From Deltaproteobacteria bacterium (GTDB taxonomy: Bacteria > Desulfobacterota > Syntrophobacteria > BM002): a stretch of 64,000 nt of DNA. The notes beneath the pieces are model-generated. The model had not been told where the DNA came from. It searched no databases and worked only from the letters and a program-made list of their open reading frames with translations. The DNA is taken from the NCBI GenBank assembly GCA_037384945.1, contig JARRNM010000013.1, positions 1,321 through 65,320 of the forward strand, written 5' to 3'. This document shows positions 1-64,000 of the stretch, piece after piece (within the stretch, counting starts at the first letter, position 1; the number at the start of each line of letters is the position of its first letter). Made by a program: the position numbers and the translations under genes.

Positions 1-1171
1 ACCGCATCAAGGGAGTCACCTGAAGTAGTTCGTTGGTGGCAATAGTTAAGATAAGACCGAGAAGCAATAAAGGCGACAAGTAGAAGAGGAATTTGCTCCA
101 AAGTAAGCGCTTAATGCTAAGGGGCGCACTCTGCATAATCCAGAAGGCCGAGCCTTCGGCGCTCACCGCCGTAAAGACAAAACGTACCCCAATTGATGCG
201 AGGACAAAGCCGGCCAACCCCACATTCAAAAAGGCGATGAGGTTTTGTAGATAAAAGGTGGGCAAACGAGGCCTGTCTAAGGGCAGAACACTGTAGTTAT
301 AAAGATAAAGAACAATGAGGGCAAAGATCAGGAGCAACTGTGACCACTGGGTATTGTCTCGGAAAACACTGGCCATAGCAGTTGTCCAGAGAAATCCTTG
401 ATAAAAAATGCTCGAGACACTCGAGGCTTGCAGAAGAGGCCAGACCGCCTCGCTGGCCCAACTGCTGGGTAAATAAGGTGAGGTGGGAGCGCTCAACGCT
501 CGGAAGTAGGTGATCACACCGGAAAAAGAGTCGGGATCTACCAACCGTTCCGGCCGGGTGAAGCGTAAGAGAAATAAGAGAAGTATAACTACCAGAATTG
601 ACAGGAGAAGAAGTATGTCCCGGGTACGCTGGGAAGGAAAGATCTGCACCAGAATCATTGTCAGGGTTATCCCCAGAGAGGCCGCCAGAATGAGGTAGGG
701 CACAATTACGCTGATAAGACCAAAATAATAGGCAAGGGATGCCCTGTACACCAGGCCATAGGCGGTAAAGACCGGAATGCCAAAAAGGAGAACCATCCAT
801 GAACTCTCGAGCAAGGTCTCCAGAAAACGAGCTGCAAATATCTCTGCTATGGAAACCGGGGTCGCGTGAATTGTTTCCAGATCTTGTGACAGGAAGAAGG
901 TGTTAAGAGCGACGAGCACGTTGCTGAAGACCAACAAGCCAAAAAAGGTGAGGAACACCATGGTAAGAAGCTTGTAGGCCAACAGGTCACCGAATTCTTC
1001 AACTGCCTGGAAGTAGCGCAGCACCCGGTGAAAGATCACATAGATCCCTGCCCAAAATCCGAGAGCCATGAGCAGCAAGGAGCCGGTCTTGACAAAAGAT
1101 CGGCGGCCGCCAAAGAGGAGGCTGTTTCTGAAACCCCACCATCGTGGGGCAAGTAAAACAAGTACTTTCAT
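1..1171 (-). CDS. Putative ABC-exporter-type integral membrane permease. Partial: the C-terminus runs off the window start.
   Basis: Uninterrupted minus-strand reading frame from ATG at 1171 to position 1. It is absent from the ORF track because it has no in-window stop. Translation MKVLVLLAPRWWGFRNSLLFGGRRSFVKTGSLLLMALGFWAGIYVIFH... is strongly hydrophobic and multi-TM. It lies downstream of the ABC ATPase gene on the same strand. Confidence 0.55.
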   Translation of the reverse strand, partial: MKVLVLLAPRWWGFRNSLLFGGRRSFVKTGSLLLMALGFWAGIYVIFHRVLRYFQAVEEFGDLLAYKLLTMVFLTFFGLLVFSNVLVALNTFFLSQDLETIHATPVSIAEIFAARFLETLLESSWMVLLFGIPVFTAYGLVYRASLAYYFGLISVIVPYLILAASLGITLTMILVQIFPSQRTRDILLLLSILVVILLLFLLRFTRPERLVDPDSFSGVITYFRALSAPTSPYLPSSWASEAVWPLLQASSVSSIFYQGFLWTTAMASVFRDNTQWSQLLLIFALIVLYLYNYSVLPLDRPRLPTFYLQNLIAFLNVGLAGFVLASIGVRFVFTAVSAEGSAFWIMQSAPLSIKRLLWSKFLFYLSPLLLLGLILTIATNELLQVTPLMR

Positions 1172-1174
1172 ACT

Positions 1175-1575
1175 AATACGTCCGTAGTCCGTGGTCCATT
1201 GCTCAAATAGTTCAAATCGTTGAAATCGTTAAGGTCGAAGAAATCGTCCAAACCGTAGAAACCGTAGAAGTCGTCAATTCGTCAAATGGTCAAATAGGTA
1301 ATGCGTCATTGACTCCATTCATAACCCTTTGACTAGTCGACAAATTGACCATTTGACTTGCTGTCGTCTGTCGTCTGACCTCTGATCTCCGACTTCCGAC
1401 CTCTGTCTCCTATCTCCTGTCTCCCGGATTCAGAATTCTGCCTCGGGGATACTCTCTCTATGCTCCATGCTCTGTGCCCTATGCCTTGTGCCCTGAGCCT
1501 TTCGCCACTTACCCTATGCTCTATGCGCCGCAAGGTTTTGAGCAACGGACAACTGACCGCGGACCACGGACATTT
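1175..1575. repeat. ~400 bp MITE-like composite element with imperfect ~30 bp terminal inverted repeats. It also carries internal heptamer-like tandem modules (GTCGTCT..., CTATGCTCCATGCTCT...).
   Basis: Left end GTCCGTAGTCCGTGGTCCATTGCTCAAA and right end TTGAGCAACGGACAACTGACCGCGGACCACGGAC are reverse complements. An inverted homologous copy lies at 35745-36160. ORF 1333..1545 inside it is judged spurious. Confidence 0.6.
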
Positions 1576-2335
1576 ATTGGTGAATGAACTCGGTGTGCTC
1601 GGAACTATCCCCCTCTCCCCCAGTTAAGTGTAGAAATATGGACTCCAAGCGTGTATCTTCCTGCCCGGCCAGATCCTTGAGCTCGCCAACCGTTCCCTCT
1701 GCCAAAAGTTTTCCCCTTTGGATAATGCCGATGCGATCGCAAAGCTCCTCAGCGATTCCCAGGGTATGAGTGGACATGAAGACGGTGAGGCCGTCCCTTC
1801 GCATTTCATGGAAGATTCGTTTGATCAGTCGGGCGCCTTTGGGATCCAAGCCTACTAGAGGTTCATCCACCACGAATACCCGGGGCTGGTGGAGAAGAGC
1901 AGCACTCATGATCAGCCGCTGTTTCATCCCATGGGAATAGCTCCCTACCAACTCCCCGCCCCACTCTGCCAGTTCGAAGAGCTCGAGAAACTGCTGAATC
2001 CTTTTCTCTCTTCCCCCGGTGTTGAGTCCGTAGAGGTTGGCCATCAAGGTCATGAATTCCACCCCGGTGAGCTTGTCGTAAAGAAACGGACGGTCCGGAA
2101 TGAATCCTACTCGTGCCTTCACTTCCAAAGGATTTTTCCTTAATTCCAGTCCATCAATAAATATACGACCGGAGGTGGGACGCATGATCCCTGCCAGCAT
2201 CTTGATGGTCGTCGTCTTGCCCGCGCCGTTAGGCCCTAGAAAGCCATAGATCTCCCCAGCGGCCACCCTTATGCTGACGTTGTCAACTGCAGTGACCTGT
2301 TTAAAATGTTTTGTCAGTTTCTCCAGACGGATCAT
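1574..2335 (-). CDS. ABC transporter ATP-binding protein (ABC-2/CcmA-like)
   Basis: Walker A GPNGAGKTT, ABC signature LSGGM-like HGMKQRL, Walker B VFVVDEP. Confidence 0.9.
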   Translation of the reverse strand: MIRLEKLTKHFKQVTAVDNVSIRVAAGEIYGFLGPNGAGKTTTIKMLAGIMRPTSGRIFIDGLELRKNPLEVKARVGFIPDRPFLYDKLTGVEFMTLMANLYGLNTGGREKRIQQFLELFELAEWGGELVGSYSHGMKQRLIMSAALLHQPRVFVVDEPLVGLDPKGARLIKRIFHEMRRDGLTVFMSTHTLGIAEELCDRIGIIQRGKLLAEGTVGELKDLAGQEDTRLESIFLHLTGGEGDSSEHTEFIHQ

Positions 2336-2355
2336 GGACCATCCCTCACCAGGCC

Positions 2356-3822
2356 CTATTCATAACCCAGCACCTTTATGGACACTCGTCCCAATGTTCT
2401 AACTAACTCAACCTGACGGTCCAACTCTCCTCTAGGAACTTGATTCATCAGAGAATCCACAGCGATCCACTCTCCAAGAAAGACTTCGTTCCAAGCGTGG
2501 TAATAGAAGCGACCCTCGGTGTAGAGCAGACCCGTAACGATCCTGGTAGGGATGCCCGCTGCCCGGGCGAGGGCAGCAAAAAGCACACTGTGCTCATTAC
2601 AGTCTCCCGCTCGTGATTCATAGACCGCCAAGGCATTAGGAATGGATAAGGTGGGCCGTTTTTCAAGGTTTTGGTAGACCCAAAAACTTATCATTTTTAC
2701 GGCTTGCAAACCATTCCTCTCCTGCCCAACGATTTCAGATGCCTGCTCTTTCATTTCTGCCGCGTCGCTTTGAACCAGCAAGCTTGGCTGTAAATCCCGA
2801 GCCAGCGGCGGACTGTTCACCGGGATTTTAGCAGAGGAGATTTCTTGCAGAGATTCTTTCACCACAACGAGTTCTCCGTTGCTCCACTTTTGCCTTCCTC
2901 CTGCCAAATCCCAACCGTCACCAGTAATACCCGTTAGTTGCAAGCGCAGACGTTTAAGCTGCCTGGGTTTAGCAATAGTCCGGTCTGGAACCACGGCAGC
3001 CTCTCGCACCAGTTCAGCACCCTTGCCTTCCCTAAACCCCTTGAGGGCATCCTCGCGATCACTCCTGACCATGGTCAACCCGAGGAATCCCTCTTCCTTG
3101 AGCAATTCCCCATAGGGGCTAATCCATGATCTGACTTGGACGCCGCGAAAGTCCATTAGCAGTCGGTAAGCCTCCAGGTCTCGCGAACGGACTCGGACAG
3201 TCTCCTTCCCTGCAACTCGTAACGGCACCATGGTTTGACTCATAGTGGCCGGATCGAAAAGGGCAAATCTATAGGTTTTCCCCACCTCCAAAGGCTGCTG
3301 AGAAATGAAAAACTTCATCCCGCTGCTCAGGTAAATGGGATGAGAGAGGGGTAATTGCTGGCTCTGTTCTTGACCGGCCATTTGGCTTACGAGTATCAAG
3401 TTGCCTTCCCTCACTCCGCCCCGCAGCCGGTAGTTTACCGGGCCGGCTTGAAGCCTAAAAATGAATGATTTCACGGAGAAATCTTCTTCAAGGTTTGCTT
3501 GAACCAAGGAGGATATATCCTGAACTTCCCCCAGGAAATTGAGACGCAGGAAGAGCTCCTCATTTACCATGTAGCCGACCGCCCGGGGCCGAAGCTCATT
3601 ATGAGCGTATCCTACCCTGTCTCCGTGTTGATATATGGCAAACCACTCCTGTTGAATTTCTTCTTTGGCAAGCTTTTGTACTTCTGGCGTGAGAACCTCT
3701 CCCCCGCCCCGGTTTAGTCGAGTGTAAAAAACCCCAGCATAGACCAGCCAAGCAACCAGAATGGCAATGCCAATGGAGATGGCAAACCTTCTTTTCCACA
3801 GGCTCTTACTGTCTGCGCTCAT
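2356..3822 (-). CDS. Transglutaminase-like cysteine protease domain protein with an N-terminal TM anchor
   Basis: N-terminal TM helix. C-terminal transglutaminase core GDCNEHSVLF ... YHAWNEV ... D. Confidence 0.8.
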   Translation of the reverse strand: MSADSKSLWKRRFAISIGIAILVAWLVYAGVFYTRLNRGGGEVLTPEVQKLAKEEIQQEWFAIYQHGDRVGYAHNELRPRAVGYMVNEELFLRLNFLGEVQDISSLVQANLEEDFSVKSFIFRLQAGPVNYRLRGGVREGNLILVSQMAGQEQSQQLPLSHPIYLSSGMKFFISQQPLEVGKTYRFALFDPATMSQTMVPLRVAGKETVRVRSRDLEAYRLLMDFRGVQVRSWISPYGELLKEEGFLGLTMVRSDREDALKGFREGKGAELVREAAVVPDRTIAKPRQLKRLRLQLTGITGDGWDLAGGRQKWSNGELVVVKESLQEISSAKIPVNSPPLARDLQPSLLVQSDAAEMKEQASEIVGQERNGLQAVKMISFWVYQNLEKRPTLSIPNALAVYESRAGDCNEHSVLFAALARAAGIPTRIVTGLLYTEGRFYYHAWNEVFLGEWIAVDSLMNQVPRGELDRQVELVRTLGRVSIKVLGYE

Positions 3823-4507
3823 TCTGTCTGCGCCTCACCAGATTCTCGCCGTTCCGCACCGTCTGTTGGAAGATTCTCTGGTCCAGGCCAGCCCCAAGGG
3901 CGATTTTCTCCCTCATATCCCTAGACAACAGGTCTCCCGGCCCATGGGCGTCCGAGTTCAGTATGAGCCTGGCTCCGGCTGCCTGAGCCACTCGGGCCAC
4001 GTGTCCATTGGTGAAGGAATGTCCTTTGCGCCCTGAGATCTCCAAGAGTATGCCGCGACGAGCGGCCAGGGCTGCCTCCTCCTCCGTCAGCAGTCCGGGA
4101 TGGGCCAGAATGTCTATGTCAGCCTCCAGACCAGCCCGGTTTGTACCGGTCAGAACCGGCTCCACAATTGTTTCGCCGTGAACCACCACCAACTTTGCCC
4201 CCAACTTCCTGGCCTCAGATGCAAGAGTTCCTATGGTTGCAGGCGGCACGTGGGTGAGTTCAATACCAGGAATCGCCTGGATTCGATTGTAACGGTTAAT
4301 CTCTTCCGTGGCCCTCACCACCCGGGGAATGATTAAATCCAGATTGCTGCGGTCAGCGTGATCGGTGATACCAATGTACTGGTACCCCATATGTTCAGCT
4401 CGTCGCACCAGCTCGCTTACCACTAATACGCCATCACTAAAGAGGGAGTGAGTATGGAGATCAATCAAAATGTGTCTCCTTTCGTTTCTCCTGTTCCGCG
4501 ACTTCAC
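3806..4507 (-). CDS. PHP-domain metal-dependent phosphoesterase (TrpH/YciV-like)
   Basis: ILIDLHTHSLFSDG ... GITDHAD motifs of the PHP superfamily. Overlaps the transglutaminase gene start, which suggests an operon. Confidence 0.8.
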   Translation of the reverse strand: MKSRNRRNERRHILIDLHTHSLFSDGVLVVSELVRRAEHMGYQYIGITDHADRSNLDLIIPRVVRATEEINRYNRIQAIPGIELTHVPPATIGTLASEARKLGAKLVVVHGETIVEPVLTGTNRAGLEADIDILAHPGLLTEEEAALAARRGILLEISGRKGHSFTNGHVARVAQAAGARLILNSDAHGPGDLLSRDMREKIALGAGLDQRIFQQTVRNGENLVRRRQNERRQ

Positions 4508-4640
4508 TTAACTGTACAGGCCCGGCTCGTGCGTTTTCTGTCTTACACACCACAGACTATGCACGAACCGTTCCGTGTCGAGCATTATAATCTGGACTCT
4601 GATCTTAATGGGTGCTAAAGGGGTTGACAAGGGTATTCAG

Positions 4641-4720
4641 AGATTTTTGATTTGGGATTGCGGATTGCGGATTTGGGAAGGCATAGGGCATGGGGTACCA
4701 AAATTTCGAATTTCGAAATC
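4641..4720. repeat. Intergenic hairpin repeat, family A (GATTGCGGATTGCGGATTTGGG ... AAATTTCGAATTTCGAAATC) with a CATAGGGCATGGGG module
   Basis: Related copies at 15484-15603, 17072-17210, 42415-42520, 45925-46030 and 59480-59530. Confidence 0.55.
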
Positions 4721-4759
4721 AATAGAGCCGGCTCCCGCATTCTTTGATTGCCACAGCTT

Positions 4760-5257
4760 TCACATCTTGTACTTGCCGAAGTCCTCCGGGGAGAGATTTT
4801 CCAGAATATCAGTCCATTTTTTGGCCTCCTCATCCTTGATCTCGGCCTTGGGTTCGGCTTCCAGTCTTCCAGACTTTTCTATTACTTTTTCGTCTACATA
4901 AATTTTTGCCTCGGTTCTCAGTGCTATAGCAAGGGCGTCACTGGGTCGGGCGTCTATCTTGCTCTCCTCGCCATTAATAGATAAATAGATCCAGGCATAA
5001 AAAGTGTTGTCTTTCAGGTCGCAGACCTCTACCTTGTTTACCTTGACCCCCAAGTGGCTCATTAAATTTCTGATTAGATCATGAGTCATGGGACGGGAAA
5101 ATTGTACCTTTTCAAGCTCGGTGGCAATGGCGGTAGCCTCTAATAAGCCAATCCAAATAGGCAGTGAGACCTCGCTCTGCGGATCCTTCAACACAACGAT
5201 GGGCGTATTGGTCTGCGGATCCATGGTAAGACCCGATATCTTCATCTCCCGCACCAT
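4760..5257 (-). CDS. Bifunctional nuclease family protein (DUF151) with a C-terminal UVR-like motif
   Basis: MVREMKISGLTMDPQTNTPIVVLKD... matches the DUF151/BFN fold. Start chosen at the internal Met to avoid the overlap with miaB. Confidence 0.7.
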   Translation of the reverse strand: MVREMKISGLTMDPQTNTPIVVLKDPQSEVSLPIWIGLLEATAIATELEKVQFSRPMTHDLIRNLMSHLGVKVNKVEVCDLKDNTFYAWIYLSINGEESKIDARPSDALAIALRTEAKIYVDEKVIEKSGRLEAEPKAEIKDEEAKKWTDILENLSPEDFGKYKM

Positions 5258-6639
5258 GATCTCTCCTTCGCGACTTTCAGATTCACCTTTTCTTCCAGAC
5301 AAACCACACCCTCTAAAGAGTGGGCATGGGCTGTGGTAATCAAGATGGGTATTTCCTCACCAACCATGTGGGGCGCACCCTCAAAATTTACCACCCTGTT
5401 CTGCGGAGTCCGCCCGCTCAGCTGATATCCGCCCATCTGACTCGGTCCTTCAACCAGTACCAGGGATGTCTGCCCCACCTGGGCTTCGTTCTTCTCCAAA
5501 GTTATCCGTTCTTGCAGTTCCTGTAATCTCTGCAAGCGCTCCAGCTTGATCTCTTCTTCAACCTTGCCGTCCAGCAACCTGGCGGCGGCTTTGGCTCGAT
5601 CCGAGTATTTGAAAGAGAAAAGTCCATCAAAGCGAACTTCTTCGAGCAGACTCAGGCTCAGTCGGAAATCCTCCTCTTTCTCACCTGGAAAACCTACTAT
5701 CATGTCTGAGGAGACCGCCACGTCCTTCCGGATTTCTCTTAAGTCCTTGATCAATTCCAGATAGTGACTTCTAGTGTAGCCGCGATTCATCCGCTGGAGA
5801 ATATCGTCAGAGCCCGACTGCACCGGGAGATGAATGTGAGGACAGAGCGGCGGCAGTTCAGAAAAACAGCGCATAAGCGTTGGCGACAGGTCTTTCGGAT
5901 GGGAGGTAGTAAAGCGAATACGCCACAACCCTTTCACTCTTGCCACTCGCTGAAGCAGGCCGGCAAAATCCACTTCCCCGGAAACACCCCGACCGTAGGA
6001 GTTCACATTCTGGCCGAGTAGAGTAACCTCCCGTACGCCGCATTCAATCAGGCTTTCCACCTCCCTGACAATCTCATGGCTTGGCCGACTGCACTCCCTG
6101 CCCCGGACCATGGGCACAATGCAGTAGCTACAAAAATTATCGCAACCTCTCATGATGGTCACGAAGGCCGAGACTTCAGGCTTACGAGGTTGCGTCCTGC
6201 CATCCGCTGCGTCGCCAAACTCGTAAGAGAAACTTACCCAGGCCTGCCTTTCTCCGGTGGCTTCAAAGCGGGCGAGCATGGCCGGAACTTTGCTTATAGA
6301 ATGAGTTCCCACCACCAGGTCCAAATGGGGCCATCGGACCAATAATTCCTCTCCATATTGCTGAGCCACGCAACCGCCCAAGGCCACCACCAGTTCCGGG
6401 CGATTACGTTTGAGAGTCTTGAGCCGTCCCAAATAGCTGAAGGCCTTTTGCTCTGCCTTGTCGCGCACAGAACAGGTGTTGATGAATATCAGATCTGCCC
6501 TCCGATAATCCTCCACAGCTATAAATTGCTCTCCTGCAAGGATCTCCACCAACCGTTCACTGTCGTAACGGTTCATCTGGCAACCGAAGGTTCGGACAAA
6601 TACTCCCTTTCCTTCATTCTTGCCGGATCGGCTCACCAT
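5242..6639 (-). CDS. miaB: tRNA-2-methylthio-N6-dimethylallyladenosine synthase (radical SAM methylthiotransferase, MiaB type)
   Basis: N-terminal MTTase domain FGCQMN, radical SAM CxxxCxxC (CDNFCSYC), C-terminal TRAM domain. Confidence 0.85.
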   Translation of the reverse strand: MVSRSGKNEGKGVFVRTFGCQMNRYDSERLVEILAGEQFIAVEDYRRADLIFINTCSVRDKAEQKAFSYLGRLKTLKRNRPELVVALGGCVAQQYGEELLVRWPHLDLVVGTHSISKVPAMLARFEATGERQAWVSFSYEFGDAADGRTQPRKPEVSAFVTIMRGCDNFCSYCIVPMVRGRECSRPSHEIVREVESLIECGVREVTLLGQNVNSYGRGVSGEVDFAGLLQRVARVKGLWRIRFTTSHPKDLSPTLMRCFSELPPLCPHIHLPVQSGSDDILQRMNRGYTRSHYLELIKDLREIRKDVAVSSDMIVGFPGEKEEDFRLSLSLLEEVRFDGLFSFKYSDRAKAAARLLDGKVEEEIKLERLQRLQELQERITLEKNEAQVGQTSLVLVEGPSQMGGYQLSGRTPQNRVVNFEGAPHMVGEEIPILITTAHAHSLEGVVCLEEKVNLKVAKERSWCGR

Positions 6640-7417
6640 CAGAGCTCCCTTCCAGTTCTTTCTGAAGCTTGCTTATCTTCTTTGTGGCCTGCGACAGTCG
6701 TCTGGCTAAATTGGCGATAATTTTCTTGGCAATCTCAGGATGTTCTTCAATCATATCTTGAATGTCATCGCCCGAATATACCTGAACCACGCTATTTCCT
6801 TTGGATATTATGGTTGCAGAGCGTGCTTCCTTCAGTACGCTCGCCATCTCCCCGAAAAACTCGCCAGGATTACTAATATAGCCGACCTCCTTGCCACCCT
6901 TCAATACCACCAGCCCCTGTTCTGCGGATACAAGTTTGAAAATATCAGTCTCTCTCGCCCCCTCGTGAATAATCACTTCGTTGTCTCCATAAAAACGCAT
7001 GTCTATGTTCTGCGTTTTGCTCTCAGAGTTCTCCAGCCCTACGGCTTGAATTGTCTGGGTCAGCTGACTCAGAAGAGAGGCCAAGATCCCTCTGCTCATC
7101 TGCGGCCGCTCGTACAGGATGAACTCTATGGCATCTCGGTCATACAGGGCTATTCTGGTACTATCTAGTGAGCGCGCACTTACGCTGGAAGGCCGATTCA
7201 AGAAACAGCTCTCCAACCCGAATACATCCCTTTCCCCGAGGATGGCCAGTTGGCGGTTGTGGCGGAGGATCTTCACATTTCCGCTGAGAACTACGTAAAA
7301 GTGATTGCTGTGCTCTCCCTCGGAAACAATCTCCTTGTCTTCGCCGTAGGTGCGAATTTCTAAAGCGGTTGCCCCGTCTTCTAGGTCTAAGTCTTTCTGC
7401 CCTTCTCCATCCACCAC
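6614..7417 (-). CDS. Tandem cyclic-nucleotide-binding (CAP_ED) domain protein
   Basis: Two cNMP-binding-like segments (FGEMASV..., FGLESCF...). Confidence 0.7.
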   Translation of the reverse strand: MVDGEGQKDLDLEDGATALEIRTYGEDKEIVSEGEHSNHFYVVLSGNVKILRHNRQLAILGERDVFGLESCFLNRPSSVSARSLDSTRIALYDRDAIEFILYERPQMSRGILASLLSQLTQTIQAVGLENSESKTQNIDMRFYGDNEVIIHEGARETDIFKLVSAEQGLVVLKGGKEVGYISNPGEFFGEMASVLKEARSATIISKGNSVVQVYSGDDIQDMIEEHPEIAKKIIANLARRLSQATKKISKLQKELEGSSDGEPIRQE

Positions 7418-7539
7418 AGCTGCACCTCGCAGGCCTCCCCCCTAGAGGCCATGTAGTGCGGCGGCGTTCAAGGATAACCCCGATGGAGGTTAACCTTTAT
7501 CCCAGCCGTCCGCAATTTTCAAGGGCAAATTATTTCTGA

Positions 7540-7773
7540 CTATGGAGCAGTGAGCCGCTCGAGCCCCAGTTCTCCACTCAGGGCCTGCAAGAGAGACTCC
7601 AGGCTGTCCTGGCGTCCCGGTGGCACTGCCAGTTGGATTAAACCTGTCTTAGAATTCAAAGTCGTCAGTGTTGCTAGCCCTTCGTAGGCTTCCAGAATAA
7701 ACTTAAGATAGTGAATCTCATAAGGATCGATCCGGTAGAACAGCAGGTCTGATCGCTTTAGAACAATGGCCAT
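7540..7773 (-). CDS. Hypothetical small protein (77 aa)
   Basis: ORF with reasonable codon usage. No recognisable motif. Confidence 0.35.
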   Translation of the reverse strand: MAIVLKRSDLLFYRIDPYEIHYLKFILEAYEGLATLTTLNSKTGLIQLAVPPGRQDSLESLLQALSGELGLERLTAP

Positions 7774-7914
7774 TGTTTACCTCACGCATCCTGTGTCGTC
7801 ACGTTACCATTTTTGACCAGTGGTTACAAGGGTCATGCCCAATGTCTCGAGGCGCTACGCTGTTCATCCAGAGCCATCGAGCTTTTCTCTAACAATGTTC
7901 AGTCCGGTGATGGC

Positions 7915-8010
7915 CAGTCCGTTGTCGGTAGTCCGTGGTCCGTTGCTTAAAAAAAGAGATCCGAGTTTCACTTTGCAAGGGACAACCGACTACGGACAAC
8001 GGACCTACCC
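7915..8010. repeat. Intergenic hairpin repeat, family B (GTAGTCCGTGGTCCGTTGC ... GACAACCGACTACGGACAACGGACC)
   Basis: GTCCGT-type motifs shared with 1175-1210, 1540-1575, 36120-36160, 46100-46145 and 49665-49780. Confidence 0.55.
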
Positions 8011-8230
8011 AGCTCTTTCCCCTTGACTATGATGGAGAGTTGCGATTTATTCTGCCAAACCACCCCAAGATGAATCGGAGACAGAGAAACGCGGACAAAC
8101 GGAGACCGGGAGGATTGACCACAAGGCCTATACTTGTCTGATTTGATCAAAATCGATATCTTACAGAAATTCGCCTCTCCATCTCACCACCTCGCGGTCT
8201 CACCCTGTCAGCTCCATCAGAAATTATTCT

Positions 8231-9997
8231 TTGTCCGCCCTTTGTGAGCAGGAAAGGATGAACGCTAAAAGTACGCTCGAAACCATTAGGGGAAATCGTT
8301 TCCTTTGGCACCTCAGGGCGGCCAACCACGCTCTCGCTTATGAAATAGAGAAGGCTCTGGCAATCCCTCCATTGATCTGTCTAATCCTCACCACTCGGAA
8401 TATTACTTGCCAGGTGCAGGCTAAGAATTTCCTCTACTCGCGACTCAAAGACATGCACTCTCCATACCAATTGCCAGGTATCGACAAAGCAGTTACCCGC
8501 ATTGCGGGCGCTATAGCTGAAGGAGAGCAAATGGCAATTTATGGGGACTACGATGTGGATGGGATTACCGGCACCGCTCTCCTTGTCCATTTCCTGTCCT
8601 CACTGGGGGGGAGAGTCCATTGGCACATATCCCACCGTATTAAAGAAGGTTACGGTCTCAACAGCGAACCGCTTCAAAGGTTCCACGGCAAGGGAGTCAC
8701 CCTGGTGGTTACGGTGGACTGCGGCAGCACAGACCATCAACCCATTCAGTTGGCACGCGAGCTCGGCATGGACATAATCGTTACCGACCATCATAAGCTG
8801 CCCGATGTCCTTCCGGATGCAAATGCTATTTTGAATCCCCAAGGAATTGAAGAAAAGGGAGAACTAGCAGATCTGGCCGGAGTCGGGGTGGCCTTCTATC
8901 TCGTAACCGCTGTCCGCGCCTATTTCCGTAGTCAGGGTCGATGGACCAGCTCCGAACAACCCAACCTCAAGAAATATCTCGAGCTGGTAGCCTTGGGCAC
9001 ATTAGCGGACATGATGCCACTCACCGGTACTAATAGAGTTCTGGCCTCGGTTGGCCTATCAGAGCTTTCTAAAACACCCAGCCTCGGCCTGCAGGCCCTC
9101 AAAGAAGTCTGTGGTATTCGGGGCAAGAAAGTAAGTGACTGGGATGTATTGTTTCGTTTGGGACCCCGCCTCAATGCTCCCGGACGTCTGGGCGACGGCG
9201 AGCCGGCTCTCCGCCTTCTTTTGACTTCCGACTCTGCAGAAGCGCAAAAACTAGCCCAGCAACTTGAACAGCTCAATCGTCAACGGCAAACATTGGAAAA
9301 ACAACTTTTGGCCGAGGCCTTAAGTCTCATCGACTCAAACAAAGCCCATCAGGAAAACAGCTCGCTTGTCCTCGCCTCGCCGGGCTGGCATAAAGGTGTT
9401 TTGGGGCTCGTAGCCTCGCGCTTGACTGAGCGCTTCGGCAAACCAACCATTCTCCTCACTCAGGTAGACGAGATCTGGGAGGGATCCGGGCGCAGTGTCG
9501 CCAACTTCGATCTTTATCGGGCACTAGCTCGGTGTAAGAAGTACCTGGCTCGATTCGGCGGTCATCGGTTAGCTGCGGGGGTAGGTCTTGCTCAGAGCCA
9601 ACTCGGTGAGTTCCGCCGCGCCTTTGAACAAGTGGTAAAGGAGGAGATTACTCCAGAAGACAGCCAGCAGCCAAGGAAATTCGATGCTATGGTTCGTCTG
9701 GAGGAAATCACCCCAGAGTTGATGACCTATCTCGAACGAATGCAACCTTACGGTGTGGGCAATCCGGAGCCTGTTTTTTGCTGTCGAGATTTCCAGGTGG
9801 AAGACCCTCAGATACTGCAGGGGAGTCATTGGCGTCTGAGGCTGCGGCAGGGCAGAGTTCGTTTGCCAGGCATAGGTTTCAATCTCTTGGAGTTCGATCA
9901 ATCGTTACCCTTGCCTCAGTTTTTACTGTTCAGCCCCAGATGGAACCACTGGCGCGGCGAGCGACAAATCCAGCTGCATATCATTGACTACAAATAA
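8231..9997 (+). CDS. recJ: Single-stranded-DNA-specific exonuclease RecJ
   Basis: DHH motifs (YGDYDVDGITG, VTVDCGS, TDHH) and the DHHA1 region. Confidence 0.9.
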   Translation: MSALCEQERMNAKSTLETIRGNRFLWHLRAANHALAYEIEKALAIPPLICLILTTRNITCQVQAKNFLYSRLKDMHSPYQLPGIDKAVTRIAGAIAEGEQMAIYGDYDVDGITGTALLVHFLSSLGGRVHWHISHRIKEGYGLNSEPLQRFHGKGVTLVVTVDCGSTDHQPIQLARELGMDIIVTDHHKLPDVLPDANAILNPQGIEEKGELADLAGVGVAFYLVTAVRAYFRSQGRWTSSEQPNLKKYLELVALGTLADMMPLTGTNRVLASVGLSELSKTPSLGLQALKEVCGIRGKKVSDWDVLFRLGPRLNAPGRLGDGEPALRLLLTSDSAEAQKLAQQLEQLNRQRQTLEKQLLAEALSLIDSNKAHQENSSLVLASPGWHKGVLGLVASRLTERFGKPTILLTQVDEIWEGSGRSVANFDLYRALARCKKYLARFGGHRLAAGVGLAQSQLGEFRRAFEQVVKEEITPEDSQQPRKFDAMVRLEEITPELMTYLERMQPYGVGNPEPVFCCRDFQVEDPQILQGSHWRLRLRQGRVRLPGIGFNLLEFDQSLPLPQFLLFSPRWNHWRGERQIQLHIIDYK

Positions 9998-9999
9998 GC

Positions 10000-10150
10000 A
10001 AGAGCATGGGGCATAGGGATGGAGGTTGGAGGAGCGCTCCGCTTCAGGTTGGAGGCAGGGATCAAGGCTTTTCAGCCGGAATGTTGGAATACTGCAAGGA
10101 TGGAATGATGGATCGTACAACCCTGTACCCAACATTCCAATATTCCATCA
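10000..10150. repeat. Intergenic composite repeat: a GCATAGGGATGGAGGTTGGAGG module plus a 34-bp inverted repeat (GGAATGTTGGAATACTGCAAGGATGGAATGATGG / CCAACATTCCAATATTCCATCATTCC)
   Basis: Perfect hairpin potential, read directly. Lies downstream of recJ. Confidence 0.5.
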
Positions 10151-10234
10151 TTCCTCCTAGGTGACTTCCGCCCTCTGTCTTCTTACCGGCCGACCCTTTG
10201 GTAAATATGGGTGAGCGGGGTAGCGTGAAAATCC

Positions 10235-11548
10235 TTGCTATTGCCTGAACCCTATGCTAGTAAGATGAAGCCTTGCCAATCCCTCTTTTTAAGCAACAAT
10301 GGCAGGACCAGCTACATGGTCTGTTCTAAAGACAAAATTGTACCTCTCCGAGTAAGGTTCACAGGTATTGGGGCGAGAAATATCTGGGTCGTGGTGGTTC
10401 TTTGCCTCTTGCTCTCTCTAGGTTCTCTCCCTGCCTCAGGGCAAGATAAGACTCTCAATAAACCGCTGGTTGCCTCCGGCCTAAGTCCAATGATGGGAAA
10501 GGACTCGGCAGATGCACGAAGCCTTGCCCTGCGGGAAGCTCTGCGCGCCGCGGTGGAACAGGCTCTCGGTTATCTCTTGCCTGCTCAAAACATTGTCCAC
10601 TACTACCCTCTTTTGTCGAACCGTATACTCAAAGAGCCCATGAGTTATGTGAAGGATTACCAAATAGTCCAAGAAGGCGAGGTATCTGGGCTCTATCGGG
10701 TTACGGTGCAAACTACTCTCTATTCTGAAAATCTAACCCGCGACTTGCGTCGACTTGGCATGTTTCTCGCTGCCAGTGAGCGCCCTAGGATAGCTATTTT
10801 GGTTGCTGAGCGCACCAGTCCCGACGAACCCTGGACATGGTGGTGGCAGACTGGGGTTGTCCATGAGAAGCCACCTCTTTTTCTGCCGGCTCTTTCGAAG
10901 CTCATGGCTGAACGGGGGCTAGTTCCGCTAACTCCTTCCTCACTGTCAGAGAGAATACCGCCAGACCCAAATTTCCAAGTACCCCTGCTGGACGACGCCC
11001 AGGGTGCCGCACTGGCAAAGGCTCTGGCGGCAGATGTAGCAGTACTGGGTCAGGTAAGTTACCGTGCTACCGGCATGGGCCAAACAGGAATGACCAGTGG
11101 TTCCCTCCGGGCTGTGCGGGCAGACAATGGCGAGACCCTTGCCAGGGTCTCCGCCACAGTACAGGTCCAGCCCTCCATCGAGCAGTCAATGATCGACTAC
11201 GGTTTTACTGCTCTGGCAGAACGTCTGGCCCCACACCTGGAGGATGGAATATTGGCCCCCTATGCGGCAGTATCCAAAGCTCCCATGGATGTTTCTCTCC
11301 AGGTGGAAGGGGTGCGTTCCTATGGAGATCTAATTCTCATTAAGGAGTACCTCCAACGCTCACCAGTAATAAAAGAAATAAGGCAGATTAAGCTGAAAGG
11401 TGACCTGGGGATTTTTTCTCTGATTCTCGCGGGAAGGGCCGATGCCCTAGAGCAGTCATTGGAGGGTAAAGACTTTGGTGGTTTTGTTACCAGCGCGGAA
11501 CTGGTGGGCGAAAACCTTGTAAAAGTTACCATCCTCAGTAAGAGGTAA
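10235..11548 (+). CDS. Periplasmic/lipoprotein-like protein with an LPP20/FlgT_N-like N-terminal domain after a signal peptide. The true start may be an internal Met.
   Basis: Signal-like NIWVVVVLCLLLSLGSLPASG, then SADARSLALREALRAAVEQALG, which is typical of LPP20/FlgT N-domains. Confidence 0.6.
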   Translation: MLLPEPYASKMKPCQSLFLSNNGRTSYMVCSKDKIVPLRVRFTGIGARNIWVVVVLCLLLSLGSLPASGQDKTLNKPLVASGLSPMMGKDSADARSLALREALRAAVEQALGYLLPAQNIVHYYPLLSNRILKEPMSYVKDYQIVQEGEVSGLYRVTVQTTLYSENLTRDLRRLGMFLAASERPRIAILVAERTSPDEPWTWWWQTGVVHEKPPLFLPALSKLMAERGLVPLTPSSLSERIPPDPNFQVPLLDDAQGAALAKALAADVAVLGQVSYRATGMGQTGMTSGSLRAVRADNGETLARVSATVQVQPSIEQSMIDYGFTALAERLAPHLEDGILAPYAAVSKAPMDVSLQVEGVRSYGDLILIKEYLQRSPVIKEIRQIKLKGDLGIFSLILAGRADALEQSLEGKDFGGFVTSAELVGENLVKVTILSKR

Positions 11549-11560
11549 GCCCCTGCTTAA

Positions 11561-12118
11561 ATGACCATTCCCAATCTACTCACCATTTTACGTGTCCTGC
11601 TGACACCCCTGTTGGTAATTTTTCTCCTGGAAGAAAGGCTCAACGAAGCTCTTGTCGTCTTCATAGTAGCAGGCATCACTGACGGGCTGGACGGCTTGAT
11701 CGCCCGTTTATACAGGCAAAAATCCAAGTTGGGAGCCTTCCTGGACCCCTTAGCGGACAAGCTGCTCCTGGCTACCACCTACGTGCTTCTAGCCGTAAAG
11801 AACCTGGTTCCTAGTTGGCTCACTGTAATTATATTGAGTCGAGACGTGCTCATCCTTGTGGGCATTTTTGTCTTATTTATGCAAGATCTGCCATTTGAAA
11901 TCAGGCCAACTATCGCCAGCAAACTCACCACCTGTTCCCAGATCTTCACTGCCATAGTCACCATGGCATCGGCCATCGCCACCCCCCACCCTCTTCTCAA
12001 GAGCATTCTCTTTAACATCACCGCCGGATTCACTATTGTTTCCTGGACTCAATACATGGTCAAGGGGATACGCCTGATGCAGGGAGCAGGGGACAATCAA
12101 GAGAACAGACGGCAGTGA
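11561..12118 (+). CDS. pgsA: CDP-diacylglycerol--glycerol-3-phosphate 3-phosphatidyltransferase (CDP-alcohol phosphatidyltransferase family)
   Basis: CDP-OH phosphatidyltransferase motif DGLDGLIAR...GAFLDPLADK. Confidence 0.85.
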   Translation: MTIPNLLTILRVLLTPLLVIFLLEERLNEALVVFIVAGITDGLDGLIARLYRQKSKLGAFLDPLADKLLLATTYVLLAVKNLVPSWLTVIILSRDVLILVGIFVLFMQDLPFEIRPTIASKLTTCSQIFTAIVTMASAIATPHPLLKSILFNITAGFTIVSWTQYMVKGIRLMQGAGDNQENRRQ

Positions 12119-12157
12119 GCAGCTGGCAACCGGCAACTGGATGGGCGGAAATTTTTC

Positions 12158-12186
12158 TTGACAGTGAACAACTGTCCTGATACTTA
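12158..12186 (+). promoter_or_regulatory. Candidate sigma70-type promoter for tRNA-Val: TTGACA, 17 nt spacer, TACTTA
   Basis: -35 TTGACA at 12158-12163 and -10-like TACTTA at 12181-12186, about 18 nt upstream of the tRNA 5' end. Confidence 0.4.
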
Positions 12187-12203
12187 GTAAAAGCTCTAGA
12201 TAT

Positions 12204-12278
12204 AGGCACGTAGCTCAGGGGGAGAGCACTACCTTGACGCGGTAGGGGTCTGGGGTTCAAATCCCCACGTGCCTACCA
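12204..12278 (+). tRNA. tRNA-Val (anticodon GAC) with encoded CCA
   Basis: Cloverleaf folded by hand. Acceptor AGGCACG/CGTGCCT, D-arm GCTC/GAGC, anticodon stem CTACC/GGTAG with loop TTGACGC, T-arm TGGGG/CCCCA with loop TTCAAAT, 3' CCA. Confidence 0.9.
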
Positions 12279-12342
12279 GAAATTGTTGATAAAGGTGTTA
12301 ATAACGACCTACATGTGCTGTAAAAACTAGTGGTAAGCAAGA

Positions 12343-12385
12343 GGCATCGGAGAACCTAGCGTTCGGATGCCTTTTCTTATTTTTT
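12343..12385 (+). terminator. Rho-independent terminator: GGCATCGGA...TTCGGATGCC hairpin plus a T-tract
   Basis: 9-bp stem with one mismatch, followed by TTTTCTTATTTTTT. Sits between tRNA-Val and the thrS RBS. Confidence 0.6.
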
Positions 12386-12399
12386 GACCAAGGAGCATT

Positions 12400-14328
12400 A
12401 TGGAAGAGATAAATGTGGTCAAGCGAGCTGGCGAGCGCCAGAGATTGCCAAAGGGCACAACCGCAGGGGAAGCCCTAAAAATAATGGAAGAGCAAAAGGG
12501 CAACCCGGCGGTGGCCGCCAAATTAGACGGCAAACTTGTTGATCTCAGCCGCACTCTGGAGCATGACTGTGTTCTCGAACCACTCGGGCAGGAAAGTGAG
12601 GAGGCTCTGGAGATCCTTCGCCACACTGCCTCGCACGTGATGGCCCAAGCGGTGCAAATCCTCTATCCGCAAGCGAAGATTACCATCGGACCTGCCATAG
12701 AAAACGGTTTCTATTATGACTTTGATTGCCCTGACACTTTTAGTGCGGAAGACCTCCCTCGGATCGAAGCCAAGATGGATGAGATAATTAAGCGGGCCAC
12801 ACCCATCCAGCGCAGAGTACTGGATAGACAGAAAGCAATCCAGCTCTTCAGGGAGAAAAATGAGACTTACAAGGTCGAAATGTTAGAGGAGATGGAAGAT
12901 CCCACGGTGTCGGTCTACGGACAGGACGACTGGCTTGATCTTTGTCGTGGTCCCCACCTGATCAATACAAGTGAGGTTAAGGCCTTCAAGCTCACCGGGG
13001 TTGCCGGGGCATATTGGCGTGGCGACGAGCGCAATCCCATGCTCCAGAGAATTTACGGTACGGCCTTTTTTTCCAAAAAGGATTTGAAGAGACATCTTCA
13101 CCTCCTCGAGGAGGCCCGCAAGCGAGATCACCGCAAGTTAGGCCGAGAACTCGATCTCTTTCAGGTCAGCGATGAGGCGGGGCCCGGGTTGATCATCTAT
13201 CATCCCAAAGGTGCCTTGCTTCGCCATGTCCTTGAGACCTTTGAGAAAGAAGCGCACCTTCGCCGTGGTTACCAAATGGTTATCGGACCGCAATTACTCA
13301 AGACCGAGATGTGGAAGAGGTCCGGCCACTTTGAAAACTACCGGGAAAACATGTATTTCACCGAGGTGGAAGGGCAATCATACGGCATCAAGCCCATGAA
13401 CTGCCTGGCCCACATGCTGATTTACAAGTCTACCATTCGTTCTTACCGTGATCTGCCCATTCGCTATTTCGAGATGGGTTTGGTGCATCGCCATGAAAAG
13501 TCCGGTGTACTTCATGGTCTGACCCGAGTGCGACAGTTCACCCAGGATGACGCTCATTTGCTTTGCACCCCTGAGCAACTCAACGACGAGATCAAGGGAA
13601 TTATTGATTTTGCCCTTGATATGCTCCAGCTCTTTGGCTTCGAGTACGAGATCGAACTCAGCACCCGGCCGGAAAAACGTATCGGCACAGACGAGGATTG
13701 GGAGAGGGCCACCACCGCCTTAGAAGAAGCCCTTCGGGACAAGGAGATTTCCTATAAGATTCGTGCCGGCGAGGGTGCCTTCTATGGCCCCAAGATTGAC
13801 ATACTGCTCAAAGATGCCCTGAACCGGCGGTGGCAGTGCTCAACCATTCAGTGCGATTTCACTTTGCCGGAGCGTTTCGATCTAACTTATATCGGAACCG
13901 ACGGCGAAAAGCATCGTCCGGTAATGCTTCACCGTACCCTACTCGGCAGTATGGAAAGATTTCTAGGGATTCTCATAGAACATTACGCCGGGGCCTTTCC
14001 TACTTGGCTGGCACCTGTACAGGCTATTATTCTCACGGTTACCGACCGGCAACTGGCCTACGGTGAAGGGTTGTACCAGCGTCTCCTGAGTGCAGGGGTC
14101 AGAGTCGAGAAGGACCTGCGCAATGAAAAATTGGGTTACAAGATCCGCGAAGCCCAGCTTCAGAAGATTCCATACATGCTGGTTGTGGGAGACCGGGAGG
14201 TAGAAACAGGTGGAGTCTCTCCCCGCCGGAGAGATGGAAAGGATTTGAAGCTCATGGAGACGGACGCTTTTGTCCGCTTGATAATGGAAGAAAACGGTGT
14301 CACCGATATGGTCCTTAAGGCGAAGTGA
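12400..14328 (+). CDS. thrS: Threonine--tRNA ligase
   Basis: TGS, second additional and class II core domains ([12 protein letters not shown], motif 3 region). Conserved thrS-infC-rpmI-rplT-pheST synteny. Confidence 0.95.
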
Positions 14329-14457
14329 TCAATCTCATACTTGGGATGTGGGCTATAAGATTGGGCGTGTGAGATTCAGTCTCTTAGAGAAGATCTGCCT
14401 ATGGCGTATCTCACATCTCAGATTTCACATCCTTTGCAATGAAAGGAGGGAAGCAAA

Positions 14458-14967
14458 ATAATCAAGCAAGTTAATGTCAACCAAAAGATTAGGGCTCCCC
14501 AAATCCGTCTCATTAGTGAAGACGGTACCCAATTGGGGATCGTGCCGCTGGAAGAGGCATTGGCTCGGGCCGCGGAAGAAAAACTTGATCTGGTGGAGGT
14601 GGCTCCCAAAGCATCCCCCCCTGTATGTAGAATAATGGACTATGGCAAGTATAAGTACATGCAGGCCAAGAAACTACAGGAAGCCAAAAAGAAGCAGACC
14701 ACCATTCAGATAAAGGAAGTGAAAATCCGCCCCAAAACAGAAGAGCACGACTATCAATTCAAACTACGTCACATCAAACGTTTTCTCAGCGAGAAAAACA
14801 AAGCCAAGGTAACTATAATGTTCCGCGGCCGGGAGATTGCCCATTCCGAGCTAGGGCTGAAGGTTCTCGAGCGTATTATTGCCGATATTGAGGAAGAAGG
14901 GATTGTGGAACAAGCGCCTAAGCTAGAGGGAAGAAACATGATCATGATCCTAGCTCCTCGGCAATAG
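14458..14967 (+). CDS. infC: Translation initiation factor IF-3, with a probable non-canonical AUA/AUC start
   Basis: The IF3 N-terminus IIKQVNVNQKIRAPQIRLISEDGTQLGIVPLEEAL lies upstream of the first ATG (14533) and is preceded by SD GGAGGG. infC classically uses an AUU-class start. Confidence 0.8.
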   Translation: MIKQVNVNQKIRAPQIRLISEDGTQLGIVPLEEALARAAEEKLDLVEVAPKASPPVCRIMDYGKYKYMQAKKLQEAKKKQTTIQIKEVKIRPKTEEHDYQFKLRHIKRFLSEKNKAKVTIMFRGREIAHSELGLKVLERIIADIEEEGIVEQAPKLEGRNMIMILAPRQ

Positions 14968-15049
14968 ATCTGCACCTACTCCTATAGACCAAAAGGTTCT
15001 TGGCTCGCTGTTTTGGCGGCAGTGAAGATTTGCGCCTCACTATCCGGGC

Positions 15050-15200
15050 TGGTTGCTTGGTCAGCAAGAATGCCATTACGGATTGAGCGATTTTAGATTT
15101 GAGATGTAAGATTGAAGATTTATCTCTACCAATGTTTTTTAATCTGCAATCTAAATTCTACAATCTGCAATGTGAGTGGTTTCCCCTCTTTTCCACGAGA
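15050..15200. repeat. Hairpin-forming repeat in the infC-rpmI leader (GATTTGAGATGTAAGATTGAAGATTT / AATCTGCAATCTAAATTCTACAATCTGCAAT)
   Basis: Imperfect inverted repeat arms read directly. Confidence 0.45.
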
Positions 15201-15206
15201 AATGAC

Positions 15207-15235
15207 TTGACAATCAACAGGCGACAGAATATTTT
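15207..15235 (+). promoter_or_regulatory. Candidate sigma70 promoter for rpmI-rplT: TTGACA, 17 nt spacer, TATTTT
   Basis: Consensus -35 hexamer, 17-nt spacer, A/T-rich -10. About 40 nt upstream of the rpmI start. Confidence 0.4.
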
Positions 15236-15275
15236 ACAGGATTGCTTTGGGTCCATTTGAGATTGTGGAGTAATT

Positions 15276-15473
15276 ATGCCTAAAATCAAGACTAATCGTG
15301 CTGCTGCCAAGCGTTTTAAGGTTACCGGTACCGGCAAAGTGCGCCGGTCGAAGGCCTACAAGAGTCACCTCCTTTCTAAGAAGTCACCCAAGAGAAAGAG
15401 AAACCTGCGTAGCGCCGGATTTGTCGATTCCACCAATATGCGGGGAATTCGCCGATTACTTCCGTACGCGTAA
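15276..15473 (+). CDS. rpmI: 50S ribosomal protein L35
   Basis: [21 protein letters not shown]... is the canonical L35 sequence. Confidence 0.9.
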
Positions 15474-15483
15474 AGGTGGAGTG

Positions 15484-15603
15484 ATGGACTAATGGAGTAA
15501 TTCGATTGCGGATTGGGGAATGGGGATTGCGGAATTTAATCCTTTCCATGGTCGTCTTAGTTAGTGTTTTCAATCCGAAATCCGCAATCCGAAATCCAAA
15601 ATT
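15484..15603. repeat. Family A intergenic hairpin repeat: GGAGTAAT-type terminus, then GATTGCGGATTGGGGAATGGGGATTGCGGAA / CAATCCGAAATCCGCAATCCGAAATCC arms
   Basis: Inverted arms read directly. Homologous to 17072-17210. Confidence 0.55.
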
Positions 15604-15671
15604 TTTAGCGTCCTTAATCTGTATTTACCTTTTTGACAAGAGATAGTTTGAAACTCGCATAGGGGTATATC

Positions 15672-16025
15672 ATGGCCCGGGTCACCAACGCGGTCTCTTC
15701 CAGAAAACGACGCAAGAAAATACTTAAACAGGCTAAAGGATATCGTGGCGCACGGGGCAAAGCGCTGCGTGCAGCCCGTTTGAATGTTGAGAGAGCACTC
15801 CAGTATGCTTATCGCGACCGTCGTGTCCGCAAGCGCCAATTCCGCTCTCTTTGGATTACCCGAATCAATGCGGCCAGCCGAATGCACGGCCTTTCTTACA
15901 GCAGGTTAATGGATGGTCTGCAGAAAGCCGGAATCGACCTGGATCGAAAAGTGTTGGCCGATCTCGCCCTGAACGATCCCCACGGCTTTGCTCAGATTGT
16001 GGAGTTAGCACGGCGCGGTACCTAG
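15672..16025 (+). CDS. rplT: 50S ribosomal protein L20
   Basis: [27 protein letters not shown]... is the canonical L20 sequence. Confidence 0.9.
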
Positions 16026-16044
16026 TTCTTCACCTCCCGGAACG

Positions 16045-17049
16045 ATGAAACAAGAAATCAATACCCTCCTCCAAGAAACCCTCAACCAATTGGCTCGTCT
16101 AGAAGGCGCTGAGGAACTGGAGCGCTTGAGAATCGAGGTGCTGGGGCGGAAGGGGAAACTTTCCGATCTTTTCAAGCAGTTGGGGGCCAGCCCGGCTGAA
16201 GAGCGTCCTACTCTGGGCAAACTGTTAAACGAGACTCGCTCTCGCCTCGAAAGTGCTTTTGAGGAGACCAAGTCGCAGACAGCCGGGGTATCGAGGCGAG
16301 AGCATGTCCTGGATGTTTCTTTGCCAGGCAGACTGCCTTATCTTGGGCATCTCCACCCTATAACTAAAGTCGGCGTGGAGATCACCGAGATCTTCCAACG
16401 TCTGGGTTTTGAGGTGGTAGAGGGACCAGATGTGGAATTGGATTATTATAATTTCGAGGCTCTTAATATCCCTAAAGACCATCCTGCCCGAGACATGCAA
16501 GATACTTTCTACGTCACCGACAACGTAGTGCTCCGTACCCACACCTCTCCCATTCAAGTACGGGTCATGGAAAAGCAGCCTCCACCTGTGCGGATAATTG
16601 CACCGGGTAAAGCTTACCGCTGTGATTCTGACATGACTCACACCCCCATGTTCCATCAGGTTGAAGGCCTGGTGGTGGACAAGGACGTTTCCTTTGGTGA
16701 TCTGAAAGGTGTGCTTACCATTTTCGTGCATCAGATGTTCGGACCTGAGGTGGATCTGCGGTTCCGCCCCAGCTTCTTCCCTTTCACTGAGCCTAGTGCG
16801 GAAGTGGATATTCAATGCGTCATGTGCGGGGGTGAGGGTTGTCGGGTGTGTTCTGAAACCGGTTGGCTGGAAATTCTAGGCTCGGGAATGGTGGATCCAG
16901 AAGTTTTCAAAATGGTCGGCTATGACCCGGAAAAGGTTAGCGGGTACGCTTTCGGCATGGGCATTGAGCGCATTGCCATGCTCAAGTATGGGATAAACGA
17001 CCTGCGTTTGTTTTTCGATAACGACCTGCGCTTCTTGCAGCAGTTCTAG
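16045..17049 (+). CDS. pheS: Phenylalanine--tRNA ligase alpha subunit
   Basis: Class II aaRS motifs ([22 protein letters not shown]). Confidence 0.95.
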
Positions 17050-17071
17050 CTTTTCATGCTAAGAGTCTATG

Positions 17072-17210
17072 CTGGAGTATTGGAGTATCTCGATTGCGGA
17101 TTTGGGAATGCGGAATGCGGATTGTGGACTTTAGATTGAGTTTGAGGATTTAATTTGTTTTTTCAATCCGAAATCCGAGATCCGAAATAGCCATATTCCA
17201 TTACTCCATC
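17072..17210. repeat. Family A MITE-like element with terminal inverted repeats CTGGAGTATTGGAGTA ... CCATTACTCCATC and internal GATTGCGGATTTGGGAATGCGGAATGCGG / CAATCCGAAATCCGAGATCCGAAAT arms
   Basis: Read directly. Sits in the pheS-pheT spacer. Confidence 0.6.
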
Positions 17211-17285
17211 AACCCCGGTACTGGAACCCTAACGACCGAGTGATCGGATTGGGACCCTTAATAATATATCTTCGAGGACTCCATC

Positions 17286-19694
17286 ATGCAGATTAGCTTC
17301 AAATGGCTTCAGTCTATGGTGCCCTGCAATGCTACACCCGATGAAATCGCCCATCGACTGACCATGGCGGGGCTGGAAGTTGAAGCCATTGAACCTTTTC
17401 AATTCGGCCTTGAAGGAATCGTAGTGGGCCGCATCCAGGGCATAGAAAAACATCCTAGTGCTGCGCACCTCCAGGTGTGTAAGGTACAAATTCCTGATAA
17501 TATTCTCGACGTGGTTTGCGGAGCTCCGAATGCAGCAGTGGGACAGCTTGTCCCTCTTGCGCTGGATGGGGCTTCTCTGGTCGACGGTACCGAGATTCGC
17601 TCAGCTGAGATTCACGGCGTTCTCTCCCAAGGTATGATCTGTTCTGAAAGCGAGCTGGGCCTGGCAGAGGACGCCAGTGGAATTATGGTGCTTGAGGCCG
17701 ACTTGCAGCTGGGCTCACCCCTGGCCGAGGCTCTCCAACTCAACGACCTCATCTACCATATCGGTATAACTCCTAATCGGGCCGACTGCCTCAGCGTCGT
17801 TGGCATTGCCCGCGAGATAGCTGCTCTTTTCGGAGAGACATGGTCTCTACCTAGGGTCAACCTGAAGGAGACCGGTCCCCCGGTAGAATCCCTATCTTCA
17901 GTAACAATCGAGGACGCCGACCTTTGTCCCCGCTATGCTGCTCGCATCGTCAGAAATATCAAGATCAAACCCTCTCCTTTATGGATGCGGCAGCGTTTGG
18001 AGGCTCAGGGACTTAGAGCGATTAATAATATTGTCGACGTCACCAACTACGTTATGATGGAGTTGGGCCAGCCCCTGCACGCCTTCGACTATCACCGTTT
18101 GGACGAACAGCGCATTGTCGTACGCCGGGCCACGCCAAATGAGACCTTTGTTACCCTAGACGGGCAGAAGCACCGACTGACAGGAGACATGCTGCTCATT
18201 TGTGACGCCACTCGCGGCGTGGCCTTGGCCGGCATTATGGGGGGGCTCAACTCGGAGATTACTCCTGAGACCAATACGGTTTTAATTGAAAGCGCTTATT
18301 TCCAGCCCACCGGTACGAGGCGTACCGCCAAAGGCCTCGGATTAAGTACTGAATCCTCCTACCGCTTCGAGCGAGGAGTGGATCCTGAAGGAGTAATCAC
18401 TGCCTTGGATCGGGCTGCTCAATTAATGGTTGAATTGGCTGAGGGGGAACTTGCCAGTGGCCGCCTGGATGTTTATCCCCTTCCAGTAAAACTTCAACCT
18501 ATAAAGCTTCGAGTTGCCAAAACCAACCGTTTTCTTGGGACAAATCTCTCTCGGGAAGAGATCTCAAAGCACTTGCAGTCAATCCAGTTGAAAATCAGCT
18601 CCGGTGGAGAAGACCTCTTGGTAGTGGAGCCACCTTCCTTTCGTGGTGATCTAACTCGGGAAGTGGACCTCATGGAAGAGGTGGCTCGGCTGGCCGGATA
18701 TGACCTCATCCCCAGTGCGGAGCCTGTGGCTCGATTGGCTTCGACGAAACGGTCAGAAGATCAGGTTATCAGACAGTACACCAAGGAGACCCTCAGAAGC
18801 TTGGGCTTTTGTGAGATTGTCACCTATTCCTTCATCAACCCACAAACTATTGACTTGCTCCGCTTTAAAGACGGCGACCGACGGCGACGGCTGCTGCCCC
18901 TGCGCAACCCTTTGAGCGAAGAACAGTCAGTAATGCGGACCTCTCTTGTGCCAAACATCTTAGAAACTGCTGCGAGAAACCAGCGTCAAAACAACTTCGA
19001 TCTCAGACTTGTCGAACTGAGCAAGGTCTTTTTCTCCAAAGAAGGTGATGAGCTGCCCGAAGAGCGGTTCAACCTCTGTGGTTTGCTTTCCGGCTTGCGA
19101 CGTCCTCCAGGGTGGAACGAGCCGAGTCAAGGTATTGATTTTTTTGACGTTAAAGGGGCGGTAGAAGCCCTTTTTATGCATTTAGGAATTAGAGATCTTC
19201 GCTGGTCCGCCAAGTCTCCCGCTCCCTACCTGAACCCTGAGGCTGCTGCCCAAATTCAGGCTGCCGATCTATATCTTGGGGACCTGGGTGAGGTGCATCC
19301 CGCTGTATTGGAAGGCTTTGATCTAAAGGGCCCAGTTTATCTCTTCGATCTCGACTTCGATCTTCTCATCGAAAGAACGGTATCAGTGAAAAAATTCCAA
19401 GCTCTACCAAGATTCCCCGCAGTGAATCGCGATCTCGCCATAGTGGTTGCTGATTCGGTGGCTGTTCAGGATCTGCTGGACTATCTGGAAGAACATCGAC
19501 CTCAATACGCTGAAAGTATGAGCTTATTCGATCAATACCGTGGCACCCAGGTGGGGACAGACAGGAAGAGCTTGGCCTTCCGCATCACCTACAGGTCTGC
19601 AGAACGCAGTCTCACCGATCTAGAGGTAAACGAGATCCACCAGGACCTGAGTCAAAAAATCGTTGATGCCTTCGAGGCTCAGCTGCGTTCCTAG
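17286..19694 (+). CDS. pheT: Phenylalanine--tRNA ligase beta subunit
   Basis: tRNA-binding, B3/B4, B5 and FDX-ACB domains. About 800 aa. Confidence 0.95.
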   Translation: MQISFKWLQSMVPCNATPDEIAHRLTMAGLEVEAIEPFQFGLEGIVVGRIQGIEKHPSAAHLQVCKVQIPDNILDVVCGAPNAAVGQLVPLALDGASLVDGTEIRSAEIHGVLSQGMICSESELGLAEDASGIMVLEADLQLGSPLAEALQLNDLIYHIGITPNRADCLSVVGIAREIAALFGETWSLPRVNLKETGPPVESLSSVTIEDADLCPRYAARIVRNIKIKPSPLWMRQRLEAQGLRAINNIVDVTNYVMMELGQPLHAFDYHRLDEQRIVVRRATPNETFVTLDGQKHRLTGDMLLICDATRGVALAGIMGGLNSEITPETNTVLIESAYFQPTGTRRTAKGLGLSTESSYRFERGVDPEGVITALDRAAQLMVELAEGELASGRLDVYPLPVKLQPIKLRVAKTNRFLGTNLSREEISKHLQSIQLKISSGGEDLLVVEPPSFRGDLTREVDLMEEVARLAGYDLIPSAEPVARLASTKRSEDQVIRQYTKETLRSLGFCEIVTYSFINPQTIDLLRFKDGDRRRRLLPLRNPLSEEQSVMRTSLVPNILETAARNQRQNNFDLRLVELSKVFFSKEGDELPEERFNLCGLLSGLRRPPGWNEPSQGIDFFDVKGAVEALFMHLGIRDLRWSAKSPAPYLNPEAAAQIQAADLYLGDLGEVHPAVLEGFDLKGPVYLFDLDFDLLIERTVSVKKFQALPRFPAVNRDLAIVVADSVAVQDLLDYLEEHRPQYAESMSLFDQYRGTQVGTDRKSLAFRITYRSAERSLTDLEVNEIHQDLSQKIVDAFEAQLRS

Positions 19695-19839
19695 CCTTTG
19701 TTGTAGTCGGTGTTGCAAAATAGACACCGGAAAAAGCACTAGGCACCTTTTTTGGCGGGACATAAGGTCGGGCGAGACGAGGCTTCAGCATGCAGCGGAC
19801 AACTGGCAGCAGGCAGGAAAAATATCATGTAGATAGAAT

Positions 19840-19935
19840 CATTTCTCCGTGGCACGAGCTGTCTGCTGTCCGCTGTCAGCTGCATGCTGACTCTATGCCC
19901 CATGCGCCATGCTCTACGCTCAGGGCTCCTGGCTC
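19840..19935. repeat. Family B low-complexity intergenic module (TGTCTGCTGTCCGCTGTCAGCTGCATGCTGACTCTATGCCCCATGCGCCATGCTCTACGCTCAGGGCTCC)
   Basis: CATGCGCCATGCTCT-type motifs shared with 1450-1540 and 35895-35965 (reverse complement). Confidence 0.45.
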
Positions 19936-20050
19936 CTATGTTTAAAAGTTGTCTTGAACCTTGCGGTTAATGGCCAATTTGTTTACTATTGCATCTTGGA
20001 TCTTGGTCTTCGACCTGCTTGTCTTTATTAACCCCCTCGGCGATTAGATT

Positions 20051-20368
20051 ATGGCTACCATTCCCAACAAACGTTTTTTCAAAATTGGAGAGGTCAGTCG
20101 AATTGTCGGCGTTCCAACCCATGTTCTCCGCTATTGGGAAAGGGAGTTTTCCCTGGTCAGACCTCGAAGGGCTCCATCAAAGCAGCGGATGTACAAACGA
20201 AAAGATGTTGAGATGCTCCTTTACATAAAGAAGCTGCTGCATCAGGAAAAATTCACCATTGCTGGTGCCCGCAAAAAGCTGCAACCAGCCTCCGCCCCAT
20301 CTTCACCCCACCAGACTTTAGAGGAAATCAGGCAAGAACTGATTGATCTCCGCCGCATGTTGGATTGA
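20051..20368 (+). CDS. MerR-family transcriptional regulator (small, HTH only)
   Basis: HTH FKIGEVSRIVGVPTHVLRYWEREF typical of MerR. It sits downstream of pheT, as in many proteobacteria. Confidence 0.7.
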   Translation: MATIPNKRFFKIGEVSRIVGVPTHVLRYWEREFSLVRPRRAPSKQRMYKRKDVEMLLYIKKLLHQEKFTIAGARKKLQPASAPSSPHQTLEEIRQELIDLRRMLD

Positions 20369-20553
20369 TCTTCCATCCACCTCTTCAACGCGGCATGATT
20401 CCTGCAGGCATGCGACATTACTGGAAAAAAGTATTTGCATTTTTAAAGTAATGCTGTTATAGAATGCGTGACCTATTTTAGTAGGGAAATTGAAAGCATA
20501 CGTCTCAAATCCCCTATTCGATCTGAGACCATGCTGGTGAAAGCGGGGGAGGT

Positions 20554-20949
20554 ATGGATCTCGTCTTATCCAAAGAAGCAATAGACAACATCATCAATGT
20601 TCTCGATGAAGATCTTCTCCGGGGTGGAGCTGACTGCGTTCTTTTGGTTGACCGCTCAGGCAACCTCATTGTCAACCGAGGCGATCCTGCTAATCTCGAC
20701 GTTGTGGCCCTAGCTGCGCTTTCCGCCGCCAATTTTGGCGCCACCGCCGAAATTGCTAAGCTAATTGGAGAAGATGACTTCGCCCTTCTCTTCCATAAAG
20801 GCAAGAATGAGAACATCCATTTCACCAAAGTGGGGAAAGGCTTCATCCTCATCACTCTATTTGGCAAGGAAGTCTCCCTGGGACTGATTAGATTGAACAC
20901 CGCGAAAGTCACCGAGACTCTGATACCTATTCTGGGCGGAGAGCAGTAA
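20554..20949 (+). CDS. mglB: Roadblock/LC7-domain protein (MglB-type GTPase-activating protein)
   Basis: Roadblock fold sequence LLVDRSGNLIVNRG...AALSAANFG. It ends 2 nt before mglA. Confidence 0.8.
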   Translation: MDLVLSKEAIDNIINVLDEDLLRGGADCVLLVDRSGNLIVNRGDPANLDVVALAALSAANFGATAEIAKLIGEDDFALLFHKGKNENIHFTKVGKGFILITLFGKEVSLGLIRLNTAKVTETLIPILGGEQ

Positions 20950-20951
20950 CT

Positions 20952-21563
20952 GTGTCATTCATTGATCTGAGTAAAAATGAAGTACAGTGCAAGATTGTCT
21001 TTTATGGACCTGGCCGGGGGGGTAAGACTACCAATCTACTCTACCTGCATCAGGCTATGACCGAGGCTGTTCGTGGCAAGATGGTTACCATCGATACCAA
21101 GGGTGACCGTACTCTGTTTTTTGACTTCCTACCCTTGGCACTCGGTAAAATTCAGGGACTGAGCATCAAGATCCAGCTCTATACAGTTCCCGGACAGGTC
21201 ATGTACAATGCCACCCGTAAACTAGTTCTCAAGGGCGTAGACGGCATTGTTTTCGTGGCCGATTCTCTAAAAGTTCAAAAAGAGAAGAACATGGAGAGCC
21301 TCGAAAACCTGAGACAGAATCTTGCTGAGGACAACTTAGACATCAAAGAAGTCCCTCTTGTTCTTCAGTTCAATAAGAGGGACCTTGGCGGTTCCAACAT
21401 TCCCATCCTCACCCTTGATGAGATGGAACAAGACCTGAATGGGGAACTCCAAGTACCTTGGTTCAGCGGCAGTGCATTAAAAGGCGACGGTGTGTTTGAA
21501 ACGCTTAGAGAGATCAGCAAGCGCACGGTCAAATACGTAAGCCGTAAGCTTTTATCTCGTTAA
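20952..21563 (+). CDS. mglA: Ras-like small GTPase MglA
   Basis: CKIVFYGPGRGGKTTN, TLFFDFLPL, YTVPGQVMYNATRKL, NKRDL. Near-identical motif set to Myxococcus MglA. Confidence 0.85.
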   Translation: MSFIDLSKNEVQCKIVFYGPGRGGKTTNLLYLHQAMTEAVRGKMVTIDTKGDRTLFFDFLPLALGKIQGLSIKIQLYTVPGQVMYNATRKLVLKGVDGIVFVADSLKVQKEKNMESLENLRQNLAEDNLDIKEVPLVLQFNKRDLGGSNIPILTLDEMEQDLNGELQVPWFSGSALKGDGVFETLREISKRTVKYVSRKLLSR

Positions 21564-21592
21564 AAACCCTCAGTTGCCAGAAGGAGGGGCAC

Positions 21593-23986
21593 ATGGATTT
21601 TACCGACGACCCCTTGGCTGGAGTCGATGCAAGCGAACTTGAGGCAGATATCGATAAGGCGATCGATGAGCTCTTCGTAAAAAAGGGTGAAGTTAAAGAG
21701 TCAGTGGTTGCCAAACCGGAAGAACCCGCTGAAGAACCGACACAAGAGCCCAAGGATGAGCCAGCGGAAGAACCCGACTTAGGGGAGCCATCCGATCTCG
21801 TAGATGATCCCCTGGCTGACCTGAAAGAGAGCCTTCTTACCTTAGACTGGGAAATCACCCCAGAGTCCATCAAGACCTTTGAAAAGGAGCTTAATCTTGT
21901 AAGCGACAAGCTGGGTGACGACCGTCACTGTATGGCGGTCATCAAGATGACTTTGGGAGTCATCCAATACCTGCGCGCTGCAAAGGAATCAGCCGCGCCC
22001 ATTTCCATTCAATTCTTGCACGGAGCCACACGAGGTCTTGACATTTTTGTGCGGGAGCCAGCACCCTCAGACTCTGAACGCAGTGAGGTAATGGATAAAT
22101 TACTCGGCCAGTTCAGGCGAGTGAAGGCAGAAATCCAGCGGGTGAAACCCCAGGAAACACCTGAAGGCGTGGAGGAACCCCCGGCAGTCGAACCGACCTT
22201 CGAGCCAGAGCCTGCCGAGGAGCTGATTTTAGAGGAAATTACAGCGGAGGAACCGGAGCTGGAAGAGTTGGCTGAGGAAGCACCGGTCTCTGAAGAGATA
22301 ATAGAAGACGAGCCTATCTTGGAGGAGGTCATACCAGAGATGGAGATAGGGGGTGCTCCATCCGAAAAAGAACCACTAATGGAAGAATTGGTGGGCGAGG
22401 AAGCAGTCGTAGAAGATGTATCCCCGGAAGAACTGGACTTCATGGCGGACCTCGAAGAGGAACCCATTCTGGAAGAACCGGCTGAAAAAGAGCCAACCCT
22501 GGAGGCAACAACTGCCGAAGAATTGACCTTGGATGAAGAGGAGCCAGTAGAACCCGGCCTGGTGGCGGATCTCGTGGAAGAGCCCATTCTGGAAGAGCCG
22601 ACTGAAAAAGAGCCAACCCTGGAAGCAACAACTGCCGAAGAATTGACCTTGGAGGAAGAGGAGCCAGCAGAACCCACCCTGGCGGCGGACCTGGAAGAAG
22701 AACCGTATCTGCCACTAGATCTCGATGAAGAACCCTCTTTCGAGGAGTTGTTCGAGGAGGAAGAGGTTTCCGCGGAAGTGGCCGAAGAAGAGCCACTTTC
22801 TGCCCCCCTTCTGGAGGAAGAACCGGAGGTAGAAGAAGTACTTGGAAAAGAATTGGAGCTGGAAGGACTTTCAGAGGAGGAGCCAGCTCTGGAGCCCATG
22901 CTGGAGGCCGAAGAGATTGCTCCCCCACCCGGGATACCGGCGGGAGAAATACCTCCATCTTTGCAAAATCTCATCCAGGAAGCAAAAGACCAGAGTGGCA
23001 TGCTTGCAGAAGCCGTGTCCAGCCTCACTCAGGAGACTGAAGACTTCTTTGGCCGCATTTTAAAAGCCATGTCTGGCAAGCCTTCACTGGCGAAGTTAGA
23101 AAAATATTTTGGTTCCGCCCACAATAAGTTGGAAGCCGAAACTTTACAGGCCCGAGAGTTATCTGGAAATCTGGTTAGAACCTTGGCCAAACTTGAGAAA
23201 AACCTTGGCCAGCAACAGCCGGAGAAGGCTACACCCCAGGCTCAGGCTGAAATAAGCTCTCAGGTCAAGACCATACAGCATGCCATTGACGACATAAGCC
23301 AGGCTGCCTCCAAATTGCAGCGAAGCCTTACCGGCGTGGCTGGAGCCCCAGTAGCCAGCTACGAGGCCACAACCTCGAAGGATGCTCGCGTGGAAACAGA
23401 AGAGTTTTCTTTGGATTCCGATGACCTCGTAGAATCTCTGGACTCCGAACCGGTACTGGACCTGCTCGAGGAGATTCCTTCAGAACCCCTGAGCCCGAAA
23501 TCTGGCGCACTGGCCACCAGATATCTAGCTGATGTGGCCAATAATACACTGGGAATACCCACGGAGGCAGTCGCCAATGTCTTCAAACTTTCCAAGGGCA
23601 AAGTCAAGGCTGTACGTAAGAGAGGTTACGTCAGACTGGCCGACTTCAAGGGAGCCTTTAGCAGTATCAAGCGGGGAGTTACCGGTCCCCTTGCGGATTT
23701 AAAGCCCAAAGAGCTTAAAAAGATACAATTCCCCCTTGTCAGTCTGCGTCCGGAGACTCTTGGCAGCGATGACACCGAGGCAGTAGCCCCCCCAGTCAGA
23801 GGTATCGTCCTTCTTAGCACCGGTCAGCGCCATGGTGCCTTGCTGACTGACGAATTTATGCAAAGGACGCCCTATGACGTCAAAGGCTATCAGAAAGCCG
23901 GACTACCAGGAGAGGTGAGTGGCACGGCCACTATCGAAGGAGACTTTGAGATCAACGTTATTGATCCGGACTACTTACTTTCTTAG
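21593..23986 (+). CDS. Hyper-acidic Glu/Pro-rich tandem-repeat protein (~800 aa) with a distinct C-terminal domain
   Basis: Two ~40 aa tandem repeats (EEPILEEPxEKEPTLEATTAEELTLxEEEPxEP) at 22430-22700, a long E/P-rich low-complexity core, and a non-repetitive C-terminal ~250 aa. Starts 27 nt after mglA. Confidence 0.7.
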   Translation: MDFTDDPLAGVDASELEADIDKAIDELFVKKGEVKESVVAKPEEPAEEPTQEPKDEPAEEPDLGEPSDLVDDPLADLKESLLTLDWEITPESIKTFEKELNLVSDKLGDDRHCMAVIKMTLGVIQYLRAAKESAAPISIQFLHGATRGLDIFVREPAPSDSERSEVMDKLLGQFRRVKAEIQRVKPQETPEGVEEPPAVEPTFEPEPAEELILEEITAEEPELEELAEEAPVSEEIIEDEPILEEVIPEMEIGGAPSEKEPLMEELVGEEAVVEDVSPEELDFMADLEEEPILEEPAEKEPTLEATTAEELTLDEEEPVEPGLVADLVEEPILEEPTEKEPTLEATTAEELTLEEEEPAEPTLAADLEEEPYLPLDLDEEPSFEELFEEEEVSAEVAEEEPLSAPLLEEEPEVEEVLGKELELEGLSEEEPALEPMLEAEEIAPPPGIPAGEIPPSLQNLIQEAKDQSGMLAEAVSSLTQETEDFFGRILKAMSGKPSLAKLEKYFGSAHNKLEAETLQARELSGNLVRTLAKLEKNLGQQQPEKATPQAQAEISSQVKTIQHAIDDISQAASKLQRSLTGVAGAPVASYEATTSKDARVETEEFSLDSDDLVESLDSEPVLDLLEEIPSEPLSPKSGALATRYLADVANNTLGIPTEAVANVFKLSKGKVKAVRKRGYVRLADFKGAFSSIKRGVTGPLADLKPKELKKIQFPLVSLRPETLGSDDTEAVAPPVRGIVLLSTGQRHGALLTDEFMQRTPYDVKGYQKAGLPGEVSGTATIEGDFEINVIDPDYLLS

Positions 23987-24056
23987 GCCGCCGTCAGCTT
24001 CAACGAACAACCTCTTCTCGTCTTAGGAAATTTATTGCCCGGGGTCCTCTCTGACC

Positions 24057-26210
24057 ATGCAAGCAAATATCAGTAACAACTCCAGCCTCAATGACTTTCC
24101 AGAAATTCAGGAGAAGATTGATGAGGCTGAACTATACCTTACCCAAGGTCTCTTCGACGAAGCCCGTCAGATCTACCAAGATCTCCTGAACGAGGTTGCA
24201 TCCCTTGCAGGACAAGGAGTTGCCGATCCTGCCAAGCTTCAATTCACCAAGAACCGCCGCGCATTCATTCAGAAGCAGCTAACCACTATTGACCGTCTGG
24301 AGGCCGAATTCCACGGGCAGCCCCTAGAGGCCTCAGCAGAAGAACCGGTCGCTCCTCAAGAAGGTAAAGGCAACGCTGCTTTCAATCGGGGACAAGCCTT
24401 CTTGGACATAGGGATGTATGCCGATGCAATTCAGGAGTTTCACCGGGCTGTCGAATTAGGGTATCAACCTACTGAATGCTCTCTCCAGATTGGCAAGGCC
24501 TATATCCAACTGGGACAATATGGGGAAGGCATTCGAGTGCTCCAGGAGGCTTACAAGCGCAAGAATTTAAGCGAGCCTGAAAGAAATCTCGTCCTAGCTC
24601 AGTTGGCCTTAGGCTATGAAACGGCTGGCGACAAGGAAGAAGCACTACAGGTTTATCAGCAACTGGCTGAACGGGATCCCAAGCATTCAACCGCGGCCAA
24701 TAAGGTCAAGACCCTGGCCCAGGAGGGTGATCGCTATTATTTCAATATGGTCAAGCTTCACCTGAAAAATAAGCAGTTTTCCAAAGCGATTAAAACTCTC
24801 AGGCAACTGGAGAAGGAGAAACAGACTTCTCTTGCTGAGATAAAGCCATTTTATGAGCAAATACTGGAGAAAGATCCGGGGAATAATGAGGCGGTTGAGC
24901 AGATCACCATTATTTACCGGCAAATGCTTGACAATGGCAGTGCCGGAGTTGACACCCGGCTTAAGCTCGCCCGCCTCCTTCTTCGGGCCGGTCAGTTCGA
25001 CAAGGCTGCCAACGAGTATCTGGAAGTAATGCTCGAGGACAACCCTTATAAAATAACCGCGCTTAGCGAGCTGGGCGAGTCCCTGTTGGAACGCCAGGAC
25101 TATGACCGCATATTGGAACTCCTTGAAGACGCTGCTCCCTGGGTAGAGTCCCTCGATCCAGGACCGGAAACCCTGAACTACTACATACTGCTCGGAAAGG
25201 CATGTGAAAAGAAAAACCTCTATGACCAGGCGCGCTCCTACTTCCAGCGAGCTGCAGCCATTGATCCCACCCATGAGGCTATTCGGGCCAAAGCTGACAC
25301 CCAGAGCAAAGATCCTCTTGTCTCCCGAGGTAAGGCCCTACTCGCACTCAAAGTGGACGAAAACATCCATTATAAGATTCAAGAGAAAATCGGCGAGGAT
25401 ACGATTCATCAGTTTTTCAAGGTCGAGGAGGTTCCTAGCGGAACTCTGCGCGTTGCCAAGTGTCTTTCTCCCGCCCTATCAGGGGAAATCACCGCGAAGG
25501 ACTTCATGGTCAAATGGGGCTACGAACAAGTGAATATGGAAAATCGCAACGTCACCCGGATTCTGGACGTGGCCGAGAGGAAGGGGCTTTATTACCTTAT
25601 TACAGAGGATTTCGACACTACCTTGGAGGATTTGCTCAAAAAGAAAACCCACCTGTCTATAAAAGAGGCGGTCCGTTTGGCCAGAGCCCTGCTCAACGGT
25701 TTGGCTTATGCCCATTCGCATCGGGGCACCGACGATACCCTGAGAAAGATATTTCACCTCGGTTTAAATCCCAAAAGGGTCCTGATCCGAGGTGAGTTGA
25801 TCAGGGCCAAGATTGCTGATTTTGGCCTCATCTCGAATTTGGCTAGCCAGTTGGGTTTTACCCTGGACTACAAAGAACTCTCTAACTACGAACTCACCTA
25901 TCTGGCGCCCGAATTGTTCAGCCGGGCGCCCACGCGCATGCCGGAAAAAATGAAACAGGCCGCAGACCTCTATTCCTTCGGCCTGGTTTTTTACCGAGCC
26001 CTCACAGGCAAGGTGCCTTTCGAAGGGCCATCACCCGAGGATTTCAAAAAACAGCACAACGAGCAATACCCCGTACCGCCGCGGGTGCATATCTCCAGCA
26101 TTCCTGCCAAACTGGATGAAGCCATTCTAAAATGTCTACACAAGGATCCCAAGAAGCGCTGGCGCACGCCTACCGAGCTGGATCTCGCTTTGGAAAAGAT
26201 TCAAACCTAG
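24057..26210 (+). CDS. TPR-repeat protein with a C-terminal degenerate protein-kinase-like domain (predicted pseudokinase)
   Basis: TPR-like helices in the N-terminal ~400 aa. The C-terminus has VAK, DFG (IADFGL), APE (YLAPELF), DLYSFG and HKDPKKRW motifs. The catalytic loop is HLGLNPKRV instead of HRDLKPxN, and the Gly-loop is degenerate. Confidence 0.7.
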   Translation: MQANISNNSSLNDFPEIQEKIDEAELYLTQGLFDEARQIYQDLLNEVASLAGQGVADPAKLQFTKNRRAFIQKQLTTIDRLEAEFHGQPLEASAEEPVAPQEGKGNAAFNRGQAFLDIGMYADAIQEFHRAVELGYQPTECSLQIGKAYIQLGQYGEGIRVLQEAYKRKNLSEPERNLVLAQLALGYETAGDKEEALQVYQQLAERDPKHSTAANKVKTLAQEGDRYYFNMVKLHLKNKQFSKAIKTLRQLEKEKQTSLAEIKPFYEQILEKDPGNNEAVEQITIIYRQMLDNGSAGVDTRLKLARLLLRAGQFDKAANEYLEVMLEDNPYKITALSELGESLLERQDYDRILELLEDAAPWVESLDPGPETLNYYILLGKACEKKNLYDQARSYFQRAAAIDPTHEAIRAKADTQSKDPLVSRGKALLALKVDENIHYKIQEKIGEDTIHQFFKVEEVPSGTLRVAKCLSPALSGEITAKDFMVKWGYEQVNMENRNVTRILDVAERKGLYYLITEDFDTTLEDLLKKKTHLSIKEAVRLARALLNGLAYAHSHRGTDDTLRKIFHLGLNPKRVLIRGELIRAKIADFGLISNLASQLGFTLDYKELSNYELTYLAPELFSRAPTRMPEKMKQAADLYSFGLVFYRALTGKVPFEGPSPEDFKKQHNEQYPVPPRVHISSIPAKLDEAILKCLHKDPKKRWRTPTELDLALEKIQT

Positions 26211-26333
26211 TTGGCATATCTTACAGCGTTTGAGGGGTAACCGCTCACTTCGATGATCAGGTTGCGGAACTGGAGAAGGAAGTGGCAAAGGGCGTTCTGA
26301 CATTAATTTTCGAGAAAGGAGCTGTAACAGAAA

Positions 26334-26723
26334 ATGGATCAGAATCCGACAGGTGAGATTACATCAACTGAGCTCGCCAGAGAACGCAGTCGGGAAGCTG
26401 CAGAGCGAACGCTCATGGCGTCGGTGCGCACCTCCCTTACGCTCATTGGCTTTGGCTTTGGTCTCGGCAAGTTACATGGGTACCTGCAAGCAGTTGGCTT
26501 GAGAGAAAAAATCGATCCCATCCACAGCACCCTGATTTTCGGACTGAGTTTTATCACCTTCGCTATCCTCGGCCTGTTCGCGGCGGTATTCCAGCATCGG
26601 CTAGTCTTGAGGCGACTTAAAGGGGGCCAGTTTGTCTATGTACCTTCCTGGCCCTTGGAGACAATAACGGCGGTTTTCCTGTTCTTCATGGGCTTGTTTG
26701 GCTTAATTGAACTTTTTATTTGA
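26334..26723 (+). CDS. DUF202/YidH-family small membrane protein
   Basis: ERTLMASVRTSLTLIGFGFG motif and two TM helices. Confidence 0.7.
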   Translation: MDQNPTGEITSTELARERSREAAERTLMASVRTSLTLIGFGFGLGKLHGYLQAVGLREKIDPIHSTLIFGLSFITFAILGLFAAVFQHRLVLRRLKGGQFVYVPSWPLETITAVFLFFMGLFGLIELFI

Positions 26724-27123
26724 ACTGGCAGCGGCACAGTTGATGCTCCACCGCTATATTTTCTTCCCAAGTGAATGAGCTATAAGCAAATGACGGCAGT
26801 TAGCAATCGCCCGTCACCCTGGTCCCGCATCACCGATGAATCGGGATCTCCGCTTCACTCCGGCAAGCTGCGGGATGGGCTCCGGCTGGGATGCAGGTAG
26901 GTCATGCCTTCAAGTCATCCGAAGACTGAATTATTGAACAGTCTGGATTTGCCAAGAGGAGGAATTCCACAATGAATGTCATGGCGGTTCTTACCCAAGT
27001 GGAGTCGGCAACGTTCCTGGTGCGCTGGGCAGCAAGATTTGCTCAAGGGCAGCCATCGGCTTCATCCGTCTCGAGAGTCTGGTAGGTAAGCCGTCATGGC
27101 TCGGTTTAATCGGAAGCCGTATC

Positions 27124-28101
27124 TTGGGCTGGCTGCCGGTTCTCGATGCTGAGGACCGGATCGACTTGTTTGATCGACTTCAGGTGGGTGCCCGGTGGAA
27201 TGTTGATTTCATCATGATGATTTCTTTGTCAACGGCCATTGCCTCTCTTGGATTGATCCAGAATTCTACTGCAGTGGTGATTGGCGCCATGGTCGTGGCC
27301 CCCCTGATGACACCGCTCATTGGCTCAGGGCTCGCTCTTGTCCAGGGAAATACCTCACTTTTTCGTGATTCTCTCAAGGCAATGTGATTCGGGATCGGTG
27401 CGGCTTTGCTCATCTCAATCTTTTTCGGCTTAACTGCCCCCATGGAAGCTTTGACCCCGGAGCTACTTGCCCGGGGAGCGCCTACCCTCATTGATCTGGC
27501 AGTGGCCTTTCTTTCTGGGGTTGCCGCCGCTTATGCCGTGGCCCGACCCTCATTACTGGGGGCCCTCGCCGGGGTGGCAATAGCCGCAGCTCTTGTGCCT
27601 CCCCTGGCAACCGTTGGCATTGCCTTTGCCACGGGCGCCTGGAAAATCTCTCAAGGTGCAGCTATTCTTTTCCTCACCAACCTGGTTGCCATTATCCTCG
27701 GTGCGGCATTTATATATCGTCGCCTCGGTATCCAAGGCACCAGGTTAGGCATCAGGTCGCCTCTGTGGATGCGACGGACGGTTCTCTCTCTGATTCTCAT
27801 CGCAGTGATGTTAACTGCGCCCCTGGGATTCAAGCTGGCCCGGCAACTGCGCGAAGGCCAGACCCGCCCATACACTTTGCCGGTAAGCCTTTCAGTTTAC
27901 CAGGCTATCAAAGAACGCATCCATCAAGAATATGGGGTAACCCTAATCTCTGCCCTTCGTTTTGGGATCAAGAGCGACACTGATGCTGCCATCATCCTGA
28001 GTGCTCAAAAGCCCGTATCCGTGAATCTCTTATCGGATCTCAAACAACTGGTAAACGATAAAATAGGGGAAAATGTTCGCGTGGCGGTTCATGTGCTCTA
28101 G
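27124..28101 (+). pseudogene. DUF389-family membrane protein interrupted by an in-frame TGA (27388-27390). A likely additional frameshift lies upstream near 27080.
   Basis: ORFs 27124..27387 and 27406..28101 are in the same frame and together match DUF389 (…SLKAM*FGIGAALLISIFFG…). An upstream RBS+ATG at 26955 opens a different frame that stops at 27083. Confidence 0.55.
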
Positions 28102-28173
28102 GAAGCAAGAGTTAAACGGACCAAATTTTGATGAGACCGGAGCGAGGGTAACTTATTCGTCAACCGTTATATC

Positions 28174-28340
28174 GTCTCCATCCGGAGACTTGCTTTTCCG
28201 TTGTCATTCTGAGGAGTCCCGCGAATGGCGGGACGACGAACAATCTCGTGGCTATGGGGATTGCGGGAGATTCTTCGCGGAGCTTGTCCTGAGGAAAACG
28301 AAGGGCTCAGAATAAAAATGTTGAGTTTCCGGATGGAGAC
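28174..28340. repeat. Family C MITE-like element, copy 1 (~167 bp). TIR GTCTCCATCCGGAGAC / GTTTCCGGATGGAGAC; internal hairpin TCATTCTGAGG ... CTCAGAATAA.
   Basis: Second copy at 44787-44958, about 80% identical. ORF 28073..28315 inside it is judged spurious. Confidence 0.65.
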
Positions 28341-28661
28341 TATATAGTTCTAATAGTTGATATTCATCAATATTTGACCAATGCTTATCAGGTGTACACT
28401 CGGATGTCTGACTTATCTAGGGTCTGTCTAAGGTCCCGGTGAGTGATTTAACCCGTCCAATCCACACTTTGCTTTGAATACCAAGGTATTATATTCTGGG
28501 TTAAGCTCAGACCATGCGGAGTTAAATGAATATCCCTTTTGATAAAATTTTAAGATGAACTTACAACTTAAATTAGGAATTCAAATGAGAGGAAAATTTA
28601 ACAGCGGAATTTTTTCTTTGCAAGTCTTCTTATAATTCCTGCACTTGGTGAAGAAGTCAAA

Positions 28662-29228
28662 ATGGATATGAATCTCGATTTGCAAGTAAGAAGATTTATA
28701 GAAAGCCATAGAGGCCAGTGGGTGGACTGGAATATTCCCGCAGTTGATGGTCAGGTTCTGTATGATCTTATCATACAGAATAAGTATAAAAAAGCAGTTG
28801 ATATTGGCACTTCCACAGGGCACTCGGCGATTTGGATGGCATGGGCATTAAGCAAAACCGGTGGAGAACTTATTACGATCGAGATAGATGAAGGGCGCTA
28901 TAGAGAGGCCCTGGCGAACTTTAAACAAGCCGGACTCGACGGTTACATCGATGCACGGCTTGCTGATGCCCATGGACTCGTTAAAAAATTGGCAGGTCCC
29001 TTTGATTTTGTTTTTTGTGATGCGGACAAAGAGTGGTATAAGAACTACTTCGTAGCCTTAGCTCCCAAACTCGAAGTTGGCGGCTGTTTTACTGCACATA
29101 ATGTCTCTTGGAGGTCTGATAGAGGCATCAAAGAGTTTCTTGATTATGTACTAAGCTTACCTAATTTCGAGACCAAAATAGACAGGTCCAGCCAACAGAA
29201 CATTTCGATTAGCTTTAAGAAGTGGTAG
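28662..29228 (+). CDS. Class I SAM-dependent O-methyltransferase (caffeoyl-CoA OMT-like)
   Basis: VDIGTSTGHSAIWMA (motif I) and FDFVFCDADK (motif post-I/II). Low-GC gene. Confidence 0.8.
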   Translation: MDMNLDLQVRRFIESHRGQWVDWNIPAVDGQVLYDLIIQNKYKKAVDIGTSTGHSAIWMAWALSKTGGELITIEIDEGRYREALANFKQAGLDGYIDARLADAHGLVKKLAGPFDFVFCDADKEWYKNYFVALAPKLEVGGCFTAHNVSWRSDRGIKEFLDYVLSLPNFETKIDRSSQQNISISFKKW

Positions 29229-29359
29229 TTTTAGGGACAATGGGCCCGAAATTTCGCTAGGAGAGTCCTTGGTTTTGCTATAACTATTGGGTATCACCAG
29301 CCCATCCCCTTCACGGAAGCTCCACATGGTTATACCAAGCTACTATCTCACCAATGGAG

Positions 29360-29557
29360 CTATGCTATTTTAGCTTCAAGCTCTTCTTCTCGAGCATGGA
29401 GAAATAAAGACTCTGCCGCTGAGTCGCTCTGATCTATTTCCAAAAATCTGCTTCTGAGGGCCGGACATTCCAGGAATAGATTTAAGCGCTTCTCCAGGTC
29501 CCCTTTCCTGTATTCCTCCAAAATACTCTCGCTCCTGGTCATTTCTTTATCCTCCAT
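29360..29557 (-). CDS. Hypothetical small acidic protein (65 aa)
   Basis: ORF immediately downstream of the hydrolase gene. No motif. Confidence 0.3.
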   Translation of the reverse strand: MEDKEMTRSESILEEYRKGDLEKRLNLFLECPALRSRFLEIDQSDSAAESLFLHAREEELEAKIA

Positions 29558-30448
29558 TTACTTTATCTTATCCCCCAAGTAATCCAAGGCGCTATTTACT
29601 ACCGAGCTTTCAGTCAGGATTTTTTTGTGACCCAAACGCTCGGTCGTGTGCAATTCAATGTTTGGAAACCTTTCTGAGATCTCTCTGGAATCATCATATG
29701 GGATAGTGGGGTCATTCTTGTCGTGAACTATCAGAATCTTTGAGTCGATTTTTCTCAATAGATTGATCGGGTTGTCTCGCTGCATATTGTAGCCGAACTC
29801 ATCTTCATACTCTTTTATAAGGATTTCATAGATGGTCCGGGGGATACCGACATGATCGAAAAAACCATACAAGACTTCCTTGAGCCTCAAGGCCGGGGCG
29901 ATGAGAACCACTTCCAGGGGATGATTTTCTTTTTCCATGCTGTTGACCACAGCCGAACCTCCCAGGGAGTGGGCAATTACACCCCGGATATTGTAACCAT
30001 CACGAGACCTTATCAGGGCCCTGATGGTGTCGCTAAACTCGAAGTAACTTGATGTTCTCCCCTGAGACTCTCCATGGCCTGGAGCGTCATAGGTAAGTAC
30101 CGAATATCCTCTTTGTATAAGTGGTTCAATAAAGCGATGTAATTGGATCCCCCTGCCGTTCCATCCGTGAGCCAGGAGAACGCCGGGGCCACTCCCCCAC
30201 TTCCAACACTTTACAGCCTTGTCGCTTATAGAAATCTCAAATCTCTCGCCGTTGTCAAGATACTCTCTTTCCACAGGAGTGATTTTGTAGATAGCGGGGG
30301 TGAAGAGCATCCTCTTGATGATTCCTTTCGAAAGACTGGCTGTATGGTTCCAGAGTAAATTGAAAAAGGTGTGAGTAACTTTTTGTCTCAGCTTGTATAA
30401 ACGAACGTTCGTGCTATTACATCCCAATGCTAAAATTTTAGTAGACAT
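29558..30448 (-). CDS. Alpha/beta-fold hydrolase (esterase/lipase-like)
   Basis: HGWNGRG oxyanion region and the nucleophile elbow AHSLGG. Confidence 0.8.
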   Translation of the reverse strand: MSTKILALGCNSTNVRLYKLRQKVTHTFFNLLWNHTASLSKGIIKRMLFTPAIYKITPVEREYLDNGERFEISISDKAVKCWKWGSGPGVLLAHGWNGRGIQLHRFIEPLIQRGYSVLTYDAPGHGESQGRTSSYFEFSDTIRALIRSRDGYNIRGVIAHSLGGSAVVNSMEKENHPLEVVLIAPALRLKEVLYGFFDHVGIPRTIYEILIKEYEDEFGYNMQRDNPINLLRKIDSKILIVHDKNDPTIPYDDSREISERFPNIELHTTERLGHKKILTESSVVNSALDYLGDKIK

Positions 30449-30510
30449 TGTTTCCCTCCTGAGAGCAGATTGCCAACCATAGTGCAGTAAGCAAAAAACG
30501 ATAACAACTA

Positions 30511-31128
30511 TTATTGATAGTTGGCCACGAGTTGATTCAGAGCTTGTTCTTGACGCTTTTTGGTTTCAGAGTCGTCAAGTAATTTGTCATAAAGGTGAAA
30601 ACCAAGCAAAAGAGAATAAAGGTCAAAGGCAAATTGTTCACAGTCCGCATCCTTCCTGAATGCGCCGACCTTTATTGCCGATTGGGCAATACGGCGAAGG
30701 CAATCGATCCAATCGTTTTGTTGACGCAACAAACATTCCCTCACTCTTCCGGGCCTGTCGCTATAGTCTGCGCTGGCCGAAACAAAGATACATCCACCCG
30801 TCAATTGGGAAGTCCAGTCTATCCAATTATTGACCAACGCTTTTATTCTTGGAATACCGGGCTCGGTGTCCAAGGCCGGAACAATGACACTCTTGGCAAA
30901 AACACGGGCAGCGTACTCCAATATTTCAATCTGCAGGTTCTCCTTAGATTGGAAGTGAGCGAATAATCCACTTTTGGACATGTTCATGGCCTTCGCAAGG
31001 GAGCCAATGCTCACACCTTCGAGGCCCAGTTGACTGGCCATATCGAGCCCGGCTTCCAGGATGGCCATTTTTGTCTCTTTCCCCTTTTGCATGTCCAACA
31101 ATATAGTACGAACGTTCGTTTTTGTCAA
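30511..31128 (-). CDS. TetR/AcrR-family transcriptional regulator
   Basis: N-terminal HTH LEGVSIGSLAKAMNMSKSGLFAHFQSKENL. Confidence 0.8.
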   Translation of the reverse strand: MTKTNVRTILLDMQKGKETKMAILEAGLDMASQLGLEGVSIGSLAKAMNMSKSGLFAHFQSKENLQIEILEYAARVFAKSVIVPALDTEPGIPRIKALVNNWIDWTSQLTGGCIFVSASADYSDRPGRVRECLLRQQNDWIDCLRRIAQSAIKVGAFRKDADCEQFAFDLYSLLLGFHLYDKLLDDSETKKRQEQALNQLVANYQ

Positions 31129-31444
31129 GTTTTTTAAAATCCATGAGTTTCCCCAAAAATCAGTGGATCATTCTTCTAAATTCTGTTTAAGAGCCAGTTT
31201 GCCTTGAGTTTGCAAGTGCAAGTTGCTGCTGAGCAACCGCTCCTCACTCTCTCAGCTTTGCGAGGGCCAGCATGAAGATATGGTGCTCACTAAGTAGGAA
31301 TCCTGCCAATAGATGGAGCGAATCATGCCCGTTGTGGAGTAGCTTCCCCGGGGCCTATATCTCTAAAATATTTTTGGGGAAACTTCTGCATTCAAGTCCC
31401 CCGGGGTAATTTCTATGTGGAGGGTGGAGGGGAAAAAGGAGAGC

Positions 31445-32668
31445 TTATTTACGCTTGAGGAAAGACAGGATGCCCTTTCCCTTGCCTTTGCCGTCCTTAT
31501 CAAACCCTTGTTGAAATTGTTCCACCGTTTGAATGATCGAACTAAGGATTGCCCCTTTGAGGTTGGATTTAACCGGGAACTGCTGCCAAGATGAGGCGGG
31601 ATTGGTCAATGCTTGCAGGATCGCCCCCATTTGCTCCTCATTGAAAATCTCCTTCTGCTTGTGGAGGATGGCAAAAATCCAGGCATTGAAACCATTGAGC
31701 AGCTCTTGATTGCTCGGAGTGGATTTAGGTGAACTCCCGAGGATCAGTTTGAGATTCCTTTTGGCATCGCCCCGGCAATCGTAAACTCGAAGAAACTTCG
31801 AGTACTGGGCGGGCACTTGAGCTTTGGCCTCTTCCAGAAGATTTTGAGCCCGACTGCCCACAGTCTTTTCAGTGATCTCCAGTACATTGAGGAGCACTCG
31901 GTGATATATCTGGATAATAGCAGGGGCCTCACTTTTGTCTTCAGAAGTGACTGCCGCCACACTCATGCCTTGTTCAATTAGACCTGAGGAAATTAAGGAG
32001 TTAATCACCCGGTAGACGCTAAACTCATCGTTGCCGCTATCCTCTATTACCTGTTGCACCGTTCGCTTGCCATTGATAAGAGAAATGATGCGCCACTCAT
32101 TGGCGGTCAAGTTCACAGTGTCGCGCTGTTCCTCCACGGACCTGTTGATCTTGAAAACCATTTGTTTATCTGGAATGTTCTTCTTTAGAATACCCCATTC
32201 ATCCACCCGCCGAGTGCCTTCAAGAATGACCTCCATATGGTTCAGCTCTGTGACAAACTCTTGATCCAGATTGAAATCCTGGTCTACATATTCGAAGTCT
32301 CCTTGTTTCCATAGGAACAAGTCGTAGAGAATATCGCGCACCTGTTGATGAATAAACTTCTTGAGTGTTTCAACCGAGATGAAGCCCTTTTCCACCAAGA
32401 TCTTCCCCAGTTTTTCATTTCTTTGTTTGGCGAGAGCAAGGGCTTTCTGGAGCTCTTCGGCTGAGATAATACCTTTGGTGCGAAGGAGATAACCAAGCCT
32501 TACCTCTTTTTGGGTGCCCACTGCATAAACGATATTGCCATTCTTGATGTAAACCCGCACAAGGCGGTCTTGTTCGGCAATGGTGAGGATACCGGTCTTT
32601 TTATCCTGAGCAAGAAGCTGGAGGATACTGGATAAATATAATGTCCCGATATTACCCTTTAGTGCCAT
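31445..32668 (-). CDS. DUF4388 (PATAN-like) domain protein with a Lys/Gly-rich C-terminal tail
   Basis: N-terminal GNIGTLYLSSILQLLAQDKKTGILTI is the DUF4388 signature. Confidence 0.65.
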   Translation of the reverse strand: MALKGNIGTLYLSSILQLLAQDKKTGILTIAEQDRLVRVYIKNGNIVYAVGTQKEVRLGYLLRTKGIISAEELQKALALAKQRNEKLGKILVEKGFISVETLKKFIHQQVRDILYDLFLWKQGDFEYVDQDFNLDQEFVTELNHMEVILEGTRRVDEWGILKKNIPDKQMVFKINRSVEEQRDTVNLTANEWRIISLINGKRTVQQVIEDSGNDEFSVYRVINSLISSGLIEQGMSVAAVTSEDKSEAPAIIQIYHRVLLNVLEITEKTVGSRAQNLLEEAKAQVPAQYSKFLRVYDCRGDAKRNLKLILGSSPKSTPSNQELLNGFNAWIFAILHKQKEIFNEEQMGAILQALTNPASSWQQFPVKSNLKGAILSSIIQTVEQFQQGFDKDGKGKGKGILSFLKRK

Positions 32669-32776
32669 AAAGAAAAGCCGCCTATTATTTCCTAGTGTTT
32701 TCTTGCAGCTGCGTCGTGCTTCCCGTCAACAAGCAAGTTTGTATAGATCCTTCAAGGTTTTGTCAACTCTTTTGTC

Positions 32777-33745
32777 TCAGCCCTTCCTCTCTCCCCCAGG
32801 AGCAATAAACTCTTTCACCAATCCGGCGATCTCTTCCGTCTCCTCAGGGTGGAACCACCTGATCTCCTGGTCGCCCCTGAACCACGTCAGCTGCCTCTTG
32901 GCATAGCGGCGCGTATCTCTTTTCATTGTCCTTACTGCCTCAGCAATTTTCATTCCGTTTATGAGATGTTGCACCATATGGCGATAACCTAAGGCCTGCA
33001 TACTCTTGAGATTAGGTCCGTAGCCCCGGTCTAAAAGCCCTCTTACCTCGGCAAGAAGCCCCAGTTCCATCATCTCTTCAACTCTTCTGTTGATTCTCTT
33101 ATAGAGTTCGGACCGGGGAAGTTTTAACCCGATCTTCAAGGTAAAGAACGGGTTTTCCTTGAAACCGTGCTCCTTTTGAAGCACGGACAGGGGCTTACCT
33201 GTCAATTCCCATACTTCCAAGGCCCTGATGATTCGAAAAAGGTCATTTGGGTGAACTCTCCCTGCACTGCCGGGATCTATCTGTTTCAGTCGGTTATAAA
33301 GCTCCACTCCGCCGTCTTTTTCCCCTTGTCGACGCAGACGCTCTCTGATGCTCTCGTTGGAGTAATCGGCGGGGAACAGTCCATGGAACAAAGCTTTCAG
33401 GTAAAGCCCGGTTCCACCCGCCACAATGGCAACCTTACCCTCCTCCACCAGACTGTTTATGGCCTCCCGTGCCATCTGGCTGTAAAGGCTTGCATCGAAG
33501 TCCTGGTCGGGATCGACAATATCCAACAGATGGTGAGCCACTTCCGTTCTTTCCGCTGCTGTGGGCTTGGCCGTGCCAATGTCCATATAACGGTAGATCT
33601 GCATGGAGTCCGCATTTACAATCGCACCAATAAAATCCTTGGCCACTTGCAAAGCGAGCCCGGATTTCCCCACGGCAGTGGGACCCATCACTGCAATTAC
33701 CTTGGACCTCTTTGCCTGCATTTGGCCTTGGTTTTTCGCCTCCAT
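32777..33745 (-). CDS. miaA: tRNA dimethylallyltransferase
   Basis: P-loop GPTAVGKS and DSMQIYR motifs. Start placed at the internal Met (MEAKNQGQMQAKRSKVIAVMGPTAVGKS) rather than the 5'-extended ORF that runs into a repeat. Confidence 0.85.
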   Translation of the reverse strand: MEAKNQGQMQAKRSKVIAVMGPTAVGKSGLALQVAKDFIGAIVNADSMQIYRYMDIGTAKPTAAERTEVAHHLLDIVDPDQDFDASLYSQMAREAINSLVEEGKVAIVAGGTGLYLKALFHGLFPADYSNESIRERLRRQGEKDGGVELYNRLKQIDPGSAGRVHPNDLFRIIRALEVWELTGKPLSVLQKEHGFKENPFFTLKIGLKLPRSELYKRINRRVEEMMELGLLAEVRGLLDRGYGPNLKSMQALGYRHMVQHLINGMKIAEAVRTMKRDTRRYAKRQLTWFRGDQEIRWFHPEETEEIAGLVKEFIAPGGERKG

Positions 33746-33764
33746 GGTCGTTGCCCTAAACAGC

Positions 33765-33855
33765 TGGCAGCAGCCAGCTGGCAGATTTATGAATCGATTG
33801 CCATGCCTCTGCCTGCTGCCCGCTGCATGCTGCCAGCTGGTCTCTGGCGCTTTGC
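33765..33855. repeat. Family B low-complexity module (GCTGGCAGCAGCCAGCTGGCAG ... CTGCCTGCTGCCCGCTGCATGCTGCCAGCTGG) in the mutL-miaA spacer
   Basis: CAGCTGGCAG motifs shared with 42680-42715 and 52660-52690. Confidence 0.45.
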
Positions 33856-35634
33856 TCAGGCTCTGCCGAACATCCGTTCTAGTTCCCCCAAAGTTAGCTT
33901 CCACCAGAGTGGTCGGCCATGAGGGCAGGTTGAAGAGAGCTCCAATCCGTCCAATTGGTGCAAGAGCGCCGCCATCTCATGGTTCCCCAGCTTCTGACCC
34001 GCTTTGATGGCCACCCGGCAAGCCATAGATTGAAGCAGTTTCTCCAGGAGAGCTTCGGTCCCCAAGGACCTCGCCCCCTCGCAACCCGAAGCGACAAGCT
34101 CCAAGAGAAGTCTTTGCGGTTCCTGTCTCAAGGCCGCCGCCGGCACTGCCCGTAGCACAAAGGTGTTTATCCCGAAGGGCTCCAACGCAAAGCCCAATCG
34201 TGAAAACAGGGGCAGGGAGTCTTTCAGCCAAGCGCCTTCTTCCCCGGTTACCTCTATGGTTTCAGGAATCATCAGAATCTGACTTGCTAACTCCCCTCCC
34301 ATGGCCTCTCGTCGGAAAATTTCGAAGAACACCCGTTCGTGAGCCGCATGCTGATCTATGAGAATTAGACCATCTTCCGCCTCACAAAGAATGTAGCTGT
34401 GGTGTAGCTGACCAATTAAGCTCAGGTCGCCGAATAAACCCCTTGGTTTCTCTTCCTCCCCCGCTGCCAGATCCTCGTCTACTGGAGACCGAACCGGCAG
34501 GAAGTCCTGTGCTGCATAACCTGCACCTCCAGGCTCGGCTACGCTCATATTTTCCAGCGGTACCTGCCTCCATTCTTTCCGAGACGGAATCCCCGCAGAT
34601 CGCTGCCAACCTTTGGCGGCAAGGGGCCGAGTCCATCGTCGTCTTTCCATGCCGCTCAGAGCGGTACGCACCGCCGTTGTCACCATTTTTGCGACAGCGC
34701 CGGGATCTTGGAAGCGCACTTCCGCCTTGGTCGGATGAACATTGACATCCACCTGCTGGTAAGGCAGATTCAGGAGAAGCACGCCCAGAGGGAATTGTCC
34801 TTTGGGGAGTAAGGTCCTATAAGCTTCTAAAATGGCAATTCTTAAAAGCTGATCTCTAACCGCCCTACCATTCACATAAAGAAAAAGCATACTGCCACTG
34901 GATCTGTGGAGTTCAGGCGGACTGAAATGACCCTCGATCTTCACAGGTCCTTGCTGCTGAGACAGGGATAGCCAGGATCGTGAAAAATCCTTGGAAAAGA
35001 CCTGGGCTAACCGCTGCTGCAGATTTACGGTTCCAGGCCAGTCATGCACCTGGCGATTCCTCAAACGGAGAGAGAAATGCACCTCGGGCCTGCTTAAGGC
35101 CAGTCTGGTCAGTAGATCCGCTACATGGCCAAACTCGGTCTTTTCCCTTTTCAAAAATTTGCGCCGTGCTGGTTGGTTGAAAAAGAGATCGCGCACCCAC
35201 ACTTGTGTGCCCGGCGGACAACCACATTGGCCGACCTTTTTGACAACCCCGCCGGAAACAAAAATCTTAGTGCCTGCTGCGGAAGCCCTCGTTCTGCTGA
35301 TTAGCTCGAACTTCGATACCGCTGCAAGACTCGGCAGGGCTTCGCCGCGAAAACCCAGGGTTTGAATTGCCGCCAAGTCCTCATCCTTTTCGAGCTTGCT
35401 GGTTGCATGCCTCTCAAGGGCCAGAATAACATCATCTTCTTCCATCCCGGAACCATCGTCTACAACTCTAATCGTCCGGCATCCATTTCCTTGAATCTCA
35501 ATGGAAATTCGGCGAGATTCCGCGTCCATGGCATTCTCAACCAGCTCCTTGACTACTGAAGCAGGCCTTTCCACCACCTCGCCAGCCGCAATTTTGTTGG
35601 TCAGCCCTTCTGGCAACACCCTAATCCTGGCCAT
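33856..35634 (-). CDS. mutL: DNA mismatch repair protein MutL
   Basis: GHKL ATPase N-terminus (LTNKIAAGEVVERPASVVKELVENAMDA) and the C-terminal dimerisation domain. Confidence 0.9.
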   Translation of the reverse strand: MARIRVLPEGLTNKIAAGEVVERPASVVKELVENAMDAESRRISIEIQGNGCRTIRVVDDGSGMEEDDVILALERHATSKLEKDEDLAAIQTLGFRGEALPSLAAVSKFELISRTRASAAGTKIFVSGGVVKKVGQCGCPPGTQVWVRDLFFNQPARRKFLKREKTEFGHVADLLTRLALSRPEVHFSLRLRNRQVHDWPGTVNLQQRLAQVFSKDFSRSWLSLSQQQGPVKIEGHFSPPELHRSSGSMLFLYVNGRAVRDQLLRIAILEAYRTLLPKGQFPLGVLLLNLPYQQVDVNVHPTKAEVRFQDPGAVAKMVTTAVRTALSGMERRRWTRPLAAKGWQRSAGIPSRKEWRQVPLENMSVAEPGGAGYAAQDFLPVRSPVDEDLAAGEEEKPRGLFGDLSLIGQLHHSYILCEAEDGLILIDQHAAHERVFFEIFRREAMGGELASQILMIPETIEVTGEEGAWLKDSLPLFSRLGFALEPFGINTFVLRAVPAAALRQEPQRLLLELVASGCEGARSLGTEALLEKLLQSMACRVAIKAGQKLGNHEMAALLHQLDGLELSSTCPHGRPLWWKLTLGELERMFGRA

Positions 35635-35744
35635 AAAATCCTCCTTGGGTCACAATTCCCTTATCCTAATCTTATTTAGTGGAATTTGACAACCGCAACA
35701 AAGCTCAAATTGGAGTGTAGGAGTGGAAGGGTTGCTTATTGCGC

Positions 35745-36160
35745 ATTATGAATTGTGGATTTGATAAGGCATGGGGAGCGGAGGGGGAAGTGAGACGGGC
35801 GAGACGGGGTCAGCGGTCGGAGCTCGGAGGTCAGAGGTCGGAAGTCAGAAGACAGATGGCACTGTGTCAGTTGTCAGTGGTCCGTTATTAAAGAAGCATG
35901 GCGCAGGGCGCAGGGCGTGAGGCAGAGTGCACAAGGCCAAGGGCAAAGGGCAGAGGACAGTAGTTACATTAGGGAATTAGAGAATTGGGAGGGTATTCCT
36001 TGCTTCTCACGGTTTATACTTTACGCGTTGACGAATTGGCTAATTGTCTAATCGACTAATTTTCTAATTGACGGTTTCTACGATTTGGACGATTTCTTCG
36101 ACTTGAACGATTGGAACGTCTTGAACGGTTTGAGCAACGGACTACTGACGACGGACAATG
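35745..36160. repeat. ~400 bp MITE-like composite element: an inverted-orientation homologue of 1175-1575
   Basis: The reverse complement shares GTCGAAGAAATCGTCCAAA(C/T)CGTAGAAACCGT, the GTCCGT-type terminal repeat and the heptamer-tandem modules. Confidence 0.6.
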
Positions 36161-36286
36161 GACAAAGATGCGGTTAGTGGTTGACAGAGCTCTTTAAATA
36201 GGCTATTCATGGACCCGAAATCTGACGAGATAACATCCGGTAACAATTACTATTCTCGGTCAGCTCGAGTCAGACAACCATGATAA

Positions 36287-37801
36287 TTGTCGTGGCTGCC
36301 GAGGGTGCTTCCTTTATATCCTTCTTTGTCCCGCCTATGGGTCGATATGTCAGTTGATCGCCAACTCGACGACATCACAGTTTTGTTGAGTAACTGTTTG
36401 GATGCATACACGGCAGCCGTCTTTATCTGGGACGACCCTAGCAAGCTCCTTACCCTCCGGGCCTTTCACACTCTGAGCAAGCACATTATCTCCAAGCTAC
36501 GATTTCCCCCTGAAGATGGAGGCCTTATAGGCTGGGTAGCCAAAAACAAGCAGCCACTAACCGTCGATCACTTCGACCGTGACTCCAGAATTCTCCCCTA
36601 CTACGGAAGTGACGAGAACATCAAATCTTTCCTGGCTGTCCCGTTGCCTGGTCCTAGAGGCGTTATTTGCGTGGACAGTAAACGGCAGTATGTCTTCACC
36701 AATAAAGACCAAAAACTCCTCTCAGGCTTTGCAACCGTCGCAGCAAACGCCCTCAGTGCTGAGCGCGAAAGTATGCGCCACCTGCGTCAGCGCCAGCTCT
36801 TGACCTTGTGGCGTCGGGCAGATGCACTGCCCGCTGATACGGACGATCCCGCTCCATATCTAACCCGGTTACTGGATTCTGTCTGTCCATATTTGCAAGC
36901 CAACGCTGGCCTGGTTGCCGTCCCAATCAAAGATGGAGAATTCTTGCAACCGGTGGCCGCATCCGGCACCTTGCCAGCAACACTCCTGAAAAATGCTTAT
37001 CCAGTCGATCAGGGAATCATGGGTTGGATCTATCAGAATCGCAAATCCCTCACTATCCCTAAATTTCGCTCCCCTACTCGTATTCCCTTTCTTTTTGGCC
37101 CCCGAGACGGTATCGGCAGTATAGGTGGCCTGATTGGTATGCCCCTTGCCTGGGAAGCAGAAGAGGTTGGCGGCGTTATGGCCTTTATCTGTCGCACCGA
37201 AGCCAAGTGGGGCAAAGAAGAAATTGGTGCGGTTACCTCGGTGGTGAGGAGAGCTTCCCTGGTTTTACAGAACTTTACCCTCAAACGGGAATTAGCCCTG
37301 GTCCGGAATTTGGATCCCATCACCGAAGTCTGCAACACTGAGGCATTTGATCGTGTACTCCAGAAAAGATTACAACGCTGTCGGGAAAAGGGCACTAGCC
37401 TTGCTCTGGGCATAATTGCGATCCGTGAGTTCGAGGCATTAAGCACTCGAGTTGCTTTACCAGCCCTGGCGGCTCTTCGCCAACGGGTTGCCTCAACTCT
37501 GCTCCAGCGACTCAAGCGAGGACAGCTCATGGGATGTCTCGATCAAGCTCGTTTCGCCCTGTTATTTGAAGATGACGAGGAGAAAGAAATTCGTGAGCAA
37601 CTCCTGGCGATTTCCGTTGCTCTGGATCAGGAGGTGCTGGCACCCTTGGGCGACGCCCCCCGCTTGCAAGCGTCGTTCGGTTTTGCCATCTTTCCTCGAG
37701 ATGCGGCCTCTGCAAATGAACTCTGGACTATGGGCTTCAGAGCCCTGACGGATCAAACACCTAGTATGCCGGTTAGCAGGACCAAGATGAGATCTGCTTG
37801 A
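36287..37801 (+). CDS. Tandem GAF-domain protein with a C-terminal degenerate GGDEF-like domain. The start is probably an internal Met near 36341.
   Basis: Two GAF-like segments. The C-terminal domain aligns to GGDEF, but the signature is GCLDQ instead of GG(D/E)EF. Confidence 0.65.
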   Translation: MSWLPRVLPLYPSLSRLWVDMSVDRQLDDITVLLSNCLDAYTAAVFIWDDPSKLLTLRAFHTLSKHIISKLRFPPEDGGLIGWVAKNKQPLTVDHFDRDSRILPYYGSDENIKSFLAVPLPGPRGVICVDSKRQYVFTNKDQKLLSGFATVAANALSAERESMRHLRQRQLLTLWRRADALPADTDDPAPYLTRLLDSVCPYLQANAGLVAVPIKDGEFLQPVAASGTLPATLLKNAYPVDQGIMGWIYQNRKSLTIPKFRSPTRIPFLFGPRDGIGSIGGLIGMPLAWEAEEVGGVMAFICRTEAKWGKEEIGAVTSVVRRASLVLQNFTLKRELALVRNLDPITEVCNTEAFDRVLQKRLQRCREKGTSLALGIIAIREFEALSTRVALPALAALRQRVASTLLQRLKRGQLMGCLDQARFALLFEDDEEKEIREQLLAISVALDQEVLAPLGDAPRLQASFGFAIFPRDAASANELWTMGFRALTDQTPSMPVSRTKMRSA

Positions 37802-37930
37802 TTATACAAATTTAGCCTATGCGAGATTAGGGCAGTACTGAAGTGATCCCACCTTATTCCTCCCCTCGATCGGGGAGGAAAGTCTTTTACCTTTAGATGG
37901 AAAAGAGCCAATAGGAGAACAGAGCCACTT

Positions 37931-38959
37931 ATGAGATTGCTGGACGGAATTGCGGGACTTTTTGCTAAGGATATGGCAATGGACCTTGGCACTGCCAATA
38001 CCCTAATTTATGTGAAAGGTGAGGGTATCGTGCTTAACGAACCATCGGTGGTAGCCTTGAGTCGAGATACGGGTAAGGTAGTCGCAGTGGGCCGCGAGGC
38101 CAAGGAGTATCTTGGTCGCACGCCTCAAAAAATAGTTGCCATTCGCCCCATGAAAGACGGGGTAATCGCCGATTTCGAAGTTACCAGTGTGATGATTAAA
38201 TATTTTCTCAAAAAGGTCAGGAAAAGAGCCACTCTCTTTCGCCCACGATTGATAGTCGCAGTACCCACAGGCATTACCCAGGTGGAAAAACGGGCGGTTA
38301 TTGACTCGGCAGAGGAATCAGGAGCGCGTCAGGTCAATCTTATTGAGGAACCTATGGCGGCTGCCGTCGGCACTGGTCTGCCCATCCACAAGCCTGTGGG
38401 CAACATGATTGTGGATATAGGTGGCGGCACAACAGAGGTGGCAGTTATTTCACTTTCTGCCGTGGCCTACTCAGAATCAGTGCGGGTTGCCGGCGACGAG
38501 GCCAACGAGGCCATAATTCGCTACGTTCAGAACCACCACCAGATTGCCATTGGAGAAAATGAGGCGGAAAGAATCAAGCTGAAAATCGGCTCTGCCTGCC
38601 CACTTCCTCAGACCTTGACCGCCAAGGTGGCTGGCAAGGAGATACTTACAGGTATACCGAGATCTTTCGAGATGAGCGACGAGGAAATCAGAAGGGCCTT
38701 GACTGAACCGGTGAACGTCATCATAGAGAGTATCAAGCGGACTTTCGAGAAGACACCGCCAGAACTGGCGTCGGACATCAGTAACAGCGGTGTGTGGTTG
38801 GCGGGAGGCGGTGCTCTTCTGAGAGGGTTGGACACCTTGCTTGCTGATATTCTTCAGCTTGCAGTGAATGTGGAACAAGATCCTCTGACCACGGTAACCC
38901 GCGGCGCCGGCAAGGTGATGGAATCAATTAATGAATATCAGCAGGTTTTTATAAACTAG
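37931..38959 (+). CDS. mreB: Rod-shape/cytoskeletal actin homologue MreB
   Basis: DLGTANTLIYV, ASG family signature and ~340 aa. No mreC/mreD downstream. Confidence 0.9.
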   Translation: MRLLDGIAGLFAKDMAMDLGTANTLIYVKGEGIVLNEPSVVALSRDTGKVVAVGREAKEYLGRTPQKIVAIRPMKDGVIADFEVTSVMIKYFLKKVRKRATLFRPRLIVAVPTGITQVEKRAVIDSAEESGARQVNLIEEPMAAAVGTGLPIHKPVGNMIVDIGGGTTEVAVISLSAVAYSESVRVAGDEANEAIIRYVQNHHQIAIGENEAERIKLKIGSACPLPQTLTAKVAGKEILTGIPRSFEMSDEEIRRALTEPVNVIIESIKRTFEKTPPELASDISNSGVWLAGGGALLRGLDTLLADILQLAVNVEQDPLTTVTRGAGKVMESINEYQQVFIN

Positions 38960-38974
38960 CCTCCATCCGGCAGT

Positions 38975-39075
38975 CGGGGATTTTCGGATGGAGGTTTCAG
39001 TGTTCAGTGTTCAGGTTTCAGCTTCTATGCCGCTTTTCCCTGAAACCTGACATCTGACACCTCAATTCTCCATTA
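38975..39075. repeat. Mosaic hairpin repeat: CCATCCGG...CGGATGG arm, GTTTCAGTGTTCAGG ... CCTGAAACCTGACA hairpin module, and a CCATTACTC family-A terminus
   Basis: Modules shared with 57085-57170 and 59640-59720. Confidence 0.5.
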
Positions 39076-39081
39076 CTCTCA

Positions 39082-39813
39082 CTAGAGGATTTGACTGAGG
39101 AATAGCTTGGTGCGGTCGTGGGTGGGATTGTGAAAGAAATGCTCTGGCGTGCCCACCTCAACAATTTTGCCCTCGTCCATAAAAATTACCCGATCCGCAA
39201 CCTCCCGGGCAAAACCCATCTCATGGGTTACCACCACCATAGTCATCCCTTCCCCGGCCAGTGCTTTCATGACATCAAGCACCTCTCCGATCATCTCAGG
39301 ATCGAGAGCCGAGGTCGGCTCGTCAAAGAGCATCACCTTGGGGTCCATTGCCAAGGCCCTGGCGATGGCAACCCTTTGCTGCTGACCACCGGAGAGGTTG
39401 TCCGGGTAGGAGTCGGCCTTCTCAGGGATGCCCACCTTTTTCAAGAGGGCCATGGCTTTTTCTGCCGCCTCTTTTTTGGAGCGTTTTCGCACTACTGTCT
39501 GGGCCAGAGTCAGATTTCCCATAACCGTCTTGTGGCCAAAAAGATTGAAGGACTGAAAGACCATACCCATTTCCTCTCTGACCTTGTTGATGTTGGTCTT
39601 GTGATCGAGAATATCAATCCCGTCTATGTAAATATGGCCTTTGTCAGCTTTCTCCAGCATATTCAGACAACGCAGCAATGTGCTCTTGCCCGATCCCGAG
39701 GGGCCGATGATCACCACCACCTCCCCTTTATCAATTTGGCATGAAACATCGACCAGTGCCTCGACCTTGTGGGTGGTATAGAAGGTTTTATGAACGTGTT
39801 CCGCCCTAACCAC
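39082..39813 (-). CDS. Polar amino acid ABC transporter ATP-binding protein
   Basis: Walker [18 protein letters not shown], Walker [15 protein letters not shown] start overlaps the corrected permease stop (GTGGTTAG). Confidence 0.9.
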
Positions 39814-40754
39814 CGATTGCAGTCCTCCTTTCCAGATATTGAACGAACATGGACAGGGTAAAGGTCAGCATTAGATAAAGAATAGCACAGATGAACCAAA
39901 GTTCGAAAGGCTGCAAGCTGCTGGTGACCACTGAACTGACCTGCCAACGGCGGCAGAATCCGGCGGAAGGCCTGTGGCAGGATAATGTAGCCCATGGATT
40001 GCGGATAGGTCATCCCAAGAGAACGAGCCGCTTCCATCTGCCCCCGGTGAATAGACTGGATGCCGGCTCGAACAATCTCGGCCACATAAGCCCCGGCGAA
40101 CACTGCCAGGGCAGCCACACCGTACCACAGGGCTGAGAGTTGGCCTATGCCCTGTTTGGCCAGCAAGGTATTGAACACGGTCCCCAGGACGAAATACCAG
40201 ATAAAAATCTGCACAAGAAGAGGTGAACCCCTTATGAGTTCGATGTAGGTAATCGCTGTCCACCTGAGGGCAGGATTCTTGGAGATCCTGGCCAGACCGG
40301 CAAAGAGGCCTATTATAATTCCCAGGAACACGGCAATGATACTGACTTTCAGGGTAATCCACAGCCCTATAAGCAGTATGCCAACTTTCCATTTCTGGTA
40401 GACGCCAAGGATGTCACCGGGATAAATGTAGGCCCCCTTGCTCACCTGCAGCGAACGGGCAGGGACTGGATAAACCTCCTCCACATCACCTCCCCGGACG
40501 GCGACCTCCACTTGATCCCCTTTGGGTACCAGAGAGACCACTTTGCCGCCTATCTGCGAGCGGACTTCAATGGTGTCTTTGTAGAAGAAGTACTGGGGTA
40601 TCCGGTACCAGCGCCAGACATAATCCACCTTCTTAGTGGCTATCAAAAGCAAGAGGATGACTGTGGCCATCATCAAGAAAAAGAAAATTATTGAGATGTG
40701 ACGCCAGCCACGGGTTCGTAGATAGTCAGTGAGTGAAAAGCTGCCTGTGGTCAC
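39806..40754 (-). CDS. Polar amino acid ABC transporter permease (HisM/GlnP family) with a long N-terminal extension and an apparent 1-nt frameshift near 39926-39940
   Basis: Frame 0 matches the family up to ...[16 protein letters not shown]. The last TM ([38 protein letters not shown]) is encoded in the +1 frame, which ends at TAG 39806-39808. Confidence 0.7.
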
Positions 40755-40921
40755 AACTTCTTTCCTATTCCATCTTTCTGCCTACCCAGGGAGAATCACC
40801 CAGCCTTCAGCTCTAGCAGTTTTATGCCTACAAGGGGCTCAACGGTCAGATAGTAACCAGAGAGCCCCTGGCTCCAGTCGTCTAAGGTATTGGGGACGAA
40901 TGATCTTTGTTCCCTGAAATT

Positions 40922-41794
40922 CTAGGCTTGGACCTCACTCAGCCATTCGTTACTCTTGATCCACTTGTTGTAGATCTGCTCGTAACGGCCGTCGTTTTTC
41001 ACCTGTCTGAGAAAGTTATTCAGCCAGTTCAGTAAGTCCGGGTCTCCCTTGTTGATCGCCCAAGCCAGCGGCTCAAAGGTGAAGGGTTTGTCGAGAAATA
41101 CCAGCTTGCCTTTGCCTTGCTGGGCGTTGAATACCGCACAGTAAGGTAGGTCGTAGACGAAGGCGTCCGCCTTGCCGTTGACCACCTCTAGGGCCGCTTC
41201 AGGCTCGGTCTCGAAAGACTTGTAGGTGGCCTTGGGTATCAGCCGTTTCACCGCCATCTCGCCAGTGGTTCCGAGCTTGGAGGTTACAATGTACTTGGGG
41301 TTGTTCAAATCTTTGTAGGAATTCACCTTGCCAGCGAGTTTCTTGTTCAGCAATATGGTCTGACCCACTATGATGTAGGGGTCGGCGAAGTTGATCTTGA
41401 GGTTGCGTTCCTGGGTAATGGTCATGCCGCTCATAATAATGTCAAACTTTTTGGTGGTCAGAGCAGGAATGATCCCGTCCCAGGCAGTGTTTACCGGGAC
41501 AAACTTGACACCCATGGCTTTGGCCATCGCTTTCGCCATGTCAATGTCGAATCCGACAAAGCCACCCTTTTTGTCTGTCATCTCAAAGGGCATATAACCC
41601 GATTCAAACCCAACCCTTAGCTCACCCCGCTGGAGAATTCCCTCAAGGGTAGATTGCTCAACCAGATCCATTCGGACATTTGTACTTGCCGGGGCCGCTT
41701 TTTCGGTCTGCTGTGGTTGTTGCGCACAGCCAACCAAATAGAATACAGTGAGGAGAGCGAAAAGCAATCCGGATAACTTAAGCGACTTCTTCAT
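40922..41794 (-). CDS. ABC transporter substrate-binding protein, family 3 (polar amino acids), lipoprotein-type signal
   Basis: Signal peptide plus LVGC lipobox. SBP_bac_3-like. Confidence 0.85.
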   Translation of the reverse strand: MKKSLKLSGLLFALLTVFYLVGCAQQPQQTEKAAPASTNVRMDLVEQSTLEGILQRGELRVGFESGYMPFEMTDKKGGFVGFDIDMAKAMAKAMGVKFVPVNTAWDGIIPALTTKKFDIIMSGMTITQERNLKINFADPYIIVGQTILLNKKLAGKVNSYKDLNNPKYIVTSKLGTTGEMAVKRLIPKATYKSFETEPEAALEVVNGKADAFVYDLPYCAVFNAQQGKGKLVFLDKPFTFEPLAWAINKGDPDLLNWLNNFLRQVKNDGRYEQIYNKWIKSNEWLSEVQA

Positions 41795-41863
41795 ACTGCA
41801 CCTCCCATATGGTTGTAATTGCCTTCCCTCAACCTATGGCCTTCCACCTCAGGCAGGGAGTCG

Positions 41864-42016
41864 TCAATAAGACTTACCTTCGTCAAGAAGCTCTTCGATG
41901 TTCATCTGGATCTTGCACTCTGGACATTTGGGAATATCTTCTTCCGGGATGTAGACTATTTGTGTTCTTTTACATTTGGGGCACTTGACCTGGACGGCTT
42001 CCCTTTTGTCTCGCAT
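41864..42016 (-). CDS. Small zinc-ribbon protein (50 aa, CxxC...CxxC)
   Basis: MRDKREAVQVKCPKCKRTQIVYIPEEDIPKCPECKIQMNIEELLDEGKSY. Below the ORF-track size cutoff. Confidence 0.35.
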   Translation of the reverse strand: MRDKREAVQVKCPKCKRTQIVYIPEEDIPKCPECKIQMNIEELLDEGKSY

Positions 42017-42124
42017 GGTTGGATTCTCCTGCTCCTGGACCTATTACCATAACCACAGGAGTAGAACAAGAGAGAAAAACTCTTTGAACCGTATCTTAAC
42101 CTTGATGCTGGAAGGGTTTTTCAT

Positions 42125-42457
42125 TTACTTTACTTGGAGACGCTCCCGCACTCGAGCTCCTGAAATGGACCGGACGGCGATGGACTTGTTCTTGGATGTG
42201 GCACCCGATTTGATTGATAGCTGCCCCTGAGGGACCTTCAGTTTCTTGGCGAGAAATTTGAGTAAATGCTTGTTCGCCCCGCCCGCCACAGGAGCTGCAG
42301 TTATTCGTACCTTGAGAACGCCGCCGTGGAGGCCCACCACCTCGTCCCGAGATGCCCGGGTTTGAACCTGCACTCTGATGGTTACTCCAGCTTGGTTCTC
42401 AGTCAGATAGCTATGCACTTTGGTCACTGCGAATTTCGGATTTCGCCTGCCCGCCAT
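42125..42457 (-). CDS. DUF167 (YggU-like) protein. The start is uncertain because the 5' end overlaps a hairpin repeat.
   Basis: GVTIRVQVQTRASRDEVVGLHGGVLKVRITAAPVAGGANKHLLKFLAKKLKV is the DUF167 signature. Confidence 0.7.
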   Translation of the reverse strand: MAGRRNPKFAVTKVHSYLTENQAGVTIRVQVQTRASRDEVVGLHGGVLKVRITAAPVAGGANKHLLKFLAKKLKVPQGQLSIKSGATSKNKSIAVRSISGARVRERLQVK

Positions 42458-42520
42458 CGCGAGAATGAGCTCGCCTCAGGCGAGGCGGGCGGGGATTGTG
42501 GATTTGACAAGGCATAGGGC
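42415..42520. repeat. Family A hairpin repeat (ATTTCGGATTTCGCCTGCCCGCC ... GGCGGGCGGGGATTGTGGATTTG) plus CATAGGGC
   Basis: Inverted arms read directly. Confidence 0.5.
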
Positions 42521-42619
42521 CTACGGCACAGTTTCATTTCTCATTGCTCATTTCGCATTTATCATTGCCCATTTAAGACGAGGGACTCTGCAGTGGTTCA
42601 CACAAATTAGAAATGAAAA

Positions 42620-42715
42620 ATGCTAAATGTGAAGCGAGAGATTTCCTGCCCTCTGTCTTCCGTCGTCTGACCTCTGCCCGCTGCTCCCTGCCAGCTGCTA
42701 GCTGTCTTTAATGGG
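42620..42715. repeat. Family B low-complexity module (CTGTCTTCCGTCGTCTGACCTCTGCCCGCTGCTCCCTGCCAGCTGCTAGCTG)
   Basis: Shares GTCGTCTGACCTCTG with 1366-1385. Confidence 0.45.
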
Positions 42716-43589
42716 GCCACAACCGCATATTGTCAATCAATCTTGCCTTGCCGACAAAAACCGCCATAGCCATTAGCGCCTTGGGAGTCACTTCGGCTAT
42801 ATCGGTCATAGTATCCTCGTCAACCACTTGCACATACTGAATTGTACAGTGGGGCTCAGCGCGTATAATTGCCTCGGTCTTGTCTATCAACACCTCCACT
42901 CGACGCTCGCCCCCCTGCACCATTTCGCGGGCAGCGAGGAGAGAGCGGTACAGGGAGAGAGCCGATTGCCTTTCCTCTGTGGAAAGGTAGGTGTTGCGGC
43001 TGCTCATGGCCAGGCCATCGGACTCACGCACAGTGGGGTGAGGGATAATTTCCACTCCCAAATTAAGGTCTTTACTCAGCCTTCTGACCACGACAAATTG
43101 TTGGAAGTCCTTTTCTCCCATGACGGCGATATGGGGGCGAACTGCACAAAACAGCTTGGTGACAATCAGGGTGACACCTGGGAAAAAATCTGGTCGGTAG
43201 AGGCCGCAGAGGTTCTGGGTAAGATCGTCCACCAACACACGCGTTTGAAAGCCGACCGGATACATCTCTTCAACTTCCGGGGCAAAGATGGCGTGCGCCC
43301 CCAATTCAGCGCAGAGATCAACGTCCCGTTTAAAATCGCGGGGATACTGGTCGAGATCTTCACCCGGGCTAAACTGGCTGGGGTTGACAAATATGCTTAC
43401 AACTACCTGGTCCGCCCTGCGCAAGGCCTCTTTCACCAAGGCGAGGTGTCCCTGATGCAGGTACCCCATGGTAGGGACGAAGGCGACGGTTTGGCTTTTG
43501 CGGCAGCATTCATCTCGCCACCTGGCCATCTCAGCAGTGGTTCGCAGTATTTCCATGAGACGGGGCTCCTCGCAGGCGAAGTCAGACAT
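42708..43589 (-). CDS. panC: Pantoate--beta-alanine ligase
   Basis: PTMGYLHQGHLALV (HxGH motif). Confidence 0.9.
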   Translation of the reverse strand: MSDFACEEPRLMEILRTTAEMARWRDECCRKSQTVAFVPTMGYLHQGHLALVKEALRRADQVVVSIFVNPSQFSPGEDLDQYPRDFKRDVDLCAELGAHAIFAPEVEEMYPVGFQTRVLVDDLTQNLCGLYRPDFFPGVTLIVTKLFCAVRPHIAVMGEKDFQQFVVVRRLSKDLNLGVEIIPHPTVRESDGLAMSSRNTYLSTEERQSALSLYRSLLAAREMVQGGERRVEVLIDKTEAIIRAEPHCTIQYVQVVDEDTMTDIAEVTPKALMAMAVFVGKARLIDNMRLWPH

Positions 43590-43689
43590 TTGAAAGTGGG
43601 GGCAAAGGCAAAGTCTGAACAGACAGGCACACTTCTAAAGATGGGAAGAAAACTATGACCTTCTTGGTTTAGAGGGAAGACAACCTACT

Positions 43690-44193
43690 TTATGGTTTGG
43701 TAAAAAACTTCAACTTGCTTTCCAAATCTTCCGCCTCGGCCTCCTCCTGTTTCTGCATGTCGAGCATTTTCTGGTATGTCTCGATGGTGGCGCGCAGCTT
43801 TAATTCAAACTGAATCCGCTGCCTCTTGAGTTCAGCTATATCTTCGTGAATTTGGGCTAAGCGGTTATGGGCATTGTTCAGTATGCGTTCTGCCTTAACC
43901 TCAGCTTCGGAGACCAGGAGTTTTGACTCTTTCTGGGCGTTAACCTTCATTTGCTCCACGGTCTTCTGCGCACTAATTAGAGTGTTTTTTAAGGTTTGCT
44001 CCCGCTCACGGTGCTCGCCGAGTTGCCTCTGCTTTTCTCCTAGATCCTGCTTCAATTCGTCTATCTCTTTGAGCAGGCCACTCATTTGATCTGCAACTTT
44101 TTGCAGAAAGGATTCAACCTCTTTGGCATCCAATCCCCTAAAGAACCTGAGGCGAAACTGTTTTTGCTGAATCTCGAGAGGGCTCATTATCAT
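43690..44193 (-). CDS. DivIVA-domain cell-division protein
   Basis: MIMSPLEIQQKQFRLRFFRGLDAKEVESFL is the DivIVA N-terminus, followed by coiled coil. Confidence 0.8.
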   Translation of the reverse strand: MIMSPLEIQQKQFRLRFFRGLDAKEVESFLQKVADQMSGLLKEIDELKQDLGEKQRQLGEHREREQTLKNTLISAQKTVEQMKVNAQKESKLLVSEAEVKAERILNNAHNRLAQIHEDIAELKRQRIQFELKLRATIETYQKMLDMQKQEEAEAEDLESKLKFFTKP

Positions 44194-44244
44194 TGCTGTC
44201 TCCTGTTTTCGAGAAATCTATGGCAACCTTGTCCAACCCTCTTG

Positions 44245-44547
44245 TCAGTGGACAAATTGTCTAGCCAGATCATGAAGCGAAGCGACCAGAAATCTCTGCA
44301 AAAATATAATGGCCAAAATTACCAGGACGGGCGAAAAATCAATACCTCCAAAAGACAGGGGTAAACGCCTTCTTATGGCCAGTAGAACCGGATCGGTAAT
44401 ACTGTAAAGAAACCGGACAATCGGATTGTATGGATCCGGGTTGACCCACGATAAAACTGCTCTGGCAATAATAATCCACATGTAGAGATTGAGAACGAGG
44501 CCAATAATAGTCGCCAAGGCTACTAACAGATTGCCCAGAACAAACAT
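44245..44547 (-). CDS. YggT-family membrane protein
   Basis: Two-TM protein of ~100 aa sitting next to divIVA/proC, which is the typical synteny. Confidence 0.75.
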   Translation of the reverse strand: MFVLGNLLVALATIIGLVLNLYMWIIIARAVLSWVNPDPYNPIVRFLYSITDPVLLAIRRRLPLSFGGIDFSPVLVILAIIFLQRFLVASLHDLARQFVH

Positions 44548-44786
44548 TCATCTTTCCTTTCAACCTACCTTTTAGCCAAGGAAACATTATCTTTATTTCC
44601 TCACCCTGTCAAGAAAGATCCCAAATTTTCAAGAAGATAAACGGTTAACCCTTGTTTAGCCAATCCGGACGCATTGACATTTCTGAGACCTTCTCTGATA
44701 ATAGCCAGCGTGTCTTTATGGGGTTAATCGCCGCTCAAAGTATAGCCAAATGGCACAATTTGCTCTTGGATAGTAACTAGTTAGTG

Positions 44787-44958
44787 CTCATCCGGAAACG
44801 GGTCCTTTTGGATGTCATTCTGAGGAGTCCCGCCGGGGCGGGACGACGAAGAATCTCCAAATTATCGGCTTTCGGGGAGATTCTTCGCGTAGTTTATCCT
44901 GAATTAACCGAAGGGCTCAGAATGACAATGCCGACTTTCCGGATAGACACTACCTATA
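44787..44958. repeat. Family C MITE-like element, copy 2 (~172 bp)
   Basis: Aligned by eye to 28174-28340 (GTCATTCTGAGGAGTCCCGC...GGGACGACGAA.AATCT...GGGAGATTCTTCGCG...CCGAAGGGCTCAGAAT...GACTTTCCGGAT). ORF 44784..44978 is judged spurious. Confidence 0.65.
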
Positions 44959-45053
44959 GAGGGGGAACCTCCGCCTAAGTTAATTAGCAATTCTCGTACC
45001 CAAAACTTAGATGATTTTAACTTTGGCTCTTATTTTACTGCTAAACGAGGGAG

Positions 45054-45875
45054 ATGATTATGGTTGGTTCCAAGAAAATAGGACTTATCGGCGGAGGAAA
45101 TATGGGTGAGGCCCTCATCAAAGGGTTATTGCAATCCGGTCATTTTGACACCAGCCAGGTGACCGTAAGTGACATAAGCCGGGATCGACTTAACTATCTC
45201 CAGGACAATTACCAGGTGTCGACTCTCAGCGACAATGGCAAGGTGGCCTGGGCGTCTGAGGTAATCATCCTCGCAGTCAAACCACAGCAGATGGGGGATG
45301 TCCTAAGTGAAATAAATGGACAGGTCGAACACCTGCCCTTAGTAATCTCCATTGCCGCCGGAGTGACCATTGCCGCTATTGAGCAGAGACTGATTAAGGG
45401 TGTACCTGTGGTCAGAGTTATGCCCAATACTCCTGCCCTGGTCTTGACCGGCGCTGCTGCCATCGCCGGGGGATCTCAGGCAACCAGAGATCATCTTGCC
45501 ACCACCAGAGTGCTCTTTGAATCAGTTGGCTTGGTAGTCGAGGTGGACGAAGCCCATATGGATGCGGTCACCGGTTTGAGTGGTAGCGGACCCGCCTATG
45601 TTTACCTGTTCATGGAGGCCCTCACTGATGCCGGTGTTTTTATGGGTCTGTCTCGGCCGGTTGCCCGGGATTTGGCGGTCCAAACCACACTGGGTGCTGC
45701 GAGACTAGCAGCCAATAGTGCCAGCCACCTCGCTGCCCTCAAAGACCAGATTACCTCTCCTGGCGGCACAACCATGCATGGTCTGGCCGTCTTAGAAAGC
45801 GGTGGGATGCGTGGGTTGCTCATGGAAGCCGTGGAGGCAGCAACTAGACGATCCGCTGAACTCGGCAAGAAGTAA
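45054..45875 (+). CDS. proC: Pyrroline-5-carboxylate reductase
   Basis: IGLIGGGNMGEALIKGL Rossmann motif and the P5CR C-terminal domain. Confidence 0.9.
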   Translation: MIMVGSKKIGLIGGGNMGEALIKGLLQSGHFDTSQVTVSDISRDRLNYLQDNYQVSTLSDNGKVAWASEVIILAVKPQQMGDVLSEINGQVEHLPLVISIAAGVTIAAIEQRLIKGVPVVRVMPNTPALVLTGAAAIAGGSQATRDHLATTRVLFESVGLVVEVDEAHMDAVTGLSGSGPAYVYLFMEALTDAGVFMGLSRPVARDLAVQTTLGAARLAANSASHLAALKDQITSPGGTTMHGLAVLESGGMRGLLMEAVEAATRRSAELGKK

Positions 45876-45879
45876 GTCC

Positions 45880-46145
45880 GCCGGCAAGCGCTGAGCGCCA
45901 TGCGAACTAGACACTATGCGCCAGAGATAAAAATGCGGAATTCGGAACGCGGAATTCGGAATATTTCTGTAAAGCGTATCCCAATCAGTTTTGTCTTAAT
46001 TTCTGTGATTCCCCGTTCCCCATTCCCCGTTCCGAGTTATAGTGCCTAGTGCTTACTGCCTAGTGCCAAGTTTTCCAAGCTCTATGCTCGCTGCGCCATA
46101 CGGTTTTATGCAACGGACCACTGACGACTGACCACTGACAACCGA
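45880..46145. repeat. Composite intergenic repeat: a family A GCGGAATTCGGAACGCGGAATTCGGAAT / GATTCCCCGTTCCCCATTCCCCGTTCCGAG hairpin plus a family B terminus GCAACGGACCACTGACGACTGACCACTGACAACCGACC
   Basis: Read directly. Confidence 0.5.
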
Positions 46146-46149
46146 CCAC

Positions 46150-46986
46150 CTAGGTCGGTACTATCTCCATACTCATATCAACTGCGCGGGCTGAGTGGGT
46201 TAGAGCTCCAATTGATATCAAATCAACCCCTGTAGCAGCAATCTCTCTGACATTTGCCAGGGTAATTCCACCGGAGGCCTCAAGGGGGATTTTGCCTTTG
46301 GTTCGCCGCACTGCCTCAGCCATGGTTTGTAAGTCCATGTTGTCCAACATTATTACGTGAGCACCTGCAGCAATTGCTTCGGCCAACTGGTCGAGGGTTT
46401 CCACCTCCACTTCCACCCTCAGAGTATGAGCCTTGCTATCCAGTGCCGCCTTAACCGCCATAGCCATCGAGCCCGCTGCCGCAATGTGGGGGTCTTAGAT
46501 TAACACCCCATCCTCAACTCCGAGGCGAAGGTTGTTAACCCCCCCGGCGCGCACTGCAGCCTTTTCCAATAAACGGTATCCCGGGGTGGTCTTACGGGTG
46601 TCCAGAATGTGTGCTCTGGTTCCCCCTATCTTGTCCACAAAAGCCCTAGTGAGCGTGGCGATACCGGAAAGCCTCTGAAAAAAATTGAGGGCCGTCCGTT
46701 CCGCCGTGAGGATGGCTGCCAGATCGCCCGCTACCTCCAAAAGCGTATCCCCCTCATTAGCACGGCTCCCGTCTTTTAGGGGAAGATGAATCTGCAACTC
46801 GCTATTAATAGCCCAGAAAACTTGTCTCGCCACGTCAACGCCTGCAAGCACCAGCGGCTCTTTGGCTGTGATCCGCCCCTTTCCCTGAATCCCTGGCTTC
46901 ACTGTGCAAGAAGTGGTTATATCGCCACTTCCTACGTCCTCCTCCAGGGCTGTGCGAATTAACATTTCCAGGTTTGGAGATAGCAA
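46150..46986 (-). pseudogene. nadC: Nicotinate-nucleotide pyrophosphorylase (NadC) with an in-frame TAA at the conserved catalytic Lys codon
   Basis: Two adjacent same-strand ORFs align end to end with NadC. The junction reads GVLI*DPHIAAAGS where the family has (F/V)LIKDNHI. The stop TAA is at 46495-46497. Confidence 0.7.
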
Positions 46987-46989
46987 GTT

Positions 46990-49644
46990 TCAGCCCTCTT
47001 TGCTGATCTTCGTGAGCCTTTCAAGCTGTTTTTGGAGCTTATTCAATTTGTCAGCCAACCGATCAAATTTCTCTCGCTCCTTTGCCACCACCTCATCGGG
47101 TGCTCGGTCGAGGAATTCCTGGTTGGCCAGTTTTTTCTTGGATCGGGCCAATTCGGGCTCAAGTTTACTGATTTCCTTCTGCAACCGCTGACTCTCCTCT
47201 CTGAAGTCAAGGACACCCTCGAGGGGCACAAACAACTCAAGCTCTCCCACCACCGCGGACGCCGCCACCTTAGGCCGTTTTCCATCCCTCTGCAATTTCA
47301 AACTCGATAGCCTGGCAAGGTCTTCTATGTAATGGCCATAAGCCTGGACAGTACTGGTGAGGCTATCTGGGCCAAAAACCACTGCATCTACCTGGGCTGC
47401 CGGAGCGATATTCATCTCTCCCCGGATATTGCGGATGGCCGTGGTAACCTCCATTACAACTGCCATTTGTTCCTCCGCCTCGCGGTCAATTATGGACTCA
47501 TTCGGCTTGGGAAAATCTGCTACCATAATGCTACCTTGGCTATTGGGCAGATGGTGCCACAACTCCTCAGTAACATATGGCATAAAGGGATGAAGCAGCC
47601 TGAGAACGGAAGAAAGTCCATAAAGGAGCAATTGCTGAGTTTCCTCACGTTCCTTGTCGTTTTCGCCGTAGAGAACCGGCTTGACCATCTCAAGGTACCA
47701 GTCACAGAACTCGTGCCAGGTAAACTGGTAGATTAAGCTGGCAGCATCATTGAAATGATAGGATTCCAGCGCCTCATTGACCTTGGCGAATATTTCCTGA
47801 AGCCGACTAAGCATCCAGCGATCCGCCAACCTTTGCGGCTCGGGCAAGGGTGCCGCGGCCATCACTCCCTCTAGATTCATCAGGGTGAAACGGCTGGCAT
47901 TCCAGATTTTATTGACAAAATGCCGGTAGCCCCCAATCCTTTCTTCTGAAAGTCGTATATCTCTTCCCTGGGCTGCAAAGGCGGCCAGGGTAAAGCGAAA
48001 GGCATCTGTGCCATAGCGGTCCATAATAATCAGTGGATCGATGACATTGCCCTTGGACTTGCTCATTTTCATGCCCTCGGCATCGCGGACCAGGGCGTGG
48101 ATGTATACGTCCCGAAATGGTACGTCTTTCATGAAATGCAAGCCCATCATCATCATCCTTGCCACCCAGAAAAAGAGAATGTCGAAAGCGGTCACCAGCA
48201 CTGAGGTGGGGTAAAAGGTTTCAAGTTCCGGAGTCTTTTCTGGCCACCCCAAGGTGGAAAAGGGCCAAAGGGCTGAACTGAACCAGGTATCCAGTACATC
48301 GCTATCTTGCACCAGGTTGTTGCTATTACAACGACTGCATTCTTGCGGCTCCTCCAGGGCAACAATGACTTCGCCGCAATCCTTACAATACCAGGCAGGA
48401 ATACGATGTCCCCACCAAATCTGTCTTGATATGCACCAGTCTTCGATGTTTTCCAGCCAGTCGAAGTAGTTTTTCTCCCACATTTCAGGAATTATACGGG
48501 TTTTTCCTTCCCGCACCGCTGCCATGGAAGCCTCGGCAATTTGCTTCACCGAGACAAACCATTGCTCGGACAGGGTCGGCTCGATGATTGTTTTGCAGCG
48601 ATAACAGTGTCCCACCCGATGTTGGTAGTCCTCGGTCTTAACAAGAAATCCCTGTTCTCTGAGGTCCGCAACTATCTTCTCACGACATTCATAGCGCCCC
48701 AGGCCCATATAGGGACCAGCCTCCTTGTTCATGACACCCTGATCATCCATTACCTTAATTGGCGGCAGTTCGTGTCTCTGACCGATTTCAAAATCGTGAG
48801 GGTCATGGGCTGGAGTTACTTTGAGGGTGCCGGAGCCGAAATTCATCTCAACATATTCGTCAGCAATCACAGGCAGCTCCCGGTTCAGCAGGGGCAGCAT
48901 TACTGTCTTGCCGACAAACTCCCGGTAGCGTTCATCTTCCGGGTGAACTGCCACGCCGGTATCACCTAGCATGGTCTCTGGCCGGGTGGTAACCACTACC
49001 AAACCACCACTCCCATCCGGAAAAGGGTAGCGGATATGATAAAGTTGGCCGGGTATTTCTTCAGCCTCCACCTCCAGGTTGGCCAGGGCGGTTATACAGC
49101 GAGGACACCAGCTGATAATCCGTTGACCTCGATAAATTAGACCTTCATGGTAGAGGGTGACGAAAACCAAGCGCACCGCCTTGGAAAGGCCTTCGTCCAT
49201 GGTGAAACGCTCTCTACTCCAATCACAGCTGGCTCCCAGCCTCTTGAGTTGGTTGATTATTTTGCCTCCATATAATTCACGCCATTGCCAGACTCTTTCG
49301 ATGAACTTTTCTCTTCCCAAGTCGTGTCTATCCAATCCTTCTTCGGTCAGTCGGCGCTCCACTACATTCTGGGTGGCGATGCCGGCGTGGTCGGTTCCCG
49401 GCATCCAGAGGACGTTGTCTCCTTGCATCCGCCTGTAGCGGCAGAGAATATCCTGGAGTGTGTTATTGAGGGCATGACCCATATGCAAGTCGCCAGTGAC
49501 GTTGGGTGGGGGGATAACAATGGAATAGGCCGAGGCATCACTTGTTTCCTCAGCCCGAAACAGACCCTGTTCCTCCCAAAATCGGTACCACTTTTCCTCC
49601 ACTTCTGCAGGTTCGTATGCTTTGGGTAGCATGAGATTCTTCAT
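46990..49644 (-). CDS. valS: Valine--tRNA ligase
   Basis: HMGHALN (HIGH) and KMSKS motifs. 884 aa with a C-terminal coiled coil. Confidence 0.95.
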   Translation of the reverse strand: MKNLMLPKAYEPAEVEEKWYRFWEEQGLFRAEETSDASAYSIVIPPPNVTGDLHMGHALNNTLQDILCRYRRMQGDNVLWMPGTDHAGIATQNVVERRLTEEGLDRHDLGREKFIERVWQWRELYGGKIINQLKRLGASCDWSRERFTMDEGLSKAVRLVFVTLYHEGLIYRGQRIISWCPRCITALANLEVEAEEIPGQLYHIRYPFPDGSGGLVVVTTRPETMLGDTGVAVHPEDERYREFVGKTVMLPLLNRELPVIADEYVEMNFGSGTLKVTPAHDPHDFEIGQRHELPPIKVMDDQGVMNKEAGPYMGLGRYECREKIVADLREQGFLVKTEDYQHRVGHCYRCKTIIEPTLSEQWFVSVKQIAEASMAAVREGKTRIIPEMWEKNYFDWLENIEDWCISRQIWWGHRIPAWYCKDCGEVIVALEEPQECSRCNSNNLVQDSDVLDTWFSSALWPFSTLGWPEKTPELETFYPTSVLVTAFDILFFWVARMMMMGLHFMKDVPFRDVYIHALVRDAEGMKMSKSKGNVIDPLIIMDRYGTDAFRFTLAAFAAQGRDIRLSEERIGGYRHFVNKIWNASRFTLMNLEGVMAAAPLPEPQRLADRWMLSRLQEIFAKVNEALESYHFNDAASLIYQFTWHEFCDWYLEMVKPVLYGENDKEREETQQLLLYGLSSVLRLLHPFMPYVTEELWHHLPNSQGSIMVADFPKPNESIIDREAEEQMAVVMEVTTAIRNIRGEMNIAPAAQVDAVVFGPDSLTSTVQAYGHYIEDLARLSSLKLQRDGKRPKVAASAVVGELELFVPLEGVLDFREESQRLQKEISKLEPELARSKKKLANQEFLDRAPDEVVAKEREKFDRLADKLNKLQKQLERLTKISKEG

Positions 49645-49659
49645 AACCTTAATTCCTTC

Positions 49660-49780
49660 CGGAACGTCCGTTGTCCGTGGTCCGCAGTCTGTGGGGAGTT
49701 ATCATTGCCTGGCAATAGTATTGCTTATTCTGAGCATTACTTTTTACCACGGACCGGTGACAACCGGCAACTGGCGGCTG
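49660..49780. repeat. Family B hairpin repeat (GGAACGTCCGTTGTCCGTGGTCCGCAG ... CCACGGACCGGTGACAACCGGCAACTGG)
   Basis: Inverted arms ~90 bp apart, read directly. Confidence 0.55.
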
Positions 49781-49848
49781 GGGCAAAAGAAAATGGGGAT
49801 TATGCAAATAACCCCCATTCGCGACCCGCCAATAATTGCGGGATGTGA

Positions 49849-51111
49849 TCACTCCCCTGATTCCAGAGAACTCTTTATCTTTTCAATCTCCTGAGCTAGT
49901 AAGCGTTCAACAATATCAGGCAATCGCTCTTCAACCAGACGGGTCAACACTTCTTCAACCTGACCACTCACCAGGGATGCCAACTCCTCGGCTACATTCG
50001 GGGCGATTTCCTCAGAAATATTCATCTGCTTTTCCTCTTCTGTCTCCCCTTCCAAGTCGGCAACCAACCCTTCGGACTCTTCCTCTACGGCCAGAGCCGA
50101 CGCCGCCGCTACTGTCTCGTCGATAAGGCTGTCCAATTCCCCTTCAAAATCGCTAGCCACGTCTTCAGAACCTTCTTCTCCAGCAGAAGCTGAGGCTTCG
50201 GCTACCTTCTCGTCGAAAGCGCTATCTAATTCCCTGTCAAAATCGGTCACGACTTCAGCTGGAACTTCTTCTTCAATAGCAGGTCTTGTCTCGGAAGTGT
50301 CCCCTTCCTCGCCTACACCTTCAGCCTCCATCTCCAAGTCTGCAAAAATATCTTCGGGCAGCTCTTCCTCCGACACTGGGGCCGCCTCAAAAGCCTCCCC
50401 TTCCTCGCTTACACCTTCAGCCTCCGCCTCCAGATCTGCAAAAAGATCTTCAGGCAGCTCTTCCTCCGACACTGGAGCCGCCTCGGAAGTGTCCCCTTCC
50501 TCGCCTACACCTTCAGCCTCCATCTCCAAGTCTGCAAAAAGATCTCCGCCCGGTTCTCCCTCTGATACTGGGGCCGCCTCAAAAGCCTCCCCTTCCTCGC
50601 TTACACCTTCAGCCTCCGCCTCCAGATCTGCAAAAAGATCTTCGGGCAGCTCTTCCTCCGATACCGGAGCCGCCTCACCAGAAGGACCACTTTCAATTTC
50701 CCCGGGAGAACCAGCGGCCTCCTCTAAGAGCTTAGCAACTTCACTTTCGTGGGAGGCAAAGAGTTCGGCGAGAGCCTCGTCGCTGAAAAGCTCGTCTTCG
50801 GCGATTTCCTCGTCTGCTTCTCCCGCAGCGGCTTCGCTTGTCTCATCCTCATCCCTGAGTGATCCTCCAAGCTCGCTTTCCCTCTCACTCCAAGAATCGC
50901 TCTGGCTATCTCCCTCATCTTCACGAGGTTCCATCATAGAGTCTTGCGAAGGTTCATCCTCCCCAAGCTCCAGTTCCACATCAAAATCTTCCAAGGAAAG
51001 ATCCCTGTCCTCGTTCAATATTTCATCATGGGCAAGGGAATCATCGGATTCCGCACCTTCCCCCTCCAACGGATCAACCAGATCGATGATCTCATCGTCA
51101 AAGTCATCCAA
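49849..51111 (-). CDS. Hyper-acidic tandem-repeat protein (420 aa) with ~30 aa repeats (EELPEDLFADLEAEAEGVSEEGEAFEAAPVS) and a short conserved basic/hydrophobic C-terminus
   Basis: Nucleotide-level tandem repeats at 50290-50690. The opposite-strand Ser-rich ORFs are artefacts. Confidence 0.65.
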   Translation of the reverse strand: MDDFDDEIIDLVDPLEGEGAESDDSLAHDEILNEDRDLSLEDFDVELELGEDEPSQDSMMEPREDEGDSQSDSWSERESELGGSLRDEDETSEAAAGEADEEIAEDELFSDEALAELFASHESEVAKLLEEAAGSPGEIESGPSGEAAPVSEEELPEDLFADLEAEAEGVSEEGEAFEAAPVSEGEPGGDLFADLEMEAEGVGEEGDTSEAAPVSEEELPEDLFADLEAEAEGVSEEGEAFEAAPVSEEELPEDIFADLEMEAEGVGEEGDTSETRPAIEEEVPAEVVTDFDRELDSAFDEKVAEASASAGEEGSEDVASDFEGELDSLIDETVAAASALAVEEESEGLVADLEGETEEEKQMNISEEIAPNVAEELASLVSGQVEEVLTRLVEERLPDIVERLLAQEIEKIKSSLESGE

Positions 51112-51384
51112 TTGGAAATCAAGATCATCTCGTTTGAATTCCGGCTCATGGCTCCGATTTCCAAGTTAATTAGGGATGTTAGCGACTTATAAAACCGTCC
51201 TACGAATAGCACATGCCTTCCAACGCTGTCAAGCGATTTTCCCTCGTGGCTAAATCTCCGTTTACAAACCTACCACCATTGGTTAGACTCAATTGCGACT
51301 CAGCCTGGATGTCTTGGAGGCAAAGAATCCGGGCCCCAGGAGCGGCTTGAAGTCGCATCCAAAGGTCTTTTCTTTATCTGTAAG

Positions 51385-51478
51385 TCTCCTGGAGTGATGG
51401 AGCAGTGGAGCAAGGAGTAATGAAAGAACTGGTTCAAGTTGCATGTGGGTTTTCGGCTTTTCCCAGTACTCCATCGCT
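51385..51478. repeat. Family A element (CTGGAGTGATGGAGCAGTGGAGCAAGGAGTAATG ... CCAGTACTCCATCGCTC)
   Basis: GGAGTAATG / ACTCCAT termini as in 17072-17210. Confidence 0.45.
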
Positions 51479-51524
51479 CTAACTCATAACATTCAGCACA
51501 AGGACGCATCGAGATACTTATGCC

Positions 51525-52604
51525 ATGCGGATCGTTAGCCGCTACATTAGCCTGGAGCTCGCCAAGATAATTGCAATTTGTCTGGGTGCGTTTATCGCCA
51601 TATATTTGGTTATTGATTTCTTTGAACGCATAGATGATTTCCTAGAGGCTAAACTCCCCCTTTCCCTTGCCTTACATTTCTTTATGTTGAAACTCCCACT
51701 CGTCATTCAGCAAGGCATCCCTATGTCAGTTTTGATGGGTACCCTTATTACCCTCGGATTGATGGTTTGGAGCAACGAACTCCTGGTATTGAAGGCCAGT
51801 GGAATCGGCCCTGTTCTTGTCGTGGGACCGATAGTTGCTCTCGCCCTGCTGGCGAGTACTTTAGACTTCGCTCTATCCGAATATCTAGTTCCTCTAACCA
51901 GCACCCGGGCAAACTACATCTGGAATGTTCGGGTAATGAATCGGCCGTCACCAACTAGCTTTGCAGAAGAGAAAGTCTGGTACAAAAGCGGGCGGACAAT
52001 CTATAACATTCGTGTGCTAAACGCCAATCGTGGACTGCTCGAGGGAGTTACCATACACATCCTCGATGGTAATTTTCGATTGACCGAGAGACTTGACGCA
52101 AGAAGGGGCGAGTGGGATGGAAAGTCCTGGATATTCTCGGACGGTATTTTCATCCACCGGACAGCCGATGGCAATTTCGCCGCAGAACATTTTCAAAGTC
52201 GACGCTTAGCTTTAAAGGAGCGTCCCCAGGACTTCCAACACCTTGAAAAGTCCTCTGAAGAGATGACTCTGGCCGAACTTGCCCGTTATGTTACCGAAAT
52301 AGAAAGTGAGGGTTACGACGCCACCCGCTATCGAGTGGATTTTCACGGTCGAATCGCTTTCCCCTTCACTTCCTTAATTATGGCGCTTTTGGGAATTGGC
52401 GTTGCTCTCTATCAAGGGAAAAGGGGTGGCATCGCAGTGGGAGTTGCCGCCAGCGTTGCTCTGGCTTTCGTATACTTTCTCATGTTTCAGTTCATGCTGT
52501 CCGTTGGTTACACCGGTAACCTGCAGCCCGTGCTGGCCGCCTGGATGCCCAATATCTTATTCGGCATTGCGAGCGTGTATATATTTTCCCAGGCTATGCA
52601 TTAG
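51525..52604 (+). CDS. LptF/LptG-family lipopolysaccharide export permease (YjgP/YjgQ)
   Basis: N-terminus MRIVSRYISLELAKIIAICLGAFIAIYLVIDFFERIDDF and six TM helices. Confidence 0.85.
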   Translation: MRIVSRYISLELAKIIAICLGAFIAIYLVIDFFERIDDFLEAKLPLSLALHFFMLKLPLVIQQGIPMSVLMGTLITLGLMVWSNELLVLKASGIGPVLVVGPIVALALLASTLDFALSEYLVPLTSTRANYIWNVRVMNRPSPTSFAEEKVWYKSGRTIYNIRVLNANRGLLEGVTIHILDGNFRLTERLDARRGEWDGKSWIFSDGIFIHRTADGNFAAEHFQSRRLALKERPQDFQHLEKSSEEMTLAELARYVTEIESEGYDATRYRVDFHGRIAFPFTSLIMALLGIGVALYQGKRGGIAVGVAASVALAFVYFLMFQFMLSVGYTGNLQPVLAAWMPNILFGIASVYIFSQAMH

Positions 52605-52745
52605 ATGGGACGGCATGGATCATAGAGCATAGGGCAAAGAGCATGGAGCAAGAGGTTTCAGCTGGAAGCAGGCAACGGGCAGCTGGCAGAAAACAGTGTA
52701 GAGACGACAGACGACAGAGGACAGATGACGGAGGACAGGGGGATG
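52605..52745. repeat. Family B low-complexity module (CATAGAGCATAGGGCAAAGAGCATGGAGCAAGAGG...CAGCTGGCAG...GACGACAGACGACAGAGGACAGATGACGGAGGACAGGGGGATGGGC)
   Basis: Reverse complement of the GTCGTCTGTCGTCTG / CTATGCTCCATGCTCT modules of 1360-1540. Confidence 0.5.
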
Positions 52746-52761
52746 GGCAAGTTTTCTCCAT

Positions 52762-53257
52762 GAAATACATGGATCTCATGGTGTTACTTCCGATTTTTCT
52801 GTTTCTAAGTTGTGCCAGTCACCAGATTTCTACACGAGAGTATAATGATATTAAGGCAACTAAGACCTGGTATCTTTGTTTGTCGGGTGAAATGGAAATA
52901 TTCGAAAAGGCCTTGGATAGTGAAGAAGTGGGTGAGATAAAATCGAGAAAGTCTGTACTATTAAGGTGCGATGTTCAATTACTTGACGCCATAGCTAGTA
53001 GTCTGGTTAATAAACACAAAATTGAAATTGTAAAAAAGCCAAATTCTACTTCTGGTTATATTCGTATCGAGTCTTTATGCCGATGGGAACAATACATAAG
53101 TGCCGATATTAATATTTATGGGCCGAAACAAAATCTCTTAGCTAAAGTAAAGGTTAAGAACGGAGAAGATTTTTTTGTAAAAAATGATGAAGAATTTGCT
53201 GAATATTGCGCTGACATCATTGCGGGAATTGTCTTAGGTCCATGGAGAAAGGAATAG
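52762..53257 (+). CDS. Low-GC predicted lipoprotein (~165 aa). The start is trimmed to the Met preceding the signal/lipobox FLFLSC.
   Basis: Signal peptide MKYMDLMVLLPIFLFLSCAS. Strikingly AT-rich relative to its surroundings. Confidence 0.6.
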
Positions 53258-53274
53258 AGGCAACCACGGTTCTT

Positions 53275-53640
53275 TTAGGAGGCACCGCTCGCCTCTAGAG
53301 CCATTTGAATCTTCTTTTTTAGTTCAGTCAGATCGAAAGATTTCACCACATAAAAATCGGCGGCAATGGATTTCATGTCCTCCTTAAAGGTGTCGTAGGC
53401 AGTGGAGAGTATAACCGGCAAATCGTAGAACTTGTTACGGATATCCTGCAATAAATCCAAACCGTTGTAGTCCACCATCTTTATATCAAGGACGACCAAA
53501 TCAGGCTTTTCCTGTTCAATCCGTTCCAGTAATCGATGCCCCCCTTCTGCCGTTATAACGTCGTACCCTTCTTCTTTAAGCTCCTCGGAGTAGAGCAACC
53601 TGATGTGCTCTTCATCATCAACAACTAGTATCTTGGCCAT
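53275..53640 (-). CDS. Single-domain response regulator (CheY-like receiver)
   Basis: MAKILVVDDEE...DLVVLDIKM with the phospho-acceptor Asp context. Confidence 0.85.
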   Translation of the reverse strand: MAKILVVDDEEHIRLLYSEELKEEGYDVITAEGGHRLLERIEQEKPDLVVLDIKMVDYNGLDLLQDIRNKFYDLPVILSTAYDTFKEDMKSIAADFYVVKSFDLTELKKKIQMALEASGAS

Positions 53641-53693
53641 AATTTAATCCTCCAAACTGCCTGAGCAGTTCTTGAATCGAGCGGTTAATCTAT

Positions 53694-54911
53694 TTATTGA
53701 GCGTTTAGCCACTGATTGAGCAAATAAGGCTTGGCCTCCTCGAATATCATACATTCGTTTTCGATGTATTCCTCTGCCTGCTGGATGGACATTCTTTCGG
53801 TTTTCTTGATCAACGACAGCGTCTTACCAACAAAGAGAGGCAATAGTGATTTCAGCAGCACATCCCTTCCCACCACTTCATTCTTATAGGCCACCGAGCA
53901 ACTATAAAGTAGGCGAGCCCAGATTTCCGAAGGAAAGCTAAAATGCGCCTGAGGCAGCTCCTTGATTTCCCCCAGCTTATTATTGATGTTGTTTGGCAAA
54001 AAGGTTTCCCATAAGTCTTTATATTGGCTAAAGCCCTCAACAAAAGCTCGGTGAAGTTCGTCCTGCAAGATCTCAATTGGTGGGGGCGTTTCTACTTCAC
54101 CCATGCCGAAACCGTATATTGCCGTGGGCTTACTCCACTTTACTCTTTCCCAGACATCCTGAAAACGGATCATCAGATCAAGAACGGTACCCACCACTTG
54201 AGAGAAAGTCGGCTCAGAGGCAACACCATTTCCGTTATTCTGGGAGACTCTCGGTTTACCTACAAAGGCCTGACAGATTGGGACGCCTTGACACATGGCT
54301 AGAGTGGTCATCCAGATATCAACCCCATATTGAGCCACTCGATCATTCCAGCTGGGATGGTTGAGATAAGTCTCAGCCATCACTGCATCAAAGGCAAAAT
54401 CGCCACCGATGGGCTGCCGCACCCGGCGACCATAGAGAGCTCGTGTCATCGGATAAACTATGCCGTTTGCCATGGCATCATTGTACTTGTGCCTCACGTA
54501 CAATGGGGCTACAAAACCGAATCCGGCGAAAATGGGCTCTCCGAGGTTTTTGATCCACATGGGAGTAATACTCTCCACCCCTGCGTCCACTGCTATCACC
54601 GCTTGCGCCTGTAGTTCAACTGCCTTGGCTGTAAGATTTCTTAGGTTATAGCCTCGCCCGACCACTCCCGGGGGTGTTGACAGGTATATTAGAAATGCTT
54701 CTTTGGTTCCATCCTCGGAGTGATTATCGCAATTGATAATCACCGAACTTTTCTCACCAAAATGATCTACGAGACCTTTGGCAGCTTGCTCAGTTGACAG
54801 GGCGATGTTCCCTGCATTGGTATGAGAGGATAAGCCGACAACCAGGTCAGCCCGTTCCACTTTTCCGGGATTTTCCTCGTATGCTAGCATATTTGTACTT
54901 TCCCCAGGCAT
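53694..54911 (-). CDS. GT-A-fold glycosyltransferase (GT2/GT81-like; possibly a glycosyl-glycerate/phosphoglycerate synthase type)
   Basis: ADLVVGLSSHTNAGNI, then VIINCDNHSEDGTKE (the DxxSxDxT-type motif of GT-A enzymes) and AVIAVDAGVES (DxD-like). Confidence 0.5.
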   Translation of the reverse strand: MPGESTNMLAYEENPGKVERADLVVGLSSHTNAGNIALSTEQAAKGLVDHFGEKSSVIINCDNHSEDGTKEAFLIYLSTPPGVVGRGYNLRNLTAKAVELQAQAVIAVDAGVESITPMWIKNLGEPIFAGFGFVAPLYVRHKYNDAMANGIVYPMTRALYGRRVRQPIGGDFAFDAVMAETYLNHPSWNDRVAQYGVDIWMTTLAMCQGVPICQAFVGKPRVSQNNGNGVASEPTFSQVVGTVLDLMIRFQDVWERVKWSKPTAIYGFGMGEVETPPPIEILQDELHRAFVEGFSQYKDLWETFLPNNINNKLGEIKELPQAHFSFPSEIWARLLYSCSVAYKNEVVGRDVLLKSLLPLFVGKTLSLIKKTERMSIQQAEEYIENECMIFEEAKPYLLNQWLNAQ

Positions 54912-55082
54912 CGTATTTAATCCAAAAATATAGTAATTACAGATTATTGCCTTGGCTTTGACTATTTACACTATCAGAGATAAAAAGTAAACTGTTTTTC
55001 CCTGCGACTTGACCACCCAACCGGCAAAATCGACCTCAGCTTTTCCAGCAGCGCATATTCTGCTTATCCTTCACCATGTTTT

Positions 55083-55255
55083 CACTCTTCCCACTCCCCA
55101 CACAACCACTCGAGGTTTCCTAGGAGTTCAGCATATTCCTCGGGGTTCTCCCGGCAAATCTTAAGTATGTCCCTGCATTCCTCCTGAACTCTGTGGAAGT
55201 CCTCGATCAATTTCGCTGCCCCTTCCGTCATTTGGTCTTTGCAGTCCCTCTTCAT
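55083..55255 (-). CDS. Hypothetical small Cys-containing protein (57 aa)
   Basis: Hand-translated MKRDCKDQMTEGAAKLIEDFHRVQEECRDILKICRENPEEYAELLGNLEWLCGEWEE. Below the ORF-track cutoff. Confidence 0.25.
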
Positions 55256-55763
55256 CTCTTTAACATAGTTACTTTCAAGGGGTTAAACTAGCCCGGATGT
55301 TTCATGAATTCACACCCTGGCGTGACTGCGACCGTGGGTTTGGCCGCCCTTCCGGGCATACTTCTTGCCTAGTATATCTTTAGAATCGCCCAGATCGACC
55401 TAAAAAAGCAACACAATTCCAATTAGTTGTATAAGTTTGTCCAATGTTGGTTTTTTGTTACCCACAAGGGGACACTAGGAGAGTAGTTTGATGATACCCT
55501 CGCCAACACCGAAAGATATGACTGTGATGATTTTCCTGGCTATTGCCTGGTGGCTATTTTTGGTGGGGATGGTCTTTTGAATTTGCCATTCCCTATCATG
55601 ATCGTGGTTTTTTAACTTGACAGAGGGAACCTTGTTTATGTTAAGCTGCATTCACTGCGCTGTTTGGTTTTTCTCTTCCTGGGGCTTGCCTTTTGCCTCA
55701 ACAATAGCCCTATTTGTCTAACCCACCTGCATAACCATAAGTTGTGTTACCCCAGAGAAAAAC

Positions 55764-56210
55764 ATGGCATTGGTAAAATTATTACGCCCTGTACTTTGGG
55801 CAAGGAGGGATCCATCAATGAGTGCAAAAAGAATTGTAATCATCGATGATGATCCGGAAATTTGTGATGCCTTGAGCCAAATTCTCTCCCAGTATGGCTA
55901 TGAGGTTTTCACCGCTCTGGATACAAGCAAAGGCTACCAGCTTTTTGTCGACACTCGACCGGATCTGCTCATCCTAGACATCATGATGGAAACCATGGAT
56001 GAGGGGCTAAACTTTGCCACCGAAATCAAAAAGAACGATGGTGTTTTCGGAGTGCCCATACTCATTGTTTCTGCCAGGCCACCGGCGGAAAAGGGATACG
56101 GCCGATCCCTGGATGAGGATTTGGACTGGATTCATGCGGATATCTTCATGGAAAAGCCCATCGAGCCTGAAGAACTTATCCACAATGTGAAACTTCTAGT
56201 TAAAGACTAG
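55764..56210 (+). CDS. Single-domain response regulator (receiver)
   Basis: RIVIIDDDPEI...DLLILDIMME...PILIVSA. Confidence 0.8.
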   Translation: MALVKLLRPVLWARRDPSMSAKRIVIIDDDPEICDALSQILSQYGYEVFTALDTSKGYQLFVDTRPDLLILDIMMETMDEGLNFATEIKKNDGVFGVPILIVSARPPAEKGYGRSLDEDLDWIHADIFMEKPIEPEELIHNVKLLVKD

Positions 56211-56547
56211 TGTCGCCGGATCGGTCTGCCCTCACTTCCAACCGACTTCCATCTGTTTGTCGTCCTGTCGCCCTTGGGGGTATTGAGTCGCAAAAGAACC
56301 CTTCCCCCTTTATCTCTACTCCCTGAACTTACTTACGCTATGGCAAGATAGTCGGGTTGACTTTTCAGCTCCAACCCGTATATTTCCCCGAGTAAAGCAT
56401 CCCTCCCGACGCCGGGAGGGCTTTGATCCATGAGCCGACCCGAAACCGTGGCGCCCCATAGGGGGCTCACAGCAGCAAAGGTCAGTGCAATGTCCGTTTC
56501 AAAATCCCCCCACCTTCCCTTTAGTAAAGGGGGATAAAGGAGGATTT

Positions 56548-56595
56548 ATGTCTCAGCCAGACATTCCTCAAATCCATTCAGATATTATCAATTGA
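56548..56595 (+). other. 15-codon upstream ORF (MSQPDIPQIHSDIIN) with a perfect SD AAAGGAGGA. Candidate leader peptide.
   Basis: RBS 56535-56543 and ATG 56548. Preceded by several stem-loops (CGGGTTG...CAACCCG, CCCTCCCG...CGGGAGGG) and followed by a terminator. Confidence 0.35.
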
Positions 56596-56615
56596 TAAGC
56601 AAAGCTAAACTATAC

Positions 56616-56640
56616 CACCTGCATAGCAGGTGGGTTTTGA
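56616..56640 (+). terminator. Rho-independent terminator/attenuator hairpin CCACCTGC-ATA-GCAGGTGG + GTTTTGA
   Basis: Perfect 8-bp stem plus a U-rich tail. About 40 nt upstream of the 124-aa ORF start. Confidence 0.5.
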
Positions 56641-56681
56641 AACTACTAAGCTCTTTGTAGGAAGCAGCAAAGGTGGCATAA

Positions 56682-57056
56682 ATGACTAGCGAAGAAAGAG
56701 AAAAAATTGGAGCCGAACTGGAAGAAAGACACGGCGAGGCCATAAGGGTGTTTAGCAAAGAAGTTTACCAAATAGAACCCAGGGCAATCGGCATGGCCGT
56801 TACCTATTTTGATTGTGGCTGTGTTTTGTTGCGCGCCTTCGATGAGAGCGCGGACATTACTGGTGACCCTGGGGTTATCGAGAGTGCGGGATCCTGCAAG
56901 ATCGACCATGGCGAGGCCTTAAAACATGGTTCTGAGGCTGGAGCCTACCAGGCCATTTTTTGGAAAGACGGCCATGAGGAATTCGACCGTAAATACGGTA
57001 ACCAACAAAGGGTAATTATTGCCAGGAAACTATTCCCTCCCCAAGAAGAGGAATAA
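56682..57056 (+). CDS. Hypothetical protein (124 aa)
   Basis: ORF with an RBS. No recognisable motif. Confidence 0.45.
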   Translation: MTSEEREKIGAELEERHGEAIRVFSKEVYQIEPRAIGMAVTYFDCGCVLLRAFDESADITGDPGVIESAGSCKIDHGEALKHGSEAGAYQAIFWKDGHEEFDRKYGNQQRVIIARKLFPPQEEE

Positions 57057-57084
57057 ACAAACCAGGCCCAGAGGATTTAGCTCT

Positions 57085-57170
57085 GAGCTGACACCACTGT
57101 GGGCTTTGGGTCTCAGGTTTCAGGTGTCAGGTTTCAGAAATGAAAGACCTGAACACTGAAACCTCGCTCT
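57085..57170. repeat. Hairpin module GGTCTCAGGTTTCAGGTGTCAGGTTTCAG ... CCTGAACACTGAAACC
   Basis: Homologous to 59640-59720 and 39005-39060. Confidence 0.5.
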
Positions 57171-57202
57171 CTAGTATTTGAAATTCGTTCTGGAGGATCA
57201 CC

Positions 57203-57898
57203 TTGAACGCCCAGCACTTTGGCCCTCACCTTTGTCAGCCAGAGAAACGAAAGTCATGTGCCTGGTGTTGCGGACTATATAATAGCTACCACAGGAGTAG
57301 AGCTGAACTGGTCCGTGGACTAAAAGCCAGAACCGAGGAGTTCGCCAGAACTGAGAGAACTGTGGAGGCTATTCTCCATTTCTCCGATAGGAACAGAGTC
57401 AAAAAAGAATCCCAGCTCTTCGATCCCGATTTCTACTCTTGTGAGTTCGTCGGCTTCTTAAATCAAGAAGAAACCCTGGTGGGCTGCATGCTCCACCCCC
57501 TTGCCCGCGGAAATGGTGGCGCAGACTGGCGTGGCCTCTCTTTTCACGGAGCTATGGCGTGCCAGGGCTTCTACTGCCGCTCTTACCGGGAGCTGAGCCC
57601 ATTTTCAAAAGAAATCATCCTCTCTACTGTGAATGACTGGTATCTTTACGGATTGCTGATCGGCAACGTTGACTATATTCATAGCTTCTTCCGGCTGGTC
57701 GAAGAAAATTCCCTCGATCCTGCCACACTTTTAACGGCCCCCGCTTTAAAGTTACTGGAGGAATTCTTTATTTCTCTCGACCCCTTGGATCAAAAGTTCG
57801 TGAGTCCGTCCGCCAAAATTCGCTCTCTCTCCGAGGGTAAGAGAGCTGAAGAGAAGCTTAAGCTGCTCTTCTCCCGTTTGAGAAAAGTTTTTTCGTAG
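57203..57898 (+). CDS. YkgJ/CxxCxxCC-family putative Fe-S/Zn-binding protein
   Basis: N-terminal CQPEKRKSCAWCCG cluster plus additional conserved Cys (YSCEF, GCMLHP, ACQGFYC). Confidence 0.5.
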   Translation: MNAQHFGPHLCQPEKRKSCAWCCGLYNSYHRSRAELVRGLKARTEEFARTERTVEAILHFSDRNRVKKESQLFDPDFYSCEFVGFLNQEETLVGCMLHPLARGNGGADWRGLSFHGAMACQGFYCRSYRELSPFSKEIILSTVNDWYLYGLLIGNVDYIHSFFRLVEENSLDPATLLTAPALKLLEEFFISLDPLDQKFVSPSAKIRSLSEGKRAEEKLKLLFSRLRKVFS

Positions 57899-58023
57899 CA
57901 GGAAGAATTCCATCGTTGGTTGCGGCTGGTCGGGAAGTTAGTGAAGCCTTGCGAACCCCGAAACAGTGCTTATTTTGCATATATGATTGCTGATTATCTC
58001 CTCACTCTTCCTCGGAAAACGAT

Positions 58024-58434
58024 ATGAAAAAAAGCGTACTCTTTATCTGTTATGGTAACGCCTGCCGAAGCATCATGGGTGAAGCTCTGACCAGGTACCA
58101 CTGGAATGACGCCCTGGAGGCGGCTTCCGCCGGATTGAGTGCTTTGGGCTATGTGCCTGAAGAAACAACATCCGTTCTTGAGGAGATGGGGGTCTCCACC
58201 CATGATCTTTATTCCAAAGGATTGTCCGAGGTGGAGCTCGACAGTTTTGACCTGATTGTGGATTTCCTGGGGTATCCCTTGGAAAACCTTATGCCTCCAG
58301 GTTTCAAGGGCAAAATAGTTCATTGGCAGGTAATGGATCCTTTTTCGGAAAGTTTGGAGTCCTTCAGGCAGACAAGGGACACCATTCAGTGGCTGGTGAC
58401 TGAGCAGCTTCCTAAGTGGGTTGACGGGGAATGA
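58024..58434 (+). CDS. Low-molecular-weight protein tyrosine phosphatase / ArsC-LMWP family
   Basis: P-loop VLFICYGNACRS (CX5R-S). Confidence 0.8.
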   Translation: MKKSVLFICYGNACRSIMGEALTRYHWNDALEAASAGLSALGYVPEETTSVLEEMGVSTHDLYSKGLSEVELDSFDLIVDFLGYPLENLMPPGFKGKIVHWQVMDPFSESLESFRQTRDTIQWLVTEQLPKWVDGE

Positions 58435-58615
58435 GCTGGATTTGCGCTCAGCCCCATCTCACATTTCACCATAGTCTTCTCTCATTACTCGTTGTACATT
58501 TGAAGATCAAACAATTACTTGAAAATTTACTGCAATGAAAAAATGATAAATGCGCGATGAGAAATGATAAATGACGCTGTGCGCTATGCACCAAGCTCTA
58601 GGCTAGTGGAAAATC

Positions 58616-59425
58616 ATGAAAGACTATTATAAACTTCTTGAAGTGGACCGCCATGCTTCTGATGAGCAGATTCGCAAGTCTTATCGAAAATTAGCCCTTA
58701 AGTACCACCCGGACCGTAACCCAGGTAATCCAAGAGCAGAGGAACATTTCAAGGAGATTGCTGAAGCCTATGGCGTTCTCATTGACCCTGCCAAGCGCTC
58801 CGAGTACGATCGGTGGCTCGGAACCGGGGCTCAGGAGAGGAGGACTGGCGGAGGCTTTCACTATTCTCGGGAGGAAATTTTTCAGGATCTTTTCAAGGAT
58901 CCAAGATTCAGCCGTGTTTTCCAAGATCTTTTCAGTGAGTTTGAAAAAGCCGGCTTCCGTTTCGATCAAAAATTTTTTGATCAAACCTTTTTTGGCGGCC
59001 GTGGAGTATTTTTTGGCACCTTTTTCCTTTGGGGTCCCTTTGGTTTTCGTCGAATGAAAATAGGAAGACCTCAACAGGGCTCCAAGCTTGTGCGGTTCGG
59101 GACTCGACAAACTCAGCCTTTTGGATTGTTAAAGCGCTTGGGAAAGAAAATTGGTAACTTACTCCTGGGAAGCCAGAAAGAACTGCCGGCAGGAAGACAA
59201 AACACTACCCTTAGACCTCAAGATCTCACCTATAATCTTACCATTCCTACTACAGAGGCCGAGCGCGGCACCTGGGTAACAATCTCCATCGATCGGGGAC
59301 GAGGACAGGAAAAGTTAAAGGTAAAAATACCACCTGGGACTCACTCTGGACGCCGATTGCGCCTCAAAGGCAAAGGAAGGGCCGATGGGAACGGCGACCT
59401 CTACCTCACTGTTAATCTGGATTAG
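58616..59425 (+). CDS. J-domain protein (CbpA/DnaJ-like, without the zinc-finger region)
   Basis: J domain with HPD ([10 protein letters not shown]), and C-terminal DnaJ_C-like GDLYLTVNL. Confidence 0.8.
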
Positions 59426-59586
59426 CCCGGAGACTTTTGGAGTGGAAAAACAGCAGTTATTTGTTGATTTTAGAACATTCCCTTCCGATTTAGGATTGCG
59501 GATTTATGGATCAAGTAAAGAATCCGACTCCTGAGGACCAGGTTTCGGGCATCCCCGGAACTGGTCTATCCTCGTGAGGGACTCTG

Positions 59587-59850
59587 CTGGAGTAATGGAA
59601 CCTATGAAATCCCAAACTCCAAGCACCAAATCTTAGGGTTTTAGGTGTCGGGTGTCAGGTGTCAGCCTTTGTGTTTCTCCTCCCTGACACCTGAAACCTG
59701 AACACTGAAACCTTAGTCCTTCTTCTGTGGAATTTTCGGATACTCCACTACTCCAGTACTCCAATAGAGCTTACGATCTTTAACGGCAAAGCCTTCAGTT
59801 TTCACCTGGCTCAGAGGACCAGTTTCTCTTCGATCAAATAAACCCGCCAA
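59587..59850. repeat. ~260 bp composite repeat (family A termini GGAGTAATGGA ... ACTCCACTACTCCA, internal GGTGTCAGG hairpin, 3' conserved tail), upstream copy flanking the GGDEF-EAL gene
   Basis: The termini and the ~80 bp 3' tail (CCAAT.GAGCTTA...GGCAAAGCC.T..AGTTT.ACCTGG..CAGAGGACC.G.TTTCTCT) are shared with 62316-62545 in the same orientation. Confidence 0.6.
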
Positions 59851-59895
59851 TAAACCTTCTCAGACAGGCCTGATCGGCCAATCTCTCCATTAGAC

Positions 59896-62079
59896 TTGGC
59901 ACAGGATGTGCTTATCCTCAGTGAGATGAAATCACACCGAGAAGATGGACTATTAAACAAGGGTTGTGATCCAGTGGAAAAGTCCAATGTAGTTTTGGTG
60001 GCTGAGAACGACAACGAGATCAGAGATCTGGTTTACACTCAGCTCGAAGCAGACGGGTTCAAAGTAATTTGTGTTACCAGCGGTGACCAGGCGGTTAGCG
60101 AGAGTCGCAGCCTGAAACCAGATGTCATTGTCATGGATCTGAAGATGCCAAGAATGAACGGCATCGAGGCTATAAAAATACTGAAAAAGGACAAAAGCAC
60201 CCGGCATATTCCCATTATAGTGGGGACGGTGGCCGAGGAAAGAGAAGACATAGTAAAGAGCTTTGAAGCCGGGGCAATATCTTACATCTCAAGACCTTAC
60301 TACATGCCGGAATTGAAGGCGAAGATCAATTCTGTTCTTGAATCAAAGAAGCTTTATGACAACTTGATGCAGTCGGAAGAGAAATACCGCCTGCTGGTTG
60401 AAAATGCCAACGACGCCATTCTGGTCATCCAGGACGAAATTCTCACATTCTATAATCCGAGAGCTTCTGAGCTCTTTGATTATCCAGAGAAAAAGCTAAG
60501 GTCCACCCGCTTTGTGGAATTTCTCCACGGGGAAGACAAGGACGAGTTTCATGAGTACCAAGACAGAATCCTCTTGGGCAGAAGAGCCTGCCCGGCCCTT
60601 TCTTTTCGCCTCCTGTCGAATGATGGGAATTTCAGATGGGTGGAGGCAAAGGGTGTCCTCATAGACTGGGATGGCAACCCCGCAACTCTTCATTTTCTTA
60701 CTGATATTACGGCCCGCAAGCGGACAGAAGAAGAGATGCGCTTTCTGGCCTTCTATGATTGTCTGACCGGTTTGCCTAACCGGCTGATGTTTAATGAACA
60801 CATGAATCAAACCCTGGCTTATGCCAGACGCAATAATACTCTCGTTGCCGCGCTATTCTTGGATCTCGATCATTTTAAGCGGGTTAATGATACACTTGGC
60901 CATCACTTGGGTGACACTCTGTTAAACGCTGTGGGAGAACGCTTAATAAGGATAATACGTAAGAGCGACATTCTCGCCCGCAATGTCGAAGACATATGCA
61001 ACACAAATATAGCCCGCTTCGGTGGAGACGAGTTTGTCTTGCTCCTTACTAATATCAAGAAAGCGCAAGACGCGGCTAAGGTAGCCAGACGCATTCTTTA
61101 TACACTTTCCGACGCTTTTGTTTTGGATTCTCACAAAATATTTATTACCACCAGCATTGGCATCAGCCTCTTTCCTGCTGACGGGCAAGACGGTGAGACT
61201 TTGATAAAAAATGCCGATAAAGCAATGTATCATGCGAAGAACTTGGGTAGAAACAATTACCAGTTTTATGCAGACTCTATCCAGGGTGGCACCTCCGAGA
61301 GGGTTACACTCAAAGCGGACCTCTACAAGGCCCTGGAGGCTAAGGAGCTGATTCTTTACTATCAACCACAACTGTCCATTGACACAAGATCGATCATCGG
61401 TACTGAGGCTCTTATACGCTGGCAGCATGCAAATTTAGGTGTGGTGCCTCCAGCAGACATCATACCGCTGGCTGAAGAAAGCGGTCTCATTGAATCTGTG
61501 AGCAAGTGGGTGCTTCAGACCGCCTGCCAGCAAAATCTGGCCTGGAGAGAGGCCGGGATGACAGAAATGCGCATGTCCGTGAATCTGTCCAGTCTCCTGT
61601 TAAAAGAGCAAAAACTGGCAGATCTGATCGCTGAGGTCTTAAGCGACACCGGGGCGGACCCATCTTTTTTGGAGATTGAACTTCCGGAAAGCTCCTTAAT
61701 TCAAGAAGAAGACGCGGTTAAAGTTTTGCGGGATCTAAAGGATATAGGTGTTAGGATAGCCGCTGATGATTTTGGCACTGGTTATTCATCCCTGCACCAT
61801 CTAAGGAACGTCCCTCTGGATGTCTTGAAGATAGATCGATCCTTCATAAAGAATATTCCCGAAAATGGTGATAATGCCGCGATTGTTGCCGCCACCATTG
61901 CCATGGCACACAGCCTGAACCTGGAAGTTGTGGCAGTGGGAGTAGAGACTGAAGCGCAGCTGGAATTTTTGCGCGAGCGAGGATGTGACACCATTCAAGG
62001 ATACCTGTTCAGCCCACCTCTACCGGCCTATGATATTATCCCACTGCTGCAGGAAGAAGGCCTCGAAGTCACGATGTAA
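59896..62079 (+). CDS. Response-regulator receiver / PAS / GGDEF / EAL multidomain c-di-GMP turnover protein
   Basis: REC (VVLVAENDNE...VIVMDLKMP), PAS, GGDEF (RFGGDEFVLL) and EAL (EALIRW ... DDFGTGYSSL) motifs. Confidence 0.9.
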   Translation: MAQDVLILSEMKSHREDGLLNKGCDPVEKSNVVLVAENDNEIRDLVYTQLEADGFKVICVTSGDQAVSESRSLKPDVIVMDLKMPRMNGIEAIKILKKDKSTRHIPIIVGTVAEEREDIVKSFEAGAISYISRPYYMPELKAKINSVLESKKLYDNLMQSEEKYRLLVENANDAILVIQDEILTFYNPRASELFDYPEKKLRSTRFVEFLHGEDKDEFHEYQDRILLGRRACPALSFRLLSNDGNFRWVEAKGVLIDWDGNPATLHFLTDITARKRTEEEMRFLAFYDCLTGLPNRLMFNEHMNQTLAYARRNNTLVAALFLDLDHFKRVNDTLGHHLGDTLLNAVGERLIRIIRKSDILARNVEDICNTNIARFGGDEFVLLLTNIKKAQDAAKVARRILYTLSDAFVLDSHKIFITTSIGISLFPADGQDGETLIKNADKAMYHAKNLGRNNYQFYADSIQGGTSERVTLKADLYKALEAKELILYYQPQLSIDTRSIIGTEALIRWQHANLGVVPPADIIPLAEESGLIESVSKWVLQTACQQNLAWREAGMTEMRMSVNLSSLLLKEQKLADLIAEVLSDTGADPSFLEIELPESSLIQEEDAVKVLRDLKDIGVRIAADDFGTGYSSLHHLRNVPLDVLKIDRSFIKNIPENGDNAAIVAATIAMAHSLNLEVVAVGVETEAQLEFLRERGCDTIQGYLFSPPLPAYDIIPLLQEEGLEVTM

Positions 62080-62248
62080 TCTCACCCAGCATTTTTTCTA
62101 ACCCGGCGATTGTTTCCTCAAGTTCTTCGATCTCTTGAACCTGGTGCGGTCGAACAGAATGAGCCGGCAAAGCAGTTTCTCTATCGCGAAGCCTCGCTTT
62201 CAGTTCCTCAATTTCCTCAAGCAATCTTTCTCTTTTGCTCTTAGCCAT
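62069..62248 (-). CDS. Hypothetical 59-aa coiled-coil protein (SlyX-like flavour). Its stop overlaps the 3' end of the GGDEF-EAL gene.
   Basis: Hand-translated MAKSKRERLLEEIEELKARLRDRETALPAHSVRPHQVQEIEELEETIAGLEKMLGEITS. Confidence 0.25.
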   Translation of the reverse strand: MAKSKRERLLEEIEELKARLRDRETALPAHSVRPHQVQEIEELEETIAGLEKMLGEITS

Positions 62249-62315
62249 CTATTGTTCCCCTTCAGTCTAGGCTAATCCGCCCAGGGAGATATAAGAGGTG
62301 AGATGCGGTAGCCTG

Positions 62316-62545
62316 CCGGAGTAATGGAGTCCAGCGATTTTAAATTTTAGAATGAAGATTTCAGATTTAAGAGCTCAGAACTCACCGGCACGAGATGCAT
62401 GAAGCTTCATTCTGCAATCAACAATCCAAAATCATAAATGATATTTGCTCCACTACTCCAATGTAGCTTATTTAAAGGCAAAGCCCTTGAGTTTGACCTG
62501 GCCCAGAGGACCTGGTTTTCTCTACGGTTAAAGAATAATTCCTCT
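62316..62545. repeat. ~230 bp composite repeat, downstream copy flanking the GGDEF-EAL gene. Same termini and 3' tail as 59587-59850 but a different internal hairpin (GAATGAAG...CTTCATTC).
   Basis: See 59587-59850. Confidence 0.6.
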
Positions 62546-63594
62546 AAACAGTTTTCAAATGCTCCCGAATCATCAGGGCTGCACTGGCCCCCTCACCGGC
62601 AGCACTAGCCACCTGCTTGGTGCTTCTGTCCCGCACATCACCGGCAGCAAAGATACCAGGCACACTGGTCTCCAGTAGATGAGGATCTCGCTTTTCGTAA
62701 CCCTTGGGTCGTTTGCCACTGTGAACCAGATCATGGCCTGTTACGATGAAACCCCATTGATCCAAGATCACACCGCTTCCGGTGAGAAAGCCAGTGTTCG
62801 GCTCCAGACCAATAAAAATAAAGGCTCCATCTATAGGCAGATCCTCTTCCACACCATTTTGATTGTTCGCTATTCTGAGCTTCTTTAACCGGGAGCCCTC
62901 ACCCAGAAATTCTTTTACTTCTGTATGCCAGAGCACATCAATTCTGGGATGGCTCAAAACACTCTCCTGAATGATCTGGGTGGCCTTGAACTGGCCGCTT
63001 CTCACCAGCAAGGTCACCCTTTCGGCAAATTTGGTCAATAAAAGGCTCTCCTCGGTGGCGCTGTTACCACCACCCACCACTGCAACACTCTTTCCTTTAT
63101 AAAAGGGGCCATCGCAGGTGGCACAAAAATGCACACCGGCTCCCATGAATTCGCTTTCACCGGGCACATTCAGTCTTCGGTAGCGGCTTCCCGTGGTAAT
63201 GAGCAGGGCGCGACCGCTATACTCGGAACCGTCTCCGGTTTGCACGCAATGGTAGTTTTCATGACTATGAACGCGATCCACCTCCTGCGCCTGAAGTAAC
63301 TCCACCCCAAAGCGTTCCGCTTGTTGACGCAACCGTTGAGAGAATTCCATACCAGCCACCCCGTCTGGAAAGCCGGGCATATTGTCCAGTTTTTCCGTGC
63401 CTGCAGCCTGTCCTCCGAAGGCAGCCCGTTCTATCACCAGGGTATCGATGAACTCTCGAGCCGTGTAAACGGCTGCAGTCAGACCGGCAGGCCTGTTCCC
63501 CTAGAAACTGCTTGCTTTGCCGGCAATCTGGGCACCAGTAGGCGCCATAAACGGTTATTTCTCCTTTCGCCATATCTCTCATCTCCTTTTGCAT
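62544..63594 (-). pseudogene. trxB: Thioredoxin-disulfide reductase (TrxR, CATC active site) with a disrupted N-terminus. The FAD-binding GxGxxG region is in frame with a TAG (63500-63502). An upstream out-of-frame ATG opens a glutaredoxin/thioredoxin-fold-like leader (ITVYGAYWCPDCRQSKQFLGEQ).
   Basis: The intact ORF 62544..63437 starts at residue ~45 of TrxR. The same frame upstream reads MAPTGAQIAGKASSF*GNRPAGLTAAVYTAREFIDTLVIERAAFGGQ. The frame -1 ORF 63265..63594 begins with the CxxC motif. Confidence 0.6.
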
Positions 63595-64000
63595 CTGAAC
63601 TCAGAGGGGTGTCACTCCAAAACCGTTGATACTTGAAGATACTTGCCGATGTTTTGTCACCACCAGCCGCGCCAAGGCGAAAATCAAAATCTTCAGTATT
63701 ATATGATAATCACTTTGTCTTCTCTGTGCCCTTTCTGGCCGAAAGGAGTCTCAGCAGTTGCTTTGTCGGATCTCCGGGTAAAATGTTTGATCTTATCTAA
63801 AAAAATTGACTTTTTGCCAGACCCTGGTCAATCCCGGACAATGGATTTTCTTTCCCATTTCAGCAGGTAGATTGTGCTCATATATTTACTCTTGGGAATC
63901 CAGGTAAATCACCTCCTGCACTTAGTTGGCACACTTTAGATTTTCTTCTATCTATGATCCGAATGACTCCGATAAAAAGATATTTCGAACCACTTGACAA

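Follow-up and report, generated by a model that had tools for sequence, protein, structure and literature searches.

A conserved mglBA cassette ends in a predicted pseudokinase gene

The stretch of DNA analyzed here, a 64,000-nucleotide window, carries on its + strand a cassette of four genes in the order mglB-mglA-X-pseudokinase. The first encodes a Roadblock/LC7 GAP (mglB, 20554..20949; Pfam Robl_LC7, E = 1.3e-10) that also matches the NCBIfam MglB model (E = 1.8e-15) with 57 bits, a score under that model's 200-bit cut-off. The second encodes a Ras-like GTPase (mglA, 20952..21563) that aligns over its full length with M. xanthus MglA in the PDB (6hjh, E = 4.5e-61) and is a bona fide MglA. 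An MglA-type GTPase adjoins a Roadblock/LC7 MglB, the arrangement by which we recognize an MglA/MglB module. The third gene, X (21593..23986), codes for an acidic protein of 797 aa that contains a conserved N-domain, Glu/Pro-rich repeats, a coiled coil, and a C-terminal domain, and the last of the four (24057..26210), two genes downstream of mglA, encodes a product that we refer to as the TPR-pseudokinase. An earlier note on this DNA had placed this gene after mglA; the linkage holds in all loci with enough flank, but the gene does not follow mglA directly, as X lies between the two. A MerR-family regulator (20051..20368, + strand; Pfam MerR_1, E = 9.8e-21) is encoded upstream of the cassette and keeps this position in most loci. 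The intergenic gaps within the cassette are 2, 29, and 70 bp, and this spacing suggests that the cassette is an operon whose genes are co-transcribed. A scan found no terminator-like sites on the + strand inside the cassette, and its promoter and terminator counts were the same as in shuffled sequence.

The same gene order recurs in each related locus whose upstream DNA is long enough to show it, comprising 14/14 distinct loci with enough flank in clade A, to which the protein in the window belongs, and ~29 loci (L022, L026, and 27 metagenome loci) of a sister clade, clade B (~36 to 58% identity), that occupies the same cassette. mglB is syntenic in all loci, X is a 600- to 800-aa acidic protein across cassettes and is conserved in both clades, and MglA is 86 to 96% identical among clade A loci. 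L007 and L021 seem to break the order, which is explained by 100-N scaffold gaps that adjoin or interrupt X, and the sequence of three other loci (L009, L013, and L020) stops short, in X or in the pseudokinase gene.

All of these loci come from one class, represented by uncultured Syntrophobacteria or "Deltaproteobacteria" MAGs, and in some of them the flanking thrS-infC-rpmI-rplT-pheST, miaA, mutL, and mreB genes are syntenic as well, so the conservation of order could partly reflect general synteny in a narrow taxon. Taken to its end, this reasoning would make the order an inherited one and have the pseudokinase serve an unrelated pathway, for instance as an allosteric partner to an active Hanks kinase whose gene lies elsewhere, and it gains some credit from TPR-less relatives of the kinase-like domain that occur without MglA, adjoining radical SAM and Memo/AMMECR1 genes. 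We give this explanation little credence, because the four-gene core stays constant while its surroundings change: pheST-MerR lies upstream in L001, L002, and L022 and PATAN-pentapeptide upstream in L026, and the genes downstream of the cassette differ in every clade. The order, with its tight spacing, also persists to ~36% identity of the pseudokinase, where MglA is still 68 to 84% identical.

The C-terminal domain of X (23489..23983, + strand) is tentatively CheW-like, on the strength of a mid-confidence AF2 model (β-core pLDDT ~65 to 87, model residues 315 to 341 ~31 to 33, mean 60.8) whose top Foldseek matches are CheA-P5 and CheW structures (6s1k_A, E = 2.4e-4, TM to target ~0.5; also 8c5v, 9a72_B, 2ho9, and 2qdl). 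Sequence searches gave no corresponding match: X was without a match in Pfam and NCBIfam, searched with the whole protein and three fragments, a PDB profile search returned coiled-coil noise only, and hhalign against a CheW from L023 gave a probability of 0.2%.

A kinase-like domain fused to tetratricopeptide repeats

The TPR-pseudokinase ORF opens with an ATG at 24057, its stop codon ends at 26210 (ORF list), and it encodes 717 aa. An identical 717-aa protein was found in public data, and the family comprises 104 members with 45 to 100% identity to it, in whose alignment the start Met (M1) is invariant. The protein begins with a helical region (aa 1 to 100, 24057..24356, + strand; AF2 helices 15 to 29, 33 to 52, and 58 to 85), which is followed by a TPR region of ~8 helical hairpins and a capping helix (aa 101 to 416, 24357..25304, + strand). 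The latter matches Pfam TPR_14, TPR_12, TPR_2, and related families (E between 1e-12 and 3e-23), is modeled by AF2 with pLDDT of 85 to 90, and in Foldseek matches consensus TPR as well as the OGT and SPINDLY TPRs. The kinase-like domain is C-terminal (aa 438 to 717, 25368..26207, + strand), so that the predicted fusion of a pseudokinase to TPRs stands, with the repeats at its N-terminal side. We consider the TPR-pseudokinase best explained as a cytoplasmic protein.

A check against the Pkinase HMM (PF00069), which the earlier note had proposed, returned a significant match over aa 439 to 703 (E = 6.8e-25, 88.4 bits against a cut-off of 31.7) in which the catalytic columns are degenerate, and PknB/Stk1 chains in the PDB match the domain with E of ~7e-18. 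Among the best 25 of 35 Pfam matches to the protein, two are kinase models and the rest are TPR or TPR-like helical repeats. The domain belongs to the protein kinase superfamily and has a Hanks-type fold. Structure prediction, likewise proposed beforehand, agrees as far as the fold is concerned, with Foldseek TM of 0.63 to 0.75 between the AlphaFold model and PknB/PknA/PknE, but it places the catalytic loop at pLDDT <50. The model of the full protein has a pTM of 0.41, a C-lobe pLDDT of 45 to 75, and a pLDDT <50 at aa 556 to 568, and because of this low confidence both the pseudo-active-site geometry and the arrangement of the TPRs relative to the kinase-like domain are uncertain.

The catalytic Asp is absent throughout the family

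Residue counts below were taken over 93 full-length homologues. The catalytic loop reads HLGLNPKR (aa 567 to 574, 25755..25778, + strand) where an active kinase has HRDLKPxN; this is apparent both from the DNA read directly (cac ctc ggt tta aat ccc aaa agg) and from a HMMER alignment in which IFHLGLNPKRVLI is paired with IVHRDIKPQNILI of S. aureus PknB. Relative to the latter, the HRD Arg is replaced by Leu, the catalytic Asp by Gly, the Lys by Asn, and the Asn by Arg. The ORF had been described as kinase-like without the catalytic Asp, and in none of the homologues is this residue present: position 569, a Gly in the window, is A in 60, G in 26, S in 4, and C in 3. The columns of the catalytic-loop Lys and of the Mg-binding Asn are instead occupied by N571 (92/93) and R574 (93/93). 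Because all 93 homologues lack both the catalytic Asp and the loop Asn, loss of the Asp is a trait of the family and not a sequencing error.

The Gly-rich loop IGEDTIHQF (aa 445 to 453, 25389..25415, + strand), identified by profile alignment with active kinases, is degenerate as had been claimed, reading G446-x-D448-x-x-H451 where kinases have GxGxxG (G446 in 88/93, D448 in 92/93, and H451 in 84/93), with the second Gly of this phosphate-binding loop replaced by the acidic D448. The canonical αC-Glu column holds Trp487 (25515..25517, + strand; HMMER alignment to 4eqm), which is Trp in 93/93 homologues and in 58/63 sequences across both clades; E490, one helical turn further on and present in 91/93, might stand in for the αC Glu, with the uncertainty of the model at this point.

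All five motifs that the earlier note had listed as retained are in place. The β3 VAK motif (aa 466 to 468, 25452..25460, + strand) has K468 aligned with the VAIK Lys of active kinases and kept in 92/93 homologues. The DFG motif (aa 588 to 590, 25818..25826, + strand) retains D588 in 93/93, with F589 in 84/93 and L or S in the most divergent members. The APE motif (aa 617 to 619, 25905..25913, + strand) is similarly preserved (A617 in 91/93, P618 and E619 in 93/93), DLYSFG and KKRW occupy aa 637 to 642 and 699 to 702, and the αF Asp and αI Arg are retained. Among the features of a competent kinase, the domain has the β3 Lys and DFG Asp and lacks the HRD Asp, the loop Lys and Asn, and GxGxxG. 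With a pseudokinase defined operationally as a kinase fold without at least one of VAIK-Lys, HRD-Asp, and DFG-Asp, the status of ORF 24057-26210 as a pseudokinase is confirmed, and from these residues we infer that it is catalytically inactive. The invariant W487, the insertion described below, and the presence of X between mglA and the pseudokinase gene are additions to the picture that the earlier note had drawn.

A His/Asp insertion and complementary losses in a sister clade

Between αE and the catalytic loop the family carries a specific 8-residue insertion, recognized as a gap in PknB alignments (SHRGTDDTLRK, with the pattern H-x-H-x-G-x-D; 25716..25748, + strand) and modeled by AF2 with pLDDT <50. 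Within it H553, H555, R556, D559, and R563 are each conserved in 93/93 homologues, and H553 and H555 are conserved in sister clades too. The invariant D559 and D560 sit 8 to 10 residues upstream of the lost catalytic Asp. The possibility that a nearby Asp supplies the catalytic function had been foreseen, and we looked at both residues as replacements. This candidate is unsupported, since conservation of D559 is just as strong in the TPR-less relatives and in the sister clade whose loop has the canonical Asp, and D559 thus seems to be no compensatory base; given the low confidence of the model at aa 556 to 568, the structure leaves such a replacement some probability.

Clade B shows a pattern of losses that complements that of clade A. 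It keeps HLD in the catalytic loop, but has Q, I, or L at the position of the β3 Lys and N, Y, or L at that of the DFG Asp, and the full triad (K, HRD-D, and DFG-D) is found in 0/59 distinct cassette-linked sequences. The residues switch between the clades in pairs, K/D to Q/N and (A/G, N) to (D, R), and judging by this covariation the paired positions look like internal structural partners. At the DFG position clade B has an "NGGLW" string that recalls the name of the GLW family, but the description of that family, with HRD replaced by GLW, the β3 Lys replaced by L/W, and a TM segment at the C terminus, fits in none of these respects. Two clades with complementary losses from the triad, a shared C-lobe surface, and a shared insertion amount to a natural experiment that points to the residues that matter, and the function that they conserve is probably not phosphotransfer.

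These data also bear on the possibility that the protein is an atypical active enzyme, either a non-canonical kinase (with Asp559/Asp560 as the base, or with Arg574/Asn571 taking over the Lys/Asn-Mg contacts) or a kinase-fold enzyme with some other chemistry, for example AMPylation as by SelO, glutamylation as by SidJ, or that of a metal center formed by H553/H555/D559/H567. The potential nucleotide and metal ligands K468 and D588 are kept, the invariant insertion and R574 lie beside the catalytic loop with most residues conserved in all clades, and other activities have come to light in kinase-fold proteins once taken for pseudokinases, SidJ being an example (review, PMC12599244). We nonetheless hold this to be quite unlikely: clade B lacks the equivalents of K468 and D588 yet keeps the insertion, so the orthologues do not share one set of nucleotide-binding residues, and the conservation of D559 alongside the HLD Asp, D448 in place of the second Gly, and Trp at the αC Glu all tell against it. 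As an unlikely variant of a bolder reading given below, the insertion site (H553, H555, D559, and H567, with R574), invariant across the superfamily, could be a new metal or ligand site and the domain a ligand-gated switch or non-kinase enzyme.

The degenerate domain is under purifying selection

The dN/dS ratio of the kinase-like domain is between 0.05 and 0.10 (C-lobe, 0.05 to 0.07; N-lobe, 0.05 to 0.10), and its C-lobe is the best conserved part of the protein, with 67 to 72% identity where the TPR region has only 38 to 57%. The helical region at the N terminus is the least constrained (dN/dS of 0.25 to 0.31). Conservation is highest in the αG-αI region (aa 656 to 717, with QH..YPVPPRV and KKRWRTPTE; 26022..26207, + strand), a candidate docking surface in which 58% of columns are invariant compared to 13% in the TPR region, with conservation extending to the sister clade at many of these columns. 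Across loci, the gene has an unbroken reading frame of 717 aa. The gene is kept intact under purifying selection, and with it a site that is predicted to be non-catalytic.

These values bear out the earlier view that the degenerate motifs do not represent random decay. It counts in favor of a decaying former kinase gene, or of a sequencing or assembly artifact at the catalytic loop, that Asp569 is only one G-to-A substitution away (GGT to GAT), but the 93/93 homologues without the Asp come from independent assemblies and share the other substitutions. Together with the low dN/dS and the intact frames, this leaves decay or error with a negligible probability, and we rejected it.

A proposed non-catalytic role in the MglA/MglB module

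We propose, with a probability of about 0.6, that the TPR-pseudokinase has a non-catalytic part in the MglA/MglB module, as a scaffold or a switch. On this view selection would maintain what was once the active site of a kinase fold as a site without catalytic function, and the four proteins of the cassette would potentially work as one GTPase switch module, with the pseudokinase as its docking platform or conformational switch. MglA and the acidic scaffold X would be bound by the N-terminal TPR array of the pseudokinase, by the αG-αI surface of its C-lobe, or by both, MglA most likely in its GTP form, as with the TPR effector SgmX, and the state of MglA would be passed to a downstream target without phosphotransfer. 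Within the pseudo-active site, the β3 Lys and DFG Asp that the domain has kept most likely pair together or hold a ligand, and catalysis by them is unlikely. Precedent for such contacts comes from SgmX, whose TPR12-14 bind MglA-GTP (PMC7668184), from Bd2492, a TPR protein of Bdellovibrio that binds MglA (PMC3983030), and from MasK, a kinase that is encoded next to mglBA and interacts with MglA (PMC3546991). Two observations run against our proposal: K468 and D588 are invariant in this clade, as a nucleotide-binding or atypically active enzyme would show, and H553, H555, D559, D560, and R574 go without explanation under a pure scaffold model.

The assignment of an effector role, as opposed to that of a regulator or co-scaffold, is something that we infer. 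The same synteny would also be seen if a non-catalytic protein acted upstream of MglA, as a polar landmark or localization factor, as a modulator of the MglB GAP or of exchange, or as a nucleotide-sensing switch that gates the GTPase cycle. The genes of MglA regulators, MglB being one, typically lie together with mglA. AglZ, an effector of MglA, is encoded elsewhere in M. xanthus, and SgmX too is encoded away from mglA (PMC7519303, PMC7668184). Moreover, K468 and D588 could bind ATP without turnover. An upstream role nevertheless appears unlikely to us, as the TPR partners characterized so far, SgmX and Bd2492, act downstream of or beside MglA-GTP.

Going beyond our proposal of a scaffold or switch, a bolder reading, which we consider speculative and probably wrong, is that MglB, MglA, X, and the pseudokinase form a self-contained and previously undescribed four-protein module, in which a stripped kinase fold would read the state of a Ras-like GTPase and the CheW-like domain of X would dock the module on chemoreceptor arrays. 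Were this true, Syntrophobacteria would gain a direct route from a chemosensory array to a small GTPase without the Frz/RomR wiring of Myxococcus.

Comparison with known systems

To our knowledge, the cataloguing of bacterial pseudokinases is recent, and for hardly any of them is a partner or a pathway known. Literature searches for MglA with a pseudokinase and for a bacterial pseudokinase with tetratricopeptide repeats found nothing relevant. The TPR-pseudokinase is a case in which likely partners, MglA/MglB and the conserved scaffold X, are encoded alongside, so that its function is directly testable, and for the study of MglA it offers a conserved operon partner outside Myxococcota and Bdellovibrionota.

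The closest structural reference is provided by PknB-type Hanks kinases (M. tuberculosis PknB and S. aureus Stk1/PknB), with which the domain shares its fold, sequence homology, VAIK Lys, DFG, APE, αF Asp, and αI Arg. It differs from them in having no catalytic Asp, loop Lys/Asn, or GxGxxG, in the Trp at the αC Glu and the 8-residue insertion, and in its architecture, with N-terminal TPRs and neither a TM segment nor PASTA domains. With the seven described families of bacterial pseudokinases (ActPs1-3, GLW, CP1, DYD, and DLHK) it has in common a Hanks fold with degraded motifs that is under selection and whose function is undescribed. In each of those families, some or all of the members are without the VAIK Lys (O'Boyle et al., bioRxiv 10.1101/2025.01.12.632604; PMC12599244), and the families are described by traits such as a C-terminal TM (GLW), linkage to COG3899 (CP1), a DYD motif (DYD), and linkage to DEAD/DNA2 (DLHK). 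Compared by description only, the TPR-pseudokinase is unlike them in that the VAIK Lys and DFG Asp are kept and only the HRD Asp and loop Asn of the catalytic residues are missing, in its N-terminal TPRs and insertion, and in having no TM. None of the domains linked to the seven families was among the best 25 of 35 Pfam matches of the protein, and we rejected membership in any of them on the published descriptions alone.

Among MglA partners, SgmX and Bd2492 resemble the TPR-pseudokinase as cytoplasmic TPR proteins that work with MglA, but they are without a kinase-like domain and lie outside an mglBA operon, Bd2492 in a tamAB operon. The NCBIfam SgmX model (NF052243) matched only with its C-terminal stretch, where SgmX has the TPR12-14 that bind MglA-GTP (model positions 898 to 1014 of 1065; aa 108 to 221; E = 3e-8, 32.4 bits against a cut-off of 1800); this is generic TPR similarity, and the protein is not a member of the SgmX family. 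MasK (M. xanthus MXAN_1929) is likewise a kinase-family protein encoded beside mglBA, and it interacts with MglA genetically and by yeast two-hybrid (PMC3546991). Going by its description, however, MasK is active, membrane associated, and anti-phosphotyrosine reactive, is encoded in a divergent operon together with two membrane proteins, MasA and MasB, and has no described TPR (PMC3546991).

A final parallel comes from beyond bacteria, and we take the pattern of residue loss as its basis, with the TPR-pseudokinase showing the base gone, the Lys and DFG kept, a fold under selection, and a function that would operate through lobe contacts. Eukaryotic scaffolding pseudokinases without the catalytic Asp but with the β3 Lys and DFG, for example HER3, in which HRD is replaced by HRN, share this pattern. 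Their kinship with the TPR-pseudokinase is at the superfamily level only; the latter has also lost the Gly loop and the αC Glu, and its likely partner is a Ras-like GTPase module.

A kinase fold whose active site is degenerate

The ORF list of the window includes a 717-aa ORF at 24057-26210 (+), in which Pfam places several TPR families (aa 100-415) and a protein kinase domain (aa 439-703; PF00069, E=6.8e-25, 88 bits versus a cut-off of 31.7), making the kinase similarity proposed in an earlier note significant. In the PDB, phmmer matches PknB/Stk1-type bacterial Ser/Thr kinases (E ~7e-18), and in this alignment IFHLGLNPKRVLI of the pseudokinase stands opposite IVHRDIKPQNILI of Staphylococcus aureus PknB. 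Read directly, the DNA at 25755-25778 is cac ctc ggt tta aat ccc aaa agg, encoding HLGLNPKR. The motifs reported in that note are all present: VAK (aa 466-468), DFG (aa 588-590), APE (aa 617-619), DLYSFG (aa 637-642), KKRW (aa 699-702), and the Gly-loop IGEDTIHQF (aa 445-453). An AlphaFold2 model of the whole protein, computed from 34 family sequences (mean pLDDT 75.6), resembles consensus TPR superhelices and the kinase domains of PknB, PknA, and PknE (TM to target 0.63-0.75). The TPR region is modelled with a pLDDT of 85-90, followed by the N-lobe (75-88) and the C-lobe (45-75); aa 556-568 fall to <50, the model being weakest exactly at the catalytic loop and a neighboring insertion.

A search of ~5.8 billion proteins recovered 104 members of the pseudokinase's own family (clade A) at 45-100% identity, after which the next matches are generic kinases with sharply lower scores (86 bits, 31% identity); named members are MAGs labelled Deltaproteobacteria, Syntrophobacterales, or Syntrophobacteria. 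The degeneracy of the catalytic loop and Gly-loop described in the earlier note proved to be family-wide in a MAFFT alignment of 93 full-length members. H567 and L568 are invariant, while the catalytic-base position 569 is occupied by Ala (60), Gly (26), Ser (4), or Cys (3) and by Asp in 0/93; R574 is invariant (93/93), and N571 is found in 92/93. The Gly-loop reads G446-x-D448-x-x-H451, with D448 in 92 of the 93. K468 is retained in 92/93 and D588 in 93/93, as are E619, D637, and R701 in 93/93 each. Two further features had escaped the first reading. Where kinases canonically have the αC Glu, every member has a Trp (W487), with E490, one turn further, conserved in 91/93. In addition, an 8-residue insertion (A-H553-S-H555-R-G-x-D559-D-x-L-R563-K) with invariant His, Arg, and Asp separates αE from the catalytic loop.

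The C-lobe is the best-conserved part of the pseudokinase, with 42% of its columns invariant. Relative to the three closest orthologous loci (dS 0.5-1.3), dN/dS is 0.05-0.07 in the C-lobe, 0.05-0.10 in the N-lobe, ~0.10 in the TPR region, and 0.25-0.31 in the N-terminal 100 aa. Invariant columns make up 58% of αG-αI versus 13% of the TPR region, and C-lobe identity stays at 67-72% even in members whose TPR region falls to 38-57%. Conservation of the C-lobe above the rest of the protein is the opposite of decay, which bears out the earlier claim that the degeneracy is not random, and this pattern suggests that a surface of the C-lobe is under constraint.

A conserved cassette with mglB, mglA, and gene X

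The pseudokinase is the fourth and final gene of a closely spaced same-strand cluster. It is preceded by mglB (20554-20949, +; Roadblock/LC7, NCBIfam MglB E=1.8e-15, under that model's 200-bit cut-off), mglA (20952-21563, +; E=4.5e-61 to Myxococcus xanthus MglA structures), and X (21593-23986, +), which encodes an acidic 797-aa protein with no Pfam or NCBIfam match. The intergenic gaps are 2, 29, and 70 bp, and a scan found no + strand terminator-like sites inside the cassette. The position "after mglA" assigned earlier is right as to the cluster and only approximate as to adjacency, since X intervenes. MerR-MglB-MglA-X-pseudokinase is the gene order of every related locus with enough uninterrupted upstream DNA: 14 distinct loci, drawn from metagenomes and from GTDB species representatives, at pseudokinase identities down to 50%. 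Where the order seems broken, the cause is a contig end or a 100-N scaffold gap at the repetitive X. Two "complete" MAG chromosomes carry such 100-N gaps inside or beside X and the pseudokinase (L007, 6421-6520; L021, 7899-7998); this suggests that the acidic repeats of X cause mis-joins, and as probable mis-joins these records are unusable as evidence of cassette loss.

The very acidic X protein has four parts: a conserved N-terminal domain (IDxAIDELFV ... LLTLDWEIS), tandem-like Glu/Pro-rich repeats of variable length, a coiled coil, and a conserved C-terminal domain of ~165 aa. The repeats break many assemblies. Antisense to X lie two long Ser/Pro-rich ORFs (22009-23028, -, 339 aa; 22440-22958, -, 172 aa); these are most likely not genes but a side effect of the GAA/GAG-rich repeats of the + strand. 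An AlphaFold2 model of aa 445-797 has a mean pLDDT of 60.8, with mostly 65-87 in the C-terminal β-core and ~31-33 at model residues 315-341, and its best PDB matches in Foldseek are CheA P5 and CheW (6s1k_A, E=2.4e-4; also 8c5v, 9a72_B, 2ho9, and 2qdl). We regard the C-terminal domain as tentatively CheW-like, because sequence methods gave no confirmation.

Downstream of the cassette, a PATAN/DUF4388-domain protein is encoded at 31445-32668 (-; E=2.1e-33). A PATAN gene directly follows the pseudokinase in two relatives (L001 and L002), and in another locus (L026) a PATAN-pentapeptide gene directly precedes mglB; PATAN domains are occasional mglA/mglB neighbors (PMC4316618). The intervening ~5 kb in the window (26334-31128; DUF202, DUF389, O-methyltransferase, α/β-hydrolase, and TetR regulator) has no counterpart at that point in L001 and L002 and may be an insertion; GC is 0.435 at 28-30 kb versus ~0.51 elsewhere. 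GAF-GGDEF and MreB genes (36287-38959, +) lie ~10-12 kb downstream of the cassette, a relative placement that L001 and L002 share, and MglA connects to MreB in M. xanthus (PMC4508894). With the 727-aa receiver-PAS-GGDEF-EAL protein at 59896-62079 (+), the GAF-GGDEF gene at 36287 is one of two c-di-GMP turnover genes in the region.

A sister clade with the reverse residue pattern

An exhaustive search of 1.84 billion cluster representatives with a profile placed the family in only a few 50% clusters. The search also found single-domain proteins sharing the insertion, QH..YPxPP(R/K)V, and RWRSxT; several insertion-bearing relatives carry N-terminal TPRs. Two of these proteins (P0128 and P0177) sit in the same Roadblock-MglA-X-TPR/kinase-like cassette, with different surrounding genes, and belong to a sister clade (clade B, ~36-58% identity), in which the named members are MAGs assigned to Syntrophobacteraceae or Deltaproteobacteria. 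When metagenomes were scanned with this clade as the seed, 48 related loci were recovered, and the MglB-MglA-X-pseudokinase order, with X again present, holds in 27/27 with at least ~4.5 kb upstream. Part of this synteny could be inherited, as all cassette-bearing loci come from one bacterial class, although the constancy of the four-gene core while the flanks change argues for functional linkage.

Clade B has the reverse catalytic-residue pattern: its loop reads H-L-D-L-R-P-S-R, with the Asp present, while the β3 Lys position is Q/I/L/D and DFG is replaced by N-G-G, N-Q-G, Y-G-G, and similar. None of the 59 distinct cassette-linked sequences combines Lys, HRD-Asp, and DFG-Asp. The pairing is strict, K468 and D588 occurring with A/G569 and N571, and Q and N with D569 and R571; from these sequences, the paired side chains would partner each other within a closed pseudo-active site, without Mg-ATP binding. 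Both clades keep W487, H553, H555, H567, L568, R574, and the DFG Gly, as well as APE, the αF Asp, the αI Arg, and many αG-αI residues. D559 of the insertion is likewise conserved in both, which argues against its replacing the lost catalytic Asp, the scenario that the earlier note gave as refuting its reading.

A third group without the TPR region has HLS or HLN with D-C-G; its neighbors are radical SAM and Memo/AMMECR1 genes, and MglA is absent. In three loci from Thermodesulfobacteriota MAGs (L028, L029, and L030; genes at 8001-9470), a radical SAM gene, a Memo/AMMECR1 fusion, and a 77-88 aa ORF precede a TPR-less relative that shares the HxHxGxD insertion and has an HLS or HMx loop and D-C-G or DFG, again without MglA; this neighborhood is a second conserved context of the same atypical domain. 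At one further locus (L023, 512-10356), a sister pseudokinase with an HLD loop and Y-G-G at the DFG position (P0187) is followed by response regulator, CheW, MCP, and CheA genes. It is the sole locus with an adjacent chemosensory cluster, and its upstream side ends at the contig end.

Function and comparison with known systems

Three properties of the pseudokinase are shown here: its kinase fold has a degenerate active site, purifying selection acts on the gene, and its linkage to the other three cassette genes is conserved. We infer that the four products work as a single GTPase switch module, with the pseudokinase as a non-catalytic docking or switch component; it would act downstream of MglA if an effector, or upstream if a regulator or landmark. 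TPR partners of MglA are known: SgmX is an effector whose C-terminal TPR12-14 bind MglA-GTP (PMC7668184), and Bd2492 is a partner in Bdellovibrio (PMC3983030). Pseudokinase aa 108-221 match only the C-terminal stretch of the NCBIfam SgmX model, with a generic score (32 bits versus a cut-off of 1800) that makes the likeness only a lead. MasK, encoded beside mglBA in M. xanthus, is an active kinase that interacts with MglA (PMC3546991). A full-text literature search for MglA with pseudokinases returned nothing relevant, and the association of this family with a small-GTPase module is new and conserved. The atlas and review of bacterial Ser/Thr kinases describe seven pseudokinase families (ActPs1-3, GLW, CP1, DYD, and DLHK), all lacking the VAIK Lys in all or some members (10.1101/2025.01.12.632604, PMC12599244). 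None fits: in contrast to them, the family presented here retains the VAIK Lys and DFG Asp, loses the HRD Asp, and has N-terminal TPRs and a specific insertion, which, judged by their published descriptions and not their sequences, sets it apart as a new bacterial pseudokinase family.

Follow-up and report, generated by a model that had tools for sequence, protein, structure and literature searches.

The 64,000-nucleotide stretch analysed here (the window), taken from contig JARRNM010000013.1 of the Deltaproteobacteria bacterium assembly GCA_037384945.1, carries several broken genes. Is the organism shedding these genes, or were they broken in the making of the record? Taken at face value, the record describes a syntroph-like bacterium that has lost de novo NAD synthesis, a thiol-redox enzyme and an amino-acid importer, and it invites a genome-decay story. 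Comparison with near-identical contigs makes it likely that the lesions have three origins: an old pseudogene of the Usp-DUF389 type, five record-only lesions seeded at homopolymers that would have a technical cause, and three private deletions without a homopolymer link.

Window-wide comparison with near-identical assemblies

The comparators were contigs of 99.7-99.97% nucleotide identity from five JGI metagenomes, one NCBI MAG, and Logan and ENA assemblies; they are consensus assemblies, in which a rare strain would stay invisible. Between them, contigs from samples that were assembled separately span the full 64 kb. Across the whole window we found seven deletions private to the record (174, 27, 16, 71, 40, 24 and 212 bp), one private substitution patch in nadC, and no private insertions. 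The affected genes, including the one that is degraded throughout the population, are as follows.

1-1171, minus strand: ABC_tran_2-domain gene, 564 aa when intact, running off the start of the window and lying outside the interval of the disruptions first noticed.
2356-3822, minus strand: transglutaminase-like gene, whose product is 488 aa in the window against 497 aa in the comparators.
26972-28128, plus strand: remnant of a Usp-DUF389 gene, a multi-hit pseudogene located in the window by a tblastn search with orthologue P0001 (95% identity).
28555-29228, plus strand: O-methyltransferase (intact length 229 aa), put out of frame by a private loss of 16 bp after 28615.
39711-40754, minus strand: GlnP-like amino-acid ABC permease (intact length 339 aa), from which 71 bp are missing at 39932/39933 in this record only.
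46150-46986, minus strand: nadC (intact length 278 aa), in which 46460-46538 form a 79-nt patch of substitutions seen in this record only.
49849-51212, minus strand: repeat protein with no family match, 467 aa, with a private 40-bp frameshifting deletion after 51130.
53694-54911, minus strand: hypothetical gene, 405 aa in the window; two assemblies have it called as 413 aa and two as 406 aa.
62544-63594, minus strand: glutaredoxin-like/TrxR-like (Grx-TrxR) fusion (intact length 420 aa), which lacks 212 bp at 63493/63494 in this record only.

Seven of about 57 genes are disrupted, six by a frameshift or nonsense codon and one by an in-frame loss of 58 codons, and two further genes have short in-frame deletions. 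This density, which the sequence-only reading had called unusual, exceeds the few percent that a rule of thumb would suggest for a free-living bacterium. The same reading had counted four disruptions (nadC, the gene it called trxB, DUF389 and the permease); all four genes are broken where it placed them, but the anatomy of the lesions differs from its description, and five further private deletions had been overlooked. Every private lesion is missing from two to four independent assemblies, in which the genes are full length and their domains complete.

Junction microhomology at the seven private deletions is 0-1 nt. Three of the seven lengths are divisible by 3, and private deletions have therefore not been filtered by selection. 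There are 12 isolated private SNPs in the window, a deletion-to-SNP ratio of about 7:12, which is far from natural when set against published mutation spectra. Apart from the lesions the sequence is about 99.98% accurate, with a neutral divergence of about 0.02%. The window represents a haplotype of its own, with natural-looking private variation, made up of the 12 isolated SNPs and a tract beside the permease lesion in which nine of ten changes are synonymous, and some of the private deletions could be real on this account.

Lesions at homopolymer runs

The population sequence over the span contains exactly five runs of at least 8 nt, and each of them falls on a private lesion, in the ABC_tran_2, methyltransferase, nadC, repeat-protein and Grx-TrxR genes; conversely, every comparator run of at least 8 nt inside the window span maps to one of these five sites. 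None of the 13 population runs of exactly 7 nt is hit by a private lesion. The window itself has no run of at least 8 nt and 14 runs of exactly 7. When lesions were placed at random, four or more of the five runs were touched in none of 1e6 trials, and the analytic chance of touching all five is about 2e-10. The population span is 64.5 kb, over which five such runs would correspond to about 80 per Mb.

Four of the run-linked lesions start inside or at the run and extend 16-212 nt in one direction, and the fifth is a deletion that contains its run. In the ABC_tran_2 gene a 174-bp in-frame deletion after 366 removes codons 269-327, with its junction within an A8 run. The 16-bp deletion in the O-methyltransferase falls in codons 21-26, with its junction within a T8 run, and the ORF that remains in the window begins anew at 28662 and is 188 aa long. 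The 40-bp deletion in the repeat protein falls in codons 28-41 and swallows a T8 run whole; a 96-bp tandem repeat lies within the span of this gene at 50300-50677.

The 212-bp junction in the Grx-TrxR gene falls within a population C9 run. Codons 34-105 are lost and the frame is shifted; the greater part of the Grx domain goes with them, as does the beginning of the FAD-binding region. In three comparator contigs (L010, L011 and L012) the 212-bp segment is present and identical, and the gene is intact at 420 aa. The name trxB given to this gene by the sequence-only reading was not retained: the intact population protein scores 315.4 bits against TIGR01292 (thioredoxin-disulfide reductase), below the equivalog cutoff of 343.45, and it has an additional N-terminal glutaredoxin-like domain at aa 13-86, for which a Grx-like/TrxR-like fusion is the better description.

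The lesion in nadC takes another form. Against TIGR00078 (quinolinate phosphoribosyltransferase; cutoff 198) the intact allele of the population (L001) reaches 333 bits, and it has the consensus catalytic motif. Codon-level comparison with L001-L003 places 14 substitutions in the 79-nt patch, and all 14 are transversions (ts:tv of 0:14), compared with 99:41 in the natural polymorphism of the same population. Ten codons are altered (G151V, Y152N, H154L, L158V, Y159E, K165*, N167P, I175M, Q176A and K177M), every one with replacement of the amino acid, and the remaining codons of the patch lack even synonymous differences. The conserved GGxNHRxGLxDxxLIKDNH motif is destroyed, and the H, L, K, N and I residues that were changed are invariant in an alignment with 16 homologues. 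The patch starts on the final base of a C run, which has eight bases in the population (C8) and seven in the window (C7, 46539-45). The in-frame TAA at K165 (46495-46497) is one of the 14 substitutions, which refutes the earlier argument that a nonsense substitution, not being a homopolymer indel, speaks against sequencing error. A simple phasing model, in which the wrong base is that of a neighbour, explains only the first three of the 14 changes.

A technical cause is most likely for the five homopolymer-linked lesions, because they are private, lie on the only five runs of at least 8 nt and leave the 7-nt runs untouched. The production of the record would have failed at runs of at least 8 nt, dropping or corrupting the stretch that follows, and the organism's real nadC and Grx-TrxR genes would then be intact. 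The failure may have arisen in the sequencing chemistry, when reads were trimmed, during assembly, gap closing or polishing, or in later handling. The earlier suggestion of a draft assembly with residual errors is thus supported for most lesions, which are private to the record and of which five sit on the only long runs, but not for DUF389, which is shared with the population; and the lesions are not independent, a homopolymer trigger being common to five of them.

We know of no pipeline that produces exactly such one-sided deletions together with a substitution patch. The only feature resembling a classic homopolymer error is the C8 to C7 change in nadC with a nearby extra A. The homopolymer errors described for long-read consensus sequences are insertions and deletions within the run (Sereika et al. 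2022, PMC9262707), a form that we read as changes of 1-2 nt and that the 16-212-nt one-sided deletions and the 14-substitution patch do not take. Read-level calling accuracy is already variable at homopolymer lengths of 8-9, while the consensus holds up to 10 nt (PMC9262707). The window resembles the long-read or flow-based consensus errors of that work in its long-run trigger, in the restriction of the lesions to one assembly, and in the apparent frameshifts and truncated ORFs in conserved genes; it differs in that the indels described there lie in the run (and are taken as 1-2 nt), whereas here one-sided losses of 16-212 nt or a 79-nt patch of substitutions only are found.

Deletions outside the runs and the case for real decay

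The 71-bp, 24-bp and 27-bp deletions are also private and would form a separate group without a homopolymer link. The 27-bp deletion, after 2434 in the transglutaminase-like gene, and the 24-bp deletion, after 54690 in the hypothetical gene at 53694-54911, where all comparators have 24 more bases, are both in frame. In the permease, codons 275-298 (ISLIKDSSLLGIIAVRELTKATRE) are lost and the frame is shifted, after which the window ORF runs over into the ATPase gene. No homopolymer is involved and the junction microhomology is 1 nt. A private tract of ten SNPs (39948-40053), nine of them synonymous, adjoins one side of the junction, and the other side has no SNPs. The junction thus borders what look like natural SNPs of another strain, and it may result from a mis-join where strains differ, or from a deletion that this strain really carries. 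The second possibility, a recombination scar in which a divergent-strain tract entered with one homologous and one illegitimate end and 71 bp were deleted, is consistent with the one-sided tract, the single nucleotide of microhomology and the frequency of divergent tracts in the population (for example in L007, L100 and L009); a chimeric assembly join of strain variants would look identical, and we regard the scar as possible though rather doubtful. The haplotype of the tract was not recovered elsewhere, a result of little weight for either view. The exact products of the broken permease and nadC ORFs are both absent from the assembly collection.

A real decay confined to this lineage would require an enrichment, bottlenecked or repair-defective clone that truly carries the deletions and the nadC patch, and in which long homopolymers would behave as fragile sites and set off both one-sided deletions and error-prone repair synthesis. 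The distinct haplotype with its private synonymous SNPs fits such a clone, as does the tolerance of at least one real pseudogene by the population; the lesions all lie in possibly dispensable genes, with the aaRS, ribosomal, MreB and MutL genes of the window intact, and bacterial mutation is typically biased towards deletions. None of the five long runs lies in a clearly essential gene, and lethality is therefore no argument against a biological origin at these sites. Against this, all five runs of at least 8 nt would have to be hit and all 13 of the 7-nt runs spared, at a neutral divergence of about 0.02%, while the same five runs are stable in every other assembly. Slippage at runs gives changes of one nucleotide, not losses of 16-212 nt at junctions where microhomology is 0-1 nt. 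A further objection is the deletion-to-SNP ratio, and another is the patch of 14 transversions out of 14, which has no counterpart in the population spectrum, and extrapolation of the lesion density would give hundreds of disrupted genes per genome, which would be inviable. We consider real decay in this lineage improbable. Its most specific form, a Syntrophobacteria-like clone in which every tract of at least 8 nt is fragile and yields either a one-sided, microhomology-free deletion of 16-212 nt or a hypermutated patch of transversions only, is more improbable still; if true, it would mean genome erosion gated by tract length, a mode not described before.

Reduction of the whole species, as a lifestyle under relaxed selection in which nadC, trxB, transporters and other genes are being shed, was the other explanation offered by the sequence-only reading. 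Its guess of a syntrophic lineage agrees with the taxonomy, the nearest relatives being Syntrophobacteria/Syntrophobacterales MAGs, and the stepwise decay of DUF389 across the whole population points the same way. The ongoing decay itself was not supported by the comparison. The nadC, Grx-TrxR and permease genes are each intact in three independently assembled environmental contigs of 99.7-99.97% identity, and these three together with the methyltransferase, ABC_tran_2 and repeat-protein genes are intact in all of the two to four near-identical assemblies available per site, so that DUF389 bears the only inactivating lesions common to the lineage. Both of the nearest relatives recovered retain nadC, with orthologues of 78% and 68% amino-acid identity. 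Population polymorphism in neighbouring genes indicates purifying rather than relaxed selection, with 72 synonymous and 68 nonsynonymous differences (pN/pS about 0.3 on an assumed 3:1 ratio of sites). Pseudogenes accumulate during reductive genome evolution in recent symbionts and pathogens such as Sodalis and Mycobacterium leprae, and the window resembles these genomes in its dense inactivation of housekeeping and transport genes and its deletion bias; there, however, lesions are lineage-wide and selection is relaxed, whereas the lesions of the window, except that in DUF389, are missing from near-identical environmental genomes. Reduction at the species level is thus very improbable.

The Usp-DUF389 remnant and the gene content of the population

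Intact Usp-DUF389 orthologues are 617-620 aa long. In the window the first 25 codons are retained (26972-27046), and an out-of-frame internal deletion of about 703 nt at 27046/27047 has removed aa 26-259, which include the Usp domains. A TGA at 27385-27387 stands in place of a Gly codon (GGA) and a TAG at 28099-28101 in place of a Gln codon (CAG), with nine conserved codons beyond. The deletion is common to all comparator assemblies, and both stops are present in every covering comparator contig except that of L007 (L004-L006 span both, L001 spans the TAG); L007, on a divergent haplotype, has GGA and CAG at these positions. The ancestral gene of 617-620 aa would first have lost its Usp domains through the deletion, and the major haplotype would later have gained the two nonsense codons, GGA to TGA and CAG to TAG. 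Judged from the aligned sequences, this is a genuine and old pseudogene of the natural population and a single, ordinary case. It is like the segregating or fixed pseudogenes of free-living populations, with a stepwise deletion followed by two nonsense mutations and an allele with an intact ORF (L007) still segregating, and it is no different from the usual pseudogene background, one in about 57 genes being the expected level.

Recoding could in principle keep the broken genes expressed, by selenocysteine insertion at the TGA, readthrough, programmed frameshifting or functional split genes. The first DUF389 stop is a TGA, and a 335-aa product with DUF389 only is called in eight sequences (L007 and cluster P0016). 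Selenocysteine was rejected for this TGA, which aligns with Gly in L007 and four orthologue sequences (P0001, P0007, P0016 and P0017) and not with Cys or Sec, in a gene that also has the 703-nt frameshifting deletion and a second stop. The Gly that it replaces is conserved, within a hydrophobic, probably membrane-spanning stretch. Elsewhere, the nadC stop is a TAA amid replaced invariant catalytic residues, and conserved core segments are deleted from the permease (ISLIKDSS...RE) and from the Grx-TrxR fusion (the Grx domain together with the first part of the FAD-binding region). Recoding has next to no likelihood as a general explanation.

The main value of these results is caution. The lesions are predictable from the positions of homopolymers of at least 8 nt, and this gives a reusable diagnostic: any assembly that lacks such runs, and has genes broken where its relatives carry them, should be suspected. 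Lineage-wide genome decay is not supported by the sequences compared. The one real pseudogene found, Usp-DUF389, is ordinary, and the natural population retains nadC, the Grx-TrxR fusion and the permease intact.

Gene content and population reference

Six-frame ORF maps and Pfam/NCBIfam scans of the window describe an ordinary, gene-dense stretch like that of a Gram-negative deltaproteobacterium, encoding PheST, ThrRS, IF3, L20/L35, MutL, MiaA, MreB, ValS, PanC and ProC, together with DivIVA, YggT, LptF/G and several signalling proteins. A Roadblock/LC7 protein and a small Ras/Arf-like GTPase, a pair reminiscent of an MglA/MglB-type module, belong to a cluster at 20554-26210 that also encodes a TPR-Ser/Thr kinase and a 797-aa protein; the latter has no family match and carries an internal repeat of ~120 bp (22443-22698). 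The nearest relatives of the nadC and DUF389 proteins belong to Syntrophobacteria/Syntrophobacterales MAGs; among the matches listed for nadC against genome contigs, the best was 78% identical and came from a Syntrophobacterales MAG. An alternative genetic code was rejected, as many long ORFs terminate at TGA, TAG or TAA.

Comparator contigs were found by exact-protein look-up with the intact window proteins MreB, DUF202, LMW phosphatase and MiaB-like. They derive from five separately assembled JGI metagenomes (3300056879, 3300056896, 3300057003, 3300057004 and 3300057030), one NCBI MAG (GCA_037385085.1), four Logan assemblies and one ENA assembly. Jointly these contigs span the full 64,000 bases, with nucleotide identity of 99.7-99.97%, and serve as a reference for the organism's own population. 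The window lineage is set apart from that population by just 12 isolated SNPs over 64 kb. Polymorphism among the comparators has a transition to transversion ratio of 99:41, with 72 synonymous and 68 nonsynonymous changes.

The sequence-only reading had listed four disrupted genes, and all four are indeed broken:

26972-28128, + strand, DUF389 gene
39711-40754, - strand, amino-acid ABC permease (GlnP-like)
46150-46986, - strand, nadC
62544-63594, - strand, pyridine-nucleotide-disulphide oxidoreductase (a Grx-like/TrxR-like fusion, previously called trxB)

The lesions differ from their earlier description and are more numerous: the window holds seven private deletions (absent from the comparators), a patch of substitutions in nadC and the lesions of DUF389. 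Private insertions relative to the population reference are absent, and microhomology at all seven deletion junctions is 0-1 nt.

Private deletions in the window (size; position; gene; effect)
174 bp; after 366; ABC_tran_2; codons 269-327 gone, in frame
27 bp; after 2434; transglutaminase-like; in frame
16 bp; after 28615; O-methyltransferase; frameshift at codon 21
71 bp; 39932/33; GlnP-like permease; codons 275-298 gone, frameshift
40 bp; after 51130; 467-aa repeat protein; frameshift
24 bp; after 54690; 413-aa hypothetical; in frame
212 bp; 63493/94; Grx-like/TrxR-like fusion; codons 34-105 gone, frameshift

In the comparators the Grx-TrxR fusion (420 aa), permease (339 aa), methyltransferase (229 aa), ABC_tran_2 protein (564 aa) and repeat protein (467 aa) are full length, as is nadC (278 aa; 333 bits with TIGR00078, whose cutoff is 198). 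With nadC, the fusion and the permease intact elsewhere in the population, the suggestion of genome decay is unsupported. Exact-protein look-up gave no match for the broken nadC-N ORF or the broken permease ORF.

In its intact form (comparator contig L010, 12244-13506) the fusion combines a glutaredoxin/mycoredoxin-like domain at aa 13-86 with a TrxR-like flavoprotein, and its 315 bits fall short of the curated cutoff for trxB, 343 bits. About four copies of a 96-bp (or 192-bp) tandem repeat (50290-50677) lie within the 467-aa protein, for which no family match was found; as the copy sequences vary among assemblies L010, L012 and L013, the population is polymorphic for this array. A DnaJ-like gene (58616-59425) was considered as a fifth truncated gene and rejected, being 269 aa in all assemblies with a natural C-terminal end. 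Apart from divergent tracts and contig ends, the sole sizeable comparator-private indel noted is in L016, a Logan contig, which lacks 14 bp (TCAGGTTTCAGGTG) at 57113-57126; this site is intergenic, upstream of a 231-aa gene, and no called gene is affected.

The DUF389 pseudogene and strain variation at the permease

Intact DUF389 orthologues are 617-620 aa and by homology search consist of Usp domains followed by DUF389. In a tblastn alignment with a 95%-identical orthologue as query, residues 1-25 map to 26972-27046 in one frame and residues 260-620 to 27046-28128 in another; thus ~703 nt, corresponding to residues 26-259, are missing. Two in-frame stops follow: the TGA at 27385 takes the place of a Gly in the orthologues and the TAG at 28099 that of a Gln, with nine conserved codons beyond the TAG. 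The deletion is common to all comparators, and both stops occur in every covering comparator contig (both sites in L004-L006; the TAG also in L001) except L007, a divergent haplotype with GGA and CAG at these sites. DUF389 is a real, old, multi-hit pseudogene of an ordinary kind, its latest hits still segregating.

The 71-bp permease deletion is private and has no homopolymer. It is adjoined by ten private SNPs (39948-40053), nine of them synonymous, and this tract is natural variation of another strain. Comparable dense tracts, mostly third-position, occur in single comparators: L100 at 13886-14730 (thrS 3' end through infC), L007 at 27213-28166 (the DUF389 remnant) and L009 at 24350-24473 (the kinase gene start). 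Such tracts suggest either frequent recombination among co-existing strains or chimeric strain assembly. Given the natural other-strain SNPs beside it, the permease lesion reflects either an erroneous join at a site of strain variation or a genuine scar of recombination. The 24- and 27-bp in-frame deletions, likewise private and free of a homopolymer link, may also be technical or real. At the permease 5' end (40597-40666), one comparator only, L001, has five clustered G->A changes (+ strand) altering four codons, perhaps through strand-specific error or as a deamination-like cluster in that assembly.

The nadC patch

The nadC lesion had been described as a substitution and taken as an argument against simple long-read error. 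The stop does not stand alone but belongs to a set of 14 private substitutions at 46460-46538, all transversions (0:14, against 99:41 in natural comparator polymorphism), and this patch starts from the final base of a C8 run and extends 79 nt in one direction, so that argument fails. Ten codons are hit, all nonsynonymously (G151V, Y152N, H154L, L158V, Y159E, K165*, N167P, I175M, Q176A and K177M), with loss of residues invariant across 16 homologues (motif GGxNHRxGL...LIKDNH). The unaltered codons of the patch show zero synonymous differences, so a diverged paralogue is excluded as the source of a conversion.

A phasing or slippage model, in which the wrong base is the neighbouring base, fits the first three changes and 5 of 14 overall, which is the chance level. 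A 15-mer, AACCGCCATAGCCAT (46453-46467), carrying five of the 14 altered bases, recurs on the same strand 3.7 kb away in panC (42759-42773). The estimated chance of this is ~0.03, and the recurrence is probably a coincidence; templated mutagenesis or gene conversion was rejected, as the four other change clusters have no donor. A small inversion was rejected because the mismatch positions are asymmetric. A mutator acting via the private MutL I81L was rejected too, as that substitution is conservative and the observed spectrum does not suit loss of mismatch repair.

Homopolymer runs and the origin of the lesions

Homopolymer runs were listed on the rebuilt population sequence over the window's span. 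Exactly five are at least 8 nt long (A8 ~363, T8 ~28611, C8 46538-46545, T8 ~51130 and C9 ~63491), and all five coincide with a private lesion; contrary to the earlier claim, the lesions are thus not independent. The junctions of the 174, 16 and 212 bp deletions fall within a run, each loss reaching one way from it, and the 40-bp deletion contains the T8 run at ~51130. The window itself has no run of at least 8 nt and 14 of exactly 7 nt, one being the shortened C8 and 13 the same as in the comparators. With eight lesions placed at random, at least four of the five runs were touched in 0 of 10^6 trials, and the analytic probability of hitting all five is ~2e-10. This diagnostic tie of private lesions to homopolymers of at least 8 nt is a useful product of the analysis.

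Residual assembly error, one of the two explanations offered originally, is supported for most lesions, which are private and homopolymer-linked. Long-read consensus homopolymer errors on record are indels inside runs (PMC9262707), which we read as ±1-2 nt, so the pattern here differs from the classic form. A real mutational process gated by tract length retains a small residual probability. It would have to hit every tract of at least 8 nt in a lineage only 12 isolated SNPs per 64 kb from its population, while these tracts stayed stable in all other assemblies, and to produce large one-sided deletions instead of ±1-nt slippage; extrapolated genome-wide, such a lesion load would not be viable. 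Nothing in the broken-gene cluster is a new biological system. A technical origin of the homopolymer-linked lesions is far more economical than a biological one, and the real nadC and Grx-TrxR genes of the organism are therefore taken to be intact.

Follow-up and report, generated by a model that had tools for sequence, protein, structure and literature searches.

A stop codon at the catalytic lysine of nadC lies within a dense patch of substitutions private to a single contig

Does a stop codon at the catalytic residue of a biosynthetic enzyme mean that the organism has given up making NAD? The question is raised by nadC, encoding quinolinate phosphoribosyltransferase, in a 64,000-nt stretch of DNA analysed here as a whole (the window). 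The gene appears there as two adjacent minus-strand ORFs. The initial annotation had taken these for one nadC frame interrupted by a TAA at the conserved catalytic lysine, and had proposed a pseudogene in a host- or partner-dependent organism. The features of the frame are:

46150..46986, minus strand: nadC (quinolinate phosphoribosyltransferase) frame with one in-frame stop, assigned by Pfam, solved structures and sibling synteny
46495..46986, minus strand: N-terminal nadC ORF, 163 aa, TTG start, covering QRPTase_N and the first third of the QRPTase_C barrel
46495..46497, minus strand: in-frame TAA replacing AAA, the Lys172 equivalent of LIKDNH, placed by translation and by the sibling contigs
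46150..46467, minus strand: C-terminal nadC ORF, 105 aa, the rest of the QRPTase_C barrel, with an ATG made by the patch described below (IQK to MAM)

Translated from the minus strand, the frame consists of 163 codons, the TAA, 114 codons and a terminal TAG. The N-terminal piece matches the complete Pfam QRPTase_N domain and QRPTase_C positions 1-55, while the C-terminal piece matches QRPTase_C positions 57-169, so that the pieces abut and the stop takes up a single profile position, 56. Once the stop is masked, the joined protein can be aligned over its whole length to solved NadC structures (1x1o, E=1.4e-74; 1qpn, E=3e-49). Likeness to NadC (PF02749 and PF01729; Thermus thermophilus 1X1O, M. 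tuberculosis 1QPN/1QPR) is therefore full-length and collinear over both domains. The gene order valS-nadC-proC is also that of the sibling contigs introduced below, with valS (46990-49644) 3 nt upstream of nadC and proC (45054-45875) convergent with it. The two ORFs are indeed one nadC frame.

In the alignment to solved NadC structures, the stop coincides with the lysine of L-[IL]-K-[DE]-N-H, a column (window position 164) that holds K in 129 of 130 homologues, which bears out the placement of the TAA at the catalytic lysine. In M. tuberculosis NadC, Lys172 is the K in the primer context ALI-K-DNH, the K172A substitution leaves activity undetectable, and His161 lines the substrate pocket (PMC4065032). 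Window residues were converted to this numbering with an offset of 8, taken from the ALIK172DNH motif in the same paper (PMC4065032). The N-terminal piece keeps the active-site equivalents of Arg105, Arg139, Lys140 and Arg162 (R97, R131, K132 and R154 in the window), and the His175 equivalent is also kept. Unlike NadC, the window frame is broken at the Lys172 equivalent, and across the motif GGGxNHRxGLxDxxLIKDNH the equivalents of His161, Asn174, a Gly, a Leu and a Tyr are replaced. The first of these columns, His161, reads NLR in the window and is H or Q in 130 of 130 homologues; the Asn174 column, DPH in the window, is N in all 130. Both domains remain collinear, but the TAA splits the polypeptide and stands in place of the Lys172 codon. 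Because K172A is inactive in the M. tuberculosis enzyme and five further equivalents (His161, Asn174, Gly, Leu and Tyr) are destroyed, nadC as written in the window is incapable of yielding an active enzyme.

We then asked whether this state is shared by the population. A protein search returned an intact 278-aa NadC (P0001), 96% identical to the window protein and encoded, in valS-nadC-proC order, on the JGI metagenome contigs L001-L003 and L088 from three samples (L088 is the same contig as L001). Identity between these contigs and the window is ~99.97% (0-3 differences per 10 kb), and in nadC the only mismatches are 14 positions common to all four. L003 carries one additional SNP, private to that sibling, at 46997. 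The window nadC ORFs, alternative starts included, had no exact match in a gene-position index or among ~15 billion proteins. A window-specific 50-mer gave 0 matches in metagenome_contigs, a collection that also lacks the sibling contigs. An N-masked 100-nt pattern of both alleles likewise gave 0 matches in genome_contigs and metagenome_contigs, which is uninformative since both are without the sibling contigs.

Beyond the population, nadC is intact, highly conserved and set in the same gene neighbourhood in relatives at 62% to 96% identity, and all 130 relatives examined are intact at the LIKDNH motif, so that the comparison of orthologues recommended with the initial annotation gave no lineage-wide break. 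The nearest named genomes are uncultured Syntrophobacterales/Syntrophobacteria MAGs, at 78% and 68% identity. The group is known for syntrophy, and its nearness is what could suggest that the lineage has lost de novo NAD synthesis through dependence on a host or partner. We consider such a loss highly improbable, since nadC is intact in every other same-population assembly as well as in the relatives at 62% to 96%, and since the window is ordinary housekeeping chromosome (thrS, infC, rplT, pheST, mutL, miaA, valS, proC, panC, mreB, recJ). Given the four intact same-population contigs from three samples, a dependent organism with a nadC pseudogene does not follow from the stop. The window ORFs that were scanned, and the Pfam annotations of sibling-contig genes, include no nadA, nadB or salvage gene.

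The chromosome around nadC has some features of its own. The spacers between genes are packed with short tandem arrays whose units measure 7 nt (some 8-9 nt) and occur in 3-6 copies, the unit differing from array to array (for example 1203-1571, 7916-8004, 15089-15602, 17073-17188, 35815-36133, 45932-46149, 52613-52738 and 59643-59763). TRF finds 41 period-7 arrays in the window versus 0-2 in block-shuffled controls, and the proC-nadC spacer holds four tandem arrays. The arrays recall the direct heptamer repeats known from cyanobacteria and Beggiatoaceae (PMC4679880), although here a shared unit is lacking. Tandem repeats also occur inside genes, at 22443-22704 (60/120 nt) and at 50290-50677 (96/192 nt), the latter varying in copy number among siblings to give 467-aa or 510-aa products. 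Across 21500-26310, the alleles of siblings L090 and L091 are ~92% identical over a 797-aa protein and a TPR/Ser-Thr-kinase gene, and a Usp-like gene (406-439 aa) replaces DUF202; the segment appears to be hypervariable or recombining, in a population that is clonal elsewhere.

Alignment of nadC with the four sibling contigs placed every difference in one short stretch, bordered by a homopolymer:

46460..46538, minus strand: private patch, 79 bp with 14 substitutions and free of indels, window against L001, L002, L003 and L088
46539..46545, minus strand: poly-G run, G7 in the window but G8 in the siblings, the patch beginning at the last base of the G8 run

In coding-strand order, the substitutions run G>T, T>A, A>T, C>G, T>G, T>G and A>T (the stop), then A>C, A>C, T>G, C>G, A>C, A>T and A>T. 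Every one of the 14 is a transversion, an outcome with p=0.0034 even under uniform random substitution. As a reference for natural variation we used the polymorphisms among 16 sibling loci covering 63.1 kb of the window, which comprise 377 transitions and 175 transversions (68% transitions); the patch differs strongly from this ratio (Fisher p=1.5e-7). Codon positions 1, 2 and 3 take 6, 5 and 3 of the changes, and all ten affected codons are non-synonymous (G->V, Y->N, H->L, L->V, Y->E, K->stop, N->P, I->M, Q->A and K->M). Apart from the first residue (L/M, from the TTG start), differences between the window protein and P0001 are confined to 27 consecutive residues. Across the patch the window protein reads GG-VN-N-L-RLG-VE-DGVLI-stop-D-P-HIAAAGS-MAM, where P0001 and essentially all relatives differ from it, and the window residues V150, L153, V157, E158 and P166 occur in none of the 130 homologues. 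The patch looks like unselected, untemplated noise rather than evolved sequence. The nadC lesion is private, dense, made of transversions only, unfiltered by selection and inactivating.

These findings bear on how the stop arose. The initial annotation had attributed it to a single A-to-T change; the codon did go from AAA to TAA, since the near-identical sibling contigs have AAA there, but the change is one of 14 clustered transversions rather than a single event. Likewise, the altered motif had been read correctly as LI-stop-DPH, and its N-to-P replacement and 12 further substitutions belong to the same lesion. An ordinary nonsense pseudogene of a niche-restricted bacterium resembles the window in being a biosynthetic gene with an in-frame stop and otherwise near-identical to functional alleles. 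However, such a pseudogene normally has one starting lesion, whereas the window has 14 clustered transversions that no member of the population shares. A small inversion or a compensated frameshift was rejected as the source of the patch because 65 of the 79 bases stay in register; an alternative description, G8->G7 with one A inserted, works for its first two changes alone. A shuffled segment was rejected because base composition is not preserved. A phasing-type pattern, in which the new base equals a neighbouring base, holds for 7 of the 14 changes by manual count, about chance level. No internal promoter or terminator created by the patch was found.

Could the split gene still work? The stop is in frame, and the patch creates two ATG codons 9 codons downstream of it, giving two ORFs, so that read-through or recoding of the TAA, or a split enzyme assembled from both ORFs, might be imagined. 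Read-through had been offered as an alternative in the initial annotation, and it fails on two counts: TAA is an ordinary terminator that ends 18 of 50 window genes, and the product would still be without six invariant residues, namely the equivalents of Lys172, His161 and Asn174 and three others (Gly, Leu and Tyr). In a split enzyme, the catalytic Lys and the nine residues following it would stay untranslated. No convincing Shine-Dalgarno sequence precedes the new ATG of the C-terminal ORF (GCAGCGGGCTCG ATG). A split at the window's stop position was found in 0 of 130 homologues and in 0 of 20 members of the 90% cluster, so the gene has neither the split relatives nor the ribosome-binding site of an evolved split gene. 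The one split nadC of that cluster (P0128/P0129) is unrelated, breaking ~50 residues earlier with the motif kept. A scan of the window for in-frame stops between long open segments returned only nadC (TAA) and the DUF389 gene (TGA), which falls short of what reassignment of a stop codon would leave. With TAA an ordinary terminator and the downstream ORF lacking a convincing ribosome-binding site, read-through or a working split enzyme is very unlikely, and we regard a still functional nadC as scarcely credible.

The window version of the patch folds in a way that the sibling version does not:

46488..46545, minus strand: potential sense-strand hairpin, window version only, from the predicted fold

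For 121 nt, the minimum free energy is -53.6 kcal/mol in the window and -36.8 kcal/mol in the sibling. In the predicted fold, 11 of the 14 substitutions take part in new base pairs, within the hairpin at 46488-46545 and a second small stem; nine of these pairs are Watson-Crick and two are only G-U, while three changes, the stop included, stay unpaired. When 14 random substitutions were simulated, 12-16 of 3000 sets folded as well (p ~0.005), and with positions fixed 57 of 3000 did so. The patch RNA had no Rfam match. The gain in predicted hairpin stability is unexplained and of moderate significance only, and its meaning is uncertain.

The much stronger hairpin, with its nine new Watson-Crick pairs, would favour a templated patch, whether by gene conversion from a diverged copy, quasi-palindrome template switching or a diversity-generating retroelement (DGR). 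A further point in favour is a 15-nt patch stretch, ATGGCTATGGCGGTT, identical to panC 42759-42773. In nadC this stretch lies at 46453-46467, encodes MAMAV and holds five patch substitutions; the panC copy is on the same strand, 3.7 kb away, with no extension of the match and E ~0.006 within the window. Judged on the sequences, the panC identity is probably chance. Searches of the window by blastn-short, tblastn and repeat finding returned no donor or second copy of the patch beyond this 15-nt identity, and the want of a donor in the window argues against a template. A homologous donor would also bring synonymous, transition-rich differences, of which the patch has none, and it is made unlikely by the different look of imports from related strains in the same contig (39948-40053, below).

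Quasi-palindrome clusters share with the patch substitutions that raise the complementarity of an imperfect inverted repeat. Template switching at such sites predicts contiguous, strictly complementary changes on one arm only. In contrast, the patch changes both arms non-contiguously and without strict complementarity, several changes lie outside the pairing, and internal loops persist. Two of the new pairs are no better than G-U, and at 46529 the new base is T although the complementary arm would call for C. A simple template switch thus fits the patch poorly. DGR variable regions are similar in their dense, indel-free substitutions within a short coding stretch. DGRs change only adenines of the template repeat, however, and DGR mutagenesis was rejected: only 7 of the 14 changed bases were A, and a template repeat was not found. 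The target here is moreover the core of a housekeeping enzyme, and a stop codon was created. Neither the scanned window ORFs nor the Pfam-labelled gene calls of the sibling contigs include a reverse-transcriptase domain. Taken together, we judge a templated origin of any of these kinds decidedly unlikely.

The nadC patch is not the only peculiarity of the contig. Private lesions were defined against the sibling contigs, which cover 63.1 of the 64 kb, and at each deletion every covering sibling has the extra bases. The private deletions are:

366: 173-nt private deletion, ABC_tran_2 gene, frameshift
2434: 27-nt private deletion, transglutaminase-like gene, in frame
28615: 16-nt private deletion, O-methyltransferase, frameshift giving a 188-aa ORF versus 229 aa
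39932: 71-nt private deletion, ABC permease (BPD_transp_1), frameshift
about 51130: 39-nt private deletion, repeat protein, in frame
54690: 24-nt private deletion, unnamed gene, in frame
63493/63494: 212-nt private deletion, glutaredoxin-thioredoxin-reductase (Grx-TrxR) fusion, frameshift

Four of these seven deletions shift the frame, in otherwise intact genes, and the window has no private insertion relative to the siblings. L086, L087 and L089 carry an intact 420-aa Grx-TrxR fusion, which the window breaks into the frames 62544-63437 and 63265-63594, with the FAD-binding N-terminus and half of the Grx domain lost. The junction of this 212-nt deletion has no microhomology, and across all six private-deletion junctions measured microhomology is 0-1 nt. 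The 39-nt deletion, which is outside those six, adjoins a direct repeat of ~7-8 nt.

Private single-base differences occur at 989, 1001, 1017, 2291, 8299, 9350, 18604, 23520, 27804, 51768 and 60414. Outside both patches, the private single substitutions comprise 4 transitions and 7 transversions, including three G:C>C:G. Coding effects were listed for nine private or near-private SNPs, an overlapping list that adds 26832, 30396, 33611 and 58714: five change an amino acid, three are synonymous and one is intergenic. The second patch, at 39948-40053 beside the 71-nt deletion, contains 10 private substitutions, of which 9 are at third codon positions and which divide into 5 transitions and 5 transversions. 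By this pattern they look like a natural import from a related strain, or a contig end from a minor strain. Stripped scaffold gaps were considered as a source of the private deletions; the window contains no N and no lower-case letters.

Not every disrupted gene in the window is private. The DUF389 gene (27124-28131) has two in-frame stops, TGA at 27385 and TAG at 28099, both common to L090-L092, whereas the L004 allele is intact and ~4% divergent. From this distribution among sequences, the DUF389 stops are a genuine pseudogene polymorphism of the population. An independent same-population MAG contig (L093; NCBI GCA_037385085.1, JARRNL010000039.1), compared with window 28616-37642, has a 124-nt deletion of its own that splits an alpha/beta-hydrolase gene (window 29820-29943), again with no microhomology. 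L093 also has a scrambled TetR segment (window 30634-30748). Its end jumps between two copies of TATAAAAGAG, and the 16-nt deletion of the window removes one such copy.

Is the lesion, then, technical or biological? An artefact of sequence construction is the origin we favour, with moderate confidence; its technical rather than biological nature is inferred from the company the stop keeps. In its favour are the privacy of the lesion, its spectrum, the lack of any filter by selection, the want of a donor for the patch in the window, the start at the G8 run and the co-occurring private deletions. The private lesions as a whole are transversion-rich, consist of deletions without insertions, lack microhomology and are unselected, and because they are in these respects unlike natural bacterial mutation and unlike population variation a technical origin is favoured for them. 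The source could be joining or gap filling across low-quality ends of reads, faulty consensus calling or polishing immediately past the poly-G run, or another kind of corruption introduced after sequencing. Of the possibilities raised in the initial annotation, base error comes nearest to this explanation, although what is concerned is a corrupted 79-bp stretch and not one base.

Several observations run the other way. Clusters of assembly or consensus errors, such as arise at contig ends, in gap closure or downstream of homopolymers, resemble the present case in giving a lesion in one assembly, unselected, starting at the G8 run and accompanied by private microhomology-free deletions, but a patch without an indel and with a tendency to form a hairpin is atypical of known error modes. 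De Bruijn assemblies of well-covered genomes rarely hold dense substitution clusters, and the errors of long reads are mostly indels, which the patch lacks. Elsewhere the contig is highly accurate. Real pseudogene alleles also exist in the population, as the DUF389 stops common to three siblings illustrate, and the hairpin gains more stability than in ~99.5% of random substitution sets, a result not expected of random error. Additionally, the microhomology-free 124-nt deletion of L093 means that small deletions might be a true property of the population.

We also weighed a real, private loss-of-function allele, produced by a local burst of mutation in nadC, for example through error-prone repair of clustered damage or of a break. 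It would belong to a sub-lineage of this Syntrophobacterales-like population in which inactivating lesions are building up and for which salvage or partners would have to supply NAD precursors. The clean sequence on both sides of the patch, in a contig otherwise 99.97% identical to its siblings, is consistent with such an allele, as are the four private frame-disrupting deletions (ABC_tran_2, O-methyltransferase, ABC permease and Grx-TrxR fusion) and the shared DUF389 pseudogene, which shows that gene decay occurs in the population. Oxidative or radiation-type damage followed by end-joining repair would give transversions and microhomology-free deletions. Against this stands 18% divergence over 79 bp beside zero change in the surrounding 10 kb; we know of no untemplated bacterial mutation process that gives such local divergence. 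If the ~19 private events per 63 kb were typical of the genome, they would amount to over a thousand events and hundreds of dead genes, and this load would sit in a lineage only ~2e-4 diverged from its intact siblings. Finally, none of the private lesions of the contig was found in the other assemblies, from five JGI samples and one NCBI MAG. A real private allele is less likely than an artefact, with an appreciable probability. More doubtful is the fuller scenario in which, in one sub-lineage of an uncultured, syntroph-like population of Desulfobacterota, the patch and all seven deletions are scars of clustered DNA damage or error-prone break repair, recording fast gene loss that includes nadC and a drift to dependence on NAD precursors from the community.

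Returning to the artefact, it is somewhat probable that the nadC stop is one symptom of a corrupted 79-bp stretch private to this contig; nadC in the population is normal. What the locus shows is commonplace, either a broken gene or an error in the sequence, apart from its strange and unexplained pattern of mutation.

For the biology of the organism, the case serves mainly as a warning: a catalytic codon turned into a stop suggests metabolic dependence, while near-identical assemblies show the stop to be confined to one contig. Since the stop is private to that contig and part of a corrupted stretch, no metabolic conclusion follows for the organism. Artefact or real, the lesion says nothing about the NAD metabolism of the lineage and is not a lineage trait. 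If the patch and the deletions were true, the contig would bear witness to an uncommon process of mutation and to genes decaying fast in an anaerobe that lives freely, and would be of moderate interest for studies of mutation spectra and genome reduction.

Follow-up and report, generated by a model that had tools for sequence, protein, structure and literature searches.

An odd stop codon beside an out-of-frame CxxC leader, at the head of a thioredoxin reductase (TrxR) frame, is easily taken as a sign of recoding or of a novel protein architecture. We asked what such an arrangement represents in the window, the whole 64,000-nt stretch of DNA that was analysed, which belongs to a MAG labelled 'Deltaproteobacteria bacterium' by NCBI and whose closest named relatives are Syntrophobacteria. 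Near-identical contigs give a plain answer, the loss of 212 bp in one MAG, and leave a second question, whether the loss arose in the assembly or in the organism.

Two reading frames at the start of the thioredoxin reductase locus

The strings quoted in the original prediction are present in the window, on the minus strand. There, a glutaredoxin (Grx)-like start, MAKGEITVYGAYWCPDCRQSKQFLGE, opens at ATG 63573-63571 and is out of frame with a TrxR remnant, whose own frame is ...MAPTGAQIAGKASSF*GNRPAGLTAAVYTAREF...; its TAG occupies 63503-63501. The second minus-strand frame reads MQKEMRDMAKGEITVYGAYWCPDCRQSKQFLGEQ..., and what follows, up to the stop at 63265, is nonsense (ORF 63265..63594). 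Because the 26 N-terminal codons and 507 nt upstream of the point where the two parts meet are 100% identical in DNA to contigs that carry an intact gene, the arrangement is not a product of chance. The features of the locus are as follows, in window coordinates.

63583..63589, minus strand: Shine-Dalgarno-like AAAGGAG, read directly, located 9 nt before the start codon shared with the homologues, and conserved in the relative L001
63496..63573, minus strand: Grx-like codons 1-26 (MAKGEITVYGAYWCPDCRQSKQFLGE), 100% identical in DNA to L002-L008, which are intact alleles
63523..63534, minus strand: CPDC redox motif of the Grx-like domain; C14, P15, D16 and C17 are invariant in 52 homologues
63501..63503, minus strand: TAG that closes the TrxR frame upstream; Grx codons L24/G25 (cTA Ggg) yield it when read in the +1 frame
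63493..63494, no strand: deletion junction; 212 bp absent here and present in all comparators
62544..63493, minus strand: remnant of the TrxR module, from within Gly98 of GGGPAG to the stop, without FAD beta-1 and two motif glycines
63114..63125, minus strand: CATC redox-active disulfide of the TrxR module, intact; C221-A-T-C224 is invariant in 52 homologues
63057..63074, minus strand: GGGNSA pyridine-nucleotide-binding motif, intact, read directly
63265..63594, minus strand: 109-aa mechanical ORF from an upstream ATG at 63594, comprising the Grx start, 26 genuine codons and about 76 out-of-frame codons of TrxR DNA

These positions change how the start of the gene is read. The CxxC frame had been assigned to an ATG near 63547, but the ATG at 63548-63546 opens the TrxR frame (MAPTG...), and the CxxC frame starts at 63573-63571. 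This is the start used by the 413-aa homologues, and it is served by the AAAGGAG at 63589-63583, the second AAAGGAG (63567-63561) being merely codons K3-G4-E5. Nor does the TAG fall in frame inside a GxGxxG motif, as had been proposed: it is made of Grx codons, and the GGGPAG motif itself is cut by the deletion, leaving ..RPAG in the window. The surviving Grx-like domain consists entirely of codons 1-26, that is beta-1 and helix 1 (topology taken from a model of the intact protein P0001), and these codons match only positions 2-22 of the mycoredoxin and YruB models. The CxxC at the N-terminus of helix 1 is kept, and the complete thioredoxin fold (cis-Pro loop IPT, strands 2-4) is absent. On the TrxR side, the mechanical ORF opens at a GTG (62544..63437, 297 aa) and the TIGR01292 profile match of the remnant begins at position 7; the N-terminal FAD beta-alpha-beta unit with its GxGxxG is absent and the CATC is present. 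A promoter and terminator scan of the locus gave nothing above shuffled expectation. HSP20 and DnaJ-like genes are neighbours of the locus.

A 212-bp deletion inside a fusion gene

At least seven contigs from six JGI metagenomes (L002-L008; samples 3300056877, 3300056879, 3300056896, 3300057003, 3300057004 and 3300057030) match both flanks at 99.7-100% identity. All of them carry 212 bp that the window does not have, and each encodes one continuous ORF of 420 aa, or 413 aa from the MAKGE start. A base-by-base comparison of four copies (L002-L005) showed no difference in the additional segment, which spans 2544..2755 in L002, and the same gap is seen against the more distant syntenic contig L001. 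By this comparison it is essentially certain that the lesion is one clean 212-bp deletion inside a Grx-like-TrxR fusion gene, with its junction between 63494 and 63493.

In 413-aa numbering, the missing DNA runs from the third nucleotide of codon 27 to the first nucleotide of codon 98. It amounts to 70 codons plus 2 nt, so residues 28-97 are lost and the frame is shifted. The lost residues cover the Grx-like domain from strand 2 to helix 3 (with the cis-Pro loop), the linker, FAD beta-1 and two of the GGGPAG glycines, and among 52 aligned homologues the many invariant columns in this region include H27-W33, P57, T58, G96 and G97. An insertion, intein or mobile element gained by the other contigs was rejected, since the 212 bp encode invariant Grx and FAD-site residues in 52/52 aligned homologues. 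The junction is blunt: its two sides share 0 nt of microhomology, and no repeats flank it. A repeat- or microhomology-mediated deletion was likewise rejected, because the endpoints share no direct repeats and there is no room to shift the junction, even by 1 nt. The 278-aa homologue P0055 (starting MPGFPDG) was considered as a second broken copy and discarded, as it is merely cut by a contig end.

Judged from its sequence, the gene as written cannot yield a flavoenzyme: a ribosome that starts at ATG 63573 would make 102 aa, most of them nonsense, and the 297-aa ORF downstream is without the FAD-binding start. No record was found for the 297-aa (GTG), 278-aa (ATG), 109-aa or 102-aa products of the deleted allele, the 109- and 102-aa forms being absent from a 15-billion-protein collection. 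A 33-mer across the junction had 0 matches in the genome_contigs and metagenome_contigs collections; a 41-mer common to both alleles also had 0, so these collections are without this population and the search is uninformative.

Assembly defect or genuine deletion

We consider it somewhat better than even, at roughly 55%, that the 212-bp deletion is a defect of the MAG contig rather than the organism's normal state. Such a defect could be a mis-join or a collapsed gap, or the assembler could have followed a chimeric or minority path. Over 41 comparable kb, the MAG contig differs from the JGI contigs by four deletions (24, 40, 71 and 212 nt) and no insertions; the three shorter ones lie near 54690, 51130 and 39932, respectively. 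Three of the four put out of frame a gene that every JGI contig in the comparison has intact. Among themselves, the JGI contigs show 0 indels vs 113 substitutions. The deletion junctions on the MAG contig have 0-1 nt microhomology and no repeats, and the 212-bp loss adjoins a G9 run. In addition, 10 substitutions, most of them silent changes at third codon positions, form a tract that stops at the 71-nt junction, as it would if two haplotypes had been joined there. Exact-protein look-ups toward 1-14 kb and 28-37 kb found no match, and the comparison stays at 41 kb. The lesions are not confined to our copy of the sequence: the glycosyltransferase of the window that carries the 24-nt deletion is NCBI MEJ2427803.1, encoded on the 71,480-bp MAG contig, so the deposit itself carries the lesion. 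The protein record MEJ2427812 sits between the flanking genes of the fusion locus, after MEJ2427811 and before MEJ2427813 (locus tags P8075_), and none of the intact 413-, 416- and 420-aa forms has an NCBI source.

The same lesion could instead be real: a recent 212-bp deletion by illegitimate recombination would have made the fusion gene a pseudogene, presumably tolerated through another TrxR elsewhere in the genome. We regard this as a serious competitor, a little short of an even chance. Bacterial mutation is deletion-biased, the 212-bp junction is clean with error-free flanks, and the in-frame 24-nt deletion of the neighbouring gene stands in an NCBI protein record. The sibling NCBI MAG contig L015 (GCA_037385085.1) breaks off at precisely the 40-nt breakpoint, the effect on an assembly graph to be expected from a real presence/absence polymorphism. 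L015 also has in common with the window a cluster of nonsense changes in nadC (46460-46538), and its presence in both of these MAGs, which belong to one series, is a hint of genuine gene decay in the source population. (A small inversion as the origin of the nadC substitution cluster was rejected, the mismatch positions not being symmetric.) Moreover, reads with the junction probably exist, because De Bruijn assemblers rarely create read-less junctions and no shared k-mer links the breakpoints; such reads also fit a real deletion allele.

Against a genuine deletion stands the sheer density of damage: with four deletions per 41 kb, of which three break genes, at a divergence of <=0.3%, a free-living genome would by extrapolation carry hundreds of fresh pseudogenes. 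The same population occurs in six other samples without indels, with the gene intact in every contig, and the expected products of the deleted allele are in no other assembly of the collection. A fuller version, in which a genuine loss-of-function allele segregates in the natural population as one of several very recent gene-breaking deletions and the intact protein is an uncharacterised self-contained disulfide-reductase system, appears to us unlikely, at less than one chance in two by a clear distance. In practical terms, gene-content or pseudogene inferences from this MAG are unreliable without read-level checks, because the same contig has three more losses.

Three further explanations fare far worse. 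A pair of separate genes, in which a short glutaredoxin precedes an ordinary trxB that has a start of its own, would be in keeping with the standalone 85-90-aa relatives of the Grx-like domain found in a 50%-identity representative library, but has next to no probability here: only 26 Grx codons are present (12.9 bits vs a Pfam cut-off of 22.9), the TrxR frame has no start upstream of the cut GxGxxG and begins at profile position 7, and the syntenic orthologues are fused. A programmed frameshift, put forward in the original prediction, would let +1 ribosomal slippage join the CxxC leader to the TrxR frame in a short Grx-TrxR protein, and is extremely improbable. The frames overlap by a few codons (GGG GAA CAG / G GGG AAC AGG), which makes the shift geometrically possible, but all relatives, including the alleles with identical flanks, are one uninterrupted ORF, the two-frame arrangement is unique to this contig among those examined, and even a perfect shift would still lose 70 residues, with parts of both domains (the Grx cis-Pro loop, FAD beta-1 and the first two GGGPAG glycines) that are all invariant. 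Finally, a 1-2-nt base-calling indel between 63490 and 63550 that splits an otherwise complete gene can be set aside, since, although the frames lie one nucleotide apart, frame repair does not restore a protein from which 212 nt are absent, and the flanks show no single-base differences from four other assemblies. Of the earlier suggestion of sequencing error, the base-level form thus falls and an assembly-level defect as the cause of the 212-bp loss is still live.

The intact fusion protein

By homology, the locus is a single gene in which a glutaredoxin-like domain of the mycoredoxin/NrdH type (CPDC) is fused N-terminally to a low-MW TrxR. The one-ORF redoxin-TrxR fusion is broken in the window, and is found in at least seven near-identical contigs and in more than 100 homologues (76-92% identity, 413-425 aa, PF00462 plus Pyr_redox_2). 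The earlier idea of a decayed Grx-TrxR fusion was therefore correct for the former state of the gene, as the near-identical alleles and these homologues are single proteins, 413-420 aa in length, with PF00462 followed by a low-MW TrxR. The view that this architecture would be unusual does not hold: it is the norm in a widespread family, whose named members are Desulfobacterota MAGs. The corrected sequence also does not reduce to a plain TrxR without a CxxC leader, since the CxxC domain stays, fused. NCBI names the relatives only 'FAD-dependent oxidoreductase'.

In the intact protein, a linker of about 15 residues separates the two domains, GGGPAG is invariant (52 homologues), and an insertion of about 18 residues (HDLVHSGKRPKGYEKRDPHLLE) is present relative to canonical TrxB. 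The intact allele scores 35.8 bits against PF00462. Equivalog-level cut-offs are not reached: TIGR01292 (343.45 bits) gives 301.9 for the window remnant and 315.4 for the intact allele P0121, and mycoredoxin TIGR02200 (89.5 bits) gives 78.2 for the intact allele. On these profile scores, the Grx-like domain resembles mycoredoxin and is not an equivalog of it. The AlphaFold model of intact P0001 shows beta-alpha-beta-alpha-beta-beta-alpha over residues 1-90, with a pLDDT of 70-95 per 10-residue block; its overall quality (mean pLDDT 66.7, pTM 0.58) is too low to judge how the domains are placed relative to each other.

By analogy with NTRC, AhpF and Mycobacterium leprae TrxR-Trx, electrons in the intact protein would pass from NAD(P)H to FAD, then to CATC, to the CPDC of the fused Grx-like domain and on to client disulfides. 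Downstream of GGGNSA, VRSGQFKA (63005..62982) sits where canonical TrxR has HRRxxxRA (HRRDTLRA in D. radiodurans TrxR, 2Q7V, to which it was aligned). A system with VRS..K in place of HRR..R at the NADPH-phosphate site could use a different electron donor or, given its HSP20 and DnaJ-like neighbours, serve a dedicated stress-response client. The literature search turned up eukaryotic TGR and general references to TrxA-TrxB chimeras, but no paper on a Grx-TrxR fusion of the bacterial low-MW kind or on its biochemistry. The intact fusion, abundant in metagenomes, thus appears to be uncharacterised in the searched literature. It would be a reasonable small biochemical target, yet an expected variation on known redoxin-TrxR fusions.

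Comparison with known systems

In bacteria, TrxA/TrxB fusions are known as 'chimeric enzymes' from across the phyla (PMC10880999). NTRC of plastids and cyanobacteria and the TrxR-Trx of M. leprae also consist of a low-MW TrxR module, with FAD, CxxC and NAD(P)H domain, and a covalently attached CxxC domain of thioredoxin fold, with reductase and substrate in one polypeptide, and the NTRC-type structures 7P9D and 7P9E are among the PDB matches of the TrxR module. Their redoxin, however, is a C-terminal true thioredoxin (WCGPC), whereas the one described here is N-terminal and mycoredoxin/NrdH-like (WCPDC).

AhpF has the same order of parts, an N-terminal thioredoxin-fold redox domain and then a TrxR-like flavoprotein module, and the TrxR part matches it strongly (TIGR03140, 257 bits; PDB 1HYU). 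The redox domain of AhpF is nevertheless a duplicated Trx fold of about 200 aa that carries the CxxC, the AhpF cut-offs are far from reached (257 vs 503 and 265 vs 688), and no AhpC was adjacent to the gene in any locus examined. TGR/TXNRD3 of animals and flatworms, the only 'Grx-TrxR' fusion that the literature search found, likewise places a glutaredoxin domain at the N-terminus of a thioredoxin reductase. That reductase, in contrast, is high-MW and glutathione-reductase-like, has a Sec/Cys centre at its C-terminus and shares no evolutionary relationship with the bacterial low-MW module; the score against the TGR model TIGR01438 is 31 bits vs a cut-off of 476.

For the N-terminal domain taken alone, the best solved relative is mycoredoxin-1 (M. 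tuberculosis Rv3198.1, PDB 2LQO; E = 1.4e-13 over residues 4-80), and the best NCBIfam match is TIGR02200 mycoredoxin. NrdH and the Grx-like proteins of Thermotoga and Clostridium pasteurianum are reduced by TrxR-type enzymes, a two-protein version of the role that the fusion would have. Proteins of this mycoredoxin-1/NrdH type are free-standing and about 80 aa long, and mycoredoxin-1 has CGYC, whereas the motif here is CPDC and the reductase is fused. The reductase module has in common with canonical TrxB (TIGR01292; D. radiodurans 2Q7V, the best PDB match at E = 1.3e-74; E. coli 1TDE) the fold, GGGPAG (in the intact alleles), CATC and GGGNSA. It departs from canonical TrxB in having VRSGxFKA where the latter has HRRxxxRA (the NADPH 2'-phosphate site), and in its N-terminal Grx-like domain and insertion of about 18 residues.

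The reductase gene is split between two reading frames in the window

The sequence strings from which the original prediction was built, a broken thioredoxin reductase (TrxR) start and a CxxC leader, are all present on the minus strand of the window. The elements of the locus are arranged as follows:

63583..63589, minus strand: upstream copy of AAAGGAG, likely the ribosome-binding site of the ATG at 63573-63571
63573-63571, minus strand: ATG start of the glutaredoxin-like (Grx) frame, which opens MAKGEITVYGAYWCPDCRQSKQFLGE and then encodes unrelated residues until a stop at 63265
63561..63567, minus strand: downstream copy of AAAGGAG, within codons 3-5 and 12 nt before an out-of-frame ATG (63548-63546)
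63503-63501, minus strand: TAG
63125..63114, minus strand: CATC, surviving
63074..63057, minus strand: GGGNSA, surviving

The two AAAGGAG copies are spaced 22 nt apart (minus strand), and the position of the downstream one misled the first reading: the ATG near 63547, taken as the start of the CxxC frame, belongs instead to the TrxR frame (MAPTG...). The TAG, which the prediction placed inside the FAD motif, is no mutation of that motif and arises where Grx codons L24/G25 are read out of frame. The TrxR frame, one nt out of phase with the Grx frame, reads ...SSF(stop)GNRPAGLTAAVYTAREFIDTLVIERAAFGGQ..., with 318 codons and a stop at 62544. In profile searches, this frame matched the thioredoxin-disulfide reductase model TIGR01292, beginning at profile position 7 and running to the end of the model (301.9 bits), and Pyr_redox_2 (6.6e-39). 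For the Grx frame, matches to the glutaredoxin, mycoredoxin and YruB models were confined to their first ~22 positions, and strand 1 and helix 1 are all that is left of the Grx fold. Because the FAD-binding start is absent, a working flavoenzyme cannot be made from the 297-aa ORF, judging from the established TrxR structure.

A 212-nt deletion accounts for the broken locus

Contigs of six JGI metagenomes (3300056877, 3300056879, 3300056896, 3300057003, 3300057004 and 3300057030) encode the window's 59-aa and DnaJ proteins without a single residue difference. These near-identical contigs (L002-L008) match the window at 99.7-100% identity on either side of the 63494/63493 junction, where all of them carry 212 extra bases; base-by-base comparison of four copies (L002-L005) showed these bases to be identical. 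Their ORF is uninterrupted and encodes 420 aa (413 aa from the MAKGE start). DNA alignment to a more distant syntenic contig (L001) also shows a single 212-nt gap in the window, the coding sequence being otherwise colinear. The suspected Grx-TrxR fusion is borne out as to what the gene was: the intact near-identical alleles form one continuous 413/420-aa ORF. The damage is the absence of 212 nt and not a small indel.

In 413-aa numbering, the deletion starts at the third base of codon 27 and ends with the first base of codon 98, removing residues 28-97 and shifting the frame by +1. Judged from an alignment of 52 homologues, the lost stretch includes invariant Grx-like residues (H27-Q-I-P-Y31 and W33, together with the cis-Pro loop I56-P57-T58); gone too are the linker, beta-1 of the FAD domain and G96-G97 of GGGPAG. 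In a structure model, the intact N-terminal domain has a predicted beta-alpha-beta-alpha-beta-beta-alpha topology (block pLDDT 70-95 over residues 1-90 and 90-95 over residues 31-70). Altogether, the locus is explained by the loss of 212 bp from a fusion gene that is itself ordinary and widespread, on a MAG contig with several similar lesions.

Origin of the deletion

Comparison with the JGI contigs, possible over 41 kb, revealed three further window-specific deletions:

~54689/54690 (ORF 53694..54911), minus strand: 24-nt in-frame deletion in a glycosyltransferase-like protein, QASSDIPK lost, relative to all JGI contigs
~51129/51130 (ORF 49849..51111), minus strand: 40-nt deletion relative to L006, L008, L009 and L012; codons just past the start of a 467-aa acidic-repeat protein are gone and the N-terminus is frameshifted
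~39932 (ORF 39711..40754), minus strand: 71-nt deletion relative to L012, L013 and L014; C-terminal frameshift of an ABC permease (BPD_transp_1), 347 aa versus 339 aa intact

The glycosyltransferase with the 24-nt deletion is exactly NCBI MEJ2427803.1; therefore, the window reproduces the deposit and the lesions belong to the MAG (protein records MEJ2427772...MEJ2427814, locus tags P8075_). Exact protein look-ups returned no intact 413-, 416- or 420-aa fusion form with an NCBI source.

We favor, with a probability of roughly 55%, a contig defect or minority assembly path behind the deletion. Four deletions and no insertion occur in the 41 comparable kb, and three of the four disrupt genes for which every JGI contig compared has an intact copy, at a divergence of at most 0.3%; among themselves, the JGI contigs show 0 indels versus 113 substitutions in ~125 kb of pairwise alignment. 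The junctions show no repeats and are either blunt or share 1 nt of microhomology, and a G9 run adjoins the 212-bp loss. Finally, a tract of 10 substitutions (39948-40053), mostly at silent third-codon positions, ends at the 71-nt junction, which gives the appearance of two haplotypes spliced together at this point.

A genuine strain-specific pseudogene is a serious competitor, to which we give somewhat less than even odds. Assemblers rarely invent junctions without supporting reads, and a contig of a sibling NCBI MAG (L015; GCA_037385085.1, JARRNL010000031.1) has its end precisely at the 40-nt breakpoint, the outcome expected of a presence/absence polymorphism. L015 also shares with the window a peculiar nonsense cluster in nadC (46150..46986, minus strand): relative to three JGI contigs, 14 substitutions, 13 of them transversions, fall within 79 nt (46460..46538) and change GGGYNHRLGLYDGVLIKDNH to GGVNNLRLGVEDGVLI(stop)DPH, K164 becoming the stop. 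This cluster is not a simple inversion. It is less likely than not that the deletion is a genuine, segregating loss-of-function allele and that the intact protein is a self-contained, so far uncharacterised reductase whose nucleotide site is altered.

Other explanations fail. Base-level sequencing error is contradicted by zero single-base differences in the flanks against four other assemblies, 212 nt being simply missing. Programmed frameshifting, also proposed originally, would predict a two-frame layout that no relative has, and even a perfect +1 shift leaves a protein without 70 largely invariant residues. Two separate genes are at odds with the mere 26 Grx codons present (12.9 bits versus a 22.9-bit cut-off) and with a TrxR frame that has no start ahead of its truncated motif. 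A mobile insertion of the 212 bp in the other contigs is rejected, as the segment encodes conserved domain residues.

The intact fusion is widespread

Searching relatives for Grx-TrxR fusions, as the original prediction advised, was productive: the TrxR part retrieved more than 100 proteins (76-92% identity, almost all 413-425 aa), and almost all have PF00462 (Glutaredoxin) ahead of pyridine-nucleotide-disulfide oxidoreductase domains. They are named 'thioredoxin reductase (NADPH)' or 'FAD-dependent oxidoreductase' and come from Syntrophobacteria, Desulfobacterales, Thermodesulfobacteriota and 'Deltaproteobacteria' MAGs, the best match being the fusion protein of L001 (P0001). The Grx-like domain alone gave 633 clusters (50% identity) at E <= 1e-10, including full-length fusions of ~380-420 aa, many N-terminal fragments exceeding 100 aa, and stand-alone proteins of 85-90 aa. 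A literature search for 'Grx-TrxR' fusions returned only eukaryotic TGR and no characterisation of the bacterial subfamily. The architecture, expected to be unusual, is instead common in sequence databases, generically annotated and, as far as could be found, biochemically unstudied. The intact protein is a redoxin fused to a low-MW TrxR, an already known kind; fused TrxA-TrxB chimeras have been described (PMC10880999).

Gene neighborhood

L001 and the window share the downstream order 59-aa ORF, response-regulator/PAS/GGDEF/EAL gene (727 aa both in L001 and as the longest ORF of the window; annotated as 717 aa in the JGI contigs), DnaJ-like gene and LMW phosphatase. The neighbors, two divergently transcribed HSP20 genes, the DnaJ-like gene and the LMW phosphatase/ArsC-like gene, are a loose, speculative hint of a stress context.

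The conserved 59-aa ORF (62069..62248, minus strand) directly follows the fusion gene, has an overlap with the end of the GGDEF-EAL gene and is syntenic in L001 and all JGI contigs. Its product is charged, probably coiled-coil, and its NCBI name, 'histidine kinase' (MEJ2427811.1), looks mis-annotated. One NCBI record, MEJ2427812, is numbered between this gene and HSP20 (MEJ2427813, beyond 64000); it matches none of the 297-, 278-, 109- and 102-aa candidates tested. Elsewhere, the acidic protein gene contains tandem repeats (50290..50676; period ~96 or 192 nt), whose copy number seems to vary from one JGI contig to another (the protein has 467 aa in L012 and 510 aa in L013).

Comparison with known thioredoxin reductase systems

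The best matches of the N-terminal domain are M. tuberculosis mycoredoxin-1 (2LQO, E = 1.4e-13) and the profile models for mycoredoxin and YruB, whose cut-offs it does not reach (78.2 versus 89.5 bits). For the C-terminal module, the best match is D. radiodurans TrxR (2Q7V, E = 1.3e-74), from which it differs by an insertion of ~18 residues, HDLVHSGKRPKGYEKRDPHLLE (62735..62670, minus strand). Even the intact protein falls below the TrxB equivalog cut-off (315.4 versus 343.45). Where canonical TrxB has the NADPH 2'-phosphate motif HRRxxxRA, the module reads VRSGQFKA (63005..62982, minus strand), and its preference between the NAD(P)H coenzymes is uncertain. NTRC, AhpF and the M. leprae TrxR-Trx fusion are precedents for such fusions, and NrdH/TrxR and Grx-like/TrxR operate as two-protein systems. 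By analogy with these fusions and pairs, electrons would likely pass from NAD(P)H to FAD, to CATC, to the CPDC of the fused domain and on to client disulfides.
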